Origin: an uncultured Acidobacteriota bacterium
GTDB lineage: Bacteria; Acidobacteriota; Vicinamibacteria; Vicinamibacterales; 2-12-FULL-66-21
NCBI GenBank assembly: GCA_963804795.1
Contig: CAWDRS010000011.1
Coordinates: 281,228 to 345,227, forward strand
Reading direction: 5' to 3'
DNA: 64,000 nt
Shown here: in pieces, positions 1 through 64,000 of the stretch
How the letters are laid out: each line of letters starts with the position of its first letter
How positions within the stretch are numbered: position 1 is the stretch's first letter
Notes under the pieces: generated by a model
The model's input: only the letters and a program-made list of their open reading frames with translations
What the model was told of the DNA's origin: nothing
The model's database searches: none
Translations under genes and position numbers: made by a program

Positions 1-476
1 CGCCAATTGCCACGGAGCATCGGCCCGGCCGGGATGACGATGGCGGGAAGGTTCGCGCTCGTCGCGCCCATGACGAGTGCCGGGATGGTCTTGTCGCAGC
101 CGCCCATCAGGACGACGCCGTCCACGGGATAGGAGCGCAGCGCCTCCTCCGCCTCCATCGCCAGCAGGTTCCGATACATCATCGTGCTCGGCTTCATGTA
201 CGTCTCGCCGAGCGTCATGACCGGGATTTCCATCGGGAAACCACCGGCCTGCCAGATCCCGCGTTTGACCTCCTCCGCGCGCACCCGGAAGTGCGTGTGG
301 CACGGGTTGGCGTCGCTCCAGGTGTTCAGGATGGCGATGACCGGCTTGCCCGAGATGTCGTCGAGGCTGAACCCCGCCTGTTTCGCGCGGGACCGGTGGC
401 CGAAGGATCGCAGGTCGTCTTTGCCGAACCAGCGGTGACTGCGAAGGTCCGATGGCTGACGGCGCGGTCGGCTCAT
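1..476 (-). CDS. IlvD/Edd-family sugar-acid dehydratase, N-terminal ~158 codons (gene runs off the window start)
   Basis: Manual reverse translation from ATG 476-474 gives MSRPRRQPSDLRSHRWFGKDDLRSFGHRSRAKQAGF..KPVIAILNTWSDANPCHTHFRVRAEEVKRGIWQAGGFPMEIPVMTLGE..DGVVLMGGCDKTIPALVMGA..PAGPMLRGNW. The motif order (PCH.H, AGGFP.E, GGCDKT) is that of dihydroxy-acid, arabinonate and xylonate dehydratases. The start overlaps the upstream stop (ATGA). It is absent from the ORF track because it is truncated by the window edge. Confidence 0.85.
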   Translation of the reverse strand, partial: MSRPRRQPSDLRSHRWFGKDDLRSFGHRSRAKQAGFSLDDISGKPVIAILNTWSDANPCHTHFRVRAEEVKRGIWQAGGFPMEIPVMTLGETYMKPSTMMYRNLLAMEAEEALRSYPVDGVVLMGGCDKTIPALVMGATSANLPAIVIPAGPMLRGNW

Positions 477-1408
477 GCCAGGGACTCTGATCGCTCGGCG
501 AGCGCGTGCGCGACGGGTGCGAGACGACTCAGCTCGGTTGCCGTCAGCGGCGACACGAACGGCGGGATGGGGCCCGTCGATGCGATGCCGGCGAGCTCGG
601 TCGCATGGTGCAGGACGCGCGCAGGACCCCACGCGTCGCGAAGGTCCTCGAGGGGCATGAACGTCGCCCGGATCCGCTCGGCTTCGTCCCATTGCCGCGC
701 GTGGCACGCCGTCAGGAGCTGGCTGCAGGCGGCCGGGGCGAAGCAGCCGGAACCGGTCGTGAACCCGTCGAGCTGATAGTCGCGCAGGTGCACGATCGCC
801 GGACGTTCGCCCATGCCGCTGATCACGCGGGCGCGATCCACGCGCCGCAACAGACCGTCGAGATACGGATCCTGGCGAGGATCGTCCCGGACGACGGCGT
901 ATTTGATCGCGACGCCGACGCCATCGTCCATGAGCCGGCCGATCGCGTCGAGCCCGGCATCGAGGGCCGATCCGAAGCCGTCCTCCGACTTCAGATAGAG
1001 GATCAGCGGGACGCCTGCGGCGTCAGCCACTTCGCGAAGTCCCGCCTCCATACCCGCGGCGTCGCGCGGGTCGCCGCAGGGGAGCATCATCGCGCAGCGG
1101 AACGCGTGCCGGCGGAGGAGACGCGCCTGATCCATCGCGCGGCCGAACGAGGGGCCGAGGCTCGGGATGGCCCATCGCGTCGACGGAAACGCGGCAAGCC
1201 AGCCGAGGAGGACGTCGTATTCGTCGGTCGTGATGTGGTACAGGAACGCGTTGCCGCCGTAGAGGTAGCGGGTGACGCCGCCGGCCTCGATGTGCCGCGC
1301 CACGCATTCGGCAGCGTCGAGGTCGAGGCTGCGGCGGGCGTCCCGCTTGCGCGGGAGCGGCGGCACCGCAAAAACGGCCCTGAGTTCTTGTGTCGTGATG
1401 TCGGTCAC
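473..1408 (-). CDS. DapA/DHDPS-N-acetylneuraminate-lyase family protein, candidate 2-keto-3-deoxy-sugar-acid dehydratase/aldolase
   Basis: Last 311 codons of ORF 473..3064(-): VTDITTQELRAVFAVPP..GGVTRYLYGGNAFLYHITTDEYDVLLGW..GVAIKYAV.. (Lys-containing strand typical of the family). The GTG at 1408 has GGAG 6 nt upstream. Function is inferred from the operon context. Confidence 0.65.
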   Translation of the reverse strand: MTDITTQELRAVFAVPPLPRKRDARRSLDLDAAECVARHIEAGGVTRYLYGGNAFLYHITTDEYDVLLGWLAAFPSTRWAIPSLGPSFGRAMDQARLLRRHAFRCAMMLPCGDPRDAAGMEAGLREVADAAGVPLILYLKSEDGFGSALDAGLDAIGRLMDDGVGVAIKYAVVRDDPRQDPYLDGLLRRVDRARVISGMGERPAIVHLRDYQLDGFTTGSGCFAPAACSQLLTACHARQWDEAERIRATFMPLEDLRDAWGPARVLHHATELAGIASTGPIPPFVSPLTATELSRLAPVAHALAERSESLA

Positions 1409-2809
1409 TGAGACTCCGATCAAGCCGGCGGTCAGACCCAGGTCTGACCCCAAGACGACGCTAGAAGACCTGACCCCGATCGCAGGATTTGCGACACCTG
1501 CCTCCGGCACCGCGTGCGGTGGTGGGCGATCGGCCGGCAGCCGCAGGGTCAGAACCAGGACCGCTTCGATCACCAGCGATCCTGCCAGGACGAGCAGCCC
1601 CCCGGTATAGCCGCCGGTCAGATCCCGCAAGGTCCCCATGATCGAGGGACCAAAAAATCCCCCGAGGTTTCCCACGGCGTTGATGAGCCCGATGCCGGCG
1701 GCAGCCGCTGCGCCGCCCAGCAGCATCGGCGGCATGGCCCAGAACACGCTCATCACCGACCGCTGCCCCATCTGCGACAGCGTGAAGCTGAGCACCAGCA
1801 GCCATACATTGTCCCGGAAGGCGACCGCCAGCAGCAAGCCCGTCGCCGCGGTGACCGCGCACGCCGCCACGTGCATCTTGCGCTCCCCCGTGCGATCCGA
1901 ATGCCGCCCGATCACGACCATCGCGATGAGCGCCGCCACGAACGGGATCGACGTCAGCGTGCTCAACCCGTAGCCGGTCGACCCGGATGCGTCCGCCAGG
2001 ATCTTCGGCAGCCAGAGAAAGATCCCGTACGTGACGGTGGTGTTCAGGAAGTACACCGCGCAGAGCAGCCACACGCGGCCGCTCGCCAGACTTCGGGCGA
2101 TAGACACGTGACCCGTCTGATTCCGGCGCGCCCGCTCGGCATTCATGACCCGGGACAACCACTCGCGGTCGCCATCCGGCAGCCAGGTGGCCTGCTCCGG
2201 CCGATCGGTCAGCACCCGGAGCGCGAGGACCCCCAGCAGCACGGCCGGCAGCCCCTCCAGCACGAAGAGCCATTGCCATCCATGGAGTCCCATCCAGCCG
2301 TCCAGGCCCAGGATGGCCTCGGAGACCGGCGCGCCGACGATGATCGCGACCGGAGCGGCCATCATGAAGAGCGCACCCGTACGGGCGCGCTCCTCGGCGG
2401 GAACCCAGTACGTGAGGTAGAGCACGACACCAGGAAAGAACCCGGCCTCGGCGATTCCCAGCACGATCCGCGCGACATAGAACGTCGTCACTCCGGTGAC
2501 GAACATCGTCAACATCGAGACGATGCCCCAGACGATCATGATCCGCGCGATCCAGCGCCGCGCGCCGACGCGGTCCAGGATGAGATTGCTGGGGATCTCG
2601 AACAGGCAGTAGCCCAGAAAGAAGAGGCCGGCGCCGATGCCGTACTGGGTGTGGCTCAGCCCGAGGTCGCGCTGCAGGGCGCCAGCGGCGAACCCGATGT
2701 TCACGCGGTCGATGTACGCGACCACATAGCTGAGGAACACGAACGGAATGATGCGTCGTGTGACGCGATCGACGATCAGCCGGCGACGGGCCGCATCAGG
2801 ATCGGACAT
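1409..2809 (-). CDS. MFS transporter (anion:cation symporter-like, sugar-acid type); no stop codon before the downstream DapA-like gene
   Basis: Internal ATG at 2809 of ORF 473..3064(-): MSDPDAARRRLIVDRVTRRIIPFVFLSYVVAYIDRVNIGFAAGALQRDLGLSHTQYGIGAGLFFLGYCLFEIPSNLILDRVGARRWIARIM.. with about 12 hydrophobic spans. The frame stays open through a 40-codon linker into the next gene. Confidence 0.8.
1430..1449. other. Perfect inverted repeat GGTCAGACC-CA-GGTCTGACC in the MFS/DapA-like junction
   Basis: Read directly from the sequence. It has the look of an intergenic hairpin, although the reading frame is open across it. Confidence 0.6.
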
Positions 2810-2835
2810 GGTCTGGCGGAGCGCACGATACCACG

Positions 2836-3222
2836 TTATCCACGGCCGAACCGGGCAGTTACCTCGATCTCGATACGCATCCGCGGATCGGCCAGGCCGG
2901 CACAGATCATCGTGGCCGCCGGCCGCACCTCGCCGAAGTACTTCCGCAGGATCGGCCAGCACCGAGAGAACTCCGCCGCGTTCGGCAGGATGTACGTGAC
3001 CCGCACCACGTCGCGGAGGCTCGCGCCCGCCTGGGCCAGCGCCGATTCGATGTTCTTCAAGCACTGCTCGGTCTGCTCGACCAGGTCCTCAGGAATCGTC
3101 ATCGACATGTAGTCGAAGCCGGTCGTTCCCGACACGAACACCCAGTCGCCGTCCACGACTGCGCGGGGATACCCGATTTCGTTTTCGAACGTCGAGCCCG
3201 AGCTGATCAGCCGGCGCGCCAT
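2836..3222 (-). CDS. ridA: RidA/YjgF/UK114-family reactive-intermediate deaminase
   Basis: ORF 2836..3258(-) from the internal ATG at 3222, with a GGAGGAG Shine-Dalgarno upstream. MARRLISSGSTFENEIGYPRAVVDGDWVFVSGTTG..LKNIESALAQAGASLRDVVRVTYIL..IEIEVTA is the typical RidA pattern. Confidence 0.85.
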   Translation of the reverse strand: MARRLISSGSTFENEIGYPRAVVDGDWVFVSGTTGFDYMSMTIPEDLVEQTEQCLKNIESALAQAGASLRDVVRVTYILPNAAEFSRCWPILRKYFGEVRPAATMICAGLADPRMRIEIEVTARFGRG

Positions 3223-3253
3223 GCGTGTCTCCTCCGTCTCTGAAAGGACTAAT

Positions 3254-3395
3254 CTCATCCGAGGGGCTTCGCCCCTCGGACTCCCCTACACGCGCTCTCG
3301 CGCGCCGCTTCGCCGGCGCGCTTCCGCCTCCGCGCGAAGCTCGCGTGGCTCGCTCGCCGTGCTCGCTCGCGCCGCATTTGTGAGATGCGTTCTAC
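3254..3395 (+). repeat. Repeat family A, copy A1 (short form)
   Basis: CTCATCCGAGGGGCTTCGCCCCTCGGACTCCCCTACACGCGCTCTCGCGCGCCGCTTCGCCGGCGCGC...CATTTGTGAGATGCGTTCTA. The same module recurs at 4590, 49438, 52222, 58341 and 62791. Confidence 0.9.
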
Positions 3396-3472
3396 TCCGT
3401 GAGCTGTTCTCTGCCGAGAGTTCACATTCGACAATGGAACGTCGAACGGCGCGTCGCGGAAAGGAGAACCAC

Positions 3473-4027
3473 ATGGTCGCTCATGCAGGGCGCGTGTTCA
3501 CGCTCATGCTGATTCCCATGACAGCCTGCACCACAACCGGTCGCAATCCTTTGAGTGCGCTTCGGACCGAAGCGGCCTCGATACAAGACGAGGTAATCCC
3601 CGGCCGCTGGGAGCAGGTGAGCGCCCTCGAACCGGATGCGCCGCTCGTCGTGACGACCAACGACGGACGGCGCCTCGAGGGCGTCTTCAACGTGTTGGAC
3701 TCCGCGACGCTCGTGCTCACCGCCGCGGGTGGAACGCCAGTCGTCGTGGCGAGATCCGACATCGCCCGAATCACAGCGCCCGCAACGAACGACGGGCTCA
3801 CCAACGGCATCTTGATCGGCGCCGGCACGGGGCTGGGACTGGCGATTTCGATTCTGAGCGCGCTCGGTGCGCAGGACGGCTACGTCCTCCCGTCGGCGAA
3901 GGTGGGCGCCCCGTTGCTCCTCACCGGCGTTGGGGGCCTGGTCGGAATGTTGATAGATCGTGGACACAGAAAACCCGGGCGGCTGCTCTACGTGGCTCGG
4001 CGACCGATGCAGGATTCAAGACAGTGA
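3473..4027 (+). CDS. Hypothetical lipoprotein with a C-terminal Gly-rich hydrophobic region
   Basis: ATG at 3473 preceded by AAGGAGA. MVAHAGRVFTLMLIPMTAC carries a lipobox-like LIPMTAC. I recognise no family. Confidence 0.6.
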   Translation: MVAHAGRVFTLMLIPMTACTTTGRNPLSALRTEAASIQDEVIPGRWEQVSALEPDAPLVVTTNDGRRLEGVFNVLDSATLVLTAAGGTPVVVARSDIARITAPATNDGLTNGILIGAGTGLGLAISILSALGAQDGYVLPSAKVGAPLLLTGVGGLVGMLIDRGHRKPGRLLYVARRPMQDSRQ

Positions 4028-4567
4028 CTGCGCGAACGGCACGATCCTGGTCACCGTCGACCAGTTCCGGCAGGTCGCACACACGCCGAGCTCTTTCTCG
4101 ACGAAGGTGTTCGGGATGCCGAAGAACCCGTTCTTCTTCCTGCGGCTGACGACGAACGCCTCCCGGTCGCGGATCGCCACGAGCTCGAGCGCCTCCTGGC
4201 GCGCGACGATCGGAAGCGTCGGCGTGCGGCGAGGTGCCTCGGACAGGAACGCGACATACAGCTTGATTCCCGATTCCCCCTGGTACGCCTTGAAAGGGGC
4301 GCGCGCGATGAGCCCCTCGATCTCGCCGACGGTTCTCAACAGCATCACGGGCTCCTCATCCAGCACGGAGTGAAGCGTGCGAGTGATCTTGCGCATCACT
4401 GCTGCCACATCCCTGGCCGATGCCTCGAAGACGATATTGCCGCTTTGAATGAAGGTGCCGACCGTCGGGCATCCGGCTTTGGCGAAGGCATCCCGGACGT
4501 CGCTCATCATCACACGGCCATGGCCAGGCACGTTGACCGCACGCATGAAGGCGATGTAGCTGGTCAT
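4016..4567 (-). CDS. DUF1697 family protein
   Basis: Internal ATG at 4567 of ORF 4016..4594(-). MTSYIAFMRAVNVPGHGRVMMSDVRDAFAKAGCPTVGTFIQSGNIVFEA matches the family's conserved N-terminus as I remember it. Confidence 0.8.
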   Translation of the reverse strand: MTSYIAFMRAVNVPGHGRVMMSDVRDAFAKAGCPTVGTFIQSGNIVFEASARDVAAVMRKITRTLHSVLDEEPVMLLRTVGEIEGLIARAPFKAYQGESGIKLYVAFLSEAPRRTPTLPIVARQEALELVAIRDREAFVVSRRKKNGFFGIPNTFVEKELGVCATCRNWSTVTRIVPFAQSLS

Positions 4568-4589
4568 GAAGGACTCGGCGCTACCGGTT

Positions 4590-4832
4590 CTCATCCGAGG
4601 GGCTTCGCCCCTCGGACTCCCCTACACGCGCTCTCGCGCGCCGCTTCGCCGGCGCGCTCCGCTCGCGTGGCTCGCTCGCCATACTCGCTCGCTCCGTAGA
4701 ATGAGCGCCCCTCGGACTCCCCAACACGCTCTCTCGCGCGCCGCTTCGCCGGCGCGCTTCGCTCGCGTGGCTCGCTCGCCATACTCGCTCGCTCCGTAGA
4801 ATGAGCAGCAGGTTTATGAGACAGCTTAACTA
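4590..4832 (+). repeat. Repeat family A, tandem copies A2+A3 (about 101-115 bp units) ending in GCAGGTTTATGAGACAGCTTAACTAG
   Basis: Two consecutive units start at 4590 and 4705. The terminal module is the reverse complement of the start of copy A5 at 52222. Confidence 0.9.
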
Positions 4833-5132
4833 GGGTTTCGTGTGCTGCGACGGACCGGAGTCCAGAGTTTCCGGGTCATCATCCGCAAGCCGGAAGCGGC
4901 CGGCCTCGGCGGAATCGAGCAGCGAGCGCGCCTGCTCGACGTCGGACGGGGCCACGAGGATCGCGACCGCTCCGAGTCCATCCAACGTCAGGCCGTGGGT
5001 GTGCCGCAGCGCTTCACCGCGCTCGATCGTCGCGATGCCGGCAGCTTCCAGGAAGGCGCGTACCTGCTGCGCATGCAGCTCGCCATTCGCCACGAACACG
5101 CACTGTGTCGGGTGATCCATACGAACCTTCAT
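4830..5132 (-). CDS. DUF2007-like small protein (putative signal-transducing fold)
   Basis: Last 100 codons of ORF 4830..6026(-): [40 protein letters not shown]... Size and pattern resemble DUF2007. Confidence 0.55.
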
Positions 5133-5182
5133 TTCTTCGTTGCGAAGAACGCTCACAGGCTCCGAAAGCTCGCCCACCAACG

Positions 5183-6026
5183 TCACGCAACAGTATTCGC
5201 AACAGTATTCACCAGCGTTCCGATTGGCTCGATGGTGATGGCAATCTCGTCGCCGGCGGCGAGCGTGAAATCGTCTGGCGGCACGACGCCCGTTCCCGTG
5301 AGCAGCACACAGCCGTGCGGAAAGCTGTTGTCGCGGAACAAGTACCTCGACCAGCTCGCCTGGTTGCCGCTTCATCGACGACAAGGTCGTCCAACCTGCG
5401 AAGACGTTCTCGCCGCTCCGCCGAATCACGAGACGGACCTCGGTCTCGGGCGCGAGCGGGGCCGAGGCGATCAGCACGCACGGACCGAGCCCGCAGCTGC
5501 CGTCGTACACCTTCGCCTGCGGAAGATAGAGTGGATTCTCCCCTTCGATGTCGCGGGAGCTCATGTCGTTGCCGATCGTGTATCCCACGATCGTGCCCTG
5601 CGCGCTGACGACGAGCGCGAGCTCGGGCTCCGGCACGTTCCATGTGGCATCGCGGCGAATGCGGACCGGCTGGCCATGGCCGCGCACGCGATGCGGCGTC
5701 GCCTTGAAGAAGAGCTCAGGGCGCGCGGCATCGTAGACGCGATCGTAGAAGTCGCCCCCTCCTGCCGACTTCGATTCTTCCATCCGCGCCGTGCGGCTCC
5801 GGAAGTAAGTGACCCCCGCCGCCCACACCTCCTGGGATCCGATTGGTGCAAGGAGCCCCCGGAGATCCGGGGTGCCGTCGATCAAGGTTCCGGTTGCGAT
5901 CTGACCCGTCACCCACCCGTGCAGGTCGGCACGATTCACGACGCTGTCCCAGGTCTCACCAGCAAGCCTGAACCAGGCGCCGCCGGACTCGACGAGCACG
6001 GAGCCCGGAAGTTGAAACAATCGCAT
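5183..6026 (-). pseudogene. Fumarylacetoacetate-hydrolase (FAH) family protein, KdaD/XylX-like 2-keto-3-deoxy-pentonate dehydratase candidate, with a +1 frameshift at 5342-5346
   Basis: The N-terminus of ORF 4830..6026(-) is FAH-like up to ..KRQPGELVE. The conserved continuation [53 protein letters not shown] lies in the -1 frame and stops at 5183. The junction on the coding strand is GAG-G-TAC. Confidence 0.8.
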
Positions 6027-6047
6027 GTGGCTAGTCTACTGAATCGC

Positions 6048-6183
6048 GTCGGCGCTCGGCGCTCGGGGCTCGGCGCGTCGGACGGTCGGCGTTCGGCGTT
6101 CGGCATCGGAGCGTCGCCTGTTGGCACGGCCGACCGTGGAGCCCCGACTGCGACTGCCCGAGCGCCGAGCGCCGAGCGCCGGC
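6048..6183. repeat. Long intergenic hairpin whose stem is built from CGGCGCT tandem words
   Basis: The left arm GTCGGCGCTCGGCGCTCGGGGCTCGG (6048-) pairs with the right arm CCCGAGCGCCGAGCGCCGAGCGCCGGC (-6183). The core CGGCGCTCGGCGCTCGG is a perfect 17-nt complement. Confidence 0.8.
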
Positions 6184-6188
6184 AATCG

Positions 6189-7634
6189 TCAGTACTTGAG
6201 ATACGCCGTCTGGATCTCCGTGTAGAAATCGACGGCGACGCCGCCCTGTTCCCGCATCCCCATCGAAGAGGCTTTGGAGCCGCCAAATGGCACGTGGTAC
6301 TCGACACCCGCCGACGGCAGGTTCACCATCACGAGGCCGGCATCGATCCGGTTGATGAACTCGTACGCCGCGGTGAGCGAGCGCGTGCAGATGCCCGCGG
6401 ACAAGCCGAATCGTATGCCGTTGGCGATCTCGATCGCCCGATCGAGGTTCTCGGCGGGCAGCACCGCGAGGACTGGACCGAAAATCTCCTCCTGTGCCAC
6501 GCGCATCGAGGGTGCCACGTCGGTCATGACCGCCGGTGAGGAAAAGTAGCCGCGCGCGTACGCGCCGTCGCTCAGCCGCTCCCCGCCGGTGAGGACGCGC
6601 GCACCCTCACGACTCCCGACGCCGACGTAGTCGAGAACGATCCCGAGCTGTTTGTCGTCGATCGACGGACCAATGTCGATCCCCGACTCGAGGCCGTTGC
6701 CGACCTTGAGCCCCTTCGTCCGCGCGACGAGCGCCTCGGTGAACCGTTCGACGATCGGCGCCTCGACGATCACGCGAGAGGTCGCCGTGCACCGCTGCCC
6801 GGTCGAGAAGAACGCCGCGTTCACGACGACGTTCACCGCATCCGCGACGTCGGCGTCGCCGAGCACGATCGTCGGGTTCTTTCCGCCCATCTCGAGCTGC
6901 ACGCGCGCGCGGCGCTTCGCGGCCTCGATGGCAATCTGGCTGCCGGTCGCCTCGGAACCGGTGAACGAGATCGCTTTGACGTCGGGGTTGGTGACGATCT
7001 CGTTCCCGACCTTCGAGCCGGGGCCGGTGACGAGATTGATGGCGCCCTTCGTGACGCCCGCTTCGTCGAGCGCCTCGACCAGCCGCAGCGCGCAGAGCGG
7101 CGCGAGATCCGACGGCTTCAGCACGACCGCATTGCCCGACACCAGCGCCGGCGCGGTCTTCCACGTCGGAATCGCAATCGGAAAGTTCCACGGCGTGATG
7201 AGTCCGACGACGCCGAGCGGACGGCGGCGGGTCTGGATCAGGACGCGGTCGCGCTCCGACGGCACGTTCTCTCCGCCGAGACGCGCACCCTCGCCGCCGA
7301 TGAAGCGCAGGATGTTGATGGCGCGCCCGACCTCGCCGCGCGCTTCCGGCAGCGTCTTGCCTTCCTCGCGCGTCATTTCGCGAGCCACCTGATCGGCCCG
7401 CGACTCGAGGATGTTGGCGGCACGGTAGAGGATTTCGCCTCGCTTCGGCGCGGGGATCGCCGCCCACGCCGGCTGCGCCGCTTTGGCCGCCGCGATCGCC
7501 TGACGCGTATCCTCTGCGTCGGACTTCTGGAAGGTCGCCACGACCTCGGTCGTGTCGGCTGGATTTCTGGTCTCGAACGTCGCGCCGCCACGCGCGGCGA
7601 CCCACTCGCCCCCGATGAGATTCTTGAAAGTCAT
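6189..7634 (-). CDS. NAD(P)+ aldehyde dehydrogenase, alpha-ketoglutarate-semialdehyde dehydrogenase-like
   Basis: ORF 6189..7637(-). The first listed codon is TTG and the ATG is at 7634. Motifs: ITPWNFP, VVLKPS, FTGS, LEMGGKNP, catalytic FSTGQRCTA, PFGGSK. Confidence 0.9.
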   Translation of the reverse strand: MTFKNLIGGEWVAARGGATFETRNPADTTEVVATFQKSDAEDTRQAIAAAKAAQPAWAAIPAPKRGEILYRAANILESRADQVAREMTREEGKTLPEARGEVGRAINILRFIGGEGARLGGENVPSERDRVLIQTRRRPLGVVGLITPWNFPIAIPTWKTAPALVSGNAVVLKPSDLAPLCALRLVEALDEAGVTKGAINLVTGPGSKVGNEIVTNPDVKAISFTGSEATGSQIAIEAAKRRARVQLEMGGKNPTIVLGDADVADAVNVVVNAAFFSTGQRCTATSRVIVEAPIVERFTEALVARTKGLKVGNGLESGIDIGPSIDDKQLGIVLDYVGVGSREGARVLTGGERLSDGAYARGYFSSPAVMTDVAPSMRVAQEEIFGPVLAVLPAENLDRAIEIANGIRFGLSAGICTRSLTAAYEFINRIDAGLVMVNLPSAGVEYHVPFGGSKASSMGMREQGGVAVDFYTEIQTAYLKY

Positions 7635-7693
7635 CAAACGAGGAGGCTAGCACACTCGTCGGGGTTCGAACGAGCGGGAGGCGCGTCAGGGAT

Positions 7694-8284
7694 TCAGCGC
7701 GCCGGATACCCGGCGTGCGCCTTGATCTCGCGAATCTGCAGGATGTGCCGCTGCGAGTGCGTCGAGATCATGAGGAACCACTGATAGACGTCCATGTTGC
7801 CGTCAATGAGCGCATGCCCGCGCAGATCTTCGCCGGTCGACTTCGCGTACTCGCGCATCGTCGCGCGGCGCTTGCTGAACTCCTCGAGTGGACCCTGCAC
7901 GGTCGGCCATCGTCCGGTCGGTACGCGGGCCTCGCCGGTCTTCTGCCGGTTCGTGCGGTCGATGCCATACCAGAGGATCGCCGCGTCGGTCGCCTCCGGC
8001 TTTGTCGTGACGGGCGCCTTCTTCATGGATTCCTGGACGCTCGTCCAATACTGCCCTTCCGCCACCGCGAGGTGCTCGACGACGTCCGTGATGCTCCAGC
8101 TCTCCGGCGTCATGCGGAATTTCAGCTGCGCCTCGGAAAGACCGCTCACCTCGCTCGCCAGCCACGCCCCGGTCATGTCGAGGTGTGCCAGGAGCCGCTG
8201 ACGGTCGCCCTCTGTCATCCCGGCAGCCACGGCGTGGCTGGAGGTCAGGACAAGACCAAGAATGCATCCAATGAGTGTGCGCAT
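7694..8284 (-). CDS. DinB-superfamily protein with signal peptide
   Basis: Internal ATG at 8284 of ORF 7694..8473(-): MRTLIGCILGLVLTSSHAVAAG.. then SWSITDVVEHLAVAE..ISTHSQRHILQIREIK (DinB-type His residues). Confidence 0.7.
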   Translation of the reverse strand: MRTLIGCILGLVLTSSHAVAAGMTEGDRQRLLAHLDMTGAWLASEVSGLSEAQLKFRMTPESWSITDVVEHLAVAEGQYWTSVQESMKKAPVTTKPEATDAAILWYGIDRTNRQKTGEARVPTGRWPTVQGPLEEFSKRRATMREYAKSTGEDLRGHALIDGNMDVYQWFLMISTHSQRHILQIREIKAHAGYPAR

Positions 8285-8624
8285 GGGCGCACTGTTGCCC
8301 GGGCCGCTCGAGGGGTCAAGGCTCCGGGGACGACGCGTCTTCGGGCCGGGACGAGCGGCGAACCCGGCGGTTTTTGGCGGTTCAACGTCGCGGGCGATCT
8401 GCCGATTCCTGAGGCATGGGACGAGGGATCGCGTTTGCGGCCATCCCGTCGACGAAAAGCGGCGCTGGCGCACCCCCGGGCGGGACGGCCCAGGTTGAAG
8501 GGACAGCCCAGGCGCAAATCTCCTTGATCTGATCGTCCTCGAATCCCGATAATTTGGGGATCGCGGTCGACTGTATACAAGGGGCGGCTTCGGCGGCTGT
8601 CAACACCACAGCCACAGACACACG

Positions 8625-11219
8625 ATGGCGAAACGCGTTCAACCGTACCTCGTCTTCGTCCTGCTGCTGTCGCTCGCCATCTTGGTCAAGGCACAGCGGC
8701 CCGGGGAAGACATCCGGCCGGTCCCGGCTCTGGCGGGCTCCGCCACCAAGGCCTCGACGAGCCCGGCGCCATCCCTTGCCCTCACGAGACCGTCCGAGCC
8801 GGGCTTCGAGACGATCGTCAGGCCATTCCTCTCCGAGAACTGCTTTCGCTGTCACGGCAACAAGAAGCACGAAAAAGATCTGAACTTTCAGGCCTTCACG
8901 TCCGCAGGCTCCCTCATCGAACACCGCGAGCGGTGGGAGGAGGTCGTGCGGAAGCTGAAGGGCTCCGAGATGCCGCCGCTCGAGGAGGACCAGCCGGACG
9001 AAGACCAGCGGCAGGCAGTCGCCACGTGGGTCGAGCGTGAGCTGGATCGGATCGATCGAGAGACGCCTCCCGATCCCGGACGCGTCACCGCCCGGCGGCT
9101 GAACCGCACCGAGTACAACAACACCGTCAGGGACCTGCTCGGCGTCGATCCCCGCCCAGCCGACGAGTTCCCGCAAGACGATGCGGGGTACGGCTTCGAC
9201 AACATCGCGGACGTGCTGTCGCTGTCCCCGGTGCTGATGGAGAAGTACGTCACCGCGGCGGATCGCGTCGCGAGGCTGGCGCTCTTCGGCCCGCCGCATC
9301 TCGAGCCGACGCTGACCAAGCTCCGCTCCGAAGGCCGGCGTGCGGGCGACGCCCGCACGTTCCCCGAGACCTACGATCTGACCGGACTGAGCCTGCCGAA
9401 CGCGTTCCACGCGGTCTACCGCGTACCGGTTGACGGCGAGTACGCCGTGCGGGTCACGCTGGGCGGCACGCGGCCGGCAGGATCCGCTCCTGTGACGGTT
9501 GCGCTGTGGATCGATGATCAGCAGATTCAGTCCAGAGTGTTCGACCTCGAAGGATCGGCCAGGTTCGACCTCGATCGACAGGATTTCGGCGGCCAGGCGC
9601 TCGAGTTCCGGCTGAAGCTCTCCGCAGGCGACAGACACATTGCGTTGGCGATTCCCCGCATCTTCGAGGGCCTGCCGGCGAGCTATCGCGGACCGAACCC
9701 ATCGCTCAAGCCCGAACCGGTTCGCGCCTTCTCGCCGCCGCCCAATACGCCGCCGGAGCGGCTGGCACAGCTCAAACAACGGTTCGAAGCGGCAGAGAAA
9801 GAGCTGCAGAAGATCCCGCTCAACGGCGTGCGTGTCGGCTCGGTCGACGTCGGCGGCCCTTACACACAGGTGACCGGTCCGAGCCGGGCCAGCCTCGCGA
9901 AGGTGTACACCTGCGGGCACCTCCACGGCGGCCACCAGCCAATCTGCGCGAGACGAATCATGACGGACCTGGCGCGGCGCGCCTTCCGCCGGCCCGTCGC
10001 CGCGACTGAGCTCCAGAAGTACATCGACCTCGTTCAGCTGGCGCAGAAGCAGGAAGGTTCGTTCGAAGAGGGGCTCGCGGTCGGGATTCAGGCGCTCCTC
10101 GTTTCGCCCGATTTCCTGTTCCGAATCGAACGGGATCGCGCGGTCAAAGGGACGTCGCTCGTCCAACCGATCAATCAGCACGAGCTGGCCACAAGACTGT
10201 CGTACTTCCTCTGGGCCAGCATGCCGGACGCCGAACTGCGCCGTGCGGCGGATGCCGGCACGCTGCGCAACCCGCGAGTGCTCGAGCTCCAGGTCCGACG
10301 CATGCTGCGCGACCCGAAAGCGCATGCGCTCTCCGAGCACTTCGGCGGCCAGTGGCTCCAGTTCCGCGCGCTCGAGTCGGTCACGCGCGACAGGGATCGC
10401 TTCCCGGACTTCGAGGACTACCTTCGGTACTCGATGCGGCGCGAGACGGAGCTCTTCGTCGAGAACGTCATCCGCGAGGACCGCAGCATCCTCGACTTCC
10501 TCGACGGCCAGTACTCGTTCCTGAACGAGCGGCTGGCCCGCCACTACGGGATTCCCAATGTCACCGGGCCAGAGTTCCGGCGCGTCGATCTCGCCGGCAC
10601 CCCGCGTGGCGGCGTGTTGACCCAGGCGAGCGTGCTGACGGTTTCTTCCTACGCCACACGCACGTCGCCGGTCCTGCGCGGCAAGTGGATCCTCGAGAAC
10701 CTGCTCGATTCACCGCCGCCACCGCCTCCGCCCGACGTACCGAATCTCGACGAAGCGTCGATCGGCACGGCGGCATCGATGCGCGAGCAGCTCGAGTCCC
10801 ATCGTAAGGACCCGATTTGTGCCTCCTGCCACCGCAGGATGGATCCCCTTGGCTTCGGACTGGAGAACTTCGATGCGGTGGGCCAGTGGCGCACCGTCGA
10901 CGGGAAGTTCCCCATCGACGCGTCGGGCGCGCTACCGGACGGCCGAAAGTTCGAAGGCCCCGTGGAGCTCCGGACCATCCTCGAGGGCAACCGCGACGCC
11001 TTCGCCAAGTGCCTGGCGACCAAGCTCCTGACCTATGCGCTCGGACGCGGCCTCGAGCGGTACGATACGAAGACCGTGAAGCTCATATCGAGCCGGCTGC
11101 CGGCGAAGGGCTATCGCTTCTCGGCGCTCGTGCTCGAGATCGCCAAGAGCCTGCCCTTCCAGTCGCGACGCCCGGTGGCCATGGATCCCACGACACGGAA
11201 AGGAACGCCAGCGCCATGA
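8625..11219 (+). CDS. DUF1592/DUF1588/DUF1585-type multidomain protein with an N-terminal c-type haem site
   Basis: 864-aa ORF with a signal peptide and CFRCHG (CxxCH) at ..ENCFRCHGNKKHEK... Length and motif order match the planctomycete/acidobacterial family. Confidence 0.8.
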   Translation: MAKRVQPYLVFVLLLSLAILVKAQRPGEDIRPVPALAGSATKASTSPAPSLALTRPSEPGFETIVRPFLSENCFRCHGNKKHEKDLNFQAFTSAGSLIEHRERWEEVVRKLKGSEMPPLEEDQPDEDQRQAVATWVERELDRIDRETPPDPGRVTARRLNRTEYNNTVRDLLGVDPRPADEFPQDDAGYGFDNIADVLSLSPVLMEKYVTAADRVARLALFGPPHLEPTLTKLRSEGRRAGDARTFPETYDLTGLSLPNAFHAVYRVPVDGEYAVRVTLGGTRPAGSAPVTVALWIDDQQIQSRVFDLEGSARFDLDRQDFGGQALEFRLKLSAGDRHIALAIPRIFEGLPASYRGPNPSLKPEPVRAFSPPPNTPPERLAQLKQRFEAAEKELQKIPLNGVRVGSVDVGGPYTQVTGPSRASLAKVYTCGHLHGGHQPICARRIMTDLARRAFRRPVAATELQKYIDLVQLAQKQEGSFEEGLAVGIQALLVSPDFLFRIERDRAVKGTSLVQPINQHELATRLSYFLWASMPDAELRRAADAGTLRNPRVLELQVRRMLRDPKAHALSEHFGGQWLQFRALESVTRDRDRFPDFEDYLRYSMRRETELFVENVIREDRSILDFLDGQYSFLNERLARHYGIPNVTGPEFRRVDLAGTPRGGVLTQASVLTVSSYATRTSPVLRGKWILENLLDSPPPPPPPDVPNLDEASIGTAASMREQLESHRKDPICASCHRRMDPLGFGLENFDAVGQWRTVDGKFPIDASGALPDGRKFEGPVELRTILEGNRDAFAKCLATKLLTYALGRGLERYDTKTVKLISSRLPAKGYRFSALVLEIAKSLPFQSRRPVAMDPTTRKGTPAP

Positions 11220-12565
11220 TCGTCACGCGCAAACACCTCCCCCGCCGCTCCTTCCTCAAAGGGATGGGCGCCGTCGTCGCGCTTCCGGTGCTCGACGCGA
11301 TGACGCCCGCGCTGGCTGGCGCGGCGCAGATCGAGAAGGCGCCGGTCCGGCTCGCCTTCACGTACGTGCCCAATGGCATCGTGATGGCCGATTGGACGCC
11401 AGCGGCGGAAGGTGCCGCGTTCGAGTTCACGCGCATCATGAAGCCGCTCGAGCCCTTCCGGAAGGACATGCTGGTCCTGTCCGGCCTCGCCCATCGCAAC
11501 GGCGCCGCATTGGGCGACGGCCCTGGCGACCACGCGCGCGCCGGCGCGTCGTACCTCACCGGCGTCCATCCACGCAAGACTGCCGGCGCGGACATCCAGA
11601 ACGGCATCTCGGTCGACCAGGTGGCCGCGCAGCACATTGGAGAACGGACGCGGTTCGCGTCGCTCGAGCTCGGCTGCGACGACTCCCGCACGATCGGCAA
11701 CTGCGACTCCGGCTATTCCTGCGCCTACACGAACAGCCTGGCCTGGCGGGGCCCGGCCACGCCGATGCCGCCGGAGACGAACCCGCGGCTCGTGTTCGAG
11801 CGCCTCTTCGGCGACATCGATACGAGCCTGGCGCCGGAGGTCAGGGCACGACGCCTGCAGTACCGCCGCAGCATCCTCGATCTCGTGTCGGAACGGACCA
11901 CGAGCCTCTCGTCCGGCCTGGGCCCATCCGACAAGCGGAAGCTCGACGAATACCTGACGTCGATCCGCGAAATCGAGCGTCGCATCGAGCGCGCCGAGCA
12001 GGACATGACCGGTCTCACGCCCGCCATCGACAAGCCGAGCGGCATCCCGGTCGATTACCCGGACTACATCAACCTGATGTTCGATCTCCAGTTGGTCGCC
12101 TTCCAGACCGATCAGACCCGGATCGTCACGATGATGATGGGCCGCGAGGGCAGCATGCGGACGTATCCGGAGATCGGCGTGCCGGACCCGCATCACCCGC
12201 TCACCCACCACCGGGGCAATACGGACTGGATCGAGAAGGTGACGCAGGTGAACTCGCTGCACGTGAAGCTGTTCGCCGGCTTCGTCGAGAAGCTGAGAGC
12301 CACGCCGGACGGCGACGGCACCCTGCTGGATCACTCGATGATCGTCTACGGCAGCGGTCTGAGCGACGGCAACCGGCACGCGCACGACGACCTGCCGGTC
12401 GTTCTGATCGGGCGGGGCGGCGGCTTCCGCATGGGCAGCCATATGGTGTACCCGAAAGAAACGCCGATGACGAATCTGTTCCTCACCCTGCTCGATCGCA
12501 TGGGCGTGCCGTCGGAGAAGATTGGCGACAGCACCGGTCAAATCGAGCACCTCGGAAACGTGTAA
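11216..12565 (+). CDS. DUF1552 family protein with Tat signal
   Basis: ATG at 11216 overlaps the upstream stop (ATGA). MIVTRKHLPRRSFLKGMGAVVALPVLDAM carries a twin-arginine signal. This is the canonical partner of DUF1592 genes. Confidence 0.8.
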   Translation: MIVTRKHLPRRSFLKGMGAVVALPVLDAMTPALAGAAQIEKAPVRLAFTYVPNGIVMADWTPAAEGAAFEFTRIMKPLEPFRKDMLVLSGLAHRNGAALGDGPGDHARAGASYLTGVHPRKTAGADIQNGISVDQVAAQHIGERTRFASLELGCDDSRTIGNCDSGYSCAYTNSLAWRGPATPMPPETNPRLVFERLFGDIDTSLAPEVRARRLQYRRSILDLVSERTTSLSSGLGPSDKRKLDEYLTSIREIERRIERAEQDMTGLTPAIDKPSGIPVDYPDYINLMFDLQLVAFQTDQTRIVTMMMGREGSMRTYPEIGVPDPHHPLTHHRGNTDWIEKVTQVNSLHVKLFAGFVEKLRATPDGDGTLLDHSMIVYGSGLSDGNRHAHDDLPVVLIGRGGGFRMGSHMVYPKETPMTNLFLTLLDRMGVPSEKIGDSTGQIEHLGNV

Positions 12566-12587
12566 ACAGGGCAGCGTTGATAGATGG

Positions 12588-12677
12588 TTGTGGCTTCCAC
12601 CTTCAGGTGGAAGCCCAACGCTCGAGCCATCTTCCGCCTCTAAGGGCGGAAGCTACACGACGGAAGCCACACGAATC
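12588..12677 (+). repeat. Repeat family B, copy B1 (double hairpin)
   Basis: GTGGCTTCCACCTTCAGGTGGAAGCC.. CTTCCGCCTCTAAGGGCGGAAG ..CCACACGAATC. The first hairpin has an 11-bp perfect stem. Confidence 0.9.
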
Positions 12678-12689
12678 AGGAAACTTCCC

Positions 12690-13382
12690 CTGCTCCTCGA
12701 AGTCATCGTTCAAACGGTGGATGACGCCCGCGCCGCCACTGACGGCGGCGCCGACCGCCTCGAAGTCATTCGCGACATCGACGCCGGCGGCCTGACGCCG
12801 TCGTTGTCGCTCGTCCGCGCCATCCGGAGCGTGACGTCGCTGCCGCTTCGCGTGATGGCACGCGAGAACGCCGGATTCTCGACAACCCCCGGCGAGCTGG
12901 ACGTGCTGCGGCAGTCGGCGTCCGAGCTCGCAGCAATTGGGATCGACGGCCTCGTGATCGGATTCGAGCGCGACGGAGAGCCGGCCCTGGAGGATGTGGC
13001 TCGGGTGCTGGAGGCGGCGCCGGGTGTGCGAGCGACGTTCCATCGTGCATTCGAGCGGCTGCGTGAGCCAGAGAGAAGTCTCGACGCCATCGGCCGACTC
13101 GCGCAGGTCGATCGCATCCTGACCAGCGGCGGAGACGGCACGGCACTGGAACGAAGCGCGCGCCTTGCCGCGTTGACCGCGCACGCCGGCGGGCGCCTCC
13201 GCATCATCGCTGGAGGCGGCGTGGACGAAGAGTCACTGTCGACGTTCGCAGCGACCGCATGCGTCGGCGAAGCCCACGTCGGTCGCGCCGCGCGCGAAGG
13301 AGGCGATCCGCACGGGGCCGTGAGCGCGAGTCTGGTGCGGAGACTGCGAAAGATTGCCGATCAGCGGGGACTCTATCTCTGA
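12690..13382 (+). CDS. cutC: CutC-family copper-homeostasis protein (start uncertain)
   Basis: ORF 12522..13382(+). The CutC-like part begins LLLEVIVQTVDDARAATDGGADRLEV..GIDGLVIGF..TFHRAFE..ILTSGG. Upstream codons read through repeat B1. There is no ATG or GTG near the expected start, only CTG at 12690. Confidence 0.7.
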   Translation: MLLEVIVQTVDDARAATDGGADRLEVIRDIDAGGLTPSLSLVRAIRSVTSLPLRVMARENAGFSTTPGELDVLRQSASELAAIGIDGLVIGFERDGEPALEDVARVLEAAPGVRATFHRAFERLREPERSLDAIGRLAQVDRILTSGGDGTALERSARLAALTAHAGGRLRIIAGGGVDEESLSTFAATACVGEAHVGRAAREGGDPHGAVSASLVRRLRKIADQRGLYL

Positions 13383-13438
13383 AACACAAGACGCCGAGCT
13401 GGCGTAAAGCTTCTGAACTTTGGGGAGGAGCGCCTGAG

Positions 13439-14098
13439 ATGTCCCAGTACAACCAGCGGTCGGCCACCGGCTTCATTGTGGGCACCGCCGTGATCTTTGC
13501 CCTGGCGACAGTCGGGGTGACCGGGCAGAAACTGAATCCCGCGGATGTTGCGTCGAAGCTGTCGGGCACGTGGAAACTGAATCGGGCGCTGAGCCCGTCG
13601 GTTGGAGCGCCAGGCCGGGGCGGAGCAGGCGGTCCGGGCCAGGGCGGAGCGGCACGGATGGTCGCTGCCGCTGATGTGCCGTTTGCCGGCCAGCGTGGGG
13701 GCGGGGGCGGACGTGGGGGCGGGGGCGGCGCGCCAGCGGGTCCCGGCGAGCTGCCTCCTGACGTCCTCGCGGCCCAGTCAGCGATGCGAGACCTGCAGCA
13801 GATTGCGGAGACCATCACCGTCAAGGCGGCCCCGGACTCGATCACGTTCCTCGATCCCCGCGGCGAATGGACGTTCGCGATCGACAACAAGACCGCGAAA
13901 ATCGACATCAACGGCGCGAAGGTCGAGGTCAAGAGCAAGTGGGACAAGCTGGCCGTCAAGCAGGAGTTCTCGACCGTGCAGACGCGACTGGTCCGCACCT
14001 GGGAGGCTGACGATGAAGGTCACCTCGTGCTCAAGGTGCGTGTCGAGAGCATGACCATGAGCTCGAAGGAAGCGAAGGCGGTCTACGACAGACAGTAA
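13439..14098 (+). CDS. Hypothetical secreted or membrane-anchored protein with Gly/Arg-rich tracts
   Basis: ATG at 13439 preceded by GGGGAGGAG. It has an N-terminal hydrophobic segment, then GAPGRGGAGGPGQGG and QRGGGGGRGGGGGAPAGPG, then a beta-rich C-terminal domain. Confidence 0.65.
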   Translation: MSQYNQRSATGFIVGTAVIFALATVGVTGQKLNPADVASKLSGTWKLNRALSPSVGAPGRGGAGGPGQGGAARMVAAADVPFAGQRGGGGGRGGGGGAPAGPGELPPDVLAAQSAMRDLQQIAETITVKAAPDSITFLDPRGEWTFAIDNKTAKIDINGAKVEVKSKWDKLAVKQEFSTVQTRLVRTWEADDEGHLVLKVRVESMTMSSKEAKAVYDRQ

Positions 14099-14205
14099 GA
14101 CACTGGCATTCTCACTGCCGCAGGGCCCCACCCCCGCGGCTTATCCGCTGCTCGCGCGCTCGCAGGCGCTAGCGACGACAGCCCGCTTCAGCACGGTTCT
14201 GTCTT

Positions 14206-14241
14206 CTAACTCCTAGCTCCTAGCTCCTAACTCCTAGCTCC
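14206..14241. repeat. Simple tandem octamer repeat (CTCCTARC)n
   Basis: CTAACTCCTAGCTCCTAGCTCCTAACTCCTAGCTCC, read directly. It lies just downstream of the permease gene. Confidence 0.85.
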
Positions 14242-14247
14242 TTCTTC

Positions 14248-16992
14248 TCAGTCCGCCCGAAGGGTCGACAACGGATCGACCCGGGTCGCGCGACGGGCGG
14301 GCATGTAGCCTGCGAAGACGGCGACTGCGAGCAGCAACGAGGCGAGCACGACGAGCACTGCAGGGTCTCCAGGGCTCACTTGGTACAAGAGAGCCGTCAG
14401 CCCGCGCATCGATGGGATCGCGAGCGCGACGCCCAGTATCACTCCGGTGACGGCAATCGCCACCGTGCGACCCACGATCAATCGCAGGATGTGCTCGCGA
14501 CTGGCGCCGAGCGCCATCCTGACACCGATCTCGCGGGTGCGCTGTTCGACACTCTGCGACATCACGCCATAGATGCCAACGGCGGCGAGAACGAGGGCGA
14601 GCGCAGAGAAGGCGCCAAGCAGCCAGGCACTCACCCGCGTGCGCCAGATCGCATCGCCAAACCGATCGTCCATCGTCTTGACGTCGACGAGGGGCAGATC
14701 GGGATCCATCGCCCGAATCTCCTGCCGGATGGAGGGCACGAGCGAGTCGAGCGCAGTGCGGCTCTTGACGAAAATGACGCCCATCGTCCGCGTCGACTGC
14801 AGAAGCGGCAGATAGACATCCGGCGGGACCGATCTCTCGACGGCGCCGTACCGCACGTCGGCGACGACGCCGACGACCTCGGCTCCGTCGCCGAACCCTC
14901 CTTGTCCGACCGCGATGCGCTTACCCAATGGATCCTCTGGGCCCCAGAATGTGCGTGCGGCAGCCTCGTTGATCACGACGACTTTCGGCTGACCGGCGCG
15001 ATCGTGCTCGGTGAAGGCCCGGCCCCGCACCACGCGGATGCCGAGGGTCTGGAAGTAGCCCGGCGAAGCCCAGAAAACACCGACCGCGGGAGACCGGCCT
15101 GGCGGCGCAGGTGGCCGGCCCGGGAAGCTCGCCGTAGTCCCGTTGCAGGGACCCGCCAGCGGCGCGCAGCTGGCATACGCGACGGACTGGATGTCCGCAC
15201 GGCGGCTCAGGCGATCGACCGCCTCAGCAAGGAACGCAGTCGCCCGCGCCGCATCGTACTGCGGCCGTGGTAGCGCGAGCCGGAGCGTGAGGACTTTCTC
15301 GGCGTTGAAGCCCAGCTCAGTCGACTGAAGGCGAAGGACGCTCTTGATCATCAGCCCACCGGCCGTGAGCAGCACGAGCGCAAGAGCCATCTCGCCGACC
15401 ATGAGGAAATTGCGCAGGCCAAACGTACCGTGTCCGTGCACGGTTGCACCCGAGGCACCAGCCTTCATGGCCTCTGTGAGCTCGCGGCGAGACGATCGCC
15501 ACGCGGGGCCAAGACCGAAGAGCACGGCGGTCGCCATGGCAGCGAACACCGTGAAGGCCAGCGTTCGACCGTCCAGCCCGAGCATCCCAAGACCGACCCG
15601 CGTGAGGTTTCCGGACACCGAATCAGGCGGCAACACCATCCGCAGATCCGGCATCAGCGCCGCTGCACCCGAGACCACGCCGTATGCGACGGCGAGGCCG
15701 CCAATCGCGCCGACGGATGCGAGGAGCAGACTCTCCGTCATCAGCTGACGGACGATCCGAAGGCGATTCGCGCCGAGCGCAAGACGAATCGCCAGTTCGC
15801 GCTCACGCGCGATGCCCCGGACGAGCATCAGGTTGGCCAGGTTGACACACACGATCAGCAGCAAGCAGGCAACGGCCGCGAGCATCAGGAGGACGGAACG
15901 GCGAATCAGCGGATCGACTCGCTCGTCGTTCAGGTCGACCGCGGTTGCCGACCAGATGTTTTTCCCGGTGTCGACGTGTCCGGCGCGAGAGCGGTATCGC
16001 TCGTCGACCTGACTGCCCAGGACCTGAACGGCGGCTCGTGCCTGATCGACGGACACGTCCGCCTTTCGGCGCGCCACCAGCCGGTAGGTGTGATTCCAGG
16101 CTTCACCGAGGTCCGCGGCGGACTGTGTGGTCACGGGCACGAACACATCCGCCTGGCCCGTCACGCCTCGAAATCCGGAAGGCAACACTCCGAGAATGGT
16201 GTGCGGGGTGCCATTGAGGCCGAGTGTCTTTCCGGTGATCGCCAGATCGCCACCGTAGCGTCGCATCCAGAATCCGTGACTCAACACGACGAGAGGAGGA
16301 GAGTTCGGCGCCCCAGCCTCATCGGGTGAGAACGTGCGTCCCAGAACGGGCACAACTCCGAGCGTCTGGAAGTACGTGTGCTCGACTATCTCACCGGTGG
16401 TGCGCTCCGGCGATCCCGAGCCGGTCAGGTTCCAGAACCATCCGGAGAAGATGGCCGTCGAATCGAAGACCTGCTGGTGCTCGCGAAGGACCTGATACTT
16501 CGGGTACGACCAGATGATTGTGTGGTAGGTCCCAGGCGATTCGCGATCCGGTGCGAGCAGATGCACCATCATCAGTCGATCGGGATCGGCAAACGGCAAT
16601 GGCCTGAAGACGACCGCGTTGACGAGGGAGAAGATGGCAACGTTGGCGCCGATGCCCAGTGCGAGCATCAGTAAGGCGACAGTCGTGAACGCTGGCTGCT
16701 TTCGAAGCACACGAAGCGCCTGCACGACATCCTGACGAATGGCTGCCATGACGGTCCCCCTCGCTTTTTGAGGAAACGATTCGTCCGTGGGCGCGAAGAG
16801 CCGGGCGACGACGATGCTGAGGACCTGTCGCCAGTACCAGATTTCCGTGGCCAGCCGACCCCCCTGCCGCGCCGGATCGGTCCTCACCGTCTCCTCGAGA
16901 TCGCCGCTGATGACTTCCGCGTCCTCGGAACCGACGACCCATCGGAGGAGCGCGTCCGCGAGCCGCGGCGGAATCGTCTTGTCGGCTGGCAT
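14248..16992 (-). CDS. ADOP-family duplicated FtsX/MacB-type permease
   Basis: 914-aa ORF. The N-terminus MPADKTIPPRLADALLRWVVGSEDAEVISGDLEE, two MacB-like periplasmic domains and two FtsX 4-TM modules match the acidobacterial duplicated orphan permease layout. Confidence 0.85.
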   Translation of the reverse strand: MPADKTIPPRLADALLRWVVGSEDAEVISGDLEETVRTDPARQGGRLATEIWYWRQVLSIVVARLFAPTDESFPQKARGTVMAAIRQDVVQALRVLRKQPAFTTVALLMLALGIGANVAIFSLVNAVVFRPLPFADPDRLMMVHLLAPDRESPGTYHTIIWSYPKYQVLREHQQVFDSTAIFSGWFWNLTGSGSPERTTGEIVEHTYFQTLGVVPVLGRTFSPDEAGAPNSPPLVVLSHGFWMRRYGGDLAITGKTLGLNGTPHTILGVLPSGFRGVTGQADVFVPVTTQSAADLGEAWNHTYRLVARRKADVSVDQARAAVQVLGSQVDERYRSRAGHVDTGKNIWSATAVDLNDERVDPLIRRSVLLMLAAVACLLLIVCVNLANLMLVRGIARERELAIRLALGANRLRIVRQLMTESLLLASVGAIGGLAVAYGVVSGAAALMPDLRMVLPPDSVSGNLTRVGLGMLGLDGRTLAFTVFAAMATAVLFGLGPAWRSSRRELTEAMKAGASGATVHGHGTFGLRNFLMVGEMALALVLLTAGGLMIKSVLRLQSTELGFNAEKVLTLRLALPRPQYDAARATAFLAEAVDRLSRRADIQSVAYASCAPLAGPCNGTTASFPGRPPAPPGRSPAVGVFWASPGYFQTLGIRVVRGRAFTEHDRAGQPKVVVINEAAARTFWGPEDPLGKRIAVGQGGFGDGAEVVGVVADVRYGAVERSVPPDVYLPLLQSTRTMGVIFVKSRTALDSLVPSIRQEIRAMDPDLPLVDVKTMDDRFGDAIWRTRVSAWLLGAFSALALVLAAVGIYGVMSQSVEQRTREIGVRMALGASREHILRLIVGRTVAIAVTGVILGVALAIPSMRGLTALLYQVSPGDPAVLVVLASLLLAVAVFAGYMPARRATRVDPLSTLRAD

Positions 16993-16994
16993 GG

Positions 16995-17327
16995 TTATCC
17001 CTTGGCCGTTCTCAGTCGCGTGGCGAGGCCGCTCGCCATCTGACGGACCGACTCGTAGATCCGCGCCAGGGCGCGTTCGCCCGCGGGCCGGACCGTGTAG
17101 AGCCGTTTCCGCTTGCCGCCACGCTCAGGCGTCGGATCGCCGAGCCGCGAGCTCACGAAGCCCCGCTTCTCGAGGCGGTCGAGCGCGGTGTAGAGCGCAC
17201 CCGGCGAGATGACGCGACCCGTGCGTTCCTCGATCTCGCGCCGGATCGTGACGCCGTACGCGTCGCTGCCCAGGCGGACGAGCGCCAGGAGAATCAGCTG
17301 TTCGAAATCACCGATGGTGTGTGCCAT
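16995..17327 (-). CDS. PadR-family transcriptional regulator
   Basis: MAHTIGDFEQLILLALVRLGSDAYGVTIRREIEERTGRVISPGALYTALDRLEKRGFV is a winged-helix PadR signature. Its stop lies 2 nt before the permease start. Confidence 0.9.
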   Translation of the reverse strand: MAHTIGDFEQLILLALVRLGSDAYGVTIRREIEERTGRVISPGALYTALDRLEKRGFVSSRLGDPTPERGGKRKRLYTVRPAGERALARIYESVRQMASGLATRLRTAKG

Positions 17328-17341
17328 AGATCAAAGAGTGT

Positions 17342-17417
17342 CGGGATCCGGGATCCGGGATCCGAAAGACCTTCGGCCGGGATTCCGAGGTTTCCGGATC
17401 CCGGACGGCGGATCCCG
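17342..17417. repeat. Intergenic hairpin with a stem built from GGATCCG tandem words
   Basis: The left arm CGGGATCCGGGATCCGGGATCCG pairs with the right arm CCGGATCCCGGACGGCGGATCCCG. The loop contains a second small dyad. Confidence 0.8.
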
Positions 17418-17577
17418 ATCACGCCTCAGCAACCACACTGTAGTTTTAATACGCACGACAAGTCAACGCAGTTCCAGCGTTTTCTCACAAGAGATCACGA
17501 GTTCAGGAGTCTAGACCTAATCTCCTGATCTCCTGTTGAAGATTTGCCCCGCATCAGCTCCGCCGCCCGCCGTCGAT

Positions 17578-18801
17578 TCAGCGCTCCGCGCTGGAACCCG
17601 CCTTCGCAATATCCACGGCGTACGTGTGCGTGTCCCCGTGCATGTTGGACCGGAACACGATCCGCCTTGCGTCAGGCGTGAAGGTGAGGTTCGGCTCGAG
17701 CCGATAATTGTGCTTCGACAGATCGACGAGGCGCTCGACGGACAGCTTTCCATTGGACGGGCGGAACAGATAGATCCACTGGCCGTTCCCGGGCGCCGCC
17801 ACGCTGTTCGGGCCTCCGCCATCCCCGGCAAACATCGTCCCATCCGGTGATTGATTGAAGTGCACCGACCAGTGCTCCCGATCGACCGAATAACGGGTCG
17901 TCTTGCCGGTCGCGATCTCGACGCCCGCCAGCCAGAAGACCTTGCTCTTCGGGGTCTGCAGGTCGTACCAGATGGTCTTTCCGTCAGCGCTGAAGAACTC
18001 GTGACCCGCGATCTCCATCTCCATCGTCCGCGCGTGCATCAGCTGACGATGAGAGCCGTCGGTGCGGATCGTCCAGATGCGATCGACTTTGTGCCACGGG
18101 CCCTCATGGCAATACATGATGACCGCCGGATCCGTCGGTGACATCTGCACGTGGTTCAACCAGTCGGTGGATCGATAGATCGTCGTGAGCTCGCCGGTTT
18201 TGATGTTCAGCGTGTAGAGGGCCATCGGCCGGCGTGCCAGCCACCGCGCTTCGAGGCTGGCCTCCTGAGCCTCCGGGATGAGCAGCGGGTTCCCGGCCGC
18301 CGACGCCGGCGAGGCGGGCGGGGCCGGGGACGCGGCTGGCTGTCCGCCGTCCTCGACGTAGCTCCCGGCGAGGAGTGCCTCGTCGGCGCTCAGACCGAAT
18401 CCCGATCCGGTGCGGAGCCGTGGGTCGGTCTTGATCGCGCGCACCGCCCGCGTGTCGAGATCGGCTGCGTAGGCGGTGTCGCCGACGACGTAGTAGGCCT
18501 GCCGGGTCTTCCTTCCGACGACGAGCTTGGCTCCGCGCCCTGAGGCGAGCGGCGTGATCGCTCGAGTCTGCAGGTCGATCGTGGCCAGGCCGCTCGACGT
18601 CGTCACGACGATCTTGTCGCCCTTCGCCGTATACGGATTCTGGTGGAAGTACAGGCTCGCGGTACCGGGCTCGTCCGACAGCCGGACGACGCGATGTCCG
18701 GTTGCTGGTTCGACCCATTCGCGTGGAGGGTCGTCTGCTCGGATGAGCACGGCGAAGGCGGCGGAGATCAGTACCCCGGCCGCGAGTGAGTGGTGTTTCA
18801 T
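17578..18801 (-). CDS. Oligogalacturonate-lyase-family / TolB-like beta-propeller protein, secreted
   Basis: 407 aa with a signal peptide. REWVEPATGHRVVRLSDEPGTASLYFHQNPYTAKGDKIVV and the C-terminal FTPDARRIVFRSNMHGDTHTYAVDI resemble proteins annotated as the oligogalacturonate lyase family. This is from memory, not a search. Confidence 0.6.
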   Translation of the reverse strand: MKHHSLAAGVLISAAFAVLIRADDPPREWVEPATGHRVVRLSDEPGTASLYFHQNPYTAKGDKIVVTTSSGLATIDLQTRAITPLASGRGAKLVVGRKTRQAYYVVGDTAYAADLDTRAVRAIKTDPRLRTGSGFGLSADEALLAGSYVEDGGQPAASPAPPASPASAAGNPLLIPEAQEASLEARWLARRPMALYTLNIKTGELTTIYRSTDWLNHVQMSPTDPAVIMYCHEGPWHKVDRIWTIRTDGSHRQLMHARTMEMEIAGHEFFSADGKTIWYDLQTPKSKVFWLAGVEIATGKTTRYSVDREHWSVHFNQSPDGTMFAGDGGGPNSVAAPGNGQWIYLFRPSNGKLSVERLVDLSKHNYRLEPNLTFTPDARRIVFRSNMHGDTHTYAVDIAKAGSSAER

Positions 18802-18805
18802 CGTC

Positions 18806-19076
18806 GACCTCCGTTTGGCGACGGAGGGTGACGGAGGCAGCGGAGACGCTCACAAACGGAGAAACGGGGTCAACGGAGACGAAACGGAGAAGAGGAATCC
18901 AGGGCGCACACAGGCGCTGCTCGCGCGCCCGCCGCAGACGGGCACCCTGCCGCGCTACGCGCGGCGCGAGCAGGCCCCCAGTCCTTCGGCCATTTGAGCC
19001 TTTTCTCCGTTCGTCCTCCGTTAATTCCGTTCCTCCGTTTGTGAACTCCTGTACCTCCGTACCCTCCGTCAGAGAG
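18806..19076. mobile_element. MITE-like element family D, copy D1 (about 70-bp inverted arms made of ACGGAG words)
   Basis: The left arm GACGGAGGGTGACGGAGGCAGCGGAGACGCTCACAAACGGAGAAACGGGGTCAACGGAGACGAAACGGAG pairs with the right arm ..CTCCGTTCGTCCTCCGTTAATTCCGTTCCTCCGTTTGTGAACTCCTGTACCTCCGTACCCTCCGTC. It has no coding capacity. A second copy is at 36186. Confidence 0.75.
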
Positions 19077-19088
19077 GGCACTCCCATC

Positions 19089-22000
19089 TCAGAAGAGCAA
19101 CTTCAGCGTGACCTGCACCCTCCTCGCGTAGTTCCGCTGATTGGAGGCGCTGATCGTGCCGAACGCCACCTGGGTCGGTGTCGTGTTCGGGCCCGGAAAC
19201 TGCGGATGGTTCAACGCGTTGATCGCTTCGAGCCGGAACTGCAGCTGCCTGGCGCCCGCGAGCGAGGCATTCTTGATCACGGACAGGTCAACGTTGTTGA
19301 GATTATCGGTCCGCACCGAGTCGAGCCGCAACGGGAACGTCCGGACGTTCGAGCCGAGCTCCTGGCCGGACGTCCTGTTGAAGCCGGCGTCGACATTGAA
19401 CCAGCGCGCCAGGGTCTGGTCACTCCCCGAGAGTCCGATGTTGTCGATGTCGCCGGTGAAGATGAGGTTCCCGAAGCCGATCGGGAACCCACTCTGATAC
19501 GTGTAGATGCCCTGGAACTGCCAGCCGCCGACAATCGCGTCGACGCCGGCCGGCAGATTGGCCCCGAACCGCCGCCCGCGGCCGACGGGCACTTCCCAGA
19601 TGCCGCTGACGGTGAGGCGGTGCGGCACGTCCTGACTGGAGATGCCTTTCCAGGGGCTCGGGTCGGCGGCGTTCAGGAAGTCGATGGCCTCCGTGAAACT
19701 TGAATACGTGTAGTTCCCGCTGAGCGTGTACCCCGCGGAAAACCGCCGCTGGAGGCCGACCTGCAACGCGTGATACCACGACGTCCCTTCGTTGGTCGTC
19801 GTGTTGACGGTGTCGAACTGCGGATACGGGCGGAGCAGCCGTTCCCGGGCGATCGTCTGCGCGCGAAACACGGCGCCCGCCGTCGCCGGCATCAATCCAA
19901 AGAACGGGTTCGGCACGGTCGCGCTCAGATAGTCGATCGTCGCCTGATCGCGGACCGGGCTCGTGCTCAAGTACTGCTGCGGTGTCGCGTTGATGTTCCT
20001 CGATGTCTGGATGTCGGTGCCGTGATTGCCGACATACGACGCCTCCGCCACCCATCGTCCGGGCAACTCACGCTGCAGGCCCACCTGCCACCGCTGCATC
20101 CGGGGCGATTTCGGATTCGGGTCGAAGAAGGTAATGCTCTGCCCGAGGAACGTCTGAATCCCCAGCGCGGCGCCGACCGGCTCCTGGATGCCCGACAGGA
20201 ACGGATTCGACAGCGTCTCGATGAAGTGCAGGCCGTTGTCGAGCGAGGGCGTCAGGTTGGTCGTGGAGCTGAAACCGCTGGTGACGACATCACCCCGCCG
20301 CTGCCCCAGGAACCCGTAGAAGACACCGTATCCTCCGCGGACGACGGTCTTCTCGTTCACTTTATAGGTGGCGCCGAGGCGCGGCATGAAGTTGTTCTTG
20401 GGCGTCTCGTAGAGACCGTGCGGCTGGCCGTCGACGCCGGCGAACGTCACACCGCCCCTGACCTGGAATTGATTGAGGGGCACGCCCGTGGCCGCAGGGT
20501 TCAGCGCCGCACGCGCCGCCGCCTCCATCGGCTGTACGGCACCCGCATCGAACCCGCGAATGCTGTGATTGTCCGCCTCGGCGAGCGGCGTCTCGAGCTC
20601 GTAGCGGACGCCGAGATTCAGCGTCAGCCGCGATCCAAGCCTCCAGTCGTCCTGCACGTACAAGCCGTAGGTCGAAGACGTCTCGTTGTAGCTCGCCGCG
20701 CGCACGACGCTCCCCGAGCTTGGAAGACCGAGCAGGAACGAGGCGAACGACTGGCCGAGCGAGCCTGGTGCGACCGTCGAGTTGTCGAGCGGACCCCGCG
20801 TCCACGTCGCGTCGAAGTTGAACTGCCCGGTCTGATTGTTGGCGAAGAACTCGGAGGTCTCGCGATATCGGCGGAACTCGAGGCCCGTCCTCACGGAATG
20901 GCGTCCGAGCGATTTGTTCAGCGTGGCCAGGAACGAATGGCTCTCGTTCGGCCGGAACTCGCCGCCGAATCCCGTTCCCTGGTAGTTGGCTGTATTGCCG
21001 TTGAGGAAATCGAACCTTGGAAACCGCCGGATGTCATCGGGGATCGCTGCGTTGTACGACGCCGGAAACCCGAGGGTCGTCAGGTCGAAGCCGTGGTTGG
21101 CCGGATTCGTGTCCGTGCCGCGAACGAACCAGTTGTACCGTACCGGAGGTTCAACACGGTCGTGTTGTTGAACACGAGGACATGGTCGAACGCCGCCTGT
21201 CGGGAGATGAACTGAAACCACTCGCCCGTCGCGAGGTTGTTGAAGTAGTTGTTGTAGTTGCTGTTCCGGTCGTACCAGCTGTAGCGGCCGTACAGCCGCT
21301 GCCGATCGCTCACGTTGTGATCGATCCGGATCGTGTTCGTCGCGTATTTGATCGTTTCGGGTAGCGACGGGTTCTGGAAGTTGCTGGTCCCGTCCGTATT
21401 GCCGGCCGTCAGAGGATGCGCGATGTACTCGAGCGCCGCCCGGGCGACCGGGTTGATCAGGCTCTGCGGAATGATGTTTCCAGGAAACGGATCCTGCTGG
21501 AAGCGGCCGTTGCCTATCGACCGGCGGGTGAACGGATTGTAGATCTGGTATTGAGGCCCGAGCGCGAGCAGGTCGGAGAAGTCGCCGTTGCGCATCTTCT
21601 CGGTCGGCACCGTGGGAGTGCCGTTGTTTCGCGGGCGGGCCTCGTGGATCCCTTCGAATCCGTACATGAAGAACGTCTTCCGCCGGCCGTCGTAGCCCGG
21701 AAGGAGGACGGGACCGCCCGCCGTGCCGCCGTAGCGGTTGTAGGTGAAGTCGGCGAGCGGGATGTGGTTGGCGTTGGCGAAGTAGTCGTTGGCGAAGAGC
21801 TTCGACGGGGTCTTGTTGTAGTAGGCAGTCCCATGGAACGCGTTGGTTCCGGCCTTGATGCTGAGGTTCGTCACACCGCCTTCCGTGTTGCCGAAGGCGG
21901 CATCGAACGTGGCCGTCTGGACCTTGAACTCCTGCACGATGTCGGGTGGCGGCACGTAGGACGCGATCACCTCGCCGGCATTGGCTGTCGCGGTGCTCGG

Positions 22001-22622
22001 CACGCCGTCGATCGTCAGATCGCTGCGGTTGCCGCGCGTACCGTCCATCGCGTATCCGACGATGTGGGTCGGCTCGAACGGCCGATCGAGCCGGGGATCG
22101 CCGGTCGCCGACACGCCGCCGGCGAGGCCGATGAGTGCATAGGGGTCACCGTGGGGCGTCGGCAGCTCCGATACGCGTCTCGAGTCCACGACGTTGCCGA
22201 GCGACGACGTGGTCGTCTCGAGAAGCGCCGTCGCGGCGGTGACGGTCACTTCCTCGACAGCACCGCCTACTTCGAGGTCGACCTCGAGCTGGACCCGATC
22301 GGCCACCCGAACTTGAATCCCCTGTCGTGAGGTACTTCTTGAACCCCGCCAGTTCCACCGTGACCGCATACGTGCCGGGGATCAGATAGGGCGCCTCGAA
22401 CAACCCGCCGTCGTTGGTCACGGCGGATACCGTGGTGCCCATGGCCAGGTTCGTGATCGTCACGGTGGCGCCGCCGATGACGCCCCGGCTGGCATCGCGC
22501 ACGGTCCCGCCAATCGTCCCCCGCGCGTCCTGCGCGTGCACTGCGCCGGCAACGAGAATACTCGCCACGCACCCAAGCGCCAGGGCTCGGCACCTCCCGA
22601 ACAGACGTCGACTGATGCACAT
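19089..22622 (-). pseudogene. TonB-dependent receptor with CarboxypepD_reg N-terminal domain, split over three frames
   Basis: ORFs 22146..22622, 21080..22369 and 19089..21221 are consecutive parts of one receptor: a signal peptide plus GTIGGTVRDASRGVIGGATVTITN, then the plug, then a barrel ending ..RRVQVTLKLLF. The shifts are at GGTAC 22331-22335 (+1) and at GTACCGTACCGG 21135-21146 (net +2). Confidence 0.85.
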
Positions 22623-22772
22623 GCTCTCGGCCTCCTCCTCCAGAGACGCCGATGCGACGCGGCGCCTCTCACCAAGCCTTCCAAGGCCGCGACGTGGTCT
22701 TACCAGTCAACCGGTCTGACCGTTTGCGGCACGCTGGGGATCCAAGTGCATGTCGGCGGGTATGTCAATGAT

Positions 22773-22805
22773 TTGTTAACAATTGATACGCTTTGCGCAA
22801 TGCAA
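22773..22805. promoter_or_regulatory. AT-rich patch with two perfect palindromes upstream of the TonB receptor gene (possible operator/promoter)
   Basis: TTGTTAACAA (22773-22782) and TTGCGCAA (22793-22800) lie in the only AT-rich stretch of the 22623-22939 spacer. No consensus was matched. Confidence 0.25.
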
Positions 22806-22939
22806 AACGCTCGTGACGGCCTCTTCTCAGAGGCTGCTGGATATACCACTTGGTTTTCGCGCGATGGAACGTACTACCCAGTTCGGCATCCGGACGAGCG
22901 ATCCCGCCTGGGTTTCGCGCGGCGCGCCAGGACGTCCGG

Positions 22940-24964
<2,025 letters not shown>

Positions 24965-25057
24965 GCGGCGTAGTGTAACTGCCTCACCTGTCTATCGGAA
25001 ACGGTACAATTGCCTACGCCTCACGACTGATCTCGGTCGCGAGTCTGGAGAGATTGA

Positions 25058-27114
25058 ATGAAAAAGCTGCTGCTGCTCGGCCTGGCTGCGAGCCTGACGA
25101 TGTCGTGCTCGCGGGAAGCTGCGCCGCCCGCGCGTGCCGCGACGCCGGCACCCAAACCGCTCACCGCAGGCGTGGACCCGTCGGGGTTCGACAAGTCGAT
25201 CAGGCCTCAGGACGACCTCTACAAGTTCGTCAACAGTGCGTGGCTCGCCAAGACCGAAATCCCGCCCGACCGCGGTGCGTACGGAGGCTTCTACGAAGCC
25301 ATCGACCGCACGCAGGAGCGCCTCCGGGAGATCGCCGAAGAGGCCTCGAAAGCGGCCAACAAGACGCCGGGATCCGACCAGCAGAAGCTCGGTGACTTCT
25401 ACGCGTCGTTCATGGACGAGGCACGCGTCAACCAGCTGGGCAAGGCGCCACTCGAGCCGGAGCTCGCGCGGATCGACGCGCTCGCGAGCAAAACAGATCT
25501 GTCCCGCCACATGGCTCGCATGCTGATGCTCAACATGACGACGCTCGTCTCCGGCGGCGTGGACGGCGACGCACAGGATCCCGGAACGTCGGTGCTCTAC
25601 CTCGCGCAGAGCGGCCTCGGCCTCCCGGATCGCGACTATTACCTGAAGGACGATCCGAAGCTGAAAGAGTACCCGGACGAAGTACCAGGCCTACGTGGCG
25701 AAGATGCTGACGCTGGCCGGACAGCCGTCCCCGGACGCCGCCGCCAAGGAGATCGTCGCCTTCGAGACGCGACTCGCGCGCGCGCATTGGACGAACGTCG
25801 AGAGCCGCGATGCCGTCAAGACCTACAACAAGGTCACGATGGCCGATCTGCCGAAGCGCTTCCCCGGCATCGATTGGACCGTGTGGGCTCGCGAGCTCGG
25901 CGTCGACAACGTCAAGGCGGTTGTCGTCGCGCAGCCCAGCTATTTCAAGGCGATGTCCGCAGCGGTCGCGGAACTGCCAGTCGATCGCTGGAAGCCGTAC
26001 ATCAAGTTCCACACCGCCAGCGATCTCGCGCCGTATCTGAACAAGGAGTTCGTCGAAGCGCGCTTCGATTTCTACGGCCGCACCCTCCAGGGCGTCAAGG
26101 AGATGCTGCCGCGGTGGAAACGTGCGGTCAACAATCTCGACACCGTGCTCGGCGAGCTGCTCGGCAAGGTGTACGTCGAGCAGCACTTCAAGCCGGATGC
26201 CAAGGCACGGATGGAACACCTGGTCGAGAACCTGCGCGCGGCCTTCCGCGAAGCGATCGACAAGTCGGACTGGATGGGGCCCGACACCAAGAAGGAAGCG
26301 CAAGCCAAGCTCGCCGCCTTCCGCCCCAAGATCGGGTACCCGAGCAAATGGCGTGACTACTCGAAAGTGGAGATTCGGCCGGATGATCTGGTCGGCAACA
26401 TGATACGCGCCTGGATGGCCGACAGCATCTACCAGCTGGGAAAGGCAGGGAAACCCGTCGATCCCGAAGATTGGGGCATGACGCCGCAGACGGTCAACGC
26501 CTACTACAACGCGGTGCGCAACGAGATCGTCTTTCCAGCCGCCATCCTCCAGCCGCCCTTCTTCGACCCCGACGCCGACGACGCGGTGAACTACGGGGGC
26601 ATCGGCGGCGTCATCGGCCACGAGATGGGGCACGGCTTCGACGACCAGGGACGCCGCTACGACGCGAAGGGACAGCTGCGCGACTGGTGGACCGCCAAGG
26701 ACGCCGACGAGTTCACGAAACGGGCGAAGGGGCTCGTCGCTCAGGTACTCAGCGATGGAAGCGTTGCCCGGCCTCAAGGTCAACGGCGAGCTGACGCTCG
26801 GCGAAAATATCGGCGACCTGACCGGCGTCACGATCTCGCATCGGGCGTACGAGCTCTCGCTCGGCGGCAAAGAGCCGCCGACGATCCAGCGGACCACGGG
26901 CCTTCAGCGGTTCTTCTACGGCTGGGTACAGGCGTGGCGAGCGAAATCCCGAGACGACGCCCTGCGCCAGCAGGTCATGAGCAACCCGCACGCGCCGGAC
27001 ATGATGCGGGGCAACGGTCCTCTTCCGAACGTCGCGGCGTTCTACAGCACGTTCGACGTGAAGGAAGGCGACAAACTGTGGCTGGCGCCGGATCGCCGGG
27101 TGAAGCTCTGGTAG
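25058..27114 (+). pseudogene. M13 (neprilysin/PepO) zinc metallopeptidase lipoprotein, split over three frames
   Basis: ORFs 25058.., 25695.. and 26755..27114 join to one M13 enzyme (lipobox LTMSC, NAYY, VIGHEMGHGFD, GENIGD). The shifts are at GAGTACCC 25667-25674 and CAGGTAC 26742-26748, each +1. Confidence 0.85.
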
Positions 27115-27126
27115 CGGCCGCGCAGG

Positions 27127-27390
27127 CTATTTTGGTCGATGGGGAGAGCGTCCGCCGAGAGGCTCGGAGGCATCGTGGAGATCTCCTACGAGATGAGCGC
27201 GGGTCTCGACCTCCGTCAGGCGGCCAGACGCGTAGGTGGATGCCTCTCTCATCAACGCGTTGGCTTGCTCGCTGGGAAGCTCGCGCAGGTCGTCCAGATG
27301 ATGGCCGCGGCCCTGAAGATACTCTTCGATGAATGCGCGTTCGAGCTGGGCGAGGGGATCCCCGACCGAATCAGGGTGTTCTGAACTCAT
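27127..27390 (-). CDS. Hypothetical small acidic protein (87 aa)
   Basis: ATG at 27390 with GGAGGTG 8 nt upstream. I recognise no family. Confidence 0.5.
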   Translation of the reverse strand: MSSEHPDSVGDPLAQLERAFIEEYLQGRGHHLDDLRELPSEQANALMREASTYASGRLTEVETRAHLVGDLHDASEPLGGRSPHRPK

Positions 27391-27465
27391 GGAATAACAC
27401 CTCCGAGCGCTGGCAGATCGATCGTAGCGCGATTCTGCCTGTCGCGCACGGATTCCCTGGATGCC

Positions 27466-29790
27466 CTACCGCGGGCCCGCCGGCAGGTGCTCCGTCAGAT
27501 AGCGCGTCAGCAGCCTGTAGAGGTGCACCGTCGTCCCGGGCCCCTCGGAGATCGAGTGCGTGCGATCCGGGTAGGTCATGAAGTCGAACGGCTTCCCAAG
27601 CTCGATCAACCGATTGACCAGCAGCTCGGTCCCTTGATAGTGCACGTTGTCGTCGCCGGATCCGTGCACGATGAGGAGGTCGCCCCTCAGCCCTTCCGCA
27701 AAATTGATCGCCGAGCCCCGCTTGTAGCCATCGACGTTCTTCGTCGGCAGCCCCATGTAGCGCTCCTGGTAGATCGTGTCGTACAGGCGCTGGTCGGGGA
27801 CCGGCGCCACGGCCATTCCCACTTTGTACAGCTCCGGGTGGCGGAAGATCAGATTCAGTGTGTTCGTCCCGCCGCCGCTCCAGCCCCAGACCGCCACTCG
27901 ATCGAGATCGACGAAGGGGTGCATGCGATTGAGCGAGCGCAACGCTTCGGCCTGCTGCGTCGAGGACAGGACGCCCACCGATCCGTACACAGCCTTGCGC
28001 CACGCGCGCCCTCGCGGCGCGGGTGTCCCCGAATTGTCGAAGCTCACGACCAGGTAGCCGAGGCTCGCGAGATATCGGTGGTACAGACCGCCGGACCCGC
28101 CCCAGTTGTCGGCGACGGTCTGCGCCGCCGGCTCGCCGTAGACGTGCACCAGCACGGGGTACTTCATCGACCGATCGAACTTCGGTGGCTTGATCAGATA
28201 CCCGTCGACCAGGATGCCACCGCCAGCATCGACTTTGAAGAACTCGACCGGCGGATCGAGGAGCGGCGCAACTTTCCGCTTCAGCGCGACGCTGTCGCCG
28301 GTAGAACGCACGACCTTGTGATCGGGCAGCGTCACGAACTGCCGGAAGCCGGGGTCATCGAAGCTGGAGAAGCCATGGAAGGCATATTTGCCGTGGGGCG
28401 AGATCTCGTACACGTTCGTACCCTTGAGCGTTGCTGGCGTGACGCGCACGGGATCAGACGAACCGTCGAGCGCTGACCTGTAAAGATACCGCTGCGTTGC
28501 GTTCTCGGGCGACGCGACGAAGTAGAGCCAGCCTCCCTTCTCGTCGACGCCGGAGATGCTCAGGGCATCCATGTTGCCGCGGGTGACCAGCGTCTCGCGA
28601 CCGTCCCGCGCGACGCGATAGACGTGCATCCAGCCGTCCTTCTCGGACAGGACCAGGAATTCGGCTCCCTGCCGAATCGGCAGCGCTTCCGGGAGGCCGC
28701 CGTAACCGATCGTGATGAACGCCTCGTCCCGATCGCGCCACATCTCGCGCACGCGGCCGGAGCGCGCGTCCGCGAGCAGGTAGGCGTCGGTGTTCTGCAG
28801 GCGATTGAGCTGCTGGATGAGCACCGTGTCGGCATCGGCCCACTGGAGGCGAGCGATGTAGTGCTCGCGCGGATCGCCCGGAATCTGCAGCCACTTCACG
28901 GCGCCGCCGCCGACGTCGACGACACCCGCTCTCACCGCCGAATTCGTGGTGCCCGCGAGCGGGTACGGCACGCTCATCGTGACGGGGAATGGCCCGGTCT
29001 TCGGGTACGGAATCGACGTCACGATCTCCCGTTCGGCGCCGAGGTAGTACTGAAGCGAAAAGTTCCCGACGCCGTGAAGATCGAACTGCCAGAACGCGAT
29101 GCGGCGTCCGTCAGGGCTCCAACGGAAGCAGTCGTGGAGATCGAGCTCCTCCTCGTTGACCCAGTCGGATCCCCCATTGACGACCAGGTCCGATCCGTCG
29201 CGCGTGATCCGCTTGATGGCACCGGTCGCGACCTCTTCCACGTGGATGTCGTTTCGGAGCACATAGGCCACCTTCGTCCCGTCAGGATCGAACGTCGCGT
29301 ACATCAGGCTGGCTTCGGGCGCCTCCCCTCCGAGCTTTCTGAGCTTGCCGGTGCCGCGATCGAAGAGCCAGTAGTCCCCGCGGGAGTCCGTTCTCCAGAC
29401 CCGGCGCGCGTTGGTGAACACGAGCACGCGCTTCTGGTCTTTCGACCAGGACAGATCGACAACCGCGAGCGGAGTTCTCGCACCAGTCGGCGTGAGCTGC
29501 GCGGCGGAAATGAGCACCTCTCGCTGCGTGCCCGTTGCGGTGTCGTACTTCACGACGTCGACGCCGCCCATTCCGGTCGTCGCGGGCTCGGTCGCCACGT
29601 AGGACTCGCCGTTGTCGAACCAGCGAGGCCGCGGCGGAAATCGGGCCGCGAACTCGCCCGATACAATGCGTCCGATCATGTCGGGCGCAGCCGTACTCTG
29701 GCTGACGGCGGGCACCTGCGCCCCCACCGTCGCCAAACACACCGTCATCGTCAAGGCGAGCGCAGCGCGGCGGAACACGTGGATCGTCAT
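27466..29790 (-). CDS. S9B dipeptidyl-peptidase IV family serine peptidase
   Basis: Internal ATG at 29790 of ORF 27466..29949(-). It has a signal peptide, a beta-propeller N-domain (DYWLFD, SDWVNEEE), the nucleophile WGWSGGG, GSGDDNVH and DRTHSI. Confidence 0.9.
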   Translation of the reverse strand: MTIHVFRRAALALTMTVCLATVGAQVPAVSQSTAAPDMIGRIVSGEFAARFPPRPRWFDNGESYVATEPATTGMGGVDVVKYDTATGTQREVLISAAQLTPTGARTPLAVVDLSWSKDQKRVLVFTNARRVWRTDSRGDYWLFDRGTGKLRKLGGEAPEASLMYATFDPDGTKVAYVLRNDIHVEEVATGAIKRITRDGSDLVVNGGSDWVNEEELDLHDCFRWSPDGRRIAFWQFDLHGVGNFSLQYYLGAEREIVTSIPYPKTGPFPVTMSVPYPLAGTTNSAVRAGVVDVGGGAVKWLQIPGDPREHYIARLQWADADTVLIQQLNRLQNTDAYLLADARSGRVREMWRDRDEAFITIGYGGLPEALPIRQGAEFLVLSEKDGWMHVYRVARDGRETLVTRGNMDALSISGVDEKGGWLYFVASPENATQRYLYRSALDGSSDPVRVTPATLKGTNVYEISPHGKYAFHGFSSFDDPGFRQFVTLPDHKVVRSTGDSVALKRKVAPLLDPPVEFFKVDAGGGILVDGYLIKPPKFDRSMKYPVLVHVYGEPAAQTVADNWGGSGGLYHRYLASLGYLVVSFDNSGTPAPRGRAWRKAVYGSVGVLSSTQQAEALRSLNRMHPFVDLDRVAVWGWSGGGTNTLNLIFRHPELYKVGMAVAPVPDQRLYDTIYQERYMGLPTKNVDGYKRGSAINFAEGLRGDLLIVHGSGDDNVHYQGTELLVNRLIELGKPFDFMTYPDRTHSISEGPGTTVHLYRLLTRYLTEHLPAGPR

Positions 29791-29883
29791 GTAAGCCATT
29801 CTCTCCGGTGCGAATCGGACAGGGCAGGGTACCGTCGGAGATGCGAGGAAAGCAATGTTGGCGGGATGAGAGCGAACGAAACG

Positions 29884-29953
29884 GTGGCTTCCACCTTCAG
29901 GTGGAAGGCGGACATCAGCCGCCTTCTTCCGCCTGAAGGCGGAAGCCACGAAG
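29884..29953 (+). repeat. Repeat family B, copy B2
   Basis: GTGGCTTCCACCTTCAGGTGGAAGG..CTTCCGCCTGAAGGCGGAAGCCAC. Confidence 0.9.
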
Positions 29954-29964
29954 CAGGAGTGCCG

Positions 29965-30282
29965 TCAACAGACGACGGCTGTGCCGCTGACCGACACCAT
30001 CAGCATGCCGTTGTTCTGCCCGAGCACTTCGTAGTCGAGATCGATGCCGACAACCGCTGACGCGCCGAGATCCTGCGCCTTCTTCTGCATCTCGGACATC
30101 GCGATCTCGCGCGCCTCGGCGAGGCCGCGCTCGTAGGTCGCCGATCGGCCACCGACGACGTCGCGGACGACGGCGAACATGTCGCGGAAGACGTTGGCGC
30201 CGATGATCGCCTCACCCGTGACGACGCCGAGATACCGGGAGACGGGCTGACCCTCCACGACCGACGTTGTAGTCATCAACAT
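29965..30282 (-). CDS. ybjQ: YbjQ/UPF0145 family protein
   Basis: [50 protein letters not shown] at 30282 with AAGGAGA upstream. Confidence 0.85.
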
Positions 30283-31468
30283 ACCGGCTGGCTCTCCTTT
30301 TGCGGGTGCCACGCTCCAGCGCACGTCCCGGCGCGACACCCATCAGAGGAATATACGAAGGAGCGTCCGGCGTGTTCGCTGCGGTCGAGCTGTCACGGGG
30401 TCCGTTCAGGTTGCGGAACATCTGATAGATCTGATTGATGAGCGCGGTATGCGTGTCCGGCGCTGTTTCCGGCAGGTTCGTGGGGGTGATGAACATGCCG
30501 GTGCGCGAGAGCGCCCAGCTCTGGATGATCACGTGCTGCGGCATGACCTCCCAGCTCCTGAAGACGCGCCCGAGCTCACGCGCGTTTCGAAGCGCGTCAG
30601 TCGCGTACAGCGCGTCGGCATCGCCGTTGTCGCCCCACACGATCACGCCGAAGGGAATCTTGTACTGAGCGGCAAGAGCCGACAGCTCGAGCATCTCGCC
30701 CGCGAACAGCTCCCGGCCGGGCGACACGTCGGGCCGGCGCGCATCGATGTGCAGGAAGTCGACCGTCAGGCCTCGCTCCCGCAGCAGCCGGAACATCTCG
30801 GCGAATTCGGCCGGCGAGAACACCGGGTACGGCTCGATGAGGCCAATCCGCACATCTGGAAATGCGCGTCGCACGGCAGGAATGTACACGGCGAGACGGT
30901 CGGCGGTCGGGACGAACGAGGGCCCACCGCACCTGCGCACCAGACCACCTGTGAACGGTTCGTCCATCGCGACATAGGTCACACGTCCGCCTGCAGCCTT
31001 GACGTTGCGCAGGGCCTCGAGCGTCCGATCGATCGATGACTGCATGCCGCTGGCGTCCGGCGTGCAGTAGCCCTCTTTGACCGCGCCGGCCTCGACGGCT
31101 ATCCGCTTGCCCCAGCGCATCAGCTTCCGGAACGCATCCGCACGGACGAACGCGGTGTAGCTGTTCGGCCCTTCACCGGGAGAGACCTGAGTCAGCAGAT
31201 GCCCTTGATAGAACTCGAACACTTCCATGATCTGGCGGGCCCGGGGCCACTCCCCAGGCGATTCGAACAACCGGAGCATGTCCACTGTGCCAGGGCCGGG
31301 AGTGAACCAGATTCGGTCGCTCGTCCAGGGCCATGTGGAGGCATCCTGCACCCCGACGAGCGCGACAGCCAGGACAGTCAGTACGACCCGCCGCGACCAG
31401 TGGCCCCTCGACAGAGTGACGGGCTTCGGCGGCGCGACCGGGCACGCGCCGTAAGACGTGCTGCGCAT
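30212..31468 (-). CDS. Hypothetical secreted protein (possible TIM-barrel glycan-active enzyme); 3' end uncertain
   Basis: 418-aa ORF with an N-terminal hydrophobic anchor. The last ~45 codons are low-complexity and overlap ybjQ by 71 nt. Confidence 0.55.
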
Positions 31469-31720
31469 GGCTCAGTTCATTGTCTCAGAACTCAACCAAC
31501 GATCACCCCGCGCTGACGCGCGGATGGCGATCACCCGGCGCTGACGCGCGGATGGCGCCCCAGAGAGCATGCGGACGCACGAGGTCACCCCAGATCCGGA
31601 AGCACCTTCGGAAAATGTCCGGGAGCCGTCCGCTCGAACGTCGAAGAAACAGAAGCAGGCAGTGAGCCTGACCTTCAACGAATTTCCAGCCCGGCTTGAT
31701 TGAGGGCTCCAGGAGTCGAG

Positions 31721-32533
31721 ATGTCCGCACCGCACGTCCTGCTCACCGGTTTGGCGATGGGTGAATCTCCGCGATGGCATGACGGCCGTCTCTGGCTCTC
31801 CGACTGGGGTGCCCAGGAGATCGTTGCCGTGGATCCCAGTGGCAGGAGCGAAGTCATCCTCCGAGTGCCGTTCCTTCTCCCGTTCTGCATCGACTGGCTG
31901 CGCGACGGACGCCTCCTTGTTGTCTCGGGCCGAGAAGGGCTGCTGCTCAGGAGAGAATCCGATGGCTCGCTGACGACCCACGCCGACCTGACGAGCCTGT
32001 CTCGCGGCGCCTGGAACGAAATCGTCGTGGACGGCCGCGGAAATGCCTACGTCAACACAGCCGACGCCATCGCCCTCGTCACTCCCGAAGGGTCCGCTCG
32101 CCAGGTTGCCGATGGCGGCGCCTTTCCGAACGGCATGGCCGTCACGCCCGACAACTCGACGCTCATCATGGCGGAGTCCCACGGCAAAACGCTGACGGCC
32201 TTCGACATCTCCGCCGACGGCAGCCTTTCACGGCGGCGCGTGTGGGCCGACCTCGGCGACGGTGTTCCCGATGGGATTTGCCTCGATGCGGAACACGCCG
32301 CATGGTACGCGGACGTTCCCAACAAGCGGTGCGTGCGCGTTCGCGAAGGCGGCGAGGTGCTGCAGACGGTCGCGCTCGACCGGGGCGGCTTTTCGTGCGC
32401 GCTCGGCGGGGTGAACAGGAGAACGTTGTACGTGGTCGCGACCGAATGGCGAGGCATGGAAAAGGTGGAGGAGGTGGCACGAGCGCGGACCGGGCAGGTA
32501 CTGTCGATCGAAGCGCCAGCGCCCGGCGTTTAG
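31721..32533 (+). CDS. SMP-30/gluconolactonase/LRE-like beta-propeller protein
   Basis: MSAPHVLLTGLAMGESPRWHDGRLWLSDWGAQEIVAVD..FPNGMAVTPDNSTLIMAES..DGICLDAE. Confidence 0.8.
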   Translation: MSAPHVLLTGLAMGESPRWHDGRLWLSDWGAQEIVAVDPSGRSEVILRVPFLLPFCIDWLRDGRLLVVSGREGLLLRRESDGSLTTHADLTSLSRGAWNEIVVDGRGNAYVNTADAIALVTPEGSARQVADGGAFPNGMAVTPDNSTLIMAESHGKTLTAFDISADGSLSRRRVWADLGDGVPDGICLDAEHAAWYADVPNKRCVRVREGGEVLQTVALDRGGFSCALGGVNRRTLYVVATEWRGMEKVEEVARARTGQVLSIEAPAPGV

Positions 32534-33504
32534 CTCTGGACGCTGACGAGTTCGAGACTGCCTCGCTCCGGTTCCCAATCGGCGATCACGGTCCCAACGG
32601 TCGTCGTGCCGAGATACCACGCAGGGATCGTCGACACCATCGGAAGGACAGTCTCGATCGGCAGCCCCGTGAACCGCACCGTGTTGGCGACCGCGCGCGG
32701 CAGAGTCAAAGACGAGCCCGCAAGATACGGAGTGCCGGGCAGCGAGACGCGGCCGTCTGCAGCCGACTCGCAGACGACGTGGCCAATGGAGTACCGGCCG
32801 GGACCGCATCCGGCGGCTGCCGTCGCATCGGTTACGAGGATCGTTCGAGCAGCGCCCTTCCCGCGCACCATCGCTTTCACCGTCGCCGCGGGCAGGTGAT
32901 GTCCGTCGACGATGAGGGAAGCGGTGACGAGGTCGTCGGAGAGGAGCGTCCAGATGACATTCGGATGCCGCGGGAGCATCTGCGCGCAGCCGTTGCCGAG
33001 GTGCGTGGCGAGGGTCGCGCCTGCGGCAATGCCGGCCTCGATCTGCTGGGGCGTCCCCCCACTGTGACCGATCGCCACTCTGACGTCCGCCTTGACCAGA
33101 TGCTCGATGAGCGCCAGCGCGCCAGGCACCTCGGGCGCCAGCGTGACCAGCACGATCCGGCCGTCTGCGGCCTCCTGCCGGCGCTCGAAGTCGGCGACGC
33201 TGGCCGACGTCACGTGCTCACGCTGATGCGCGCCGCGCGGCCCATCTTCGGGCGAGAGGTACGGCCCCTCCATGTGGATGCCGGCGATTGCGGGATCGGT
33301 GGATCGGGCGATGATTCGCGCGTTCCGCGCGAACAGTTCGAGGCCCGACGTAATCAGCGTCGGCAGACAGCGCGTGACGCCGGTGCCGCGCTGCTGGTGC
33401 AGGGCTCCCGCGAGGCGGTCGCTCGTCAGGTCCGGGGCGTTGAAGTCGATGCCCGCGAAGCCGTTCACCTGCAGGTCGAAGAGCCCAGGGAATTCGAGCC
33501 TCAT
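32530..33504 (-). CDS. nagA: N-acetylglucosamine-6-phosphate deacetylase-like amidohydrolase (short form)
   Basis: MRLEFPGLFDLQVNGFAGIDFN..GIHMEGPYLS..IGHSGGT..ATHLGNG is the NagA metal-site pattern. It lacks the ~55-aa N-terminal beta-sandwich segment of E. coli NagA. Confidence 0.75.
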   Translation of the reverse strand: MRLEFPGLFDLQVNGFAGIDFNAPDLTSDRLAGALHQQRGTGVTRCLPTLITSGLELFARNARIIARSTDPAIAGIHMEGPYLSPEDGPRGAHQREHVTSASVADFERRQEAADGRIVLVTLAPEVPGALALIEHLVKADVRVAIGHSGGTPQQIEAGIAAGATLATHLGNGCAQMLPRHPNVIWTLLSDDLVTASLIVDGHHLPAATVKAMVRGKGAARTILVTDATAAAGCGPGRYSIGHVVCESAADGRVSLPGTPYLAGSSLTLPRAVANTVRFTGLPIETVLPMVSTIPAWYLGTTTVGTVIADWEPERGSLELVSVQS

Positions 33505-33509
33505 TATTA

Positions 33510-33880
33510 AACCGGGGGGCTTCGCCCCGCCGGACCCCCCAGCGCCGTCGCTCGCGGGGCCCCGTCGCCCCGCTCCGCTCCGGCGGGCGCGCCGTCGGCG
33601 CGCCTGGTTTAGTCATTACACCGGGGGCTTCGCTCCGCCGGCCCCCCAGCGCCGGCGCTCGCGGGGCCCCGTCGCCCCGCTCCGCTCCGGCGGGCGCGCC
33701 GTCGGCGCGCCTGGTTTAGTCATTACACCGGGGGCTTCGCTCCGCCGGACCCCCCAGCGCCGGCGCTCGCGGGGCCCCGTCGCCCCGCTCCCCTCCCGCC
33801 TTCGCTAAAGCTCCGGCGGGCCGCCGTAGCCTTGGCGGAGGCTGGCCGGCGGGCGCGCCGTTGGCGCGCCTGGTTTAAGT
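33510..33880 (+). repeat. Repeat family C, three tandem ~108-bp units (the third carries a ~55-bp insertion)
   Basis: Units start near 33510, 33618 and 33726: ACCGGGGGGCTTCGCCCCGCCGGACCCCCCAGCGCCGTCGCTCGCGGGGCCCCGTCGCCCCGCTCCGCTCCGGCGGGCGCGCCGTCGGCGCGCCTGGTTTAGTCATTAC. Confidence 0.9.
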
Positions 33881-33937
33881 TAAGTTATGCGGCTCGTCGA
33901 CAACGAGACCCAATTCTCGGTGCGAGCCGCCAAGCGT

Positions 33938-34711
33938 CTAGTCGGCCTGGCGGATCTCTCCCCTGACCGAGGGCGCCAGCAGCGAGGCTGAGTCTCGATC
34001 GAGGTACAAAGTCGTGTTCTGATGCTTCTGGAGGATCGATGCCGGCGTCACCGGCGACACTTCGCCCTCCACCGACGCCTTGACGGCTCCGGCTTTTCGA
34101 GCATCCGGCACGATGCACAGGATTTCGCGCGACTTGAGGATCTGGCACACCGACATCGACACCGCCACGGGCGGGACATCCTCGACGGAACCGAACCACC
34201 CCTCACCGACCTGTTGGCGGCGGCACGCCGTGTCGAGCGTCACGAGCAGGTACGGCCGATCGGTGTCGAAGTCGGCCGGAGGATCGTTGAAGGCGAGATG
34301 TGCGTTCTCACCGATCCCAACGAACGCCACGTCCACCGGCGACCGCGCCAGCTCGGCTCCGACGCGCTCGGCGGCGGCCTCGGCGTCCCGTTCGCAATCG
34401 AGAAAGTGATAGCGGACGATGCCCGTCCTGGTGATGAGCCGCTCGAGCAGATACTTGCGAAAGCTCGCGGGGTGGTCGATCGGGAGCCCGACATATTCGT
34501 CGAGGTGGAACAGCTCCACGCGCGACCAGTCGATGCCCGGAGTCGCTGTGAGCGCGTCGAGAAAGCCGAACTGGGACGCGCCAGTCGCCGCGATCATGCG
34601 GACCGCCCCGCGGTCCGCAATCGCGTCTCGCAGTGCATGCGCCGCGTGCCGCGCAGCGGCGCGGCTCATCACGTCACGATCGATGTAGGTCCTGATCTGC
34701 ATGATCTGCAC
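33938..34711 (-). CDS. nagB: Glucosamine-6-phosphate deaminase/isomerase family protein
   Basis: [37 protein letters not shown]. The start is GTG 34711 or ATG 34702. Confidence 0.8.
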
Positions 34712-34740
34712 GTGGAGTTCACCGCACTCTCACCTGCCGC

Positions 34741-36151
34741 TCAGCGCGCCAGCCGCGGCGCCGGCCGGGAAGAGCCGACACGGCTCATCTCGGTCCCCTT
34801 CGTCGTCACGAAGTACTTCGCCAGCATGTTGGGCCGCTCCCAGGCCGGGAGCGCACTTCGATTCCTCAGGTACTCCAGGAAGTTGTTGGTGACCTGTGCG
34901 AAGTGGGCCTCGTGACCGACGCGGAAGGCGTCGGGAATGCCGACGTGGATCTCGGCCCCGCGATCCTCGACAGTCACGCCGGGATACTGCGCTTGGAGCG
35001 CCGAGATCTTCTTCTGGACGGCCGCCAGCACCTGAGGCTTCTCAGCGGCGCGAGTCGGGATCACGTAGAGCTCCGGGCGGAAACGATCGGCCTGTCCCTG
35101 GCGGATCTCGACGCGAGCCCTTGTCCCACGATAGAACGCGAAGTGGGTGTCACCGGATCCCGCCGGCGGCTCCCAGTCCCAGATCACATTCAGCTTCGTG
35201 TGGATGCCTCGCAGCGAGTACGCGACGAGCGTGTTGCAGAAGTACATCGAGGTTCTGACCTTTCACGGCCGAGCCCAGGCTGTCGGGGAAACGTGGCTCG
35301 CGTGTCACGCGCTGGAAATCCTGCTGCGAGATCGTCGTCGGCCAGCGCTGTGCCGCGAGGACCTGGATATCCTTGCGATAGTCGATGGCCGTGTCAGGAA
35401 AGAGCGTCCACTGCACGAGATCCACCAGATGCGTCCCGATGTCGTTCAGCCCTTCGCCTTGCTCGGACGTATCGAAGAACCAGGGTGGCCGGATGTTCGG
35501 AGCGCCAGAGACCACCTTCATGAGGTAGTGGACGCTCTCCATGTAGACGCCGGGATCGGCGTCCGTCCCGGGAACGATCTCCCCGAACGCCGCCGGATCG
35601 TTCACGAGCGCTCGCTGCAGTATCGAGGTAATCTCGAACCGCTCCGTCATGATGTCGTAGGCGACGACACCTCGCTTGTCCGCTTCTGCGAGCGTCGCCT
35701 CGAGCTTCGGAAGGTCGTCGGACTTGAGGATCCACGGCTTGTCGCCGAGCACGTTCAAGCCGGCGCTCACCGAGGCGGCGATCCGGTCGATCTTCACGCG
35801 GTTGCGTCCCGAGAGCATGACCACGTTGCCTGGCCGCTCCCGGAGCATGCGCTCGAAGTAGTCGGGACTGGTGTGGACGTCCAGGTCCCACGATGTCGGA
35901 TGATCACCGCGATGGTTGTACGCGGAGATGCGGTTCAGGTGCTCGATCAGGTCGGGTCCGAGCGGCGCGAAGACGTCGACGCGCGGCGCCACGCCGGGAT
36001 ACATCTCTTTCTGGACGAGGGCGGCGTGGAAGTGCCCCGGGTCGAGCGTCATCAGTCGGACCTGAGCCATCGAACGGCCGCCCTCCTGGGCGGCGAGGAG
36101 CCCGCCGCCGACGACGGCGGCCGCGACCAGAACAGGGAGCCTGGATCTCAT
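34741..36151 (-). pseudogene. Gfo/Idh/MocA-like oxidoreductase with putative-oxidoreductase C-terminal domain, +1 frameshift near 35242-35246
   Basis: ORF 35150..36151(-) ends ..[12 protein letters not shown]. The continuation [24 protein letters not shown].. lies in ORF 34741..35247(-). The junction on the coding strand is GAT-G-TAC. Confidence 0.8.
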
Positions 36152-36185
36152 TGCAGGTCGAACTATAGCAGCCCCGTGCGGGTGT

Positions 36186-36418
36186 CGGAGGGGACGGAGT
36201 TATCGGAGACGCTCACAAACGGAGCAACGGAGCCAACGGAGACGAAACGGAGGGAACTGGCTGGCTTGTGGCAGACGAAGGGCGCGACGCCGGCTGTTGG
36301 CCGGCTACGCGCGGTCGCGCCCTGCGAATGTCGCGAACCCGCTCGTTCTCTCCGTTCGTCCTCCGTTGGCTCCGTTTCTCCGTGTGAGCGTCTCGCCGAT
36401 AACTCCGTCCCCTCCGTC
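36186..36418. mobile_element. MITE-like element family D, copy D2
   Basis: The arms 36186-36254 and 36348-36416 are about 90 percent complementary over ~68 nt (CGGAGGGGACGGAGTTATCGGAGACGCTCACAAACGGAGCAACGGAGCCAACGGAGACGAAACGGAGGG). The ~95-bp centre shares CTACGCGCGG with D1. Confidence 0.8.
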
Positions 36419-36561
36419 AAACCTCATCACCTGTAGCCGGCCGCCGCCAGGAGCGCTGCGCAGTCGTAGAGGCCGCCGTTGGCCACGACCAGACGCGCCG
36501 TCCGGATGTTGGAGATCTCTTCGGCGCATCACGCTGTGGCATTCCACCGCATCTTACAACT

Positions 36562-37409
36562 ATGCTTGCAGGGTTCCCGCGCATCCCCATGAACGTCCCT
36601 CGCCCTGCCGCTCGTTTTCGTGCGCTTGTCCTGACGGCCGTCGCCGTGGTCGGACTCGGCGCGGTGACGCTGGCCCAGCGCCGCAACTTCGGAGGGTTCG
36701 GGGATCGGGGCCGGCCACCCGAGATCCTGCCCAATATCCCGTACGACGGCCGCTTCACGTTCGTCCGCGTGAGCTACGACACGGCGCCCGGCGGCTACTG
36801 GTACCGGGGATTGCCCTCGTGGGCTCACGGCTATCCGGTTGCCGAGCGCAACCTCATGAAGATCATGAACGAGCTCACGTTCCTGCACGCCCACGACGAG
36901 GGCGTGAACACGATGACGCTCGACGACCCGCGACTCTTCGAGTATCCCGTCGCATACATCATCGAAGTCAGCTGGTGGACGATGACCAGCCGGCAGGGTG
37001 AAGCGCTCCGTGAGTACATGAAGAAGGGCGGCTTCGTGATCGTGGACGACTTCAAGGCGGATGGCGACTTCGGCAGTCCCGGCTGGGCGCCGTTCGAGGC
37101 GAACATGGAGCGCGTGCTGCCCGGAGCACGGTTCGTCGAGATGAAACCGTCGCACCCCATCTTCCACTCGTTCTTCGAGATCGAGGCGCTCGATCATTTT
37201 CCACAGGCCTACAACGCCGGCCCGCCCAGCTTCCTCGGACTCTTCGAGGAGAACGACCCTTCCAAACGTCTCCAGATGATCGTCAACTACAACACCGATA
37301 TCTCGCAGGTACCTGGGAGTGGTCCGGACAAGGGATCCGCCCGATAGACGACACGAACGAGGCGTACAAGCTCGGAGTCAACTACATCATCTACGGTCTG
37401 ACGCACTAG
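36562..37409 (+). pseudogene. DUF4159 family protein, +2 frameshift at GGTACC 37308-37313
   Basis: ORF 36562..37347 is DUF4159-like up to ..NYNTDISQ. The conserved C-terminus YWEWSGQGIRPIDDTNEAYKLGVNYIIYGLTH* lies in the +2 frame and ends at 37409. The junction reads CAG-G-TAC-C-TGG. Confidence 0.8.
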
Positions 37410-37508
37410 CCCGCGCTCCAGCTCAGACCATCCAGCGATTCAGTGCAGGTGTTCTTGATTCAAGAGCTCTATACGTCAGCCCGCGATTTCCCGCGATTTC
37501 AGATCCGC

Positions 37509-37537
37509 GTGGCTTCCGCCTTACGGCGGAAGCTACC
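37509..37537 (+). repeat. Repeat family B, single-hairpin copy B3
   Basis: GTGGCTTCCGCCTTACGGCGGAAGCTACC. Confidence 0.75.
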
Positions 37538-37572
37538 TGGGCGCGGAGCGGCAATATCTATCCGGAGACTCC

Positions 37573-40225
37573 ATGACACGAGCGCGCCTGGCCGCCACTC
37601 TCGCTCTCATCTCTTCCGTACTCGTCGCCGCATACGCCCGGCAGCCGGCACCCGATTCAGTCAGCTCCGTCATCGATGGACTGACGTTCAGGAACATCGG
37701 CCCGTTTCGCACGGCAGCGTGGGTGACGGAGGTCGCCGTCCCTGAATCTCCCCTGCACGACCACCTCTACACGATGTACGCCGCCACACGCAGCGGAGGT
37801 CTGTGGAAGACGACGAACGCCGGCACGAGCTGGTCGCCGATCTCGGACAGCGTCGGCGCGGCTGCCGTCGGCGCTGTCGCCCTCGCCCCCTCGAACCCCG
37901 CGATCGTGTGGATGGGCACAGGCGATCAAGCCAATGCGAGGTCGTCGGTACTCAGGCAAAGGCCTGTTCAAGTCGATGGACGGGGGCGCGACGTGGCAGT
38001 CCGTGGGCCTCACGGACTCGCATCACATCGCCCGGATCGTCATCCACCCCACGAACCCCGAGGTCGTCTACGTGGCAGCGATGGGCCACCTCTTCTCCAG
38101 GAACGCGGAGCGCGGCGTCTTTCGGACGACTGACGGGGGAGCCACCTGGAAGAAGGTCCTCTACGTCAACGACGGCGTCGGCGCGATCGATCTCGTCATC
38201 AACCGGCAGACGCCGTCCGTCCTCTACGCCGCGTTGTACGACAAGGAACGCCGTCCCTGGCAGATCGTCGAGAGTGGCCCGGAGAGCGGCATCTACCGGA
38301 CCGCCGATGCCGGCGACACCTGGCAGCGGCTCGGCGGCGGGTTGCCTGCGGGCAGAATCGGCCGGATCGGGCTAGACCTCTATCAGAAGAACCCGCGCGT
38401 ACTCTACGCGCTCCTCGAGAATCAGAACCCGAAGCCAGGCGCCGCCGGAGGCGAAGTCAGCGCGACGCGTCCACTGGCCGGAGGCATCGTCGGCAACGAG
38501 CTGTATCGAACAGACGATGGAGGCGGGACGTGGCGGCGGGTGACGGACGTCAACGTCGCCGGAGGCAAGGCGCCGTATTCCTTCAATCAGCTCCGCATCA
38601 ACCCCCACGACGACCAGACGGTCATCGTGACCAGCGATTCGATGTACATCACCAGGGACGGCGGAAAGACGTGGGACACCGGTTTCTTCCGCGGTGTGTT
38701 CGGGGACTTCCGCTCGATGTGGTGGGACCCCGACAATCGCGATCGGATCATCCTCGGCAGCGACGGCGGCGTCAGCGTATCCGTCGACGGTGGCCGTACC
38801 GGTGACTACTTTCCCAACATGGGCATCGGCGAAGCGTACGCGCTCGGCGTGGACATGGACGATCCGTACAATGTCTACGCTGGCTTTCAGGACCATGATT
38901 CCTGGAAGGGCCCGAGCAACAGCCCGACCGGCCGCATCACGCTCGAACACTGGGTCACCGTCGGTCCCGGCGACGGTATGTACAACGTTGTCGACCCGAC
39001 CGACACCCGCTGGGTGTACAACACGCGCGAGCTGAATCAGCTCGGCCGGATGGATCAGCGGACGGGTGTGCGCACGAACATCGCGCCCACACGCCCGCCG
39101 GATCGCCCGCGGCTGCGGTACAACTGGATTGCTCCCATCGCACTCTCGCCCGAGGACCCTCGGACGCTCTATGCCGGCGCACAGCTGCTCTTCCGCTCGC
39201 GTGACCGCGGAGACACCTGGGAGGAGATCAGCCCTGACCTCACGACGAACGATACCGCCAAAACGGGGTTGAACGTGCCTTACTGCACGATCACGTCGAT
39301 TGCGGAATCGCCGCTCCGCGCAGGGGTCATCTGGGTCGGCACGGACGACGGGAAGGTGCAGCTCACGCAGGATCAGGGAGAGCGGTGGACCGACCTGACG
39401 CCCGCACTCGTTGCCGCCGGCGCGCGCGCCGATCGGTGGGTCAGCCGGGTGTTCGCGTCGCCGCACGATCCGGCCACCGCGTTCGTCGCAAAGAATGGCT
39501 TTCGGAACGACGACTTCGCGGCCTATCTGTATCGGACCGCGGACTATGGCCGAACCTGGACGAGCGTTGCCGGCGACCTTCCCGCCGCGCCTGTCAACGT
39601 CGTGGTGCAGGATCGACGGAACCGTCAGCTGCTGATCGTCGGCAACGACATCGGCGTGTTCGTGTCGATCGATGGCGGCGCACGTTGGCACCGGCTGAAG
39701 GGGAACCTTCCGACCGTCGCGGTGCACGACCTGACGATCCATCCGCGAGAGAACGACCTCGTGATTGCCACCTACGGCCGCGCGCTGTGGACTGGAGACA
39801 TCACGCCGCTCCAGGAATTATCCGGGGAGATCTTGAATCGCGCCGCCTATCTCTTCGACATGGAGCCTCGAGCACGATACGGCTTCAGCACGCAGGGGAT
39901 GAACTACCACCTCTTCGGCGACAAGTATCTGGAGGTGCTGAACGAGCCGGAGGCGCTGGTGGTCAACTACTACCTCGGCGCGGATGCGGCAGCCGAGGCA
40001 CGGATCGTCGTGTCGAACGCGGCGGGTCAGACCGTGCGGCGCGTGGACGGCCCGGCGAAGAAAGGCCTGAATCGGGCCCTCGTCAGCCTGGGTGGCGGGG
40101 GCGGCCGCGGGCGAGGAACCACCGCGATGCCCCCCCTGCCCGTCGGCGACTACAGCGTGACGGTCGACGTCGCCGGTGCCACGCTCACGAAGAGCGCGAG
40201 GGTGCGAGCTCGGATAGGTATCTGA
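37573..40225 (+). pseudogene. Sortilin/Vps10-type BNR (Asp-box) beta-propeller protein, +1 frameshift at 37947-37951
   Basis: ORF 37573..38133 (signal peptide, ..WMGTGDQANARSS) continues in ORF 37934..40225 (YSGKGLFKSMDGGATW.., repeated S/T-x-D-G-G-x-T-W boxes). The junction is TCG-G-TAC. Confidence 0.85.
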
Positions 40226-40282
40226 GGGTCGTGACCCCTCGCGTGCCGAGCAATCGGATGGCTTGGTGCGCTGCCTTTTAAC

Positions 40283-40446
40283 AGGAGGAAGGGAGGAGGG
40301 GAGGAACGAGAGGATAATGCCCCTCAACGTCGAATGAATCTGCAGGCTGCTTGCGCCGCGCTTCGCGCGGGTGAGTGACGAGAAGTCCCGACTTGATGGC
40401 GCAGAGCTCCTCTCGTTCCTCCCCTCCTCCCCTCCTCCCCTCCTCT
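40283..40446. repeat. Intergenic hairpin element E with purine-word arms (GGAGG/GGGAGG)
   Basis: The left arm AGGAGGAAGGGAGGAGGGGAGGAACGAGAGGA pairs with the right arm TCCTCTCGTTCCTCCCCTCCTCCCCTCCTCCCCTCCTCT. The inner 20 nt are perfectly complementary. Confidence 0.85.
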
Positions 40447-40479
40447 TGTAAAGCTTTTTTGACAAGTCGCCAGCCGTCG

Positions 40480-40803
40480 CTACCCCACCCCCGGCGCTCT
40501 ATACGCGGTCTTGCGCTCGCAGGCGCGATCCATCTCCTCGGCAGACAGCAACGGCGTCGTCGAACAGCGCGCCGCACCAGAAGCGGCGACAGCCAGGCTC
40601 AGAGCGGCGACGGTAACGGCGTCCGGCACGTCCACGATGGCGACCACGTCACGGTCGCCCAGCGTGTAGTAGAAGGACTCGAGCTTGCCCCCCAGCCCCT
40701 CGACCGACAATCGGACGACGTGCTCACGTTTGGTGCCTCCCTCGGCACGAAGACCCTTGGCCCCTTCGAGAGTGTAAGCGACGTTCAGCAGATACTTCGG
40801 CAT
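40480..40803 (-). CDS. GYD-domain family small protein
   Basis: MPKYLLNVAYTLEGAKGLRAEGGTKREHVVRLSVEGLGGKLESFYYTLGDRDVVAIVDVPD. Size and pattern match the GYD family. Confidence 0.6.
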   Translation of the reverse strand: MPKYLLNVAYTLEGAKGLRAEGGTKREHVVRLSVEGLGGKLESFYYTLGDRDVVAIVDVPDAVTVAALSLAVAASGAARCSTTPLLSAEEMDRACERKTAYRAPGVG

Positions 40804-40857
40804 CAGGTGCTCTCCTTCGGCGACTGTTGGTGATTTTCGACGAGAGCGCGAATGCGC

Positions 40858-41214
40858 TCACCGCCATTCAGGCGCGTACTGGCGGCGGCGAGCTCGCTCC
40901 TCCACGAAGATGCTCAGGGAAAACAGAACGATGACCTCGACGAGCCCGATGAACGCATAGATCGCGAAGCGCGTGAACGCGCTCGGGACCGGCCAGCACA
41001 TCGTCCCGGCGTCGAGGCATTCCTCTGTCAACCGCTCGATCTCCGCGTACTCGCGCAGAATGAACCCGATGGAGGACCCGAACACGACGCCGGTTGCGAC
41101 GATGTTCCCGAACGTCATGCGGCCCTTCCACCAGAAGGGAAAAGCCACGAGCAGACCGACGACGGGCGGAACGGCCAGCGCCAGCGCGATGTAGTGCCAA
41201 TTGAGCTCAGTCAC
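40858..41214 (-). CDS. Hypothetical integral membrane protein (start uncertain: GTG 41214 or TTG 41241)
   Basis: It has three or four hydrophobic spans (HYIALALAVPPVVGLLVAFPFWW, IVATGVVFGSSIGFIL, FAIYAFIGLVEVIVLFSLSIF). I recognise no family. Confidence 0.5.
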   Translation of the reverse strand: MTELNWHYIALALAVPPVVGLLVAFPFWWKGRMTFGNIVATGVVFGSSIGFILREYAEIERLTEECLDAGTMCWPVPSAFTRFAIYAFIGLVEVIVLFSLSIFVEERARRRQYAPEWR

Positions 41215-41301
41215 GATCGCGTTCCCAGAACGGAGTCCCAAACGCCTTGCGGCCCGGATCTACCGTAACACGTCGGCGCTGGACACCGCGATCAGCGATC
41301 G

Positions 41302-44300
41302 CTATCGCTGCTGCGAGGTCGTCGATCGCTTGCCCAACTCGGCCTTCAGTACCTCGACTGCCTTCTCGATCTGCGCGTCCCGTTTCTGCGCGAAGTCCGC
41401 CGGCGTGTTGTCGACCAGCACGTCCGGCGGCACGCCGTAGTTCTCCATGTTCTCGCCGGTCACGGTCCAGACGCCGCTCCCGGGCGTGCGGATCGTCGAG
41501 CCGTCGAGCAGCGTGTACGACCCCGTGCCGATGACGGCGCCCATCGTCGGCACCCCGACGACCTTGCCGAGCCCGAGCGCCTTGAAGCCGGCCGGGAACA
41601 TCTCGGCGTCGGAGGCGGAGCGCTCGTTCTGCATCACGACCATCGGTCCGTAGAAGTTCTGAGGCCGAGGCTGTTGGAAGCCCGCGTCACGACCGACGGT
41701 GTATTGGTACTGCCTGCCCGCGAGTATGCCGAGCAGTTCCTGGTCGATGCCGCCACCGCCGTTGAACCGCTGATCGATGACGAGCGCTTTCTTCGTCCGG
41801 TTCGCCGCCAGGTCGAGCTGGAACTGCCGCAGCGACGGTGCGTCCATCGCGCGGATGTGCAGGTAACCGATATCGCCGTTACCGAGCTTTGCCACGATGT
41901 CGCGGCGATCGCTGACCCATTTCGCGTACTGGAGGTCGGTGAACGCGCTGCCGGCGACGGGAGCGATCGTCACCTCCCAGGCGCCCTCGCGGACCGGCTT
42001 GTCGTTGACCATGAAGTGGAACTTGCTGCCGGCCGCGAGGGTGAAGTACTGCCAATAGTTCTCGCCGGCCTTCAGGTCGTGGCCGTCCACGGCCACGAGG
42101 TAGTCGCCTGCCTTGATCTTCAGGTAGTCGTGATCCGCGGGGCCGTCCTTGTAGATGTGGCCGACCCTGTAGAAACCTGACGCGTCCGTCGCGACGTCGA
42201 AGCCTGGATGCCTCGTCTGCACGGTGCGCTCGGTGGTGCTCGGACGGCCGCTGACCCCGGTGTGCGAGGCGTTGAGCTGACCGATCATCATCATCATGAC
42301 GGTGTGCAGCTCCTCTTCGTCGACGAGATAATCGAGGAGCCCTTCGTAGGTCTTCTTCGCCGCCGTCCAGTCCGTCCCGTGCATCCTGGCGTCGTAGAAG
42401 CGGTTCTTCATGATGCGCCAGCCTTCGTTGAAGACCTGCGACCGCAGCGCTTTGTGATCGATTTCCAGGTTGACGCTGTAGGTCACCTGCCTCGCCGTCG
42501 TGCTCGGCGTCGACAGATCCGACGGTTCGGCTGCACTGCCGCGGCCACCGCCACGACCGCCGCTGGCGCCGGCCGAGGCATTCTGTGCGGCCCCGGTGCC
42601 TGCCTGGTTGGGCAGAGCCGCCGCAAACAGATTGCCGCCCGACCCGAAATAGAGCGTGCGTCCGTCGCGCGCGAACACCATGTTTCCACCGCCGCCGAAT
42701 CCGCCGCCCGCCGCGCCGCCCCGGCCGCCGCGGCCCGCTCCGGCAGACGGCGGAGCCGACGGAACGCGAATGAGCTGACCGCTCTCGACGTTGATGATGT
42801 ACATCCCCGCCGTCGGATCGGCGGCTCCAGCAGCTCCGCGCCCTCCGCCGGCGCCACCCGACGACACCGTGAGGGCGACGGAATGCCCTTCGGGCGCGGC
42901 CGTCAGGCCGCCAATCGTCGTGCCGGGCACCGTGAGCCGCCGCGCGCGGCGCGGCATGCCGTTCCAATCGATGCGGACCTCGACCGGTTGTGCCCCTGCG
43001 TTGCCCCTGCCAGTGTTCTGCCTGGCCGCCGCTTCCGCCGCGAGCCCCTGCGCCTCGTTGTCGATATCGCGGTTCATCGGGTCGCGATCCTGATCGCGCA
43101 GCGACAGCGTCCAGAGGGCCATCGTCGTGCTGATGCCACCCTGTGAGGCGATCCCGTTGTTCGCGCTCTCGACCGAGGTGAACACGATGTAGCGTCCGTC
43201 AGCGGTCCACGTGGCGTTGTTCTCGGCGTACAGAAGGCTGTCGTCCGAAATGTGGCGCTCCTCGCCCCCTGCGATCGGCACGATGTAGAGATGCGAGCGA
43301 AGCGTCCGGTCCTGCTTCGAGAGCGCGACCCACTTGCTGTCGGGTGAGACCGAGACCGACCCGATCCGCCCGAGCTCGCTGGACGAGACCACGGCTGTCT
43401 TACCGTCCGCGACGCTGTAGCTGTAAAGCTTCCGATCCGCCGCCGTGTAGAGGAGGGCTTTCGAGTCCGGTGTCCAGACGAGTGCCCCTTTCTCGTTGTC
43501 GAGGTCGGTGATCTTCTTGGGATTCGTCCCTTCCGGATCCGAGACCCACACCTCGTCGCGGCCCGACCGATCCGACACGAAGGCGATGTACTTGCCGTCG
43601 AACGACCACTTCGGCGATTCGTTGCGCGAGGCCATCTTGTCGGGCGCCACGCGCGTGATGTCGCCGCGGTCGGTGGCGATCGTCAGAATCTGACCTCGCG
43701 CGGAGATGACCGCCCGCCGGCCGGATGGAGAAATGTCGAACGAGCTCACCTCGCTCGTCACGGGCTCGACGTCGATTTCGTTCTCCTTCTCGTCGGTGGC
43801 GATGTCCAGCTTGATCTCGCTCGTCCTGCCCGAGGGCACATCGAGCTTCCAGATACCGAAGTTGTCTTCGTACACGATGACCTTGCCGTCGCTCGACATC
43901 GACGGCCAGAACAGGCTGCCGTCCGTGTGCTTGGTCACCTGTACTGGTTGGCCGCCCTTCGCCGGAACCTTGTAGATGTTGTTGACGCTCTTCCGGACCT
44001 CCGTGCTGCCCGGCTTCACGCTCTTGTCGTTCGGCAGGGGATCGGCCACGAAGTAGATCGCATCGTCTGCACCCCACATCGGCCAGTACCGGTTGTAGCG
44101 TTCGTCGCCGAGAATTCTGGTGTAGGTCTTTCCGGCGAGGTCGCCGATCCACAGATCCGCGGCGTAGCTGCCGCGATAGTGCTGCCGGGACCAGACAGCG
44201 GGATGTCGATTGAAGACCAGCGACTTGCCGTCAGGAGAAAAATTGCCCCAGTAGCCCCAATCGACAGGCAGCGGCTTCTCCTGCCCGCCGGTGACGGCGA

Positions 44301-44736
44301 TCTGATAGAGGGTTGCGACGGTTGGAAACGCCCCGTCGCCCCGCGCGGCGCGGAAGATCACGCTCTGTGAATCACGCGTCCACGAGACGACGTCGTCGTT
44401 GCCCGTGTGGTAGGTGAGCCGGCGTGGCACGCCGCCCGTCGCCGACACGATGAACACATCGTAGTTGCCGTAACGATTCGACGAGAACGCGATCCAGCGG
44501 CCATCCGGCGAGAACCGCGGATACACGTCGCGCGCGCGATTGTCCGTGAGGCGGTGAGCGTTCGAGCCATCTTCCGACGCGGTCCAGATGTCGCCGAGGT
44601 AGCTGAAGGCGATGGTGCCTGCCCGGTAGTCCGGATGCCGTGCCAGCCGGACCGGTGCAGCCCGCATGGACGCTGCACCCGACGTCAGGATCAACAGACC
44701 GGTAAGGAGCGCTCCACGGGACATCGTGCGAACCAT
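41302..44736 (-). CDS. Tricorn-protease-like S41 peptidase (TolB-type propellers + PDZ + S41 core) with Gly/Arg-rich insertions
   Basis: ORF 41302..44757(-). The first listed codon is TTG and the ATG at 44736 has GGAGG 7 nt upstream. Repeated PRFSPDGRWIAFSS-type blades are followed by a C-terminal S41 domain (..GGGGIDQELLGIL.., ..SASDAEMFP..). Confidence 0.85.
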   Translation of the reverse strand: MVRTMSRGALLTGLLILTSGAASMRAAPVRLARHPDYRAGTIAFSYLGDIWTASEDGSNAHRLTDNRARDVYPRFSPDGRWIAFSSNRYGNYDVFIVSATGGVPRRLTYHTGNDDVVSWTRDSQSVIFRAARGDGAFPTVATLYQIAVTGGQEKPLPVDWGYWGNFSPDGKSLVFNRHPAVWSRQHYRGSYAADLWIGDLAGKTYTRILGDERYNRYWPMWGADDAIYFVADPLPNDKSVKPGSTEVRKSVNNIYKVPAKGGQPVQVTKHTDGSLFWPSMSSDGKVIVYEDNFGIWKLDVPSGRTSEIKLDIATDEKENEIDVEPVTSEVSSFDISPSGRRAVISARGQILTIATDRGDITRVAPDKMASRNESPKWSFDGKYIAFVSDRSGRDEVWVSDPEGTNPKKITDLDNEKGALVWTPDSKALLYTAADRKLYSYSVADGKTAVVSSSELGRIGSVSVSPDSKWVALSKQDRTLRSHLYIVPIAGGEERHISDDSLLYAENNATWTADGRYIVFTSVESANNGIASQGGISTTMALWTLSLRDQDRDPMNRDIDNEAQGLAAEAAARQNTGRGNAGAQPVEVRIDWNGMPRRARRLTVPGTTIGGLTAAPEGHSVALTVSSGGAGGGRGAAGAADPTAGMYIINVESGQLIRVPSAPPSAGAGRGGRGGAAGGGFGGGGNMVFARDGRTLYFGSGGNLFAAALPNQAGTGAAQNASAGASGGRGGGRGSAAEPSDLSTPSTTARQVTYSVNLEIDHKALRSQVFNEGWRIMKNRFYDARMHGTDWTAAKKTYEGLLDYLVDEEELHTVMMMMIGQLNASHTGVSGRPSTTERTVQTRHPGFDVATDASGFYRVGHIYKDGPADHDYLKIKAGDYLVAVDGHDLKAGENYWQYFTLAAGSKFHFMVNDKPVREGAWEVTIAPVAGSAFTDLQYAKWVSDRRDIVAKLGNGDIGYLHIRAMDAPSLRQFQLDLAANRTKKALVIDQRFNGGGGIDQELLGILAGRQYQYTVGRDAGFQQPRPQNFYGPMVVMQNERSASDAEMFPAGFKALGLGKVVGVPTMGAVIGTGSYTLLDGSTIRTPGSGVWTVTGENMENYGVPPDVLVDNTPADFAQKRDAQIEKAVEVLKAELGKRSTTSQQR

Positions 44737-44763
44737 AGCCATGCCTCCAAATATCAAATATCA

Positions 44764-45458
44764 ACCGGGGGGCTTCGCCCCGCCGGACCCCCCATCGCCG
44801 TCGCTCGCAGGGACCCCAAAGCCCCGCTCCGCTCCGGCGGGGCGCGCCTGCCGCGCGCCTGGATCCCCACCGGGGGCTTCGCCCCGCCGGACCCCCCATC
44901 GCCGTCGCTCGCAGGGACCCCAAAGCCCCGCTCCGCTCCGGCGGGGCGCGCCTGCCGCGCGCCTGGATCCCATCGGGGGGCTTCCCTCCGCCGAAGCGCC
45001 TCCGGCGCGAAGGCGGCCGGACCCCCCATCGCCGTCGCTCGCATCCTTCGAGAGCTTGTGGCTTCCGGCTTTAGCCGGAAGAACGCCGCACGCCTTGCCT
45101 TCCACCTAAAGGTGGAAGCCACACGAATCGTTTCCGAGGGGCTTCTGGCGCGAAGGCGGCCGGACCCCCCATCGCCGTCGCTCGCATCCTTCGAGAGCTT
45201 GTGGCTTCCGGCTTTAGCCGGAAGAACGCCGCACGCCTTGCCTTCCACCTGAAGGTGGAAGCCACACGAATCGTTTCCGAGGGGCTTCTGGCGCGAAGGC
45301 GGCCGGACCCCCATCGCCGTCGCTCGCATCCTTCGAGAGCTTGTGGCTTCCGGCTTTAGCCGGAAGGGCGCCGCGGGCCTTGCCTTCCACCTGAAGGTGG
45401 AAGCCACAAAAATCGTTTCACAGCCTCGAAGCGCCTCCGGCGCGAAGGCGGCCGGGGG
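44764..45458. repeat. Composite tandem array: two family-C units (~105 bp) followed by about 3.2 units of a ~122-bp C/B hybrid repeat
   Basis: C units start at 44764 and 44869. Hybrid units (GCGCCTCCGGCGCGAAGGCGGCCGGACCCCCCATCGCCGTCGCTCGCATCCTTCGAGAGCTTGTGGCTTCCGGCTTTAGCCGGAAG..CCTTCCACCTAAAGGTGGAAGCCACACGAATCG) start near 44996, 45141 and 45263, with a partial unit at 45431. Confidence 0.9.
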
Positions 45459-45460
45459 CA

Positions 45461-47230
45461 CTACCGCTGCCGGCGGGTCAACCGATCCACGATCTCGGCG
45501 GCCGAAAGCTTGCGCCGCTGAACCTCGACTCCGGACAGTCTGAAGCGATCGCCCGCGCCGTGAATCAGGACGCGGCCTGCTGCCATCGTCGCTGCGGTCG
45601 GGAGGTCCCCAGCGCGGCGCAGCCCGGGAATGTACAAACGGTCGAGGAACATCCCATCGCTCCCCGTATCGAAGTCACCGACGTCGAGAATCGCCAGCGA
45701 GAGCGGCGCCACGGCGCTGGCCAGCACGCCCGCCAGCGCCTCATCGCCGTCCGCGATGAGAATCGCGCCGGGCGACTCCCGAGCGGCGGTCACGATGTCC
45801 GCCACGCGCTGACTGGCGGCTGTGCGATTGTAGGTCTCGAAATGCCTGATCTTCCCGGCGGCGACAAGGTCAGCGGTCGTGAACCGGATTCGTTTGGCGA
45901 CGAACCGTGCCCGCTTCAGACGACGCTCGAGATCGGCATCGGCGGCGGTGAGAAGGACCGTCCGGGTGCCTGCGTTCGGCGCCGGTAGCGCCGCTTCCGA
46001 GGCGAACCCGAGAACATGCCGGAGAGCGGATTCCACATCCGACCGATGCCCCGACGTCAACTGGTGCTGGGCTGCGGCAATCCAGTTGTCGGTCAGCTGC
46101 GCGGCGGTGACGGCGTTCGCGGGCAGCGGGCGCTGGTGGAACACGAGAAGGTCCGGCAAGGGATCGGGATCGAACGACTTTTCGGGCCGCTTCACGTCGG
46201 CCGGCGCCTGCTGGAGCCAGCGCGCCATCCAGGCGTACACAGCCTCGCGGCTGTCGCGATTGTAGTTGTGCGGCGCTTCGAACTGCACGGCGTGCACGCG
46301 GGACGGCTCACCCAGGAGATCGTAGATCTTCCTGATGGCCGGATACTCCGCCTGCATCGTCTCCCGGGTCCAGTCACCAGTCGCTGACACCATGAGCAAC
46401 GGGCGTGGCGCGATGGTCGCGGCGATCTCGACGTTCGTGGTATCCAGCCGCAGCCCGGGAAGGTTCTCGCAGAGGCACCCGCCCTGCATCAGTAACGAGA
46501 TCATGTTCACCGGAGCGGCAACCCGCACGCGGCTGTCGACGGCCGTCACGAGGAAGGTCTGCGTCCCGCCGCCGGAGGCCCCGGTCGCGCCGATCGCGTC
46601 GCGTTTCACGTACGGCAGGGTCTCGAGGAAGTCGAGAGATCGAATGCTGTTCCACAGTTGGAGCCCGCCGAGGCTGAGACTCCAGAGCCTCTCGCGCCGC
46701 CCGTCGAACGTATGAGTCAGCTGACGGCTGTCGTTGTAGCCAATCGCGTCGTAGGTGAAGACCACGAAGCCCTGGCGCGCCAGGTTGATGGCTCGACCGG
46801 GGATCGACGCGGTCGTCGTGTTTTCCAGGCGCCCGTAAGTCCAGTGCCCGTGTGGTGACAGGATCGCCGGGAATGGACCGTCGCCGATTGGTCGATACAG
46901 ATTCCCGGTGACGAAGAACCCGGGGAGGCTCTCGAAGTACACCTTCGACACGCGATAGTCCGCGTGCGCGATCTCGCCGAAAATCACAGGCGCCAGCGGC
47001 GTCTTCTCGGGCATCGGCAGCAGGCCCGCCGACGCGAGGACGTGCTGGCGCAGGTAGTCGGCACGCTGCTGCCACACGGCCGGGGTCGTGATGGCGGGAG
47101 GGGCGAAACGATCGTCGAGCGTGCGGTACTGCGCCGCCGCCGCCAACACGAACGAGCACACCAGCGCGATCGTGAGCGCCGGTCTGGAGCGCAACGTGGT
47201 TCGAGCGGACATCAACCGCCTCCGATGCAT
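45461..47230 (-). CDS. Secreted alpha/beta hydrolase (acetyl-xylan-esterase-like N-domain) with a C-terminal extension of unknown function
   Basis: 589 aa with a signal peptide and the nucleophile elbow GATGASGGG. The ~200-aa C-terminal region has no motif I recognise. Confidence 0.7.
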   Translation of the reverse strand: MHRRRLMSARTTLRSRPALTIALVCSFVLAAAAQYRTLDDRFAPPAITTPAVWQQRADYLRQHVLASAGLLPMPEKTPLAPVIFGEIAHADYRVSKVYFESLPGFFVTGNLYRPIGDGPFPAILSPHGHWTYGRLENTTTASIPGRAINLARQGFVVFTYDAIGYNDSRQLTHTFDGRRERLWSLSLGGLQLWNSIRSLDFLETLPYVKRDAIGATGASGGGTQTFLVTAVDSRVRVAAPVNMISLLMQGGCLCENLPGLRLDTTNVEIAATIAPRPLLMVSATGDWTRETMQAEYPAIRKIYDLLGEPSRVHAVQFEAPHNYNRDSREAVYAWMARWLQQAPADVKRPEKSFDPDPLPDLLVFHQRPLPANAVTAAQLTDNWIAAAQHQLTSGHRSDVESALRHVLGFASEAALPAPNAGTRTVLLTAADADLERRLKRARFVAKRIRFTTADLVAAGKIRHFETYNRTAASQRVADIVTAARESPGAILIADGDEALAGVLASAVAPLSLAILDVGDFDTGSDGMFLDRLYIPGLRRAGDLPTAATMAAGRVLIHGAGDRFRLSGVEVQRRKLSAAEIVDRLTRRQR

Positions 47231-47256
47231 CGGTCAGAACGGAATCGCCAGGAAGA

Positions 47257-48796
47257 CTACTCGATCGACTTGGCCAGCACTTCCTTTACCCGCGTGCGCA
47301 CCAACTCGGCTGTCGCCGGTTCCCGAAAGGTGGCGCGTTCCCGGCCACCCGGCACCGTAAGCGGGTGCAGGCGGCCGCGCAAGACCGGCAGCTGCACCTC
47401 CCGACTGGCCAGCCAGGCAGCCTCACCGCCTTTACGCGCAAATTGGGCCCTTGAATAGATAATGAAGTGCGTTCGCGGGTTCCGCGCCGCCAGGTACGCA
47501 AAAAAGAGCAACAAGCGCTCCTCGGCCACGTCCAACAGATGCTCGGCAATCACAGGATCACTCTTCGCGACCCGCTCGTCCAGAAGGCAGGACAGATGGC
47601 TGACTATTAGATCCGGGTTTTCGAGAAGCACCTGCTCCTCGCGATGCCAAACAGCGCTCGTGTTCTCTTTGCGGATCGCGACCGGCAACACCCGCAGCGC
47701 GTCGGTCACATCGTCCGCATTGGTGCCTCCCTCTTTCTCGGTTCGAGGATCGGTACACCCGGCCGGGAAGTGGTGAGTCCATGAGCACGATCACGGGCCG
47801 CGGGTTTGGAGGCGGCCCCGCTTCTCGCGTCGACCACCACTGTATGCCCAAGAGCGCACAGACGACCGCCAGGGCGGTTGCCCACGCTCCATGGAGGATC
47901 CAGGTCCGGCGGCCGGGCGGACCCGCGAGATGAACGCCGAGATCCTCTTCGGCCCATCGGATTTCGCGCACCATATCGGCAGCGTCCTGCCACCGATCGT
48001 TCGGATCCCGAGCAAGGCATGCGGAGATTATTCGATCGAGTGCAGGCGCAAGGTGCGGGTCGACGTCCGAGGCTCGCGGCCGCGTATCCGCAAGTATGGC
48101 TGCCACCTGTGACGCACCGGACGACCCGCCGAACGCCCGTCGTCCCGTAGCCATTTCGAACAACACCGACCCGAAGGCAAAGAGATCCGTCCGGCGATCG
48201 ACAGGCGCTCCTTCCAGCTGCTCCGGCGCCATGTACGGCACCGTACCGATCAAACCGCCGGCGACGGTCGGCGAACCGGTCACGGTCTTGCCGACACCAT
48301 CTGGCGCCGGCTCCGTGACCACGACCTGCTTGGCGATTCCGAAATCGAGTAACTTGACCCCGTTTCGCGTCAGCATCACGTTGGAGGGTTTGAGGTCCCG
48401 GTGGACGATCCCCGCCCGGTGCGCAGCCACGAGCGCCTCGCCGACCCCGATCGCGACCGCGAACAGCTCAGGCAGTGGCAACGGACCCCGGCCCAGCCGA
48501 GCCTCCAGTGTTTCGCCGTCCAGATACTCCATCACCAGGAAGTTGTCGGCCGCGAAGCGGCCGACGTCGTAAACGCTGCAGATGTGAGGGTGATTCAGGG
48601 CGGCGATCGCGCGGGCTTCGCGTTCGAAACGGAGACGCGCTTGCGGATCTTCGGCCTGGTCGCTGCGCGTCACCTTGATGGCCACCGTCCGGCCAAGGCG
48701 GGGGTCTCGGGCGCGATACACCTCGCCCATGCCACCAGCGCCAAGGTGGCTGACGATCTCGTACGGGCCAAGCATGGTTCCCGCGGAGAATGTCAT
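47257..48796 (-). pseudogene. Hanks-type Ser/Thr protein kinase with one TM segment and an unknown C-terminal domain, +1 frameshift at 47752-47756
   Basis: ORF 47558..48796(-) has GAGGMGEVY, VAIK, HRDLKPSN, DFG and APE, then the TM segment WATALAVVCALLGIQWW, then ..LPGRVY. The continuation DPRTEKEGGTNADDVTDALRVLPVAIRKENTS.. is ORF 47257..47709(-). The junction on the coding strand is GTG-TAC-C. Confidence 0.85.
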
Positions 48797-48912
48797 GTGC
48801 GCAAGCGGGAGTAAGTGGGCGTAGTTTACTCCGTCGGCAGCCGACGCGGGCCTCCAGGGAGGGGCACCGCGCGCATGTTAGCATCGGCCATTCAGGATGA
48901 ACGGGAGGACAC

Positions 48913-49383
48913 GTGGCTAAGAAGAAGGTCGCGCGCAAGAGCGCCCGGAAGCCGGCCGCCGCCGCGAAGCGACGGAAAACCCCGATTCGCAGACCGAAGA
49001 CCGCCGATCCGCTCTTCGCGCCCGTGAAAGGGGCCGAGCGCCGGGAAGTCGGGCACGTCCGCCTCGAGGTGGGACGGGCCGGCGAGGCGCGCGTCAAGCG
49101 CATGATCTACCCGCCGGGATTCCGGTGGTCGGTCGATATGAAGCCCAAGGTCGGCACCGACCTGTGCATGCACGCGCACGTCGGCTTCCTCGCGTCAGGA
49201 GAAATCCACATCGAATACGCGGACGGGTGCGTCGTCGAGCACAAGGCGCCACAGATCGTGGCGATCGACCCGGGCCACGACGGCTGGGTCGTGGGGAAGA
49301 AGCCGGTGGTGCTGATCGAGTTCGACTTCGAGGGCGACACCGTCCGGCGGCTCGGGATGCCCGACGCGCATCGGCATTCCTGA
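48913..49383 (+). CDS. Cupin-like small protein with a Lys/Arg-rich N-terminal tail
   Basis: GTG start at 48913 after GGGAGGA. The tail MAKKKVARKSARKPAAAAKRRKTPIRRPK is followed by a beta-rich domain (..GTDLCMHAHVGFLASGEIHIEY..). Confidence 0.55.
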   Translation: MAKKKVARKSARKPAAAAKRRKTPIRRPKTADPLFAPVKGAERREVGHVRLEVGRAGEARVKRMIYPPGFRWSVDMKPKVGTDLCMHAHVGFLASGEIHIEYADGCVVEHKAPQIVAIDPGHDGWVVGKKPVVLIEFDFEGDTVRRLGMPDAHRHS

Positions 49384-49437
49384 GGCGCCCGACGTTCGGT
49401 GCGACCGCTCGTGGTGCCGACCTGGCATGGCCAGAGG

Positions 49438-49625
49438 CTAGAACGTATCTCACAAATGCTGCGCGAGCGAGCACGGCGAGCGAGCCACCCGACCGGCCCG
49501 CCTTCGCGCCGCAGGCGCTACGGCGAGGTCTCGCCGTAGCTTTAGCGGAGGCGGAAGCGCGCCGGCGAAGCGGCGCGCGAGAGAGCGTGTAGGGGAGTCC
49601 GAGGGGCGAAGCCCCTCGGCTCAGG
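49438..49625 (-). repeat. Repeat family A, copy A4 (long form)
   Basis: TAGAACGTATCTCACAAATG...GAGGGGCGAAGCCCCTCGG, with the ~55-bp internal module CGGCGAGGTCTCGCCGTAGCTTTAGCGGAGGCGGAAG. Confidence 0.9.
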
Positions 49626-50868
49626 CTAGTAGCCGCCCGCGTGGATCAAGCGTCCGTAGGACCGGCCGGCGACCCCGGCGAAGCCGTAGTCAGCGGTTTG
49701 CACCGACGCGTCGTGTATGAGCTTCGACATGATGATGGAAGGCGCCCCCTGACATTGTAGGGTGGCGATGCAGAGCGCCGCCGTGCCGGCGACGTGGGGC
49801 GACGCCATGCTGGTGCCGGAGATCGTGTTGTAGCCGCCCCCCTTCCAGGTCGACAAGATGCATACGCCAGGCGCAGCAATCGTGTGACCTTCGTCTGAAC
49901 TGCCGGGAAGCGTGTAGTTACTGAAATCGGCCGACGTGTCGTCCGCGTCGGACCGGCAGGTGGCGGTCGCCCCGGCGCCTGGCTGTCCGTTGAAGTCGGC
50001 CACGGCCGTCACGGCCAACACTTCTCTGTACGCCGCAGGCGAGAAGCCCGCCAGGTTCGCGTTGTCGTTGCCTGCGGCCACAACGTAGGTCACTCCGGCG
50101 GCGACCGAGCGACAGATCGCCTTGTGCAGGGCATCCGCATTGCTGTTCCCACAATTACCATCGTCGGAGCCGCCACCGCCTAGGCTCATATTGGCGACCT
50201 TGATCTTGAGGTTCGACGCGTTCGCGGTGACCCAATCGATGCCGCAAATCACCGATGACCAGGTGCCGGAGCCCTGGTTGTTGAGAACTCGGACCGAGTA
50301 GATCGGGATGCCCGGCGCCACGCCCACGACGCCGGCGCCATTGTTGATCGCGCCGATCGTCCCGGCGACGTGAGTCCCGTGACCGTTCCCGTCGGCGAAG
50401 CTCTTCCCAACCGAGCAGTTCTTGCCGCCGGCGATGTTCAGATCGGCATGCGGTCCGCTGCCCGTGTCGATGACCGCGACCGCGAGGTCCCAGGAATTCG
50501 ACGAGAACTGCGTGCTGAACCTCTGCGTTGATTCGGTCGACGCCGGTTGGCACGGTCTGCGCGACCGCCTCTACGGGCCGGTCGTCGGAGACGAATGCCA
50601 CTCGGGGATCGCGCTGAACGTCACCGAGCCTCGCCTGCGGAATCCTCGCGGCGTATCCCCTCAACGCGCTGTGATAGAGCTGAGAGACGCTCGCGCCGTA
50701 CGCCCGGCCGTGCTCCGCCGCCAGGCCGTCGACATCGGCCTCGTCATCGTGGAAGACCACGATGACATCGCGCGCGGATTGTGGCGGAGGCCCGGCTTGG
50801 CCCATCAGAGTGAGCCGTGTCCCGGCAAGAACGGCGGCAATCGAAACCGTAATGGCGATTCGTCTCAT
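49626..50868 (-). pseudogene. S8 subtilisin-family serine peptidase with I9-type propeptide, +1 frameshift between about 50480 and 50545
   Basis: ORF 50155..50919(-) supplies the signal and propeptide up to ..VPTGVDRINAE. The catalytic part (VAVIDTG, HGTHVAG, GTSMASPHVAG) is in the frame of ORF 49626..50327(-). There is no GTAC in the junction. The best candidate site is GAG-G-TTC. Confidence 0.8.
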
Positions 50869-51201
50869 GACATCCTTCGAAAGGGAGCACGTCACAGTCG
50901 GGACTCCGGGCGTATCCAAGAAGGTCCGCGAACCGATTCGTAGCTGGCTCTATATGGTCCGCCGCTCCGTCAGCAACGAACGTTCCACCGCGCGTGCAAC
51001 GCCGCAAGGCGTTCAGTGCAAGCCGATAACACGTGGTTATCGAGGCGCTTGGAACGAACGAAGCAGATCAACGGGGTGACACCTGCAGGACCAAGTCCAC
51101 TCGCGGGCTGACTATTCTCTGTCGCTGTTCGACAGTTCCGAATTGCATTGGGAGATCGATGACGAGCCCGAATTATTCGGCCGGATGCATATGGCCAGGT
51201 G

Positions 51202-52137
51202 CTAAATTTCCAGCAGGTCCTTGCCCACGATGACCGTGCCGCTGAAATGCGGGCGAACCGCGTCCATCCACATCTGCTCGGTCATCGTCGGATCGTCCGG
51301 CGGGATGAGATGCGAGAGGACCAGAGTCTTGACCCCCGCCGCCTGTGCGACACGTCCGGCGTCCTCGACGGACGTCTGGCCGTCGACGATCGCCTGCCTC
51401 AGGGCCGTCACATTCGGAACGCGCGCGATCAGCCGATCGACGGCCGGCAGGTAGACGGCCGAGTGGACGAGGACATCAGCCCCCTTCGCGAGCGCGACGA
51501 CCCTCTCCGAGCGCGCCGTATCCCCGGAAATCACGATCGATCGGTCGGCCGTGTCGAACCGAAACGCAAACGAAGGCACGACGGGCGGGTGATCCACGAG
51601 GGCGGCCGTGACTTTCACGGTGTCCTCTTGCAGGACCGGTCCGCCTTGACTGATTTCGTGAACGTGCACGAGCGGAACGAGCGGCACGCGGCCCTCGTTC
51701 GCGATGCGGATCTCGATGTCCGGCGCGCTCATCTCGAAGAAGAGCCTGGTGATCTTCTCGAGCGGCGGCGGCCCCCACGTGTCGACGCGCGACTTCAGGC
51801 CGGACGCCCACGCCAGCAGCATCAGGTTTCCATAGTCGGCGTTGTGGTCCGAGTGGTGATGGGTGATGAAGACGTGGCGCAGCGCCGTCAACGGCACACC
51901 GGCGAAGACCAGCTGGCGCGCGACGCCATTTCCGCAATCGATCACATAGGCCTGGTCGCCGACGACGATGACTTGCGCGGACGCGGAGCTGGCCGTGCGC
52001 GGTCGCGGCCCGCCGCCGGTGCCGAGCAGAATGAGTCTGGTCTTCTTGGTTTGTGCTGACGCGAGAGGCCGACAGATTGCCGCCGCAGCCAGCGCTGCGA
52101 CGGCGTTGAGCCATTCACGTCGATCGATCCGACCCAT
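51202..52137 (-). CDS. MBL-fold metallo-hydrolase with Tat-like signal
   Basis: MGRIDRREWLNAVAALAAAA.., HHHSDH motif, ..DTARSERVVALAKGADVLVHSA.. Confidence 0.85.
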   Translation of the reverse strand: MGRIDRREWLNAVAALAAAAICRPLASAQTKKTRLILLGTGGGPRPRTASSASAQVIVVGDQAYVIDCGNGVARQLVFAGVPLTALRHVFITHHHSDHNADYGNLMLLAWASGLKSRVDTWGPPPLEKITRLFFEMSAPDIEIRIANEGRVPLVPLVHVHEISQGGPVLQEDTVKVTAALVDHPPVVPSFAFRFDTADRSIVISGDTARSERVVALAKGADVLVHSAVYLPAVDRLIARVPNVTALRQAIVDGQTSVEDAGRVAQAAGVKTLVLSHLIPPDDPTMTEQMWMDAVRPHFSGTVIVGKDLLEI

Positions 52138-52221
52138 CTTCAGGGGTGACTCATGGCGGCGATCAACGGCTGATTTCGTCGAACCCGGGACGGGCGAGCG
52201 CCCAGGCTTCGTGCGTCCTGG

Positions 52222-52424
52222 CTAGAAGCCGTCTCATAAACCTGCCGCTCGTTTCACGACGCGAGCGAACGACAGTGAGCGAGCCACGCGAGCGGCCCGC
52301 CTTCGCGCCGCAGGCGCTACGGCGAGGTCTCGCCGTAGCTTTAGCGGAGGCGGAAGCGCGCCGGCGAAGCGGCGCGCGAGCGCGCGTGTCGGGGAGTCCG
52401 AGGGGCGAAGCCCCTCGGATGAGG
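52222..52424 (-). repeat. Repeat family A, copy A5 (long form with the CTAGAAGCCGTCTCATAAACCTGC end module)
   Basis: It aligns with A4 and A7, and its left end is the reverse complement of the A3 tail at 4806-4832. Confidence 0.9.
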
Positions 52425-52700
52425 CTAAGTGGTCGCCGCGAAGCGCTCGCGGGATCGTTCGCGCGCCTTGCGCGCTTCTTCCTCGCGGTTGCGTGGCTGA
52501 GCGGTGGTCGTCAGAGAACTGATCAGGCGATGCGCGGCGGCGGTCACCTCCTCGACGGCCCGGTCGAAGACTTCTTCATTGGCGCGCGATGGACGGGTCG
52601 TCCCGCTCAGCTTTCGAACGAACTGCAGCGCGGATGCGCGGATCTCGTCGTCGGTTGCCGGCGGCGCGAAATTGGCGAGCGTCTTGATGTTGCGGCACAT
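52425..52700 (-). CDS. DUF2277 family protein
   Basis: MCRNIKTLANFAPPATDDEIRASALQFVRKLSG matches the family's conserved N-terminus as I remember it. Confidence 0.75.
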   Translation of the reverse strand: MCRNIKTLANFAPPATDDEIRASALQFVRKLSGTTRPSRANEEVFDRAVEEVTAAAHRLISSLTTTAQPRNREEEARKARERSRERFAATT

Positions 52701-52732
52701 ACGACTATTTTACAGGGTGCCGCGGCGCCTTT

Positions 52733-53284
52733 CTATTTCGCCTTGGTGCTCTTCGCCTCTATCGCGGGAGCCCACTTCCCGTCGGGACCCTGCAATTCCA
52801 GCTTGAAGGTGTATGCCGTCGGCGAGAGCTCTTTGATCGTCACGCGTGATTTGACCTTCTGCCCGCCCATCACGCTCTCGTCGTCGTATGTCCAGGTGTC
52901 GCCCTTCACCGTGCCCTTGGGCACCGTCGCCATGGTCATCGCGGTGTTGTCCAGGCCGTAGTACGTGTAGACCTTCGCTTCCAGGCTGTAGCTGAGGAGC
53001 CCGATGCTCTTGGTGGGGCCCGTTGGATTCTTGCCGTCAGAATGGCAAATGACAGCGAACCGTCCCTCGAACCATTCGCAGTTGTCTGTGGCCGACATTT
53101 TTCCGCCAGGTCCGAGCGGCCCTGGCTTCATTTCACCCTCGGTCGTCCACTTTCCCACGAAGTAACCGAGCCGCTGGTGCTCAGGGCCGGGCTTTGGCGC
53201 AGGAGGCGTCTGGGCGACAGCGAGCTGAACCCCGGCCAGTGACACAACGACGCAGAACGCAAGCCCTTCGAAGGTCTTTCTCAT
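52733..53284 (-). CDS. DUF1579-like secreted protein
   Basis: Signal peptide, then ..HQRLGYFVGKWTTEGEMKPGP..CEWFEGRFAVICHSDG.. Confidence 0.6.
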   Translation of the reverse strand: MRKTFEGLAFCVVVSLAGVQLAVAQTPPAPKPGPEHQRLGYFVGKWTTEGEMKPGPLGPGGKMSATDNCEWFEGRFAVICHSDGKNPTGPTKSIGLLSYSLEAKVYTYYGLDNTAMTMATVPKGTVKGDTWTYDDESVMGGQKVKSRVTIKELSPTAYTFKLELQGPDGKWAPAIEAKSTKAK

Positions 53285-53350
53285 GGTTGCCCTCCGGCTG
53301 ATGTCGAGCGGATGGTAGCAAGGTCAGCCGGAGGAGACAACTTCCCCGCC

Positions 53351-53788
53351 TTACTTTGTCGCGGGCTTGGCCGCCGCCACCTTGAGCTCCACGGTCCCTG
53401 TCACCTTCTCTCCCGAATCCCCGCAGCCAGCCGTTTCCATCGTGCCCTTGGAGGGTCCCAACTTCTCCGGGAGCGTGATGGTCATCTTCACCGTGCCGTC
53501 GCAGTTCCGCTCCGTCATGTGATACGGGAACTCCAGGTTCATCACGCCTGCTTTGGACGTGCCGGCGACCGTTCCGGTGATCGCGGACGGCGAAGTGATC
53601 ACCATCTTCCCCGTCACCTTTCCTGCATCGACAGTCAGGTCCATCGTCCCGGTGTAGACGCTCTCGCTGGTTGTCACGGTGAGGTCGTGCATCACACTCT
53701 TCGTCCCAGAAGCCTTTTTTCCCTGAGCCGAGAGCGAACCGACGGTCACAGCAACGACGAGAGCTGACGCGGCAAGCCTGCTGAACAT
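53351..53788 (-). CDS. Hypothetical secreted beta-rich protein
   Basis: Internal ATG at 53788 of ORF 53351..54103(-): MFSRLAASALVVAVTVGSLSAQG.. I recognise no family. Confidence 0.5.
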   Translation of the reverse strand: MFSRLAASALVVAVTVGSLSAQGKKASGTKSVMHDLTVTTSESVYTGTMDLTVDAGKVTGKMVITSPSAITGTVAGTSKAGVMNLEFPYHMTERNCDGTVKMTITLPEKLGPSKGTMETAGCGDSGEKVTGTVELKVAAAKPATK

Positions 53789-53849
53789 GGAATACCTCCA
53801 GACCCAGAGACGCAGGAACCCTCCGAAAAGGTTCGCGCATGCAAACCGG

Positions 53850-54605
53850 TCAACGTTTTCTGAGCTTGAAGGCGACCGAATAGGGCCGATCTCGGTTGGC
53901 GAGCGCCTTTTCTGCTCCCGGAAGATGGAACCGATCTTCGGTAATCCTCGGCTCTTCGAAGTCCTCGACGCCGAAGCCGGCGGAGGTGAACGCCTTCCAA
54001 TAGTCCGACAACGGCCGATGAAACCAGATGAACTCGGATGTGAAGTGCGCCCATGGCGGATCCAGGCGTTTCGTTTCGGAGAAGTACGGAAACTCCCACC
54101 CATAACTGACGCTGGTGCCGCCGGCAGGCCTGATCGCGCTGCCCTGCGGGAAGCAGGGGTGGGAGAACACGACGACAGCCAGGCCGCCGGACTTCAAGAC
54201 CCGGCTGAAGGCTCGCATCGTTCCGCGGAGATCCGGCGTGTCCATGAGCACATAATTCGCGACGATCGCGTCGAACTGTTCATCGGCGAGCGTGTGGAGC
54301 TCGGAGCAGGAGTCCAGACGAAAGTCGATGCCCACATAGAGGCTTCGGGCGATGCCGAGCATACGGTCAGAGAAGTCGATCCCCGTGACCCGAGCGCCGC
54401 GGTCACGGAGCTTTGCCGCGAGGTATCCCGTGCCGCAGCCCGCATCCAGAACGGCGAGCCCATCGACATCGCCCAGGAACTTCCAAAGAACGGGGTCGGA
54501 GTTCAGCCGGCGGTTGCCGTCACCGTCGTCCCCGACCTGAATCCGCCAGTCGTCTGCCACGTTGTCCCAGAATGTTCTGGTCTGGTCGAGATCATCGCCG
54601 CTCAT
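53850..54605 (-). CDS. Class I SAM-dependent methyltransferase
   Basis: Last 251 codons of ORF 53850..55727(-), from the ATG at 54605. Motif I is VLDAGCGTGYLA and post-I is TGIDFS. Confidence 0.85.
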   Translation of the reverse strand: MSGDDLDQTRTFWDNVADDWRIQVGDDGDGNRRLNSDPVLWKFLGDVDGLAVLDAGCGTGYLAAKLRDRGARVTGIDFSDRMLGIARSLYVGIDFRLDSCSELHTLADEQFDAIVANYVLMDTPDLRGTMRAFSRVLKSGGLAVVVFSHPCFPQGSAIRPAGGTSVSYGWEFPYFSETKRLDPPWAHFTSEFIWFHRPLSDYWKAFTSAGFGVEDFEEPRITEDRFHLPGAEKALANRDRPYSVAFKLRKR

Positions 54606-54668
54606 CGAGCGTTCTCCTCTGAGCCAGTCGGCGCCAGGATTGCACATTACCTGGTGACGTATCCGAAC

Positions 54669-55448
54669 ATGGATGATTTCCCGGTTCTCTGGCAGATCGC
54701 CAGCGGCGCCTTCTTCGTCTACATCATCGCTCTTGCCCTGGTGCGCGGAGCAATGCCCCGCAGGCGATTCGCCCTGGCGGTCGCGGCAGCCGGCCTCGTT
54801 GCGACGGCGGGGTCGACGATGATCCCGCGGGTCGCCTGGCTGCACGACTGGATCTTGCCGCCCTCGCTGCTGCTGCTCGGCTACTGGAGCAGCGGCGCGC
54901 TCTTCGTTGCGCCGATGTCCCGGGCGGAAGCGGTTCTGATGGCGGGCGACCGGGCACTCGGCATCTCGAACGTCCGGACGCCGCGACTGATGGCTGAGCT
55001 CCTGGAAGCCTCGTACGCCGGCATCTACGCCATCGTCGGCCTTGCGTTCATCCTGTATCTCGTCTTCGTCCCCTCGCCAAGCCCGGATCGCTTCTGGGCG
55101 GTGGTCCTGATTACCGACTTCCTCTGCTTTGCGATGCTGCCATGGCTCCAGACGCGGCCTCCCCGCGCCCTCGAGGAGCGTGACCCGTGGCAGTCGTCCA
55201 TCCGGCCCTTCAACCTGGGACTGCTCGACACGGCCAGCATTCACGTCAACACGTTCCCCAGCGGCCATGCCGCGGAGGCGCTCGCCGCCGCGCTGCTCCT
55301 CGTCTCCGCGCCGCTGCCGGTGGTGATCGGAATGGGCTGCTGTGCACTGGCGATCACGGCCGGCGCCGTCCTCGGCCGCTATCACTACGCTCTCGATGCG
55401 CTGGCAGGATGGCTCGTTGCGACCGCGGTATGGCTCGTGGTCGCGTGA
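54669..55448 (+). CDS. PAP2-superfamily membrane phosphatase
   Basis: ATG at 54669 within ORF 53787..55448(+). It has multiple TM spans, FPSGHAAEA and GRYHYALD motifs. Confidence 0.75.
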   Translation: MDDFPVLWQIASGAFFVYIIALALVRGAMPRRRFALAVAAAGLVATAGSTMIPRVAWLHDWILPPSLLLLGYWSSGALFVAPMSRAEAVLMAGDRALGISNVRTPRLMAELLEASYAGIYAIVGLAFILYLVFVPSPSPDRFWAVVLITDFLCFAMLPWLQTRPPRALEERDPWQSSIRPFNLGLLDTASIHVNTFPSGHAAEALAAALLLVSAPLPVVIGMGCCALAITAGAVLGRYHYALDALAGWLVATAVWLVVA

Positions 55449-55533
55449 TTCACCCGCCGGGAACGGGCTGACGCGGGTTCGGCGCATTGGCGTAAGATGC
55501 GTCGTACCGTCAAATCGCTCCCGGAGGGCTGCA

Positions 55534-56883
<1,350 letters not shown>

Positions 56884-56974
56884 AACGGGCAAGCCGAACC
56901 ATTTACAAGTTGCCCACTGCTGAGTAAGCTTCCCCCGGACCGGGGCGCACCGCGACCGGCACGACAAGGAGAAG

Positions 56975-57445
56975 ATGATGAAGCTGCTACGGGTTCTGAT
57001 GGCCGGCGCCCTGCTGGCGGGCGGAACGAGTTATGCCTGGGCGCAGGATGCGCAGGCCGAGAAGACAATCATCGCGAACGAGCGGGCGATCAACACCGCG
57101 TTCGCGAAGGGAAGTCTTGCGGGGTTCAAGGAGCACGTCGCCGCGGATGGCTCGTCGGTCGACTCGATGACGGGCGTGATGACGATGGCCGTCTTCATGA
57201 AGGATTTCGAAGGCATGGCCAAGGACATGAAGATTGCATCGTGGGACATCTCCGACAGCAAGTTCCAATGGGTGGACGCGAACACCACGGTTCACATCTA
57301 CAAGTGGACCGGCAAGGGAACGTACCAGGGCCAGCCGATTCCAAGCCCGGCGTGGGCTTCGACGGTCTGGTCGAAGAAGAATGGGAAGTGGACTGCCGTG
57401 TTCCACCAGGAGACGTTGATCCCGCCAGCACCGCCGAAGAAGTAG
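56975..57445 (+). CDS. NTF2-like (DUF4440/SnoaL-type) secreted protein
   Basis: AAGGAGA Shine-Dalgarno and a signal peptide. The ..ANERAINTAFAKGSLAGFKEHVAADGSSVD.. pattern matches NTF2-like small proteins. Confidence 0.6.
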   Translation: MMKLLRVLMAGALLAGGTSYAWAQDAQAEKTIIANERAINTAFAKGSLAGFKEHVAADGSSVDSMTGVMTMAVFMKDFEGMAKDMKIASWDISDSKFQWVDANTTVHIYKWTGKGTYQGQPIPSPAWASTVWSKKNGKWTAVFHQETLIPPAPPKK

Positions 57446-57506
57446 CAGCCCGCCGGCGCGGCCGCACGCGCAAGACCTCTGACGGTGGCTCCCAACGGAG
57501 CCACCG

Positions 57507-57932
57507 TCATACCCAGCCCAACTCCTTCATCGCCAGGCCGGCATTCCACACCTTCGTCATGTGGACGATCCGGTCGCCGTCAAACTGCATCATGTACACG
57601 TAGTCGGTGCTCGTGTGACGGCCAGTCGGCGGCACCGGGCCGCCAGAGCCCGTATGCGTGCCGTGGAACACCGCGCAGGCCGTCACGTTGTTCCGATCGG
57701 CGTCCGTAGCGAACGACTTCAAATCGTACCGCCCATCGGGGAGAACCGTCATCATCCCCTTCATCCAGTCGGTGTATTCAGCAAGAGTCTTGACGCCGAG
57801 CAAGGGCTCGGCCTGTGCCGCAAATGTCGCGTTCGGTGCACAGTACGCGCTGCACGCTGCCCAACCTTGTCCTGACTCGCAGGCAGCAAAGAACTTTTCG
57901 GCGATGCTCGTAATCGAGGCCATGGTCGACAT
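57507..57932 (-). CDS. SnoaL-like/ester-cyclase family protein
   Basis: ..IAEKFFAACESGQGWAACSAYCAPNATF..YTDWMKGMMTVLPDGRYD..FHGTHTG.. Confidence 0.6.
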   Translation of the reverse strand: MSTMASITSIAEKFFAACESGQGWAACSAYCAPNATFAAQAEPLLGVKTLAEYTDWMKGMMTVLPDGRYDLKSFATDADRNNVTACAVFHGTHTGSGGPVPPTGRHTSTDYVYMMQFDGDRIVHMTKVWNAGLAMKELGWV

Positions 57933-58082
57933 CTCCTGACGCGGTAATCACCAGCCAGAAGCCTACCGGCAATCATCGTTGGAAGGCAATGCGTCCGCGA
58001 CCAGATCAGCGTCGCCTCCTTGACGGCTGTGGCCCCGAGCAGCGGCGGCATCGGGCGGCCCCTGAAGACGATGTAATCTCCT

Positions 58083-58173
58083 GTGGCTTTCCGCCTTCAG
58101 GCGGAAGATCGCGGCCGGCGTTGGTCTTCCACCTAAAGGTGGAAGCCACAAGAAGGTGGAAGCCACACGATCG
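58083..58173 (+). repeat. Repeat family B, copy B5
   Basis: TGTGGCTTTCCGCCTTCAGGCGGAAG...CTTCCACCTAAAGGTGGAAGCCACAAGAAGGTGGAAGCCACACGATCG. Confidence 0.9.
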
Positions 58174-58340
58174 ATTTGTTCACAGGCCTGAAGGCCTGCG
58201 CTACGAGAGGCGCGATGGCCAATACCCGCGAATCCCGCGAATAGACACCCGAAGACGGCGACTACCTGACAACCGGCTGATACAGCTGGGTCCGCCATTT
58301 CGTCGGTTCAGTCATCGGCGTTTGGCCTCGCACTTCTCGG

Positions 58341-58469
58341 TTAGAACGTATCTCACAAATGCGGCGGGAGCGAGCACCGCGAGCGAGCCACGCGAGCGGA
58401 GCGCGCCGGCGAAGCGGCGCGCGAGAGCGCGTGTAGGGGAGTCCGAAGGGCGAAGCCCCTCGGCTGAGG
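58341..58469 (-). repeat. Repeat family A, copy A6 (short form)
   Basis: TTAGAACGTATCTCACAAATGCGGCGGGAGCGAGCACCGCGAGCGAGCCACGCGAGCGGAGCGCGCCGGCGAAGCGGCGCGCGAGAGCGCGTGTAGGGGAGTCCGAAGGGCGAAGCCCCTCGG. Confidence 0.9.
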
Positions 58470-58534
58470 TTGGTGTTCATACCACGCCGCGGCGGCCCAT
58501 GATTGCATCGGTCCGGCGGCCGCTGCAACGGTTG

Positions 58535-59041
58535 TCAACCAGCCTCTCTCGGCAGTGCATTGCGCATCCGGATGATGGAGAATTGCAGGCTCGAAGCGAC
58601 CACCGCATCGCGAAGGGGCCACAGATTCGGCACGACGCGCAGCTCGACACCGCGGCGTCGCAACTCCGCGACCTGATCATCCATGAGCTCGACGCAGGCG
58701 GGAACGACGGCGGTTCGGCTCACGAAGTAGCCGGCGCAGTCGTCGATACACTCGAACGTCTCGGGCGGCAGGTGATAGCAGTACAGCCGGCAGGATCGCA
58801 AGCGGTCGACCCAGCCGCGCTCGATCGCGACGACGGCAGCACTCGATCCAAGGAAGCGCTCGACATCCAGGGCCGTCGTGTCGCGCCCGGCGTAATAGGT
58901 CACGCGGGGGCAGTCGCGCGGCACGAGATAGTTGCGCAACCGAGCCGCGTCAATAGCCCACACCACCAGACCGTCGGCGTTTTCGGCTGGCCTGGGCTCG
59001 AACCGATCGATGCCGGGCTCCTCGCTGACGTGAAACAACAT
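58535..59041 (-). CDS. Conserved hypothetical protein (DUF6886-like)
   Basis: MLFHVSEEPGIDRFEPRPAENADGLVVWAIDAARLRNYLVPRDCPRV. I recall this N-terminal pattern from an uncharacterised family. The assignment is tentative. Confidence 0.5.
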   Translation of the reverse strand: MLFHVSEEPGIDRFEPRPAENADGLVVWAIDAARLRNYLVPRDCPRVTYYAGRDTTALDVERFLGSSAAVVAIERGWVDRLRSCRLYCYHLPPETFECIDDCAGYFVSRTAVVPACVELMDDQVAELRRRGVELRVVPNLWPLRDAVVASSLQFSIIRMRNALPREAG

Positions 59042-59111
59042 AGTGGATCGCTGCCCTGTCCAACGCGGACCTGCGAGCGCCGGCCGCGGTCCCGCGCAAC
59101 GCAGCCGCGGG

Positions 59112-59945
59112 TCAGGCGATGCGCCGCTGGCCTTGAATGATCATGCGAAGCACCACGACGGCGACGAGCATCGTCGTGATGTACGGAAGGTGCGCGCCGA
59201 GATCGGGAGCGTAAAGGGATTGCTGCTGCACATCCGAGATGCGTGCGGTCCAGATGGCGTTGGGCACTCCGTCTGACTGCGGCTGGAGCGAGATCACGGC
59301 CGCTTGCGCCCAATTGCCACCGAGGTGAAGCCCGATCGGCAGAGCCAAACCGTTCGTCCGCACGGCGGCCCATCCAAACACGACGCCTCCCAGCGCAGGC
59401 ATCGCAACCTGGAAGAAGGCACCGATCCCCCACATGCCGGAGCCCACGAGGTGATAGATGCCGAAGAGCACTGCCGAAATGAGAATGCCGGGCCACGCAC
59501 CCACCGCCTGCACGAGTCGCTGAAACGGATACCCACGGAACAGCAGCTCCTCCGGCAACAGCAGGAGCAGCGCGACCAGCAGGCCGCCCACCGCCGCGGG
59601 TATTCCGTTTACGCCCGAGAACCTCCACGTGGCTCCGACGATCCCAGCTCGTACGAGCACAAGCAGGGCGAACAGGACGGCGCCCACTGCAAACCCGATG
59701 GTCAGCTCCCGCATTCGACGGCGGGTGGGGCGGAGGCCAAGGCTTCGCAGGCCGTCTCCCTCCAGCCTGAGCGCGACGACGGTCGCCGCAACCAGCAATA
59801 CATTCACGATGAACGCGTACACCCACACTGGAACGGTAGTCAGGCCTGCCGTCGCCGTGAGAATGCCAACGATGGGCCCGGCCGCGATCGTCAAGGCGAC
59901 TCCAACGGCAGCGAAGCCGACCGCTTTCAACAAGAGCATGCGCAT
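59112..59945 (-). CDS. CPBP-family (CAAX-type) intramembrane glutamic endopeptidase
   Basis: Internal ATG at 59945 of ORF 59112..60269(-). It has multiple TM spans plus EELLFRG, FGIYH and HLGGN motifs. Confidence 0.8.
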   Translation of the reverse strand: MRMLLLKAVGFAAVGVALTIAAGPIVGILTATAGLTTVPVWVYAFIVNVLLVAATVVALRLEGDGLRSLGLRPTRRRMRELTIGFAVGAVLFALLVLVRAGIVGATWRFSGVNGIPAAVGGLLVALLLLLPEELLFRGYPFQRLVQAVGAWPGILISAVLFGIYHLVGSGMWGIGAFFQVAMPALGGVVFGWAAVRTNGLALPIGLHLGGNWAQAAVISLQPQSDGVPNAIWTARISDVQQQSLYAPDLGAHLPYITTMLVAVVVLRMIIQGQRRIA

Positions 59946-59952
59946 GGTTGAG

Positions 59953-60681
59953 TCAACGCGGACTGGCCAGAAAGACATCCCTTCCCCACTGATCGATTGA
60001 GCTCGTTGCCGAGAGTCCCACATCCTGGAACCACGCGAGCCAGCGCGTGCGGGCGAAGAGGCCTTCCACGTGCCGGTCGTGAACAACTCGAACCGATCCG
60101 GCGACGTCCCTGAGCAGGAAAGCATAGTCGACAATATAGGTGTCGTCGCCGGCGTCGGGATCCCATCGCCACTCCAGATACCGCAGCCCGCGGCCGTCGC
60201 TCGCATCATGTCCACCTTCGTCGGTGCCCGGTGTGAATGTCTCCTTGACGTAGTCGGGGAGCACCACAACGGTCCCGCCGGGACGGCAGTGAATGGCCGC
60301 CGTCTCCAACGTCGCCTTCACGTCGTCGCCTGTCGTGGCGTACATGATCGCGTCGTGCACGAGCACGACGTCGAACTGGCGCGCCAGCCGGAGGCTGCGC
60401 ATATCGGCAACGAGATGTTCGGCATCGGGGTTGACCGTACGGCTGTTCGCCAGCATACCCGGAGAGCGATCCGTCAGGGTCAGCCGGAAGTGTGACTTCA
60501 GATGAGACGCGAGGCTTCCGCCGCCAGACCCGAGCTCGAGCAATGTCGCCTGGCCAGCCGTCCCGAGTGGACCCAATCGCCCGAGCAGGTCGGCGGCCTC
60601 TTCGCCGTAATGCTCGGGCGGGGAGAAGAGCGGCCACCAGTCGGCGAGGTCGTCGTAGAAGCTGGCCTGGGGATCGGTCAT
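59953..60681 (-). CDS. Class I SAM-dependent methyltransferase
   Basis: Internal ATG at 60681 of ORF 59953..60822(-). MTDPQASFYDDLADWWPLFS.., motif I LLELGSGGG. Confidence 0.8.
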   Translation of the reverse strand: MTDPQASFYDDLADWWPLFSPPEHYGEEAADLLGRLGPLGTAGQATLLELGSGGGSLASHLKSHFRLTLTDRSPGMLANSRTVNPDAEHLVADMRSLRLARQFDVVLVHDAIMYATTGDDVKATLETAAIHCRPGGTVVVLPDYVKETFTPGTDEGGHDASDGRGLRYLEWRWDPDAGDDTYIVDYAFLLRDVAGSVRVVHDRHVEGLFARTRWLAWFQDVGLSATSSIDQWGRDVFLASPR

Positions 60682-60699
60682 GGCTGCGGTTGTTTGATG

Positions 60700-60883
60700 A
60701 TTGTCGAAAACTGAGCCCAGTTCGAACACCGGCCTCGGCGATCGCCAGGCTAATCCGGCCGGTCCCGGCGCCAAGCTCGAGAACCGGTCCGCCGGACTCC
60801 TTTGGCCTGCCGACAGTACCACTCGGCATCGCCTCGAAACGAAGCGGGCGTAACGTCGTCGTAGAGTTGAGGCTGATAGCTCA
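60700..60883 (-). pseudogene. Remnant of a second SAM-dependent methyltransferase (N-terminal ~60 codons only, also frameshifted)
   Basis: The GTG at 60883 gives (M)SYQPQLYDDVTPASFRGDAEWY... Motif I PVLELGAGTGRISLAIAEAG follows in the neighbouring frame, and similarity then stops just before the intact methyltransferase. Confidence 0.6.
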
Positions 60884-60921
60884 CATGACCTCGAAGAAAG
60901 GCGTGCTGGGAACGTGAACGG

Positions 60922-61308
60922 TCAAAGAGTGTCAGCGCGCACACGTTTGCTCGCGATAAGCGCAGCAACGCGTAGCACAATCGCACTCAGCAAGACCGAC
61001 ACTGGCGGAACGACGAGGAATGCAAACGCCGGCTGCGGCCTCGGAGGCCCAAACGCTACGTAACCATAAGTCCCGAGGCTGTCGAGGGTGACGACGAACA
61101 TCAGCGCATAGAGCGCCGTCCGTGTGAGCGCCGACCACTGCTTCGACATCGCGTCGGCCGCTGCGAGCGCGACGAACGGGATCAGCACCCAGATCACAAA
61201 GACCGCCATCAGAAGTGCGGAGGGATTGCGGCGGCCGGTGTACAAGGTCAAACCAACCGAGCCGAGGCCTCCAATTGCAATGGCGACTAAGCCTGCCGTG
61301 CGCAGCAA
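60922..61308 (-). CDS. Hypothetical integral membrane protein (TTG start)
   Basis: Four hydrophobic spans. The TTG at 61308 has GGGAG 7 nt upstream. Confidence 0.5.
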   Translation of the reverse strand: MLRTAGLVAIAIGGLGSVGLTLYTGRRNPSALLMAVFVIWVLIPFVALAAADAMSKQWSALTRTALYALMFVVTLDSLGTYGYVAFGPPRPQPAFAFLVVPPVSVLLSAIVLRVAALIASKRVRADTL

Positions 61309-61311
61309 CGG

Positions 61312-61581
61312 TTATCTCCCACCCGTCACATCGATGAACGCGCCCGTCGTAAACGACGCTTCGCCTGAGAGCAGCCACAGGATGGCGGGCGCGACTTCCT
61401 CCGGCCTTCCGCCACGCTTCATCGGTACGGAGGACTTGACCCGATCGACGCGGTTTGGTTCGCCGCCGCTGGCGTGCATCTCAGTGTAGATGAAGCCGGG
61501 GCGAACCGCGTTCACGCGGATGCCCTCCTCGGCGACTTCGTGAGCAAGACCGATCGTCAACGTGTCGACCAGCCGGTTCAC
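61312..61581 (-). pseudogene. C-terminal fragment of a short-chain dehydrogenase/reductase (SDR)
   Basis: ..LAHEVAEEGIRVNAVRPGFIYTEMHA..GRPEEVAPAILWLLSGEASFTTGAFIDVTGG is the last third of a classical SDR. The Rossmann TGxxxGxG and catalytic YxxxK regions are missing upstream. Confidence 0.7.
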
Positions 61582-61793
61582 TGGACGACCGTCAGCATGG
61601 CTACGACGAGTCCGGTGCTATGAGCAAGGATGTTGGCCAGAAGGTCGCGTCTCCACAGATAGAAGAGTGTCATCAGGCGCTCGGAAACCAGCACGAAGAG
61701 AGGGGGGCCCGCGAGCGCCACGAGGAGTGTGAGACTCGTCGCGGGACTGACCGAGCCGGCCGCCGGGCGCCTTACGACCGCGATACGGGCCTC

Positions 61794-62724
61794 CTATGCC
61801 GTGCGCCGACCGGCGTCCAGCGGCTGCCGAAGCAGATGTCTCAGCGCCCACTCAGGTCTACCTGGGGCCTCCTCCAGACCCCCGACGGCACAGGCGATCA
61901 TCCACGCCCAATAGACGGGGATCAGCAGCTCCCTTTCGACCTCGCTCAACACTGACTCCTCCTCGTAGCCCTCGAGAAGATCCGCGTCCCGACCGCGCCA
62001 TGACAGCACGAAGTCGGCGATGCGCAAGTCCAGGTGGGTCACGTCGAAATCGAAGACCGCAGACAACCGACCGCCTGCGTACCTGATGTTCCACGGCGTC
62101 AAGTCGCCATGGATGACTGTTGCGGCCGGTGCGCTCGGCATGAGCTCGTCGAGGCGTCGTCTCGTCGCGTCGGCGTACTCGAGGAGGATTCGACCGGCTT
62201 CAGGATCCCGGCGAGCGTACTCTCCGGAGCACCGTCTCCGCGGGGCGCTTCCCACGGCGATCGAAGAGGCCTTCCGGCGCGGTCCGCCACCTGTCGCGCT
62301 GGCCAAGGTGTGTCAGCCCGGACAGATCGACGTGCAGACGTGCCAGGAGCCTGCCGCGCGCGCGCTGCTCGGCGCGTCGGCCCGAGGCCGATCTGGGTGC
62401 CGGGCTGCGGCCCGGCAGATACGGGAACACACACCAACTTCCCGTCGCCTCGTGCGCAACATCAGCGAGCGGCGCAGCAACGGGCCACCCCCGGCTCCGC
62501 AGATGGCGGAGCACGGAGTGCTCGTACGCAATCTCTGCGGGGCTGCACTCCGGTGCATAGCGCCTCAGCACTACCTGCTCACGGCCCGTCCGCACGATCC
62601 AATGCGTGTTCCTGCCGGTCTTCACCCGCCGGATCGATGACGCGACAATGCGGAACCGGCGCAAGGCGCCCTGGCAGCACTGCACGCCGTGTCTCCCCTC
62701 CTTCGTCGACATGAGCTTGTCCAT
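61794..62724 (-). pseudogene. Aminoglycoside-phosphotransferase/homoserine-kinase-II (APH) family kinase, +1 frameshift at 62217-62222
   Basis: ORF 62200..62724(-) is the N-lobe and ORF 61794..62306(-) carries VIHGDLTPWNI and FDFD motifs. The junction on the coding strand is CGG-AGA-G-TAC. Confidence 0.75.
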
Positions 62725-62790
62725 GAAAAAACACTGAGCGTGCGGATCATCGACGTCGCCTTCTTCGACCGGACGCGTCGCTACGACAGA

Positions 62791-62974
62791 GTAGAACGTA
62801 TCTCACAAATGCGGCGCGAGCGAGCACCGCGAGCGAGCCACGCGACCGGCCCGCCTACGCCAAGGCTTCGGCGAGGTCTCGCCGTAGCGCTTCGCGCGGA
62901 GGCGGAAGCGCGCCGGCGACGCGGCGCGCGAGAGAGCGTGTAGGGGAGTCCGAGGGGCGAAGCCCCTCGGCTGA
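62791..62974 (-). repeat. Repeat family A, copy A7 (long form)
   Basis: GTAGAACGTATCTCACAAATGCGGCGCGAGCGAGCACCGCGAGCGAGCCACGCGACCGGCCCGCC...GAGGGGCGAAGCCCCTCGG. Confidence 0.9.
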
Positions 62975-62976
62975 GA

Positions 62977-64000
62977 CTAGAGTCGAACGGCGATCGGAGA
63001 TCCCTCGAACACCAGGCTGCGCTGATTCTTCTCTCCCGCCACTCGGATCTCCATTGCCCGGCGCGCCGGCGGGAGCATCCGCGAGCCCGGCGCGAGCCGC
63101 AGCGACAGGCGACGTGTGGCATCGGTCCAGTTCATCTCGATTTTCATCCACTCACCGCGTCGATAGTCGAACGATCTTCCGTCGTCTTCGTACAGCGAAT
63201 AGGTGCCGTCGGCGCCTGGATAGATGGTGACGGAAAGGGGGCCTGAGACGGGTTCGTCGGCGTACTGCTTGATCGGGCCCATCGGCAGAATCGCGCCGGA
63301 CCGAACGTGCAGTGGCATCGTCGCCAAATCGACCGACCGATCGATCTCGCGACCACCCGTAACGCGTTCTTCCGTCCAGAAATCGAACCACGTGCCGCGA
63401 GGAAGATACAGTCTCCGCACGGTGGCGCCTTTCTCGACGACAGGCGAGACCAGGATGTCGCGGCCCCAGAAGTACTGATCGCCGCGCGCGACGGCCTGGG
63501 CATCGTCGGGATGGTGCAACCAGAGCGCGCGCATCATCGGCAGGCCTGTCTCGCAGCACTCGCGCGCGGCGCCGTAGACATAGGGCAGCAGGCGGTAGCG
63601 CAGCTCGAGGTACTTCTTCACGATTGGCTCGACGGCTGCATTGTGCAGCTCGCTGGGATCGGGATTGGCTGCGCCGTTCGTGCTGGCGCGTACCTCGGAG
63701 AGGCCCAGCTCGCCGGTGTTCCAGCCCCAGGGCAGCCGGAGATGCCACGTGCGGCCATGAGATCGAAAGAGCGGGCAGAAGGCGCCGAACTGGAACCAGC
63801 GCACGTGCAGCTCGCCGGTGTACTCGGGCGTCGGCACGAAGCCGCCGATATCTGTTCCCCAGAAAGGGATGCCTGATAGGCCGGTGTTGATGGCCACCGG
63901 CACGTGGGTCTTGAGCGTCTCCCACGTCGAGAACACGTCGCCGGACCAGAGGAACGCGCCGTAGCGCTGCATCCCGGGCGAGCCGTTGCGGTGCAGCGCG
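62977..64000 (-). CDS. Glycoside hydrolase family 31 (alpha-glucosidase/alpha-xylosidase type), C-terminal part; the gene continues past the window end
   Basis: ..FLWSGDVFSTWETLK..GIPFWGTDIGGF..RWFQFGAFCPLFRSHG.. are GH31 catalytic-domain motifs, followed by the distal beta-sandwich. Confidence 0.85.
   Translation of the reverse strand, partial: ALHRNGSPGMQRYGAFLWSGDVFSTWETLKTHVPVAINTGLSGIPFWGTDIGGFVPTPEYTGELHVRWFQFGAFCPLFRSHGRTWHLRLPWGWNTGELGLSEVRASTNGAANPDPSELHNAAVEPIVKKYLELRYRLLPYVYGAARECCETGLPMMRALWLHHPDDAQAVARGDQYFWGRDILVSPVVEKGATVRRLYLPRGTWFDFWTEERVTGGREIDRSVDLATMPLHVRSGAILPMGPIKQYADEPVSGPLSVTIYPGADGTYSLYEDDGRSFDYRRGEWMKIEMNWTDATRRLSLRLAPGSRMLPPARRAMEIRVAGEKNQRSLVFEGSPIAVRL

Follow-up and report, generated by a model that had tools for sequence, protein, structure and literature searches.

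The frame breaks that split nine of the roughly 50 genes in the window (the whole stretch of 64,000 nucleotides analysed here) are very likely errors in the consensus of a long-read assembly, linked to one motif and specific to this genome, and not mutations of the organism. Eleven breaks were identified by alignment with relatives and by repair of the open reading frames, and a GTAC lies at most 3 nt from ten of the 11 break sites (about 7 nt in the APH gene), the probability of finding at least ten of 11 there being approximately 6e-15. This bears out the original prediction, made from the nucleotide sequence alone, of nine broken genes and ten of eleven junctions on GTAC. Its estimate of about one GTAC per 340 bp also agrees with the count, i.e. 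190 sites in the window (65.4% GC), or one per 337 bp. Away from GTAC there is a single other frame break in the 64 kb of the window. We have little doubt that the breaks are an artefact of some kind. The contig comes from a soil bacterium of the Vicinamibacterales (Acidobacteriota), and its assembly was most probably based on native DNA sequenced as long reads, probably nanopore reads.

The affected genes are listed in Table 1; the base-level position of each break was set by alignment with relatives. It had been claimed that removing the extra bases restores continuous proteins, and the repaired genes are indeed fused single ORFs. In the eight repaired proteins for which a length is given, Pfam domain matches run unbroken across the junction.

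Table 1. Genes of the window that are split by frame breaks; positions are counted from the first nucleotide of the window.
Gene	Position	Strand	Break(s)	Repaired ORF (aa)
FAH-family hydrolase	~5186-6026	minus	5342..5346	280
TonB-dependent receptor	~19089-22620	minus	a 22331..22335; b 21135..21146	1176
M13 peptidase	25058-27114	plus	a 25669..25674; b 26743..26748	684
Gfo-like oxidoreductase	34741-36151	minus	35242..35246	469
DUF4159	36562-37409	plus	37308..37313	281
BNR/sortilin-like	37573-40225	plus	37947..37951	883
Ser/Thr kinase	47257-48796	minus	47752..47756	512
S8 subtilase	~49626-50868	minus	50518..50521	
APH-family phosphotransferase	61794-62724	minus	62217..62226	309

The most direct evidence comes from two contigs of the same species (L083 and L084, 96-98% nucleotide identity) that originate from two other samples, and which were treated as independent of the window assembly but not as error-free. 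The DUF4159 gene reads CAG[G]TAC[C]TGG (here and below, surplus bases are in square brackets), a net gain of two bases in which GTAC is preceded by a surplus G on both strands. Both L083 and the relative L001 have CAGTACTGG at this site. The true context is AGTACT; the call in L083 is 281 aa long and runs past the end of the fetched locus. In the BNR/sortilin-like gene an extra G 5' of GTAC, GTC[G]GTACTCA, corresponds to GTC-GTACTCA in L083 (98% nucleotide identity), where the gene is intact and has the same length as the repaired window gene. The kinase gene has GATC[G]GTACAC on the plus strand, again with an extra G 5' of GTAC, while both conspecific contigs have GATC-GTACAC and an intact gene of 512 aa whose product is 95% identical to the repaired window protein. 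Conspecific contigs thus lack all four of these surplus bases (37308, 37313, 37947 and 47752); the remaining sites are judged by more distant relatives only. Over the 12.3 kb that could be aligned to L083, frame-changing coding indels are found only at GTAC (37308/37313, 37947 and 47752), and the same holds for the 18.5 kb aligned to L001 (25672, 26744, 35246 and 37309).

Two further genes are resolved by L001. In the M13 peptidase gene, break a is an extra C 3' of GTAC, GAGTAC[C]CGG, where L001 (82% nucleotide identity) has GAGTA-CCGG, and at break b a surplus G precedes GTAC, CA[G]GTACTC, where L001 has CA-GTATTC and the true context would be AGTACT. These two one-base gaps are the only ones in the alignment of the whole gene, and the repaired protein gives full-length matches to both Peptidase_M13_N and Peptidase_M13. 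The Gfo-like gene has GTAC[A]TCGAG on the plus strand. The relatives L001, L002 and L003 all have GTA[CT]-TCGAG (i.e. GTAC-TCGAG, or T as the fourth base), and this is the sole internal gap in each gene alignment. An extra base beside GTAC had been foreseen at 35242-35246, but it is not the G that was proposed: it is the A at 35246, which on the coding strand is a T preceding GTAC. The true context at this site is AGTACT.

The remaining breaks were placed with the help of protein homologs and homologous DNA. The FAH gene has one base too many in GAG[G]TAC on the coding strand, with AGTACT as the probable true context; its homologs in L018 and L009 (59-60% identity) continue with LVEYL across the junction, ungapped, and the repaired ORF has a continuous FAA_hydrolase match. 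TonB break a is one extra base in AAGTAC[C]TCA on the coding strand, again with AGTACT as the likely true context. The homologs run GFKKYSRQG through this junction, and the DNA of L081 and L082 is one base shorter exactly there. TonB break b, 3 nt past a GTAC, is a deletion of one base; one would expect the coding strand to encode R-Y-G-Y here, but its sequence is CGGTACGG-TACAAC. All 20 of the 20 closest homologs have RYG[YF]N, i.e. one residue more, and the DNA of L081, CGGTATGGCTATAAC, and of L082, CGCTATGGCTACAAC, shows that the window is one base short. The earlier description of all breaks as net insertions, with 13 extra bases and no deletions, therefore fits the other sites but fails at 21135-21146. 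In the APH gene, one extra base was correctly announced at 62217, although its assignment to a G was too specific since any base of CGGAGAG|TAC (coding strand) may be the extra one. APH homologs (61-77% identity) have V-L-x-x-Y-A-[RS]-R-D-P ungapped over the junction, and the APH domain is continuous in the repaired protein. The S8 gene had been listed with one extra base and no position; the base can now be placed within the bracketed part of GAG[GTTC]AGC, at 50518-50521. This is the only one of the 11 breaks away from GTAC, and a search of positions 50100-50600 around it found no GTAC. The Inhibitor_I9 and Peptidase_S8 domains of this gene are in different frames, the repaired protein aligns ungapped with subtilisin structures, and a comparison of 12 homologous DNAs gives a single column private to the window, at position 50521.

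The errors have a marked context preference. AGTACT was affected at five of 13 loci, as opposed to five of the 176 other GTAC loci (about 3%; Fisher P = 1.4e-4), and T follows GTAC in eight of the ten events (P = 1.3e-4). Only about 6% of the GTAC sites are affected and eight AGTACT sites are untouched, meaning that the cause must be partial, or else strongly dependent on context and coverage. One of the in-frame, unaffected sites cited originally, 7857-7860, had a wrong coordinate and is in fact at 7847-7850. With respect to strand the events are symmetric, five being on the plus and five on the minus strand. Both coding and template strands are hit, gene orientation has no bearing on which side of GTAC carries the extra base, and the base is found 5' or 3' of TAC, following neither the coding strand nor the codon position. 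The lesion types at GTAC are mixed (+G, +T, -1), as expected from a miscalled signal and not from a single biochemical event. A read error that depends on the strand would account for the extra G on both strands at 37308-37313, whereas two independent mutations at this site are very unlikely. The effect is restricted to indels: compared with L083 there is no excess of substitutions at GTAC, the mismatch being 3.1% inside GTAC and 2.4% outside.

The way in which such errors could arise may be outlined as follows. At some GTAC sites, chiefly AGTACT, the reads of one strand would be called with a surplus base directly 5' of GTAC, mostly a second G and once a T, and in one case a neighbouring base would be lost instead. 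As GTAC is palindromic, the error could affect one strand, the other, or the two together (GGTACC), and polishing would retain it wherever enough reads carry it. In this view a modification set by the organism on GTAC or AGTACT would be poorly handled by the model of the basecaller or polisher; as the original prediction had it, this would imply an active methyltransferase encoded elsewhere in the genome. The original prediction had named systematic long-read miscalling at such a motif as one of its explanations, and this part has gained support from the conspecific contigs that lack the extra bases, the site hit on both strands, the independence of strand and codon, the selection acting on the repaired genes and the lack of excess in relatives (see below). 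Because the errors are specific to one genome and one motif, DNA modification would be their likeliest cause, and we lean, with some reserve, towards it. If the breaks are consensus errors, they represent neither a biological feature nor real gene decay, and their relevance is for the quality control of metagenome-assembled genomes (MAGs).

It is useful to compare the window with known systems. Motif-linked systematic nanopore errors that outlast polishing are documented (PMC10687267; PMC12392509): modification-mediated errors were found at GCAGC and GCTGG in Listeria (Chiou et al. 2023, PMC10687267), and methylation-induced errors were described in outbreak typing (PMC11610573). The window errors resemble these in several respects, as they are tied to one short motif, are genome-specific, outlast polishing of the Medaka type and are exposed by close relatives. 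On the other hand, the published modification-mediated errors are mainly mismatches while indels are attributed to homopolymers (PMC10687267), so the indel-only signature counts against modification. Unlike the published substitutions, the window errors are single-base indels at about 6% of the motif sites, and the modification is in this case one that we infer. Restriction-modification enzymes specific for GTAC are those of the RsaI, Csp6I and CviQI type, and those specific for AGTACT are of the ScaI type. They recognise the same palindrome as is found at the window errors, with AGTACT as the most error-prone form, and a GTAC or AGTACT restriction-modification system is thus a natural candidate for the source of the putative modification. 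Three features set the window apart. Firstly, none of the window's approximately 50 genes encodes a DNA methyltransferase, a restriction enzyme or a Dnd-type protein, the only related domains being Methyltransf_11/25 of the small-molecule type. Secondly, GTAC is not avoided in the window sequence (observed/expected 0.91). Thirdly, errors occur also at GTAC sites other than AGTACT. The first two of these were counted against the modification reading.

The same observations lend some weight to a different kind of artefact, in which certain (A)GTAC(T) k-mers are miscalled by the basecaller, assembler or polisher whatever their modification state, e.g. by a mismatched polishing model, in a manner specific to pipeline and chemistry. 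Indels with no mismatch excess at GTAC, in contrast to the mismatch-dominated errors at modified motifs (PMC10687267), the strong dependence on flanking bases and the lack of a methyltransferase gene in the window would all be consistent with it. However, a pure k-mer bias should affect all assemblies of the same pipeline. The closest public relatives are nanopore-only R10.4.1 MAGs assembled with Flye and Medaka, with one Medaka polish (PMC12313526), and in 1.47 Mb of relatives' loci there is no GTAC excess at candidate +1 frame switches (63 observed vs 62.7 expected). Many of these loci come from nanopore-only MAGs; the control is indirect as the window's own platform and pipeline may differ. 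In L001 the GTAC is intact at positions homologous to the window breaks. We therefore regard such a bias as unlikely, though it is the best placed of the alternatives.

Real and very recent mutations of this strain are considerably less probable. A GTAC-directed process, such as the incorrect repair of a nick or cut at G^TAC, would insert single bases and inactivate genes; the extra bases do stand in the given sequence, the conspecific contigs only show that other strains lack them, and every frame-changing difference is tied to one palindrome of the restriction type. But this would mean that nine of about 50 genes were inactivated, at roughly 170 lesions per Mb, and if the 18% of broken genes in the window were extrapolated to the whole genome, the organism would not be viable. 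Filling in of a G^TAC cut gives a +2 duplication of TA (GTATAC), a product never seen at the window breaks, where the lesions are heterogeneous, and the strand-symmetric double insertion in GGTACC requires two hits at one site. An exact 27-mer with both extra bases of the DUF4159 gene was not found in any JGI metagenome contig. Moreover, no relaxation of selection is seen downstream of the breaks. When the repaired frame is compared with L083, the kinase gene has 25 synonymous and 8 nonsynonymous changes and the BNR gene 20 and 19, with dN/dS of roughly 0.1-0.3, which indicates purifying selection on the repaired genes. The real motif-targeted insertion process that had been offered as the second explanation is accordingly disfavoured.

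At first sight the window is also reminiscent of genome decay, in as much as many neighbouring genes are frameshifted. In decay, however, selection is relaxed, and the lesions are of several kinds, lie at positions that have nothing in common and are shared among relatives, whereas the window lesions follow one motif (10 of 11), are private to this assembly and lie in constrained genes. Accumulation of pseudogenes was rejected as an explanation, given the one motif at ten of the 11 lesions and the synonymous-biased changes downstream.

Programmed recoding at GGTAC, by +1 ribosomal frameshifting or transcriptional slippage with full-length proteins still made, would agree with most breaks being net +1 beside a Tyr codon, but it is effectively refuted by the strand symmetry, as the extra base may precede or follow TAC and may lie on the gene's own strand or on the opposite one, and, in addition, TonB break b is a deletion, the orthologs (conspecific ones included) are in a single frame, and no slippery signal is common to the nine unrelated gene families.

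The consensus errors proposed here may finally be compared with homopolymer indels. In both cases one-base lesions split genes, and most events in the window lengthen a run of G (or C) by one. The underlying runs are nevertheless different, since the true G/C runs at the affected sites are just 1-2 bases long (G to GG, GG to GGG, C to CC, and in one event a T inserted beside G), the errors are tied to GTAC and not to run length, and such errors are almost absent elsewhere in the contig. In relatives of low, nanopore-style quality, insertions into G runs are found at random places, for example a GG to GGG change in the SdhA gene of L082.

In the window (GC content 65.4%), codon-position GC and a codon-usage Viterbi analysis indicate many places at which the coding frame shifts with neither a gap nor a change of strand. 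Nine of the approximately 50 genes (18%) are broken, and the number of break sites is 11. The original prediction that the reading is restored by deleting the proposed bases was borne out, i.e. the fragments fuse to single long ORFs, and in a profile scan the repaired proteins give single Pfam matches that run unbroken over the junctions (see table). Further same-strand switches in the Viterbi analysis, at approximately 2860, 11190, 30262, 53859, 59135, 59962 and 61579, were rejected as frameshifts; they are ordinary gene boundaries, with a complete Pfam domain on either side. The minus-strand ORF at 61315-61617, adjoining the APH gene, covers no more of a short-chain dehydrogenase than its C-terminal third (adh_short_C2, positions 151-234 of 236) and resembles a truncated gene remnant.

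Break sites, profile matches of the repaired proteins and intergenic repeats of the window (bases in brackets are extra in the window as compared to relatives)
Feature	Position	Sequence or extent	Basis or remark
M13 peptidase break	25672	GAGTAC[C]CGG	vs L001
M13 peptidase break	26744	CA[G]GTAC	vs L001
Gfo-like break	35246	GTAC[A]TCGAG (plus strand)	vs L001; same in L002 and in L003, a short-read-style MAG contig
DUF4159 break	37308/37313	CAG[G]TAC[C]TGG	vs L001
BNR break	37947	GTC[G]GTACTC	vs conspecific contig
Ser/Thr kinase break	47752	GATC[G]GTACAC	vs conspecific contigs
FAA_hydrolase		unbroken over junction	repaired FAH
OMP_b-brl_4		profile positions 2-838 of 838	repaired TonB-dependent receptor
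Peptidase_M13_N		profile positions 1-381 of 381	repaired M13 peptidase
Peptidase_M13		profile positions 1-205 of 205	repaired M13 peptidase
Oxidoreduct_C		unbroken	repaired Gfo-like protein
DUF4159		profile positions 4-202 of 202	repaired DUF4159 protein
Sortilin/BNR		unbroken	repaired BNR protein
Pkinase		unbroken	repaired kinase
APH		unbroken	repaired APH protein
~150-nt element	3248-3400; 4590-4805; 49439-49630; 52272-52429; 58342-58474; 62786-62981		two in tandem at 4606-4805
Tandem intergenic repeats	33515-33799; 44768-44975; 44991-45418	~107 nt x3; ~104 nt x2; 143 nt x3
ACGGAG-rich direct and inverted repeats	18827-19044; 36183-36419	arms 46-106 nt	75-89% matched

The best homolog of the kinase is 95% identical, has exactly the length of the repaired protein, and is found on two JGI metagenome contigs, L083 and L084, which come from separate samples. 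Both share 96-98% DNA identity with the window over 36.6-49.4 kb, therefore they and the window belong to one species. Over 12.3 kb of alignment the extra bases of the window, at 37308/37313, 37947 and 47752, are the only frame-changing coding differences, and the repaired genes have the exact length of their conspecific counterparts (gene calls of 883 aa for BNR and 512 aa for the kinase; the 281-aa DUF4159 call of L083 extends past the edge of the retrieved locus). Downstream of the break the kinase carries 25 synonymous vs 8 non-synonymous differences, and BNR carries 20 vs 19. The BNR junction is fixed by the conspecific contig; a PDB match was too distant to place it, and a large search of representatives gave nothing beyond the conspecific result. 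A search of JGI metagenome contigs for the 27-mer that holds the two extra bases of the DUF4159 site gave no exact match, which is consistent with a private artefact, if a weak indication when taken alone. Two intergenic run-length differences, neither of them at a GTAC, may be due to polymorphism or to run-length errors of the ordinary sort: CC in the window vs CCC in both conspecific contigs at 47221, and GGGG in the window and L083 vs GGG in L084 at 48861.

More distant relatives were collected by scanning genome collections with the repaired Gfo-like protein; these are Vicinamibacterales (Acidobacteriota) MAGs, many of which the Microflora Danica long-read project produced, and the closest one in the species-representative scan has a Gfo-like protein with 88% amino acid identity. 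One such locus, L001, is syntenic with 24.3-49.4 kb of the window at approximately 80% nucleotide identity, and gene-by-gene DNA alignments with it contain frame-changing coding indels only at 25672, 26744, 35246 and 37308/37313. FAH homologs at two further loci read LVEYL uninterrupted over 5342-5346. In the TonB-dependent receptor gene, homologous proteins (120 of full length, 70-86% identity) and their DNA indicate one C too many after GTAC at 22331. At 21135-21146, all 20 of the 20 closest homologs are one residue longer (R-Y-G-Y), and two homologous DNAs have GG-C-TA where the window has GG-TA, so the supposed insertion of two bases is a one-base deletion, 3 bases after a GTAC. The proposal that only net insertions occur thus holds for most sites but not for this one. 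Likewise, the extra base was predicted to be a G, and so it usually is, but at 35246 it is a T (A on the plus strand). APH homologs (61-77% identity) keep V-L-x-x-Y-A-R-R-D-P ungapped, which means that the extra base lies somewhere within CGGAGAG-TAC, near the TAC as proposed, while its identity is ambiguous.

In the S8 subtilase gene (49.6-50.9 kb), the I9 propeptide is in another frame than the catalytic domain. Subtilisin structures and twelve homologous DNAs place the break at 50518-50521, within the bracketed bases of GAG[GTTC]AGC; the stretch 50100-50600 has no GTAC, so that of the nine genes said to be broken nearly always at GTAC, this one is unrelated to the motif. A break at approximately 55.4 kb was rejected, the position being an ordinary boundary between PAP2 and Gfo/Idh/MocA genes. 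The S8 region (49387-51199, compared with 503-2898 of L084) has no counterpart in L084, where an unrelated 746-aa gene lies between the same flanks; it is thus a strain-variable island.

Ten of the 11 break sites have a GTAC no more than a few bases away. Positions at most 3 nt from a GTAC make up 3% of the window, which puts the probability of at least 10 out of 11 at approximately 6e-15, and the predicted clustering beyond chance is essentially right. So is the predicted spacing of about 340 bp, since there are 190 GTAC sites, i.e. one per 337 bp (approximately 205 are expected from base composition). The affected sites are not a random draw from the GTAC sites. With AGTACT as the inferred true sequence, 5 of the 13 AGTACT sites carry a break as opposed to 5 of 176 other GTAC loci (Fisher P = 1.4e-4), and the base following GTAC, on the strand with the extra base 5' of it, is T in 8 out of 10 events (P = 1.3e-4). 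AGTACT was rejected as the only motif: 8 such sites are intact and 5 error loci are in other GTAC contexts. Of 40 true GTAC sites compared with the conspecific contig, 3 have indels, and there is no excess of substitutions (3.1% inside GTAC, 2.4% elsewhere). The side on which the extra base falls is divided evenly between the two strands (5:5) and is not related to gene orientation. GTAC avoidance, a possible sign of a restriction system, is absent from the window (190 vs 209 expected from a Markov model, ratio 0.91). CTAG is strongly depleted in the whole window (17 observed vs 49 expected, Markov model).

As a control, 1.47 Mb of relatives' loci were scanned for +1 frame switches by a crude GC3-based method, which is noisy, as it flags many gene boundaries and overlooks breaks with a short downstream part, and was used only in aggregate. 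GTAC was present in 63 candidate intervals vs 62.7 expected, so in this clade it has no general tie to changes of frame. In several nanopore-style relatives, frame switches are far commoner than in the window and differ in kind. Five such assemblies (L082, L006, L069, L062 and L035) have 3-4 times the window's candidate switches per 10 kb, and in L082 the SdhA gene (succinate dehydrogenase flavoprotein, 6037-7981) is in three pieces because of GG to GGG insertions distant from any GTAC.

The frame breaks are most likely assembly errors rather than mutations, because the extra bases are confined to this assembly, are linked to a palindrome on either strand and once on both strands of one site (GGTACC), vary in kind (+G, +T, -1) and affect such a large share of the genes, and because the repaired genes have conspecific lengths with mostly synonymous change downstream. 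Systematic long-read miscalling at a GTAC motif, as originally suggested, is thus the best-supported interpretation, and the feature is an assembly quality problem, not a biological one. A 64-kb contig of a soil acidobacterium points to long reads. The related MAGs were built from R10.4.1 nanopore reads alone, with Flye as the assembler and a single round of Medaka polishing (PMC12313526). It is documented that systematic nanopore errors tied to a motif can outlast polishing; they were blamed on DNA modifications that the basecaller does not know (PMC10687267; PMC12392509). The published errors are mostly mismatches (PMC10687267), whereas those of the window are purely indels. The likeliest cause would be an organism-specific modification directed at GTAC or AGTACT that leads to errors at these sites, given that the window is otherwise clean and the relatives' GTACs are intact at the same positions. 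The window encodes no DNA methyltransferase, we found no report of GTAC-linked insertion errors in the literature searched, and the Nanomotif paper mentions neither GTAC nor Acidobacteria.

The main rival is a k-mer bias of the pipeline, independent of modification; the intact GTACs of the relatives indirectly favour modification over it. It is improbable, yet worth mentioning, that the signature signals something other than ordinary base methylation, since it is indel-only, mismatch-free and only about 6% penetrant. In Vicinamibacterales, G-TAC/AGTACT might be the target of a partial motif-directed modification with an effect on the movement of the strand and not on current level, such as a backbone modification, a type known to mark only a fraction of its motif sites. 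Less likely, there might be a real process inserting single bases at GTAC. Real GTAC-targeted mutagenesis, which the privacy and varied kinds of the errors argue against, and programmed recoding are both very unlikely.

If miscalling is the correct explanation, roughly every fifth gene of this genome is wrongly annotated as fragments or as a pseudogene, at approximately 170 errors per Mb, all foreseeable from a single motif. This would distort gene counts, pseudogene calls, completeness estimates and metabolic reconstructions of the MAG, and likewise those of other genomes with the same modification. In silico correction is possible since relatives supply the right frame. The motif would then reveal, at no extra cost, an active GTAC or AGTACT modification system in an uncultured Acidobacteriota lineage, and motif-linked long-read errors could be indels as well as substitutions. 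The finding holds no new biology; its value is a warning to users of long-read MAGs and an indirect pointer to such a system in this lineage.

Finally, the window contains several intergenic repeats. A GC-rich intergenic element of approximately 150 nt is found at six locations, some copies inverted relative to others, with 90-98% identity among copies, and looks like a putative REP- or MITE-type repeat. The 104-nt tandem unit also matches L001, next to its M13 gene, and the conspecific L083. Of the two intergenic regions with ACGGAG-rich repeats, one lies upstream of the TonB receptor gene and the other upstream of Gfo/DUF4159.

Follow-up and report, generated by a model that had tools for sequence, protein, structure and literature searches.

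The window, the whole 64,000-nt stretch of DNA that was analysed, carries two long foldback elements, D1 and D2, whose arms of ∼67 nt are each built of seven or eight (A)ACGGAG words. Both were recovered where the initial annotation had placed them (D1 at 18820-19070 and D2 at 36186-36416), and the arm pattern is observed twice in the window, compared with no matches in 100 shuffles of it. The elements and their flanking genes are listed here in window coordinates, with profile matches in contig coordinates.

17578-18801, minus strand: oligogalacturonate-lyase-like gene (Pectate_lyase22), its start 18 nt from the D1 arm
18820-18889, unstranded: D1 left arm, eight (A)CGGAG words, GACGGAGGGTGACGGAGGCAGCGGAGACGCTCACAAACGGAGAAACGGGGTCAACGGAGACGAAACGGAG; nhmmer arm profile match at C11:300054-300116, 55.9 bits
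18890-19004, unstranded: D1 centre, a AAGAGGAATC junction segment plus a short-form GC-rich multi-hairpin module
19005-19070, unstranded: D1 right arm, the word array in reverse complement; C11:300232-300295, 46.1 bits
19089-21221, minus strand: TonB-dependent receptor gene, its stop 18 nt from the D1 right arm
35150-36151, minus strand: Oxidoreduct_C-domain protein gene, with D2 34 nt upstream
36186-36252, unstranded: D2 left arm, seven CGGAG words, the top-scoring arm genome-wide at 63.8 bits (76.7 bits with model R1)
36253-36349, unstranded: D2 centre, a GGAACTGGCTGGCTTG junction segment plus a GGGCGCGAC...GTCGCGCCC hairpin module
36350-36416, unstranded: D2 right arm, 49.7 bits with the arm profile
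36562-37347, plus strand: DUF4159 protein gene, divergent from the oxidoreductase gene, with D2 145 nt upstream

D1 lies between two co-directional genes, as the TonB-dependent receptor gene stops 18 nt from its right arm, and the Oxidoreduct_C open reading frame beside D2 is probably shortened by a frameshift. The Shine-Dalgarno sequence of the Pectate_lyase22 gene, AACGGAGG, resembles one further arm word. Between D1 and D2 the arms are conserved and the centres diverge, as previously described, and neither element has coding content. The inverted repeats span 46 nt at 80% plus 17 nt at 82% in D1 and 106 nt at 78% across the whole of D2, with the D2 arms alone at roughly 88 to 90% by eye; the single-strand folds are −170.7 kcal/mol (z = −11.0) and −173.1 kcal/mol (z = −16.3), respectively. 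The module in the D1 centre (CTGCTCGCGCG...CGCGAGCAG, bearing side hairpins) has matches in 10 other D centres and at 8 loci where it stands alone, and the sequence CTACGCGCGG common to both centres is part of a small side hairpin (CCGCGC-loop-GCGCGG) in the nested module. A search of 18000-37500 against all Rfam families with permissive filters returned nothing relevant, and scans for sigma-70 promoters and intrinsic terminators found none and no consensus. A conserved short open reading frame or sigma-54 promoter in the GGATCCGGATGGCTAGC junction segment was also considered and rejected by eye, with neither start codons nor spacing being conserved.

D1 and D2 belong to a dispersed, multi-copy, noncoding inverted-repeat family. 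A profile search of the genome of the window (G000) finds 102 arms, forming 47 convergent pairs and 8 solo arms, so that the two copies of the initial annotation, and the possibility it raised that no others exist, understate the family. The pairs are small (151 to 1,002 bp, with arms of ∼67 nt as terminal inverted repeats), and every one is ordered with a plus-strand match followed by a minus-strand match, such that all read 5′-ACGGAG words ... centre ... CTCCGT words-3′ on either strand. All 47 copies are intergenic and in either orientation, many of them 0 to 30 nt from a stop or start codon, and the asymmetric centre shows no bias relative to the orientation of flanking genes. D1 and D2 are indeed 18 and 34 nt upstream of the secreted-enzyme genes, but this position has no special meaning, as the 47 copies occur in all gene contexts and in both orientations. 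A sister species of the same genus (G002) has 97 arms, and within the taxonomic family 62 of 112 genomes, from 20 of 29 genera, have arms, whereas none of 300 other Acidobacteriota genomes does; two further genomes of the genus, G001 and G003, have one arm and none, respectively.

Target-site duplications, which the initial annotation had proposed looking for, were not found by either of two methods: an exact-repeat test was negative, and the best local direct flank repeat among 88 elements was 4.98, compared with 4.90 in shuffled pairings. One G002 copy (L069) has a GCCATGCC duplication, which is within chance for 88 elements. The search for an insertion target motif yielded merely a weak GA ahead of the first word, and CTCCG/CGGAG is in ∼three-fold excess within the 20-nt flanks.

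Within an arm, the CGGAG words, of which there are seven or eight, follow one another at start-to-start distances of 9, 9, 16, 8, 9, and 11 nt. These words are conserved, but the pairing of one arm with the other is not: partner arms are 0.764 identical compared with 0.754 for unrelated arms, the partner is the nearest relative for only 4 of 94 arms, and arm-pair mismatches include 43 G-U and 46 A-C on the sense strand together with 112 transversions, with no G-U bias. When tested as structured RNAs or regulatory leaders, the elements show no pairing-preserving compensatory changes and no fixed orientation to a gene. Concerted evolution among the repeated words, rather than protein binding, could account for the word conservation. 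With arms ∼75 to 78% identical and no near-identical pairs, the copies are old and show no sign of a recent burst.

The contents of the elements turn over at sites that persist between the sister species. Among 41 elements in G002, 25 sites could be resolved, of which 15 have an element in G000 as well and 10 lack one there. The sister species therefore differ in the presence or absence of copies, in line with the initial annotation; two of the 10 sites unoccupied in G000 have 49- to 50-bp mini-palindromes built from the outer words. The D1 and D2 sites are both occupied in the sister species and are therefore not recent insertions, and the D2 site there has a copy with a 288-nt centre that includes an extra long hairpin. 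Arms at shared sites are 0.780 identical, compared with 0.777 at unrelated sites, and no outer-to-inner arm gradient of shared descent was found in a test of centre-only conversion. The centres contain nested GC-rich hairpin modules, which are also found standing alone, the best match of a centre is usually at another locus, and one G002 centre contains an IS110-family transposase gene.

The long arm pairs in G000 and G002 contain a gene of the GxxExxY family, an IS110 insertion, or nested repeats, and in neither genome do D arms form the native ends of a transposase gene. The suggested search for an autonomous partner was thus successful in that the same arms flank a gene, but that gene does not code for a transposase. 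It lies directly between D-type arms in 10 arm-rich genomes, with no second, inner repeat pair between gene and arms: once in G000 (C8:195712-196442, with two frameshifts in the gene), twice in G002 (one copy with a stop), and in eight further genomes (G010, G049, G057, G067, G068, G077, G109, and G119). No D-armed GxxExxY gene is present among ∼20 arm-poor genomes, and one arm-rich genome (G041, with at least 38 arms) lacks a GxxExxY gene. The D-armed open reading frames match TIGR04256 and PF13366, and the ∼130-residue protein has invariant E21, D72, E82, Q96, and Y100 and a nearly invariant K84 (90% or more), with the E...D...ExK...QxxxY motifs intact in full forms. A PDB sequence search gave no significant match, but the AlphaFold model (mean pLDDT 87) has Cas4 SSO0001 as its top PDB fold match, followed by RecB-like exonucleases, and as modeled the protein is a Cas4/RecB-like PD-(D/E)XK nuclease. 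Strand transfer is not an activity known for PD-(D/E)XK nucleases this small. With a nuclease as the partner gene and no target-site duplication, the label "MITE-like" of the initial annotation fits only loosely, in that the elements are gene-less forms derived from one that bears a gene; no transposase is involved.

A small open reading frame between inverted word arrays is a general design in these genomes. Twenty-four of 29 GxxExxY genes sampled in the lineage are located between inverted short-word arrays, with the words being ACGGAG, CAGGAGAT, GCAGAG, CGCGGAT, CGCCAAGG, GGGAG, and ACGAAG; the CAGGAGAT family has one gene-bearing copy (C23) and ∼50 arrays. All six PF05635 genes checked in G000, which code for four-helix-bundle proteins of the 23S rRNA IVS type, are also between inverted word arrays, with words other than those of D; the 23S rRNA gene of G000 itself has no IVS, the single gene found spanning 2,990 nt for 2,925 model positions. 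Word type clusters on the protein tree, with 16 changes compared with 20.2 when shuffled (as low in 2 of 200) and, in a second tree test, 25 compared with 29.0 (as low in 4 of 200). The D-armed proteins are not monophyletic, however, and at least three origins are forced. Genes and arms thus reassort, and the gene could have invaded D centres rather than driving the family.

We consider it probable, although by no means certain, that D1 and D2 are gene-less, nonautonomous copies of a lineage-specific foldback element whose full form carries GxxExxY. The full form has one small GxxExxY gene directly inside two inverted ∼67-nt arms, in each of which seven or eight (A)ACGGAG words follow a set order, and the gene-less form has two short junction segments between the arms, usually with one or more nested GC-rich hairpin modules. 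The word arrays may be recognised by a protein, the encoded nuclease being the most plausible candidate, which could keep or spread gene-less copies in trans; the clustering of word type on the protein tree is indirect evidence for such a role of the nuclease. The likeliest route would be a break in or beside a foldback that is repaired from another copy, resulting in the replacement of cassettes or in homing between arm pairs at dispersed sites, with new intergenic sites arising by rare illegitimate capture; cut-and-paste transposition appears less likely than break repair. A copy that is transcribed, as may be the case for D1 with its co-directional neighbours, would give a long stem that RNase III could cut, by analogy with the 23S rRNA IVS. 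The findings are indicative of selfish DNA of a little-described kind and not of a classical transposon relic.

A rather different interpretation, which we regard as unlikely but deserving of serious attention, is that GxxExxY is a passenger or invader, and that D elements are long-resident palindromes, with centres acting as hot spots for anything that targets hairpin tips, including family-A hairpin modules, CAGGAGAT elements, IS110, and the small nuclease gene, with the arms held uniform through concerted evolution among their repeated words. The several unrelated elements nested in D centres, including the IS110-family transposase gene of G002, are consistent with this, as are the polyphyly of the D-armed proteins, the presence of arms without the gene in G041, and the lack of any trace of common descent in arms at shared sites, which fits scrambling or conversion. 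It accounts poorly for the finding that nearly all sampled GxxExxY genes, whatever their word type, are directly between word arrays with no inner repeats, for the clustering of word type on the protein tree, and for the confinement of D-armed genes to arm-rich genomes. That the elements are instead structural repeats serving the host, in the style of REP/BIME or ERIC, with copy number reflecting selection rather than selfish spread, seems to us quite improbable. Hairpins might shield operon transcripts or partition them, or a nucleoid or regulatory protein of the host might bind the word arrays, and the intergenic location of all copies, commonly close to a stop or start codon, the position of D1 between co-directional genes, the strong conservation of the words, and the occupancy of 15 of 25 resolvable sites in both sister species could all be understood in this way. 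However, there is no preference for orientation or gene context, the elements are dispensable given the one arm in G001 and none in G003, selection does not act on the pairing (mismatches show no G-U bias), neither a promoter or terminator consensus nor an Rfam match is found, and the contents of shared sites are not conserved.

It is very improbable that D elements are classical MITEs, that is, internally deleted insertion sequences with terminal inverted repeats recognised by a DDE (or Y1/RAYT) transposase, even though the terminal inverted repeats, small size, many copies, and presence/absence differences are those expected of one. There is no target-site duplication, the flank repeats scoring about as in controls, the only transposase enclosed by an arm pair in G000 or G002 is that of IS110, which itself lacks such ends, Y1_Tnp is absent from G002 in spite of its 97 arms, and known bacterial insertion sequences do not have ends like these 67-nt, eight-word arms. 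A RAYT/Y1 transposase as the mobiliser was rejected, as it does not co-occur with arms (PF01797 is absent in G002, G014, and G018).

Bacterial MITEs such as Correia elements, Nezha, and RUP are short, noncoding, multi-copy, and intergenic, have terminal inverted repeats, and derive from a gene-bearing element having the same ends. D elements are similar in being short, noncoding, numerous, and intergenic, with the ends of a gene-bearing form, but they differ in lacking target-site duplications, a transposase partner, and a recent burst, and in having arms that are ∼three times longer and made of repeated words. REP/REPIN sequences are intergenic palindromes without target-site duplications and are associated with RAYT, a single-copy gene flanked by the same repeats. 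D elements share the dispersed intergenic palindromes, the lack of target-site duplication, and the repeat-flanked gene; however, that gene codes for a PD-(D/E)XK nuclease where RAYT is a Y1 HUH transposase, the distribution of Y1_Tnp does not follow that of the D family, and D arms are word arrays, whereas REP hairpins are 20 to 40 nt. Ends with repeated words acting as multiple protein-binding sites are present in Drosophila Foldback (FB) transposons and in the subterminal AAACGG repeats of maize Ac/Ds, which are eukaryotic, transposase dependent, and make target-site duplications; the long inverted ends of short repeated words are alike, but this is an analogy with no homology implied.

Xanthomonas GGGAATC heptamer arrays are also intergenic short-word arrays in convergent pairs on opposite strands, with 70 to 75 pairs per genome near the end of a neighbouring ORF, and have been read as G-quadruplex-forming simple repeats with no link made to an ORF or mobility (Rehm et al. 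2015, PMC4692102); the D arm, in contrast, is ordered and nonuniform and not a pure tandem repeat. The closest published analogue is the 23S rRNA IVS. In Coxiella burnetii and Leptospira these can carry a small ORF in the loop of a long stem, with GACAGAT heptamers, purine-rich tandem words, beside the stem in Coxiella; ORF-less, decaying versions exist, and the IVS has long been suspected of being mobile, with the ORF serving mobility, without proof (Warrier et al. 2016, PMC4990558; Ralph and McClelland 1993, as cited therein). The two have in common a long stem of terminal inverted repeats around a loop that varies and may or may not contain a small ORF. The D copies differ in that they are intergenic, with none in rRNA helix 25 or 45, that their ORF codes for the GxxExxY nuclease rather than the four-helix-bundle S23p/PF05635 protein, and that there are ∼50 gene-less copies per genome.

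These D1 and D2 elements should be annotated in this genome as repeats and not as regulatory leaders of the adjoining enzyme genes. We propose the GxxExxY word-armed foldback cassette as a working class, which is absent from the literature searched. A broader, and tentative, proposal is that such cassettes form an unrecognised class of transposase-free prokaryotic selfish elements, in which GxxExxY would read its own arm words and break foldbacks, with repair from other copies then carrying genes and hairpin modules between dispersed arm pairs; sister cassettes would have an Avd-like four-helix-bundle protein in place of GxxExxY. This is possible, if doubtful at present, and it would explain the persistent sites with replaced contents, the conserved words without conserved pairing, and the two very large protein families of unknown function that accompany the bacterial excess of 6- to 9-nt intergenic repeats. 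GxxExxY (TIGR04256/PF13366) is itself very large, with at least 7,956 clusters at an E value of ≤1e−10 among 8,000 candidates scored, and its function was given as "Unknown" in a 2012 superfamily survey; the term is rarely used in the literature searched. Should the nuclease be shown to act on the word arrays, GxxExxY and, in parallel, the protein family of the 23S rRNA IVS would each be linked to a defined DNA architecture that has left gene-less descendants, giving both families a testable role. The thirty-year-old idea of the rRNA IVS as a mobile element could then be studied in intergenic DNA of the ordinary kind, some of the bacterial intergenic word repeats that now lack an explanation would be traced to a source, and a transposase-free means of moving DNA would be added.

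The two hairpin-forming repeats of the window, D1 and D2, have the architecture that the initial annotation gave them, with arms of ACGGAG words inverted around a center, and their parts, re-mapped by eye and with a profile, are as follows:

18820-18889, left arm of D1
18890-19004, center of D1
19005-19070, right arm of D1
36186-36252, left arm of D2
36253-36349, center of D2
36350-36416, right arm of D2

The core arm pattern has two matches in the window and none in 100 shuffles, and the single-strand folds reach -170.7 kcal/mol for D1 (z = -11.0 versus shuffles) and -173.1 kcal/mol for D2 (z = -16.3). The arm consensus is CGGAGGGGACGGAGGGAACGGAGACGCTCACAAACGGAGAAACGGAGTCAACGGAGACGAAACGGAG, often directly preceded by GA, with seven or eight (A)CGGAG words per arm at start-to-start spacings of 9, 9, 16, 8, 9, and 11 nt. 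We note that the lyase-like gene just outside D1 has a Shine-Dalgarno region, AACGGAGG, 6 nt before its ATG (minus strand, window 18802-18819), with the sequence of an arm word. The oxidoreductase gene beside D2 (window 35150-36151, 333 aa) is probably shortened by a frameshift, because its orthologue match is limited to residues 1-303 and the orthologous open frames are 477 to 616 aa.

Further copies of the D1 and D2 type, the search suggested by the initial annotation, are present throughout the genome of the window (G000; 7.14 Mb, 65.6% G+C; the window is C11:281228-345227), in which an iterated nhmmer arm profile finds 102 arms, forming 47 pairs and 8 solo arms. In all 47 pairs, which are 151 to 1,002 bp long, the plus-strand match comes first and the minus-strand match second. 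A sequence-only arm model (R1) finds 97 arms in the sister species G002, and of the remaining two genomes in the genus, one has a single arm and one has no arm. Within the taxonomic family, 62 of 112 genomes, from 20 of 29 genera, carry D arms (with at most 44 candidates scored per genome), and none was found in 300 further genomes from the rest of the phylum; the repeat family is therefore old, confined to this lineage, and patchy. By a crude GC3-based gene call, which makes gene positions approximate, all 47 copies are intergenic and many lie 0 to 30 nt from a stop or start codon, with flanking genes co-directional in 22 cases, divergent in 11, and convergent in 9. The target-site duplications expected of a MITE-like element were not found in either of two tests, nor was a clear target motif at the insertion points, although CTCCG/CGGAG shows about 3-fold enrichment in the 20-nt flanks when all D elements are taken together. 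The elements have no promoter or terminator consensus and no Rfam match.

Three long D pairs enclose a small ORF alone, and both the hairpin module and the inner repeats are absent from them:

G000 C8:195712-196442, D pair with ORF
G002 C9:275373-276241, D pair with ORF
G002 C11:3020-3780, D pair with an intact ORF of 138 aa

A gene-bearing partner with the same arms, which the initial annotation had envisaged as coding for a transposase, thus exists, and it codes for a GxxExxY nuclease instead (TIGR04256, E = 2.4e-41; PF13366, PDDEXK_3). Sampling of GxxExxY genes from 14 arm-rich genomes gave genes flanked on both sides by D-type arms in G049, G057, G067, G068, G077, G109, and G119, in addition to G000, G002, and G010, and one locus each with D-type arm matches on a single side in G048, G068, and G112; a GxxExxY gene was not found in arm-rich G041, and none of the GxxExxY loci examined from about 20 arm-poor genomes is D-armed. 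The D-armed gene of G000 (C8:195946-196345) is disrupted by two frameshifts, in each of which a CC run lacks one C; these may reflect true decay or, since the assembly may carry indel errors, may not be real.

Among 39 homologues of the protein, E21, D72, E82, Q96, and Y100 are invariant, as are G29, L30, L31, and Y35 of the GxxExxY motif, and K84 and E32 are nearly so (at least 90%); together these residues make up the RecB/Cas4 motif set. A sequence search against solved structures gives no match. The AlphaFold model (mean pLDDT 87.2, pTM 0.81) has Cas4 SSO0001 as its best structural match (E = 2.8e-3, TM 0.49), followed by RecB-like exonucleases. The function of PF13366 is given as "Unknown" in a 2012 survey of the PD-(D/E)XK superfamily, and the literature searched holds no account of GxxExxY in a word-armed design.

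The arrangement of a small ORF between inverted word arrays is a general one. At 24 of 29 loci in 25 genomes the GxxExxY gene lies between inverted short-word arrays, with arms of 18 to about 400 nt and words that vary by element (ACGGAG, CAGGAGAT, GCAGAG, CGCGGAT, CGCCAAGG, GGGAG, and ACGAAG). The CAGGAGAT/CAGAAGAT octamer family of G000 has one GxxExxY-bearing copy (C23:35691-36352) and about 50 arrays (e.g., C1:30785-30886 and C16:6712-6847), dozens of them gene-less and some nested in D elements. All six genes checked in G000 from PF05635, the four-helix-bundle "23S rRNA IVS protein" family, are likewise between inverted arrays of 7- to 8-nt words, a different word each:

C3:73447-73764, C25:120348-120650, C11:146604-146921, C8:241968-242282, C15:410385-410660, and C9:254181-254487, the six PF05635 genes
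GGCGCTC, TAGGAGC, GCTTCCA, GCAGTCG, CAGGGTGC, and GGTTCAA, their words

The Coxiella IVS has an S23p ORF, a 28-bp terminal stem, tandem GACAGAT heptamers, and excision by RNase III, and the same paper recalls an older proposal that IVSs are mobile elements (PMC4990558). For Xanthomonas, 70 to 75 convergent GGGAATC array pairs in each genome were reported by authors who connected them with no ORF (Rehm et al. 2015, PMC4692102).

Word type is clustered on the GxxExxY tree, with all three CGCGGAT proteins in one clade (support 100/99), both CGCCAAGG proteins together (98/87), and four CAGGAGAT proteins with one unlabelled (95/92). Over all labels, word type changes 16 times versus a shuffled value of 20.2 (2 of 200 shuffles are as low), and 25 times versus 29.0 on a larger tree of 51 proteins (4 of 200 are as low). 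On the larger tree the D-armed proteins fall in several well-supported small clades and do not make up a single one, and the genes and arms thus partly co-travel and partly reassort.

The initial annotation proposed a test for polymorphism among strains, and presence/absence differences are seen between the sister species, in that 41 G002 D elements placed with their flanks on G000 fall into the following classes:

15 sites, D element also present in G000
10 sites, D arms absent
5 sites, something else present
11 sites, unresolved

The 15 shared sites include those of D1 and D2. In G003 the D2 site is empty, and the loci in G001 and G010, where synteny is lost, gave no D-arm match. Two of the 10 "empty" sites (C15:95970-96019 and C24:60877-60925), both with full D elements in G002, carry 49- to 50-bp mini-palindromes in which the outer three words from either arm are fused at or near the symmetry point. 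With a third at C14:83134-83198, such mini-palindromes span 49 to 65 bp, and in form they resemble symmetric internal deletions or excision footprints. Of the five "other" sites, at least two carry a foldback that belongs to another word family. G000 foldbacks with other words (GGGAGGAC or GATCGGGT) occur opposite three G002 D loci (C10:259438-259743 at L071, C16:82074-82270 at L080, and C7:234719-234781 at L055), and one has the same outer words and hairpin module as the G002 element, so word families take one another's place while the site stays fixed.

Flanks at the 15 shared sites are 77 to 91% identical, and the arms are no closer than those of unrelated loci (0.780 versus 0.777 identity overall; 0.463 versus 0.451 at 19 variable columns), with no outer-to-inner similarity gradient; the center of a G002 copy usually has its best match at a different G000 locus. 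The sites thus persist with contents that are not inherited unchanged, either by in-place replacement of D elements or because scrambling of between-word positions far outpaces change in the flanks. Word positions in the arms are nearly invariant and between-word positions close to random, arm identity is no higher within an element than between elements (0.764 versus 0.754), and the nearest relative is the own partner in just 4 of 94 arms. Sense-strand arm mismatches, counted in elements with co-directional flanking genes, are 43 G-U, 46 A-C, and 112 transversions. The constraint or homogenizing process thus targets the words and not base pairing, a pattern that argues against a selected RNA hairpin and favors protein recognition or concerted evolution among words. 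Classical MITE, REP/RAYT, and regulatory-RNA readings of the D elements each fail a defining test.

The centers are themselves composite, and 41 of 47 in G000 are linked by similarity. Each element has a polarity, which comes from the difference between its two junction segments (AAGAGG... at one and, on the opposite side, a GGATCCGGATGGCTAGC-like segment) and bears no relation to the direction of flanking genes. Nested palindromes form a module with an outer stem of CTGCTCGCGCG/CGCGAGCAG (a second type has GGGCGCGAC/GTCGCGCCC instead), a pair of small side hairpins and, optionally, a long hairpin whose sequence varies among copies; CTACGCGCGG, reported as common to the D1 and D2 centers, is one of the side hairpins. 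The GC-rich CTGCTCGCGCG/CGCGAGCAG module of about 137 bp, found in D1 at window 18913-18983, also stands alone at 13 or more loci (C7:658066-658203, C7:799242-799376, C17:177419-177553, C10:259522-259656, and at least nine more), and is probably the "family A" annotated elsewhere in the window. Longer copies also contain CAGGAGAT/CAGAAGAT elements of the second word family. One G002 element (L022, C9:59000-64000; arms at 1598-1651 and 3419-3483) contains an IS110-family RNA-guided transposase gene (ORF 1714-2841, 375 aa, NF033542), which looks like an insertion into the palindrome and not the owner of the arms. The main rival explanation is that the GxxExxY gene is one more such invader of D centers. 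The evidence best supports a reading of D1 and D2 as gene-less members of a family of foldback cassettes that in their full form carry the GxxExxY nuclease, and this nuclease may read the words and drive the replacement or spread of D copies.

Follow-up and report, generated by a model that had tools for sequence, protein, structure and literature searches.

The locus raises the question of why a DUF4159 gene should change reading frame 31 codons before its end. It lies on the plus strand of the window, the stretch of 64,000 nucleotides that we analyzed, where the called open reading frame (36562-37347, 261 amino acids) runs to ...NYNTDISQ and then into an unrelated tail, VPGSGPDKGSAR and a stop (37309-37347), for which no homologue has a counterpart; as assembled, its product would end ...DISQVPGSGPDKGSAR. 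At 37306-37316 the assembly reads CAGGTACCTGG, and the codons across the break are GAT ATC TCG CAG / G / TAC / C / TGG GAG TGG, with the first TGG at 37314-37316. Upstream is an N-terminal piece of 249 codons in the original frame (36562-37308, MLAGFPR...NYNTDISQ), and downstream, displaced by +2, a C-terminal piece of 31 codons, WEWSGQGIRPIDDTNEAYKLGVNYIIYGLTH, closed by TAG at 37407-37409 (37314-37409). A preliminary description of this DNA had counted five bases, GTACC, in the space of a single expected Tyr codon, and both its coordinates and its account of the break are borne out by Pfam and by the frames. The Pfam profile PF13709 matches the called frame over positions 3-172 of 202 (E = 4.5e-33; 114.9 bits, above the gathering cut-off of 25.9) and the shifted piece over positions 174-202. 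As one match ends at 172 and the other starts at 174, exactly one profile position, the Tyr, is missing between them. Set against DUF4159 (PF13709) genes of Acidobacteriota and Vicinamibacterales, the two pieces jointly cover positions 3-202, collinear with intact family members over the full length and in the same gene order. The TAC at 37310-37312, which is in neither flanking frame, corresponds to position 173 and is the gene's own Tyr codon.

If the +2 shift belonged to the gene, homologues might be expected to share its consequences. We searched 40 related genomes for orthologues and found two in the same genus, G002 (84% nucleotide identity) and G003 (81%), whose DUF4159 frames are unbroken (290 and 322 amino acids) and end ...DISQYWEWSGQGIRPIDDTNEAYKLGVNY(V/I)(V/I)YGLTH. 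Intact DUF4159 proteins of relatives are 281-322 amino acids long with the C-terminus ...SQYWEWSGQGIRPIDDTNEAYKLGVNY(I/V)(I/V)YGLTH, and none ends near 37347, which refutes a genuinely different C-terminus. At the Tyr site, G002, G003 and a genome of the same order, G039, read CAG-TAC/TAT-TGG or GAG-TAC-TGG, followed by GAG. A protein search returned a still closer match, P0001 (281 amino acids), which starts where the N-terminal piece starts, is 98% identical along the whole of that piece and has its gene on six contigs, which come from six JGI metagenome samples. These conspecific contigs are 97-98% identical to the window at the nucleotide level (BLASTN) and share with it the local order of a 469-amino acid Oxidoreduct_C protein, DUF4159, an 883-amino acid BNR/sortilin protein and a GYD protein. 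All six read CAG-TAC-TGG, the sequence that had been proposed as the original and that the same-genus orthologues also support, and in 6/6 the alignment gaps fall exactly opposite the G at 37309 (AG[G]TAC, square brackets marking the extra base) and the C at 37313 (TAC[C]T). Both bases are likewise absent from G002, G003 and G039. Relative to conspecific DNA, then, the window carries two extra bases in this gene. Judged by these alignments, the gene would in reality be an intact and ordinary one of 281 codons, differing from its family only by those two bases.

The comparison also touches regions around the gene. The syntenic region of G002 holds no gene matching window 37420-40300, and two intergenic segments of the window, at 31499-31527 (29 nt) and 33797-33847 (51 nt), are missing from the conspecific metagenome contigs.

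The two bases are present in the deposited sequence, and the simplest literal reading is that this strain's DUF4159 gene gained them by mutation and is now either a pseudogene of very recent origin or a variant with a truncated C-terminus. The conspecific contigs differ from the window by 2-3% and so come from other strains; taken alone they are compatible with a strain-specific mutation and cannot exclude one. Such a history would require two independent insertions flanking a single codon, and it would be expected to leave the downstream frame to decay, which we do not see. The 31 displaced codons differ from those of G002 by nine synonymous and two conservative (I/V) changes, their translation is 100% identical to the C-termini of G003 and P0001, and over these 31 codons there is neither relaxed constraint nor any further lesion. 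We therefore regard a genuine mutation as improbable, a judgement to which the rest of the genome contributes further.

To place the site in its genomic setting, we scanned the whole assembly (G000; 7.14 Mb, 27 contigs, 65.6% G+C) for frame switches, which were called by a Viterbi model on codon-usage log-likelihoods trained on 1219 long open reading frames. The scan returned 2910 direct same-strand switches, 1904 of them not coinciding with a stop codon. We then compared the k-mers in the 30 nt around these ~1900 non-stop switches with those at 40,000 random coding positions. GTAC was the most enriched 4-mer (2.5x), and its occurrences show a sharp peak at distance 0 from a switch. The top 6-mers, GGTACT (11.6x), AGTACC (8.9x), AGGTAC (8.7x) and GTACCT (5.9x), form two reverse-complement pairs. 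By 6-mer context, only GGTACT (14%) and AGTACC (12%) exceed the 3-5% background frequency of switches; GGTACA, GGTACG, GGTACC and AGTACT do not, nor is there enrichment at control palindromes such as GATC and CATG when these are expanded in the corresponding way (to AGGATCT, ACCATGT and others). Because only GGTACT and AGTACC are elevated, AGTAC is the pre-error sequence (GTACT when read from the opposite strand), and the insertion falls directly 3' of it. An alternative rule, an extra G before any TAC, was rejected, as CGTACT, TGTACT and AGTACT are all at background.

Genome-wide, somewhere between about a hundred and a few hundred AGTAC sites are affected, and the inserted base is usually, but not always, C/G (it is A at 35246). 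Around the hit sites we found no second half-site of a Type I-like bipartite motif upstream, and the downstream differences reflect shifted codon periodicity. That the lesions are so numerous and so sharply dependent on context again speaks against a mutation private to DUF4159. AGTAC is nevertheless one hotspot inside a generally insertion-prone assembly and not the sole cause of its breaks: roughly 1100 switches are likely frameshifts in which the upstream frame stays open for >100 nt (961 of +1, 148 of +2), and only ~15% of them are linked to GTAC. Among the likely +1 frameshifts away from GTAC, roughly 650 in number, a k-mer comparison revealed no second motif.

Susceptibility at AGTAC depends strongly on what follows. 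An extra C is found at 17% of sites when the next dinucleotide is TG, at ~5% for AG, GG, CG, GA and TC, and at ~1%, the background, for most others. The DUF4159 site falls in the most exposed of these settings. Its pre-error sequence, CAGTACTGG, would contain the palindrome AGTACT, which presents AGTAC on both strands, and would also place AGTAC before TG within the 8-bp palindrome CAGTACTG. This is the hottest context in the assembly, hit at ~35% per side. One hit on each strand would yield AG[G]TAC[C]T, the C at 37313 being the other-strand mirror image of the G at 37309. Sites hit on one side only, as AG[G]TACT or AGTAC[C]T, are frequent genome-wide. With the two sides independent and each hit at the rate averaged over AGTACT, the expected number of double hits is ~0.8. 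Among evaluable CAGTACTG sites, ~10 are unhit, 6 are hit once and 4, including the DUF4159 site, are hit twice; independent hits at ~35% per side predict 8.5, 9.1 and 2.5, respectively. Three further sites in the genome show AGGTACCT with a +2 shift, all of them inside CAGGTACCTG, and read CAGGTACCTG(G/C) as does the DUF4159 site. As the count of double hits is close to the independent expectation in CAGTACTG, the DUF4159 site is the expected outcome of two independent one-sided errors. The earlier proposal that a one-sided error had struck both strands of a palindrome thus fits the single and double hits across the genome, but its motif needs narrowing from GTAC in general to AGTAC^, the caret marking the insertion point.

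If these insertions were real, they should be confined to genes that a cell can afford to lose. We find the same lesion type in rpoC, which is single-copy and essential. Outside the window, at contig C11:374396-374415 of G000, the gene is split by an extra C (GTG CAG TAC [C] TGC CAC; the assembly reads CAGTACCTGC), and the NCBIfam profile TIGR02386 matches positions 1-582 (or 1-584) upstream and 584-1146 (or 578-1146) downstream of it in different frames. A whole-genome search found just these two pieces, and this rpoC is the sole copy. Both gltB (SGQY/RVYKEY) and clpB (GAKY/RGEFEERLK) are broken in the same manner. With rpoC, gltB and clpB split, the lesions could not be real ones carried by a living cell, and this weighs against a genuine mutation in DUF4159 as well.

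The extra C in rpoC is identical in G002 and absent from G003, where the gene is intact. One could take its occurrence in two species, G000 and G002, as a sign of inheritance rather than of recurrent error, which is a counterpoint, along with the strain divergence noted above, to treating these insertions as artefacts. The shared hit is also what a context hit at ~35% per side predicts, and it could point to a common cause, for example one sequencing platform or a DNA modification present in both. The sister species-representative assemblies are themselves error-prone: G001 (C13:~430603) and G002 (C1:~1290000) carry extra single-base insertions in rpoC, GGG[C]CGC and TCG[C]AAGG, neither of them next to a GTAC.

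We also considered whether the extra bases are real and bypassed in expression, by programmed frameshifting, by quadruplet decoding (TACC/GTAC) or by transcriptional editing. Both flanking frames in DUF4159 are conserved and intact, as such recoding would demand, and the rpoC insertion is common to two species. As in programmed +1/-1 frameshifting of prfB and dnaX, two conserved frames meet at a defined short sequence. Unlike those systems, the sites found here show no orientation dependence and no shift conserved among orthologues, the +2 is made of two separate insertions, and the insertions strike many unrelated genes. Relative to the gene, the extra base can precede or follow TAC (NNG/G/TAC/T, n=19; NAG/TAC/C/NNN, n=48), with genes on both strands affected, and insertion in both orientations rules out a translational signal. 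Moreover, most in-frame AGTACC and GGTACT sites are read normally, and conspecific and G003 DNA encode the same protein without the extra bases. Quadruplet decoding in particular was rejected on the unshifted orthologues, the two orientations and the tRNA complement, in which a single, ordinary tRNA-Tyr(GTA) and no four-base-anticodon tRNA were found. We give recoding practically no credence. The tRNA search itself (ARAGORN) recovered only 40 tRNAs in G000, no tRNA-Asn or tRNA-His among them, which agrees with the MAG being incomplete (completeness 89%).

A process acting on the DNA itself, for example damage and repair after cleavage by a GTAC-specific nuclease or glycosylase, might insert bases in the sampled population, and it would account for lesions that are motif-specific and strand-symmetric. 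Under such a process, however, GTAC would hardly be expected to survive the event, yet it is kept at the hit sites; the remaining GTAC contexts are at background; essential genes are affected; and hundreds of motif-free insertions are present in the same assembly. No ScaI-type enzyme was found: RE_ScaI (PF09569) has no match in G000, although the control genomes likewise gave none, and EcoRII-C (PF09019) has no match in G000 either. We consider a process of this kind very improbable, more so than a plain mutation.

Long-read consensus assemblies are known for systematic, motif-linked indels at modified or difficult k-mers, which break open reading frames in uncorrected MAGs. The breaks described here resemble them in being single-base indels at one motif, strand-symmetric and independent of gene orientation, in affecting essential genes and in their absence from conspecific assemblies made independently. 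They differ in the motif itself, AGTAC^ (strongest in CAGTACTG), and in their almost purely insertional character, neither of which is known to match a documented case, and no methyltransferase was linked to the motif; a literature search for a documented GTAC or AGTAC long-read error returned nothing specific. Within this assembly, the hotspot is motif-linked and strand-symmetric across the genome, and essential genes bear the same defect. Recurrence at the motif above the controls, strand independence, the presence of the insertions in essential genes and their absence from independent conspecific assemblies are the marks of a systematic error. Collectively, these comparisons make it very probable that the +2 shift in DUF4159 is a sequencing or assembly artefact at a recurring motif and that the gene is whole in the organism.

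Our inference is that the fault arose during base-calling or consensus building and is not present in the DNA. The source would be an error-prone, probably long-read, MAG of a soil Vicinamibacterales acidobacterium, with many single-base insertions in its consensus and a hotspot at which an extra base, usually C, is called directly after AGTAC, or, on the other strand, an extra G before GTACT. Physically, the base-caller could be confused by this k-mer, or AGTAC(N)G could carry a DNA modification. A possible, though rather doubtful, extension is that the hotspot at AGTAC(N)G, with its peak at CAGTACTG, reports a real modification, by an uncharacterised methyltransferase or otherwise, which two or more species of the genus would have in common. 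Modified bases would then alter the sequencing signal and produce the insertions, which would also explain the rpoC C shared by G000 and G002. No GTAC- or AGTACT-type restriction enzyme having been found, a modification-based cause is at present unsupported.

If the insertions are artefacts of this assembly, then other genes in the window should show them where independent DNA is available for comparison. Along the ~11.7 kb that aligns to the conspecific contigs, the only frame-breaking differences within genes are insertions at GTAC sites; the remaining indels are intergenic or consist of an in-frame 6-nt repeat change. Besides the two in DUF4159, these insertions are in the Gfo/Idh/MocA-type oxidoreductase gene (Oxidoreduct_C; 469 amino acids when intact) at 35246, AGTAC[A]TCG, and in the gene for the BNR/sortilin-Vps10 protein (883 amino acids when intact) at 37948, TCG[G]TACTCA, in a CGTACT context. 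All four insertions in the 34.4-40.3 kb region are absent from all six JGI contigs, at 97-98% identity. A conspecific contig of 10,961 bp has 20 strand-specific AGTAC sites, and the window carries an insertion at 4/20. Further upstream, the gene for an M13-family peptidase (25056-27107) has two separate +1 insertions relative to G002, at ~25672 (GAGTAC[C]CGG) and ~26743 (CAG[G]TACTCA).

The TonB-dependent receptor gene behaves differently. Its tandem site, CCGGTACGGTAC at 21132-21143, lies in a minus-strand gene and reads CTC CGG TAC GG/TAC AAC TGG in the sense direction, and the preliminary description had taken it for a second case of the same kind, with a net gain of two bases. A search for a conspecific TonB receptor found none, the best match being 85% identical. 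Aligned to this homologue (P0122), the upstream piece extends to Y500 and the downstream piece resumes at N503, and four homologues of the receptor have LRY-G-(Y/F)-NWF at this point. Given that motif, the site is short by one base (TAC GGn TAC) and not +2 or +5. A generalization that all the disruptions are insertions therefore does not hold. The site adjoins GTAC, and the underlying problem may be a miscounted run of G before TAC.

DUF4159 itself offers no unusual biology; what the site provides is a rule for quality control, of use here and in related assemblies. Single-base insertions number roughly a thousand in this assembly and at least two sister species-representative genomes, and the position after AGTAC is a hotspot that can be predicted. 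In view of such insertions, no interpretation should be placed on an apparent pseudogene, a split gene or a 'novel C-terminus' in these genomes. Among the genes affected are the M13 peptidase, the Gfo/Idh/MocA-type oxidoreductase, the BNR/sortilin protein and the TonB receptor in the window, and rpoC, gltB and clpB elsewhere. The low completeness estimate (89%) may be due in part to such breaks, and the AGTAC rule offers a cheap flag for like artefacts in related MAGs.

Several other features of the window were noted along the way. Frame switches adjoin GTAC at 5342 (AAGTACC), 22332 (AGGTACT) and 47753 (CGGTACA), the last in a TGTAC/GTACA rather than an AGTAC context. At ~50489, an S8-protease-like gene has a frame switch with no GTAC within 200 nt, an example of a motif-free insertion. 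Finally, a ~70-nt element at 19000-19072 has dozens of matches in G002 at 80-90% identity and looks like a REP-like dispersed intergenic repeat.

Follow-up and report, generated by a model that had tools for sequence, protein, structure and literature searches.

A composite repeat cluster of the REP/REPIN-BIME kind in the esterase-tricorn spacer of an uncultured acidobacterium

What is the repetitive DNA that fills the 718-bp spacer between an esterase-like gene and the tricorn-like protease gene downstream of it in an uncultured Vicinamibacterales acidobacterium, and through which events did it come to lie there? The spacer is part of the window, by which we mean the whole 64,000-nucleotide stretch of DNA that was analyzed, and its repeats occupy positions 44765-45456. 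We propose that it is probably a mosaic of intergenic, non-coding repeats that corresponds, in an acidobacterium, to a BIME (bacterial interspersed mosaic element) or to an ordered REPIN cluster, and that it was built by insertion followed by amplification in situ. The argument rests on the anatomy of the repeat units, on the genome-wide distribution of the families from which they are assembled, and on the comparison with a relative in which the same spacer is empty.

Architecture of the array

Tandem Repeats Finder resolves two adjacent blocks: 44762-44993, with a period of 104 (2.2 copies, 94% matches, score 420), and 45004-45419, with a period of 143 (2.9 copies, 97% matches, score 776). 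A second repeat search agrees, returning two copies of the 104-nt family and three of the 143-nt family (100/97/82% ungapped), together with a fourth, partial head at 45427-45472. These unit counts, all taken from one long-read-style MAG assembly, bear out the two family-C units of ~105 bp that a first-pass annotation had placed at 44764 and 44869, but they correct its hybrid unit of ~122 bp: the actual period is 143 bp, and 122 is the distance between equivalent hairpins. Its figure of 3.2 hybrid copies is right only if the terminal 30-nt remnant is counted; otherwise there are three. The coordinates of all features are collected in Table 1.

Table 1. Coordinates of the repeat units and flanking features in the window
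Feature	Position	Strand	Description
Tricorn-like protease gene (downstream gene)	41302..44742	-	PD40 beta-propeller repeats, Tricorn_C1, Peptidase_S41
Shine-Dalgarno GGAGG of the tricorn-like gene	44744..44748	-	Start codon on one side, first C head hairpin on the other
Family-C unit C1, 104 nt	44765..44868	+	Head hairpin CCGGGGGGCTTCGCCCCGCCGG facing the tricorn start, 17-23 nt off
Family-C unit C2, 104 nt	44869..44972	+	97% identity to C1
Hybrid unit H1, 162 nt	44973..45134	+	C head, C left body, linker, flanked REPIN B
REPIN B copy 1 (in H1)	45058..45122	no strand	GTGGCTTCCGGCTTTAGCCGGAAG, 17-nt spacer, CTTCCACCTAAAGGTGGAAGCCAC; two inverted GTGG-tagged REPs
Hybrid unit H2, 143 nt	45135..45277	+	Head variant CGAGGGGCTTCTGGCGCGAAGGCGG; REPIN B copy 2 at 45201-45265
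Hybrid unit H3, 143 nt + 6-nt tail	45278..45426	+	REPIN B copy 3 at 45343-45407
Terminal module-M remnant, 30 nt	45427..45456	+	CGAAGCGCCTCCGGCGCGAAGGCGGCCGG; ends 4 nt before the esterase stop codon
Esterase-like gene, 589 aa (upstream gene)	45461..47230	-	Weak GCE_fung (glucuronyl esterase) match; stop codon 45461-45463

The array fills the spacer, as had been stated at the outset: on one side its repeats reach the esterase stop codon, and on the other they face a tricorn-like gene whose first in-frame ATG is at 44742 and whose likely start is the ATG at 44736, 7 nt past GGAGG. Relative to the flanking genes, unit C1 is antisense, like most of family C. Every hybrid unit combines a C head and left body, a remnant of a third module (M), and a complete family-B element. 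Each opens like a C element (CGGGGGGCTTC...), continues for 14-33 nt in module M (~58 nt; ...GCCGAAGCGCCTCCGGCGCGAAGGCGG), and enters the C left body, CCGGACCCCCCATCGCCGTCGCTCGCA, where C breaks off and a complete B element follows between short flanks of its own: CGAGAGCT-TGTGGCTTCC...GGAAGCCACA-CGAATCGTTT. None of the hybrid units has the right half of C. The C-like string and the family-B double hairpin that the first-pass annotation had singled out are both present in every 143-bp unit.

In H1, the head contains a 26-nt remnant of the nested hairpin module M and the C left body ends ...CGCTCGCA. The terminal M remnant is identical to the M copy in the H1 head. By BLAST, the three 143/162-nt units are 95-97% identical to H2, in keeping with the match percentage from Tandem Repeats Finder. 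Unit alignment shows that H1 and H2 differ by a 19-nt indel, four head substitutions and one loop substitution, and that H3 departs from H2 in six substitutions and, by 1 nt, in the length of a homopolymer. Four positions separate the inner heads, those of H2 and H3, from the outer M remnants, and the H2-type head is also present as a variant of C in G002, a genome of the same genus.

These differences bear on whether the copy number is genuine. Had the assembler or polisher inflated the tandem copies, there would be fewer units in the true spacer, perhaps a single C and a single hybrid, and some of the inter-unit differences are indeed homopolymer lengths, the single-base cases of which are not to be relied on. 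Stutter would not, however, create the substitutions and the 19-nt indel that distinguish H1, H2 and H3 at defined places. Moreover, the array is only 700 bp, far under long-read length, in an assembly with contigs of up to 0.98 Mb, and dozens of similar arrays are found here and in other genomes, including G002. We regard such an artefact as very unlikely.

We also considered whether the repeats encode a protein or form a CRISPR-like array. They are regularly spaced, and a 235-aa open frame on the - strand (44754..45461) spans them. However, the 104- and 143-nt units are not multiples of 3, so that successive copies fall in different frames, and the open frame is a GC artefact of a kind expected by chance at 66% GC. 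A CRISPR is rejected on the same ground that the first-pass annotation had given, namely that there are no unique spacers: the units abut, and the sequence between hairpins is itself repeated. Both B and C are, in addition, dispersed genome-wide in intergenic DNA, and we attach practically no weight to a coding or CRISPR-like reading. The array is real and non-coding.

The dispersed families that compose the array

The REP of family B consists of GTGG followed by CTTCCGGCT-TT-AGCCGGAAG, a palindrome with a 9-bp stem, and has an inverted partner; the inverted REPs form doublets with a modal gap of 17-19 nt. Folded as DNA, the REPIN forms one long hairpin, with energies of -21.9 and -23.4 kcal/mol and z-scores of -4.8 and -5.3 for the two strands. 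An nhmmer census places 230 family-B loci in the 7.14-Mb genome, 121 of which are at least 60 nt long and hence of doublet length, and a pattern search finds 328 single B REP motifs. The loci are depleted in coding DNA, with a mean coding overlap of 18% against the 77% of the genome that a crude GC3-based gene caller assigns to genes. They lie in convergent spacers in 53 cases and in divergent ones in 13, and show no orientation bias.

The genome also contains a cognate enzyme. A gene at C7:153991-154485, on another contig than the array, matches the NCBIfam model of REP-associated tyrosine transposases (NF047646) with 93.7 bits against a cut-off of 80, as well as PF01797; it is a Y1 HUH gene with HVH and YIIANP motifs, and it is single-copy. 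Its surroundings (C7:153369-154560) hold five tandem B REPINs upstream, with a period of ~120 bp, and one B REP downstream; the open frame of the RAYT runs through the latter. An ortholog in another genus (G006), 58% identical, is likewise flanked by B-like REPs. In several B-bearing relatives a close RAYT was not found, which may reflect MAG incompleteness and which weakens the argument from co-occurrence of B and RAYT. Structure, distribution and association with this gene identify family B as a REP/REPIN family, and the gene as its cognate RAYT.

A second Y1/HUH gene, at C15:349300-350560, has a C-terminal HTH-like tail, and the pairs that border the gene at each end belong to a third, unrelated palindrome family (GGGGTCAGGTCTTGTAC...GTACAAGACCTGACCCC), not to C. 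This arrangement suggests a second system of the REP-RAYT type.

Family C is of a different nature. Its core of ~96 nt is highly conserved and carries GC hairpins at both ends, and the nhmmer census of the genome yields 285 copies in about 178 clusters. In more than 40 of these clusters the copies stand in tandem, with as many as 12 near-identical units per array and periods of 100-170 bp; often the units also take in nested modules or 5-70 nt of flank specific to the locus, which makes the in-situ amplification of an element together with neighboring DNA routine in this genome. Module M is one such nested element: a hairpin of ~58 nt (CCGCCTCCGCYAAGGCTACGGCG...GCCGAAGCGCCTSCGGCGCGAAGGCGG) with about 28 genome copies by BLAST, normally found at two defined positions in C, the head or the mid hairpin, where it gives rise to a long form of C. 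Examples of M are C8:634832-634883, C22:221608-221659 and, in the window, 44985-45020. Other C copies have a second nested module, CCGGGGTCCCCGGCGCGCGTGTTTTGCGCGCTGGGGTGGAGG, before the head hairpin, and a short form consists of the tail and head hairpins only. The first-pass annotation had recognized two dispersed families in the array, and these stand; it had missed the REP/REPIN identity of B, the cognate RAYT, and the third module, M.

Across the bacterial family, C occurs at 90-98% identity in 20 of 24 genera and is absent from two of three same-genus genomes. When hairpin variants are counted directly, compensatory changes are seen to preserve pairing in the head hairpin; a consensus fold of 145 C copies with RNAalifold was of no use, since the alignment suffers from homopolymer indels. 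YTAG/YTAR motifs border many copies: many solo ones have YTAG at the tail and CTAG, CTAA, TTAG or TTAA at the head. Convincing terminal inverted repeats of C were not found, nor was a mobilizing enzyme, the search for which extended to partial and head-only copies that might contain a transposase between split ends. Three filled/empty comparisons in the ribosomal-protein operon, one with ATG on both sides and two with the insertion upstream of the Shine-Dalgarno (SD) sequence, gave no consistent boundary that would mark a target-site duplication. The searched literature yielded no description of this family.

Gain of the array and resemblance to known clusters

Of the 381 repeat clusters in the genome, the array locus is the only one where 120 bp or less separate B from C, and the full-length 143-nt unit is likewise confined to that locus in this genome and 40 relatives. 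The flank downstream of the esterase was examined in eight relatives with an ortholog of it, and only the same-genus G002 keeps the esterase-tricorn gene pair. There, the tricorn-like protein has 87% amino acid identity and the spacer measures 38 bp and is free of repeats. The ~690 bp of repeats are accordingly best read as a lineage-specific gain, and the repeat-free spacer argues for a lineage-specific insertion that was then amplified in situ; the empty site places the gain in this lineage but neither dates nor separates the events. The match to the G002 esterase ortholog (L017, G002:C1:1265018-1266770) is split into two pieces that overlap, over residues 8-378 and 376-589, a sign of a frameshift or of a long-read base error in the G002 MAG.

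No second assembly of the locus came up in metagenome scans with the unique C/B junction and with the conserved esterase 3' pattern. A scan of genome contigs recovered only G002 as a relative, and an exact-protein look-up of the esterase returned no match.

Family-C insertions differ between close relatives at other loci too, as the ribosomal-protein operon illustrates. In the present genome (G000), C stands before rplW and rplR as single copies and before rpmJ as 12, the last forming a 1.2-kb array directly upstream of rpmJ (L36) at C11:153254-154479, outside the window. G002 has no C at rplW, rplR or rpmJ, although its SecY is 99% identical, and G014 carries C before rplN instead. These differences show that C insertions are lineage-specific at these sites as well. 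At the rplF-rplR spacer (C11 about 159334-159460), ATG flanks C on both sides where the empty site of G002 has a single ATG; the upstream ATG makes an ATG-TAA start-stop, and the downstream one starts rplR.

Based on these observations, we infer the following order of events. The ancestral esterase-tricorn spacer would have been a few tens of bp long. A C element may first have entered the spacer directly ahead of the ribosome-binding site of the tricorn-like gene, in its usual orientation and with the head hairpin toward that site, and would then have been duplicated in tandem. One C unit would have carried or acquired the small nested hairpin module M, and a family-B REPIN, which the single-copy RAYT of the genome probably mobilized in the form of a single-stranded hairpin, would have landed in that unit after ...CGCTCGCA. 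Finally, the composite of C head, C left body and REPIN would have been amplified in situ to three copies, through unequal recombination or replication slippage, and the copies would subsequently have diverged.

The first-pass annotation had taken the array as evidence that the repeat families recombine and amplify locally. Local amplification of two dispersed families is upheld, while recombination is one route among others: a history in which a REPIN entered a C unit that was later duplicated in tandem fits at least as well. The simple insert-then-duplicate history is nevertheless incomplete, since the right half of C has been lost and the inner heads do not match the outer M remnants, and extra steps must be supposed. 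With the H2-type head occurring in G002 as well, a variant formed beforehand may have been involved instead of a deletion at the locus.

Clusters of this kind are already well known from Pseudomonas and E. coli. In P. fluorescens SBW25, REPINs and their flanks form tandem repeats exceeding 700 bp, and REPIN clusters lie beside RAYTs (Bertels & Rainey 2011, PMC3116915); in the GTAG-tagged REP super-family, REP clusters are reiterated with flanking DNA (Di Nocera et al. 2013, PMC3733652). These published descriptions match the architecture of the present array. It departs from the ordered REPIN clusters of SBW25 in three respects: (i) the tag is GTGG rather than GTAG, (ii) the co-amplified flank is a fragment of another dispersed family, C, and (iii) the host is an uncultured Vicinamibacterales acidobacterium. 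With the GTAG super-family, family B shares the terminal tetranucleotide tag on a 6-13-bp stem, the dimers with outward tags and the clusters reiterated with flank; it is not described in that survey, which does report a GTGG variant of the tag for Opitutus terrae and lists acidobacterial Y1 transposases that are TIR-associated (TIRYT), not REP-associated (PMC3733652).

The array likewise resembles the BIMEs of E. coli and other enterobacteria, which are head-to-tail mosaics of REP palindromes and other short conserved motifs that occupy intergenic spacers, often those of co-directional genes, but its motif set is another one, its units are much longer (104-162 nt), and part of it belongs to a non-REP family. 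Binding of IHF or DNA gyrase is a feature of BIME-1 and BIME-2 in E. coli. Pneumococcal BOX and Neisseria Correia elements are modular non-autonomous repeats, and family C resembles them as a multi-hairpin element of ~100 nt that is gene-adjacent and probably co-transcribed, has short, standard and long modular forms, and reaches hundreds of copies. In contrast to BOX and Correia elements, C has no clear TIRs or identified transposase, forms long tandem arrays and prefers sites 5-25 nt before start codons.

The array is, then, a real and well-resolved but ordinary composite repeat cluster of the REP/REPIN-BIME kind in an unusual host. REPIN-RAYT systems have been characterized mostly in Proteobacteria, and the locus documents a complete one in an uncultured soil acidobacterium, comprising GTGG REPs, one RAYT next to its REPIN cluster, and tandem clusters in which flanking DNA is included. 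It also provides a clean comparison of a filled with an empty site, in which an operon spacer has grown from 38 bp to 718 bp. For long-read MAGs, arrays of this type are a hazard with respect to length polymorphism and assembly, and they raise the apparent amount of "non-coding" DNA.

Family C before start codons and the question of function

The head hairpin of C faces a gene start in 128 of the 178 clusters, at a median distance of 19.5 nt. The bias is independent of the gene caller: an ORF start lies within 30 nt of the C head in 78 of 132 clusters, compared with 7 of 110 at the tail. The distances at the head have two modes. An ATG or GTG falls within 12 nt of the hairpin in 37 clusters, with an SD-like 4-mer in only 4 of them, and in another 41 the start is 13-30 nt from the hairpin, with an SD-like 4-mer in 35. 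In co-directional spacers, C is antisense as written in 54 cases and sense in 13, which means that its reverse complement would be transcribed; in that orientation the hairpin CCGGCGGGGCGAAGCCCCCCGG closes the element, 5-25 nt ahead of start codons. Other genera likewise have C before rplN, acpP and mdh-like genes.

Two kinds of explanation may account for this bias: a target preference that acts together with purifying selection, or a genuine role in translation or in the stability of mRNA. Carried further, the second would make C, which accounts for half of the array, a transcribed, start-codon-proximal RNA/DNA cassette that spreads in Vicinamibacteraceae and is tolerated or selected for the translation-initiation or mRNA-5'-end context that its terminal hairpin provides. 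Proximity to starts, given as 5-9 nt before the ATG at the 37 loci without an SD, identity across at least 20 genera, the compensatory changes in the hairpin and the presence within ribosomal-protein operons all point in this direction, and we hold the cassette reading as a tentative, rather doubtful one. If true, the array would be a stuttered 5'-leader module hit by a REPIN. Family C is the more valuable by-product of this work: it is highly conserved, orientation-biased and situated directly before start codons across a whole bacterial family.

A role for the array itself is a separate matter. As a selected cis-regulatory RNA array, it would uncouple the two genes, by acting as a partial terminator, an RNase-processing site or an mRNA stabilizer, or else tune translation of the tricorn-like gene through the C head near its SD sequence. 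The orientation and position bias of C, its near-identity across genera and the compensatory variation in its head hairpin are in favor of such a role, as are the established roles of REPs in mRNA stability in E. coli. Against these stands the empty site in the only syntenic relative, by which the array is not required for the gene pair. Nor does the spacer have the expected signals: a scan for promoter-like sites found none, and the single terminator-like site, the C1 head hairpin followed by GTTGATATTT, is weak and compares with an average of 1.3 in shuffled sequence. The RNA fold of the whole spacer is only slightly more stable than that of shuffled sequence (z -2.6), and the sole hit in Rfam 15, searched with both strands, was isrG, whose 13.3 bits (E = 0.85) compare with a gathering score of 100. 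The hybrid units, moreover, do not have the right half of C. Taken together, the Rfam search, the promoter and terminator scan, the RNA fold and the open frame revealed nothing that requires the array to function, and we judge a selected regulatory role to be unlikely.

We consider it most likely that the array is selfish or neutral DNA. Its presence nonetheless puts about a dozen strong hairpins into a probably bicistronic transcript, where they could alter read-through or mRNA stability.

The orientation of C also correlates with GC skew. Among the few genes on the lagging strand, it follows gene direction in 7 cases as opposed to 4, which weakly suggests that the direction of the gene matters more than that of replication. 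Within the window, family C can be seen before start codons at 44765-44972 and at 33506-33796, for example, and in related genomes at loci L004-L008 and L035-L054.
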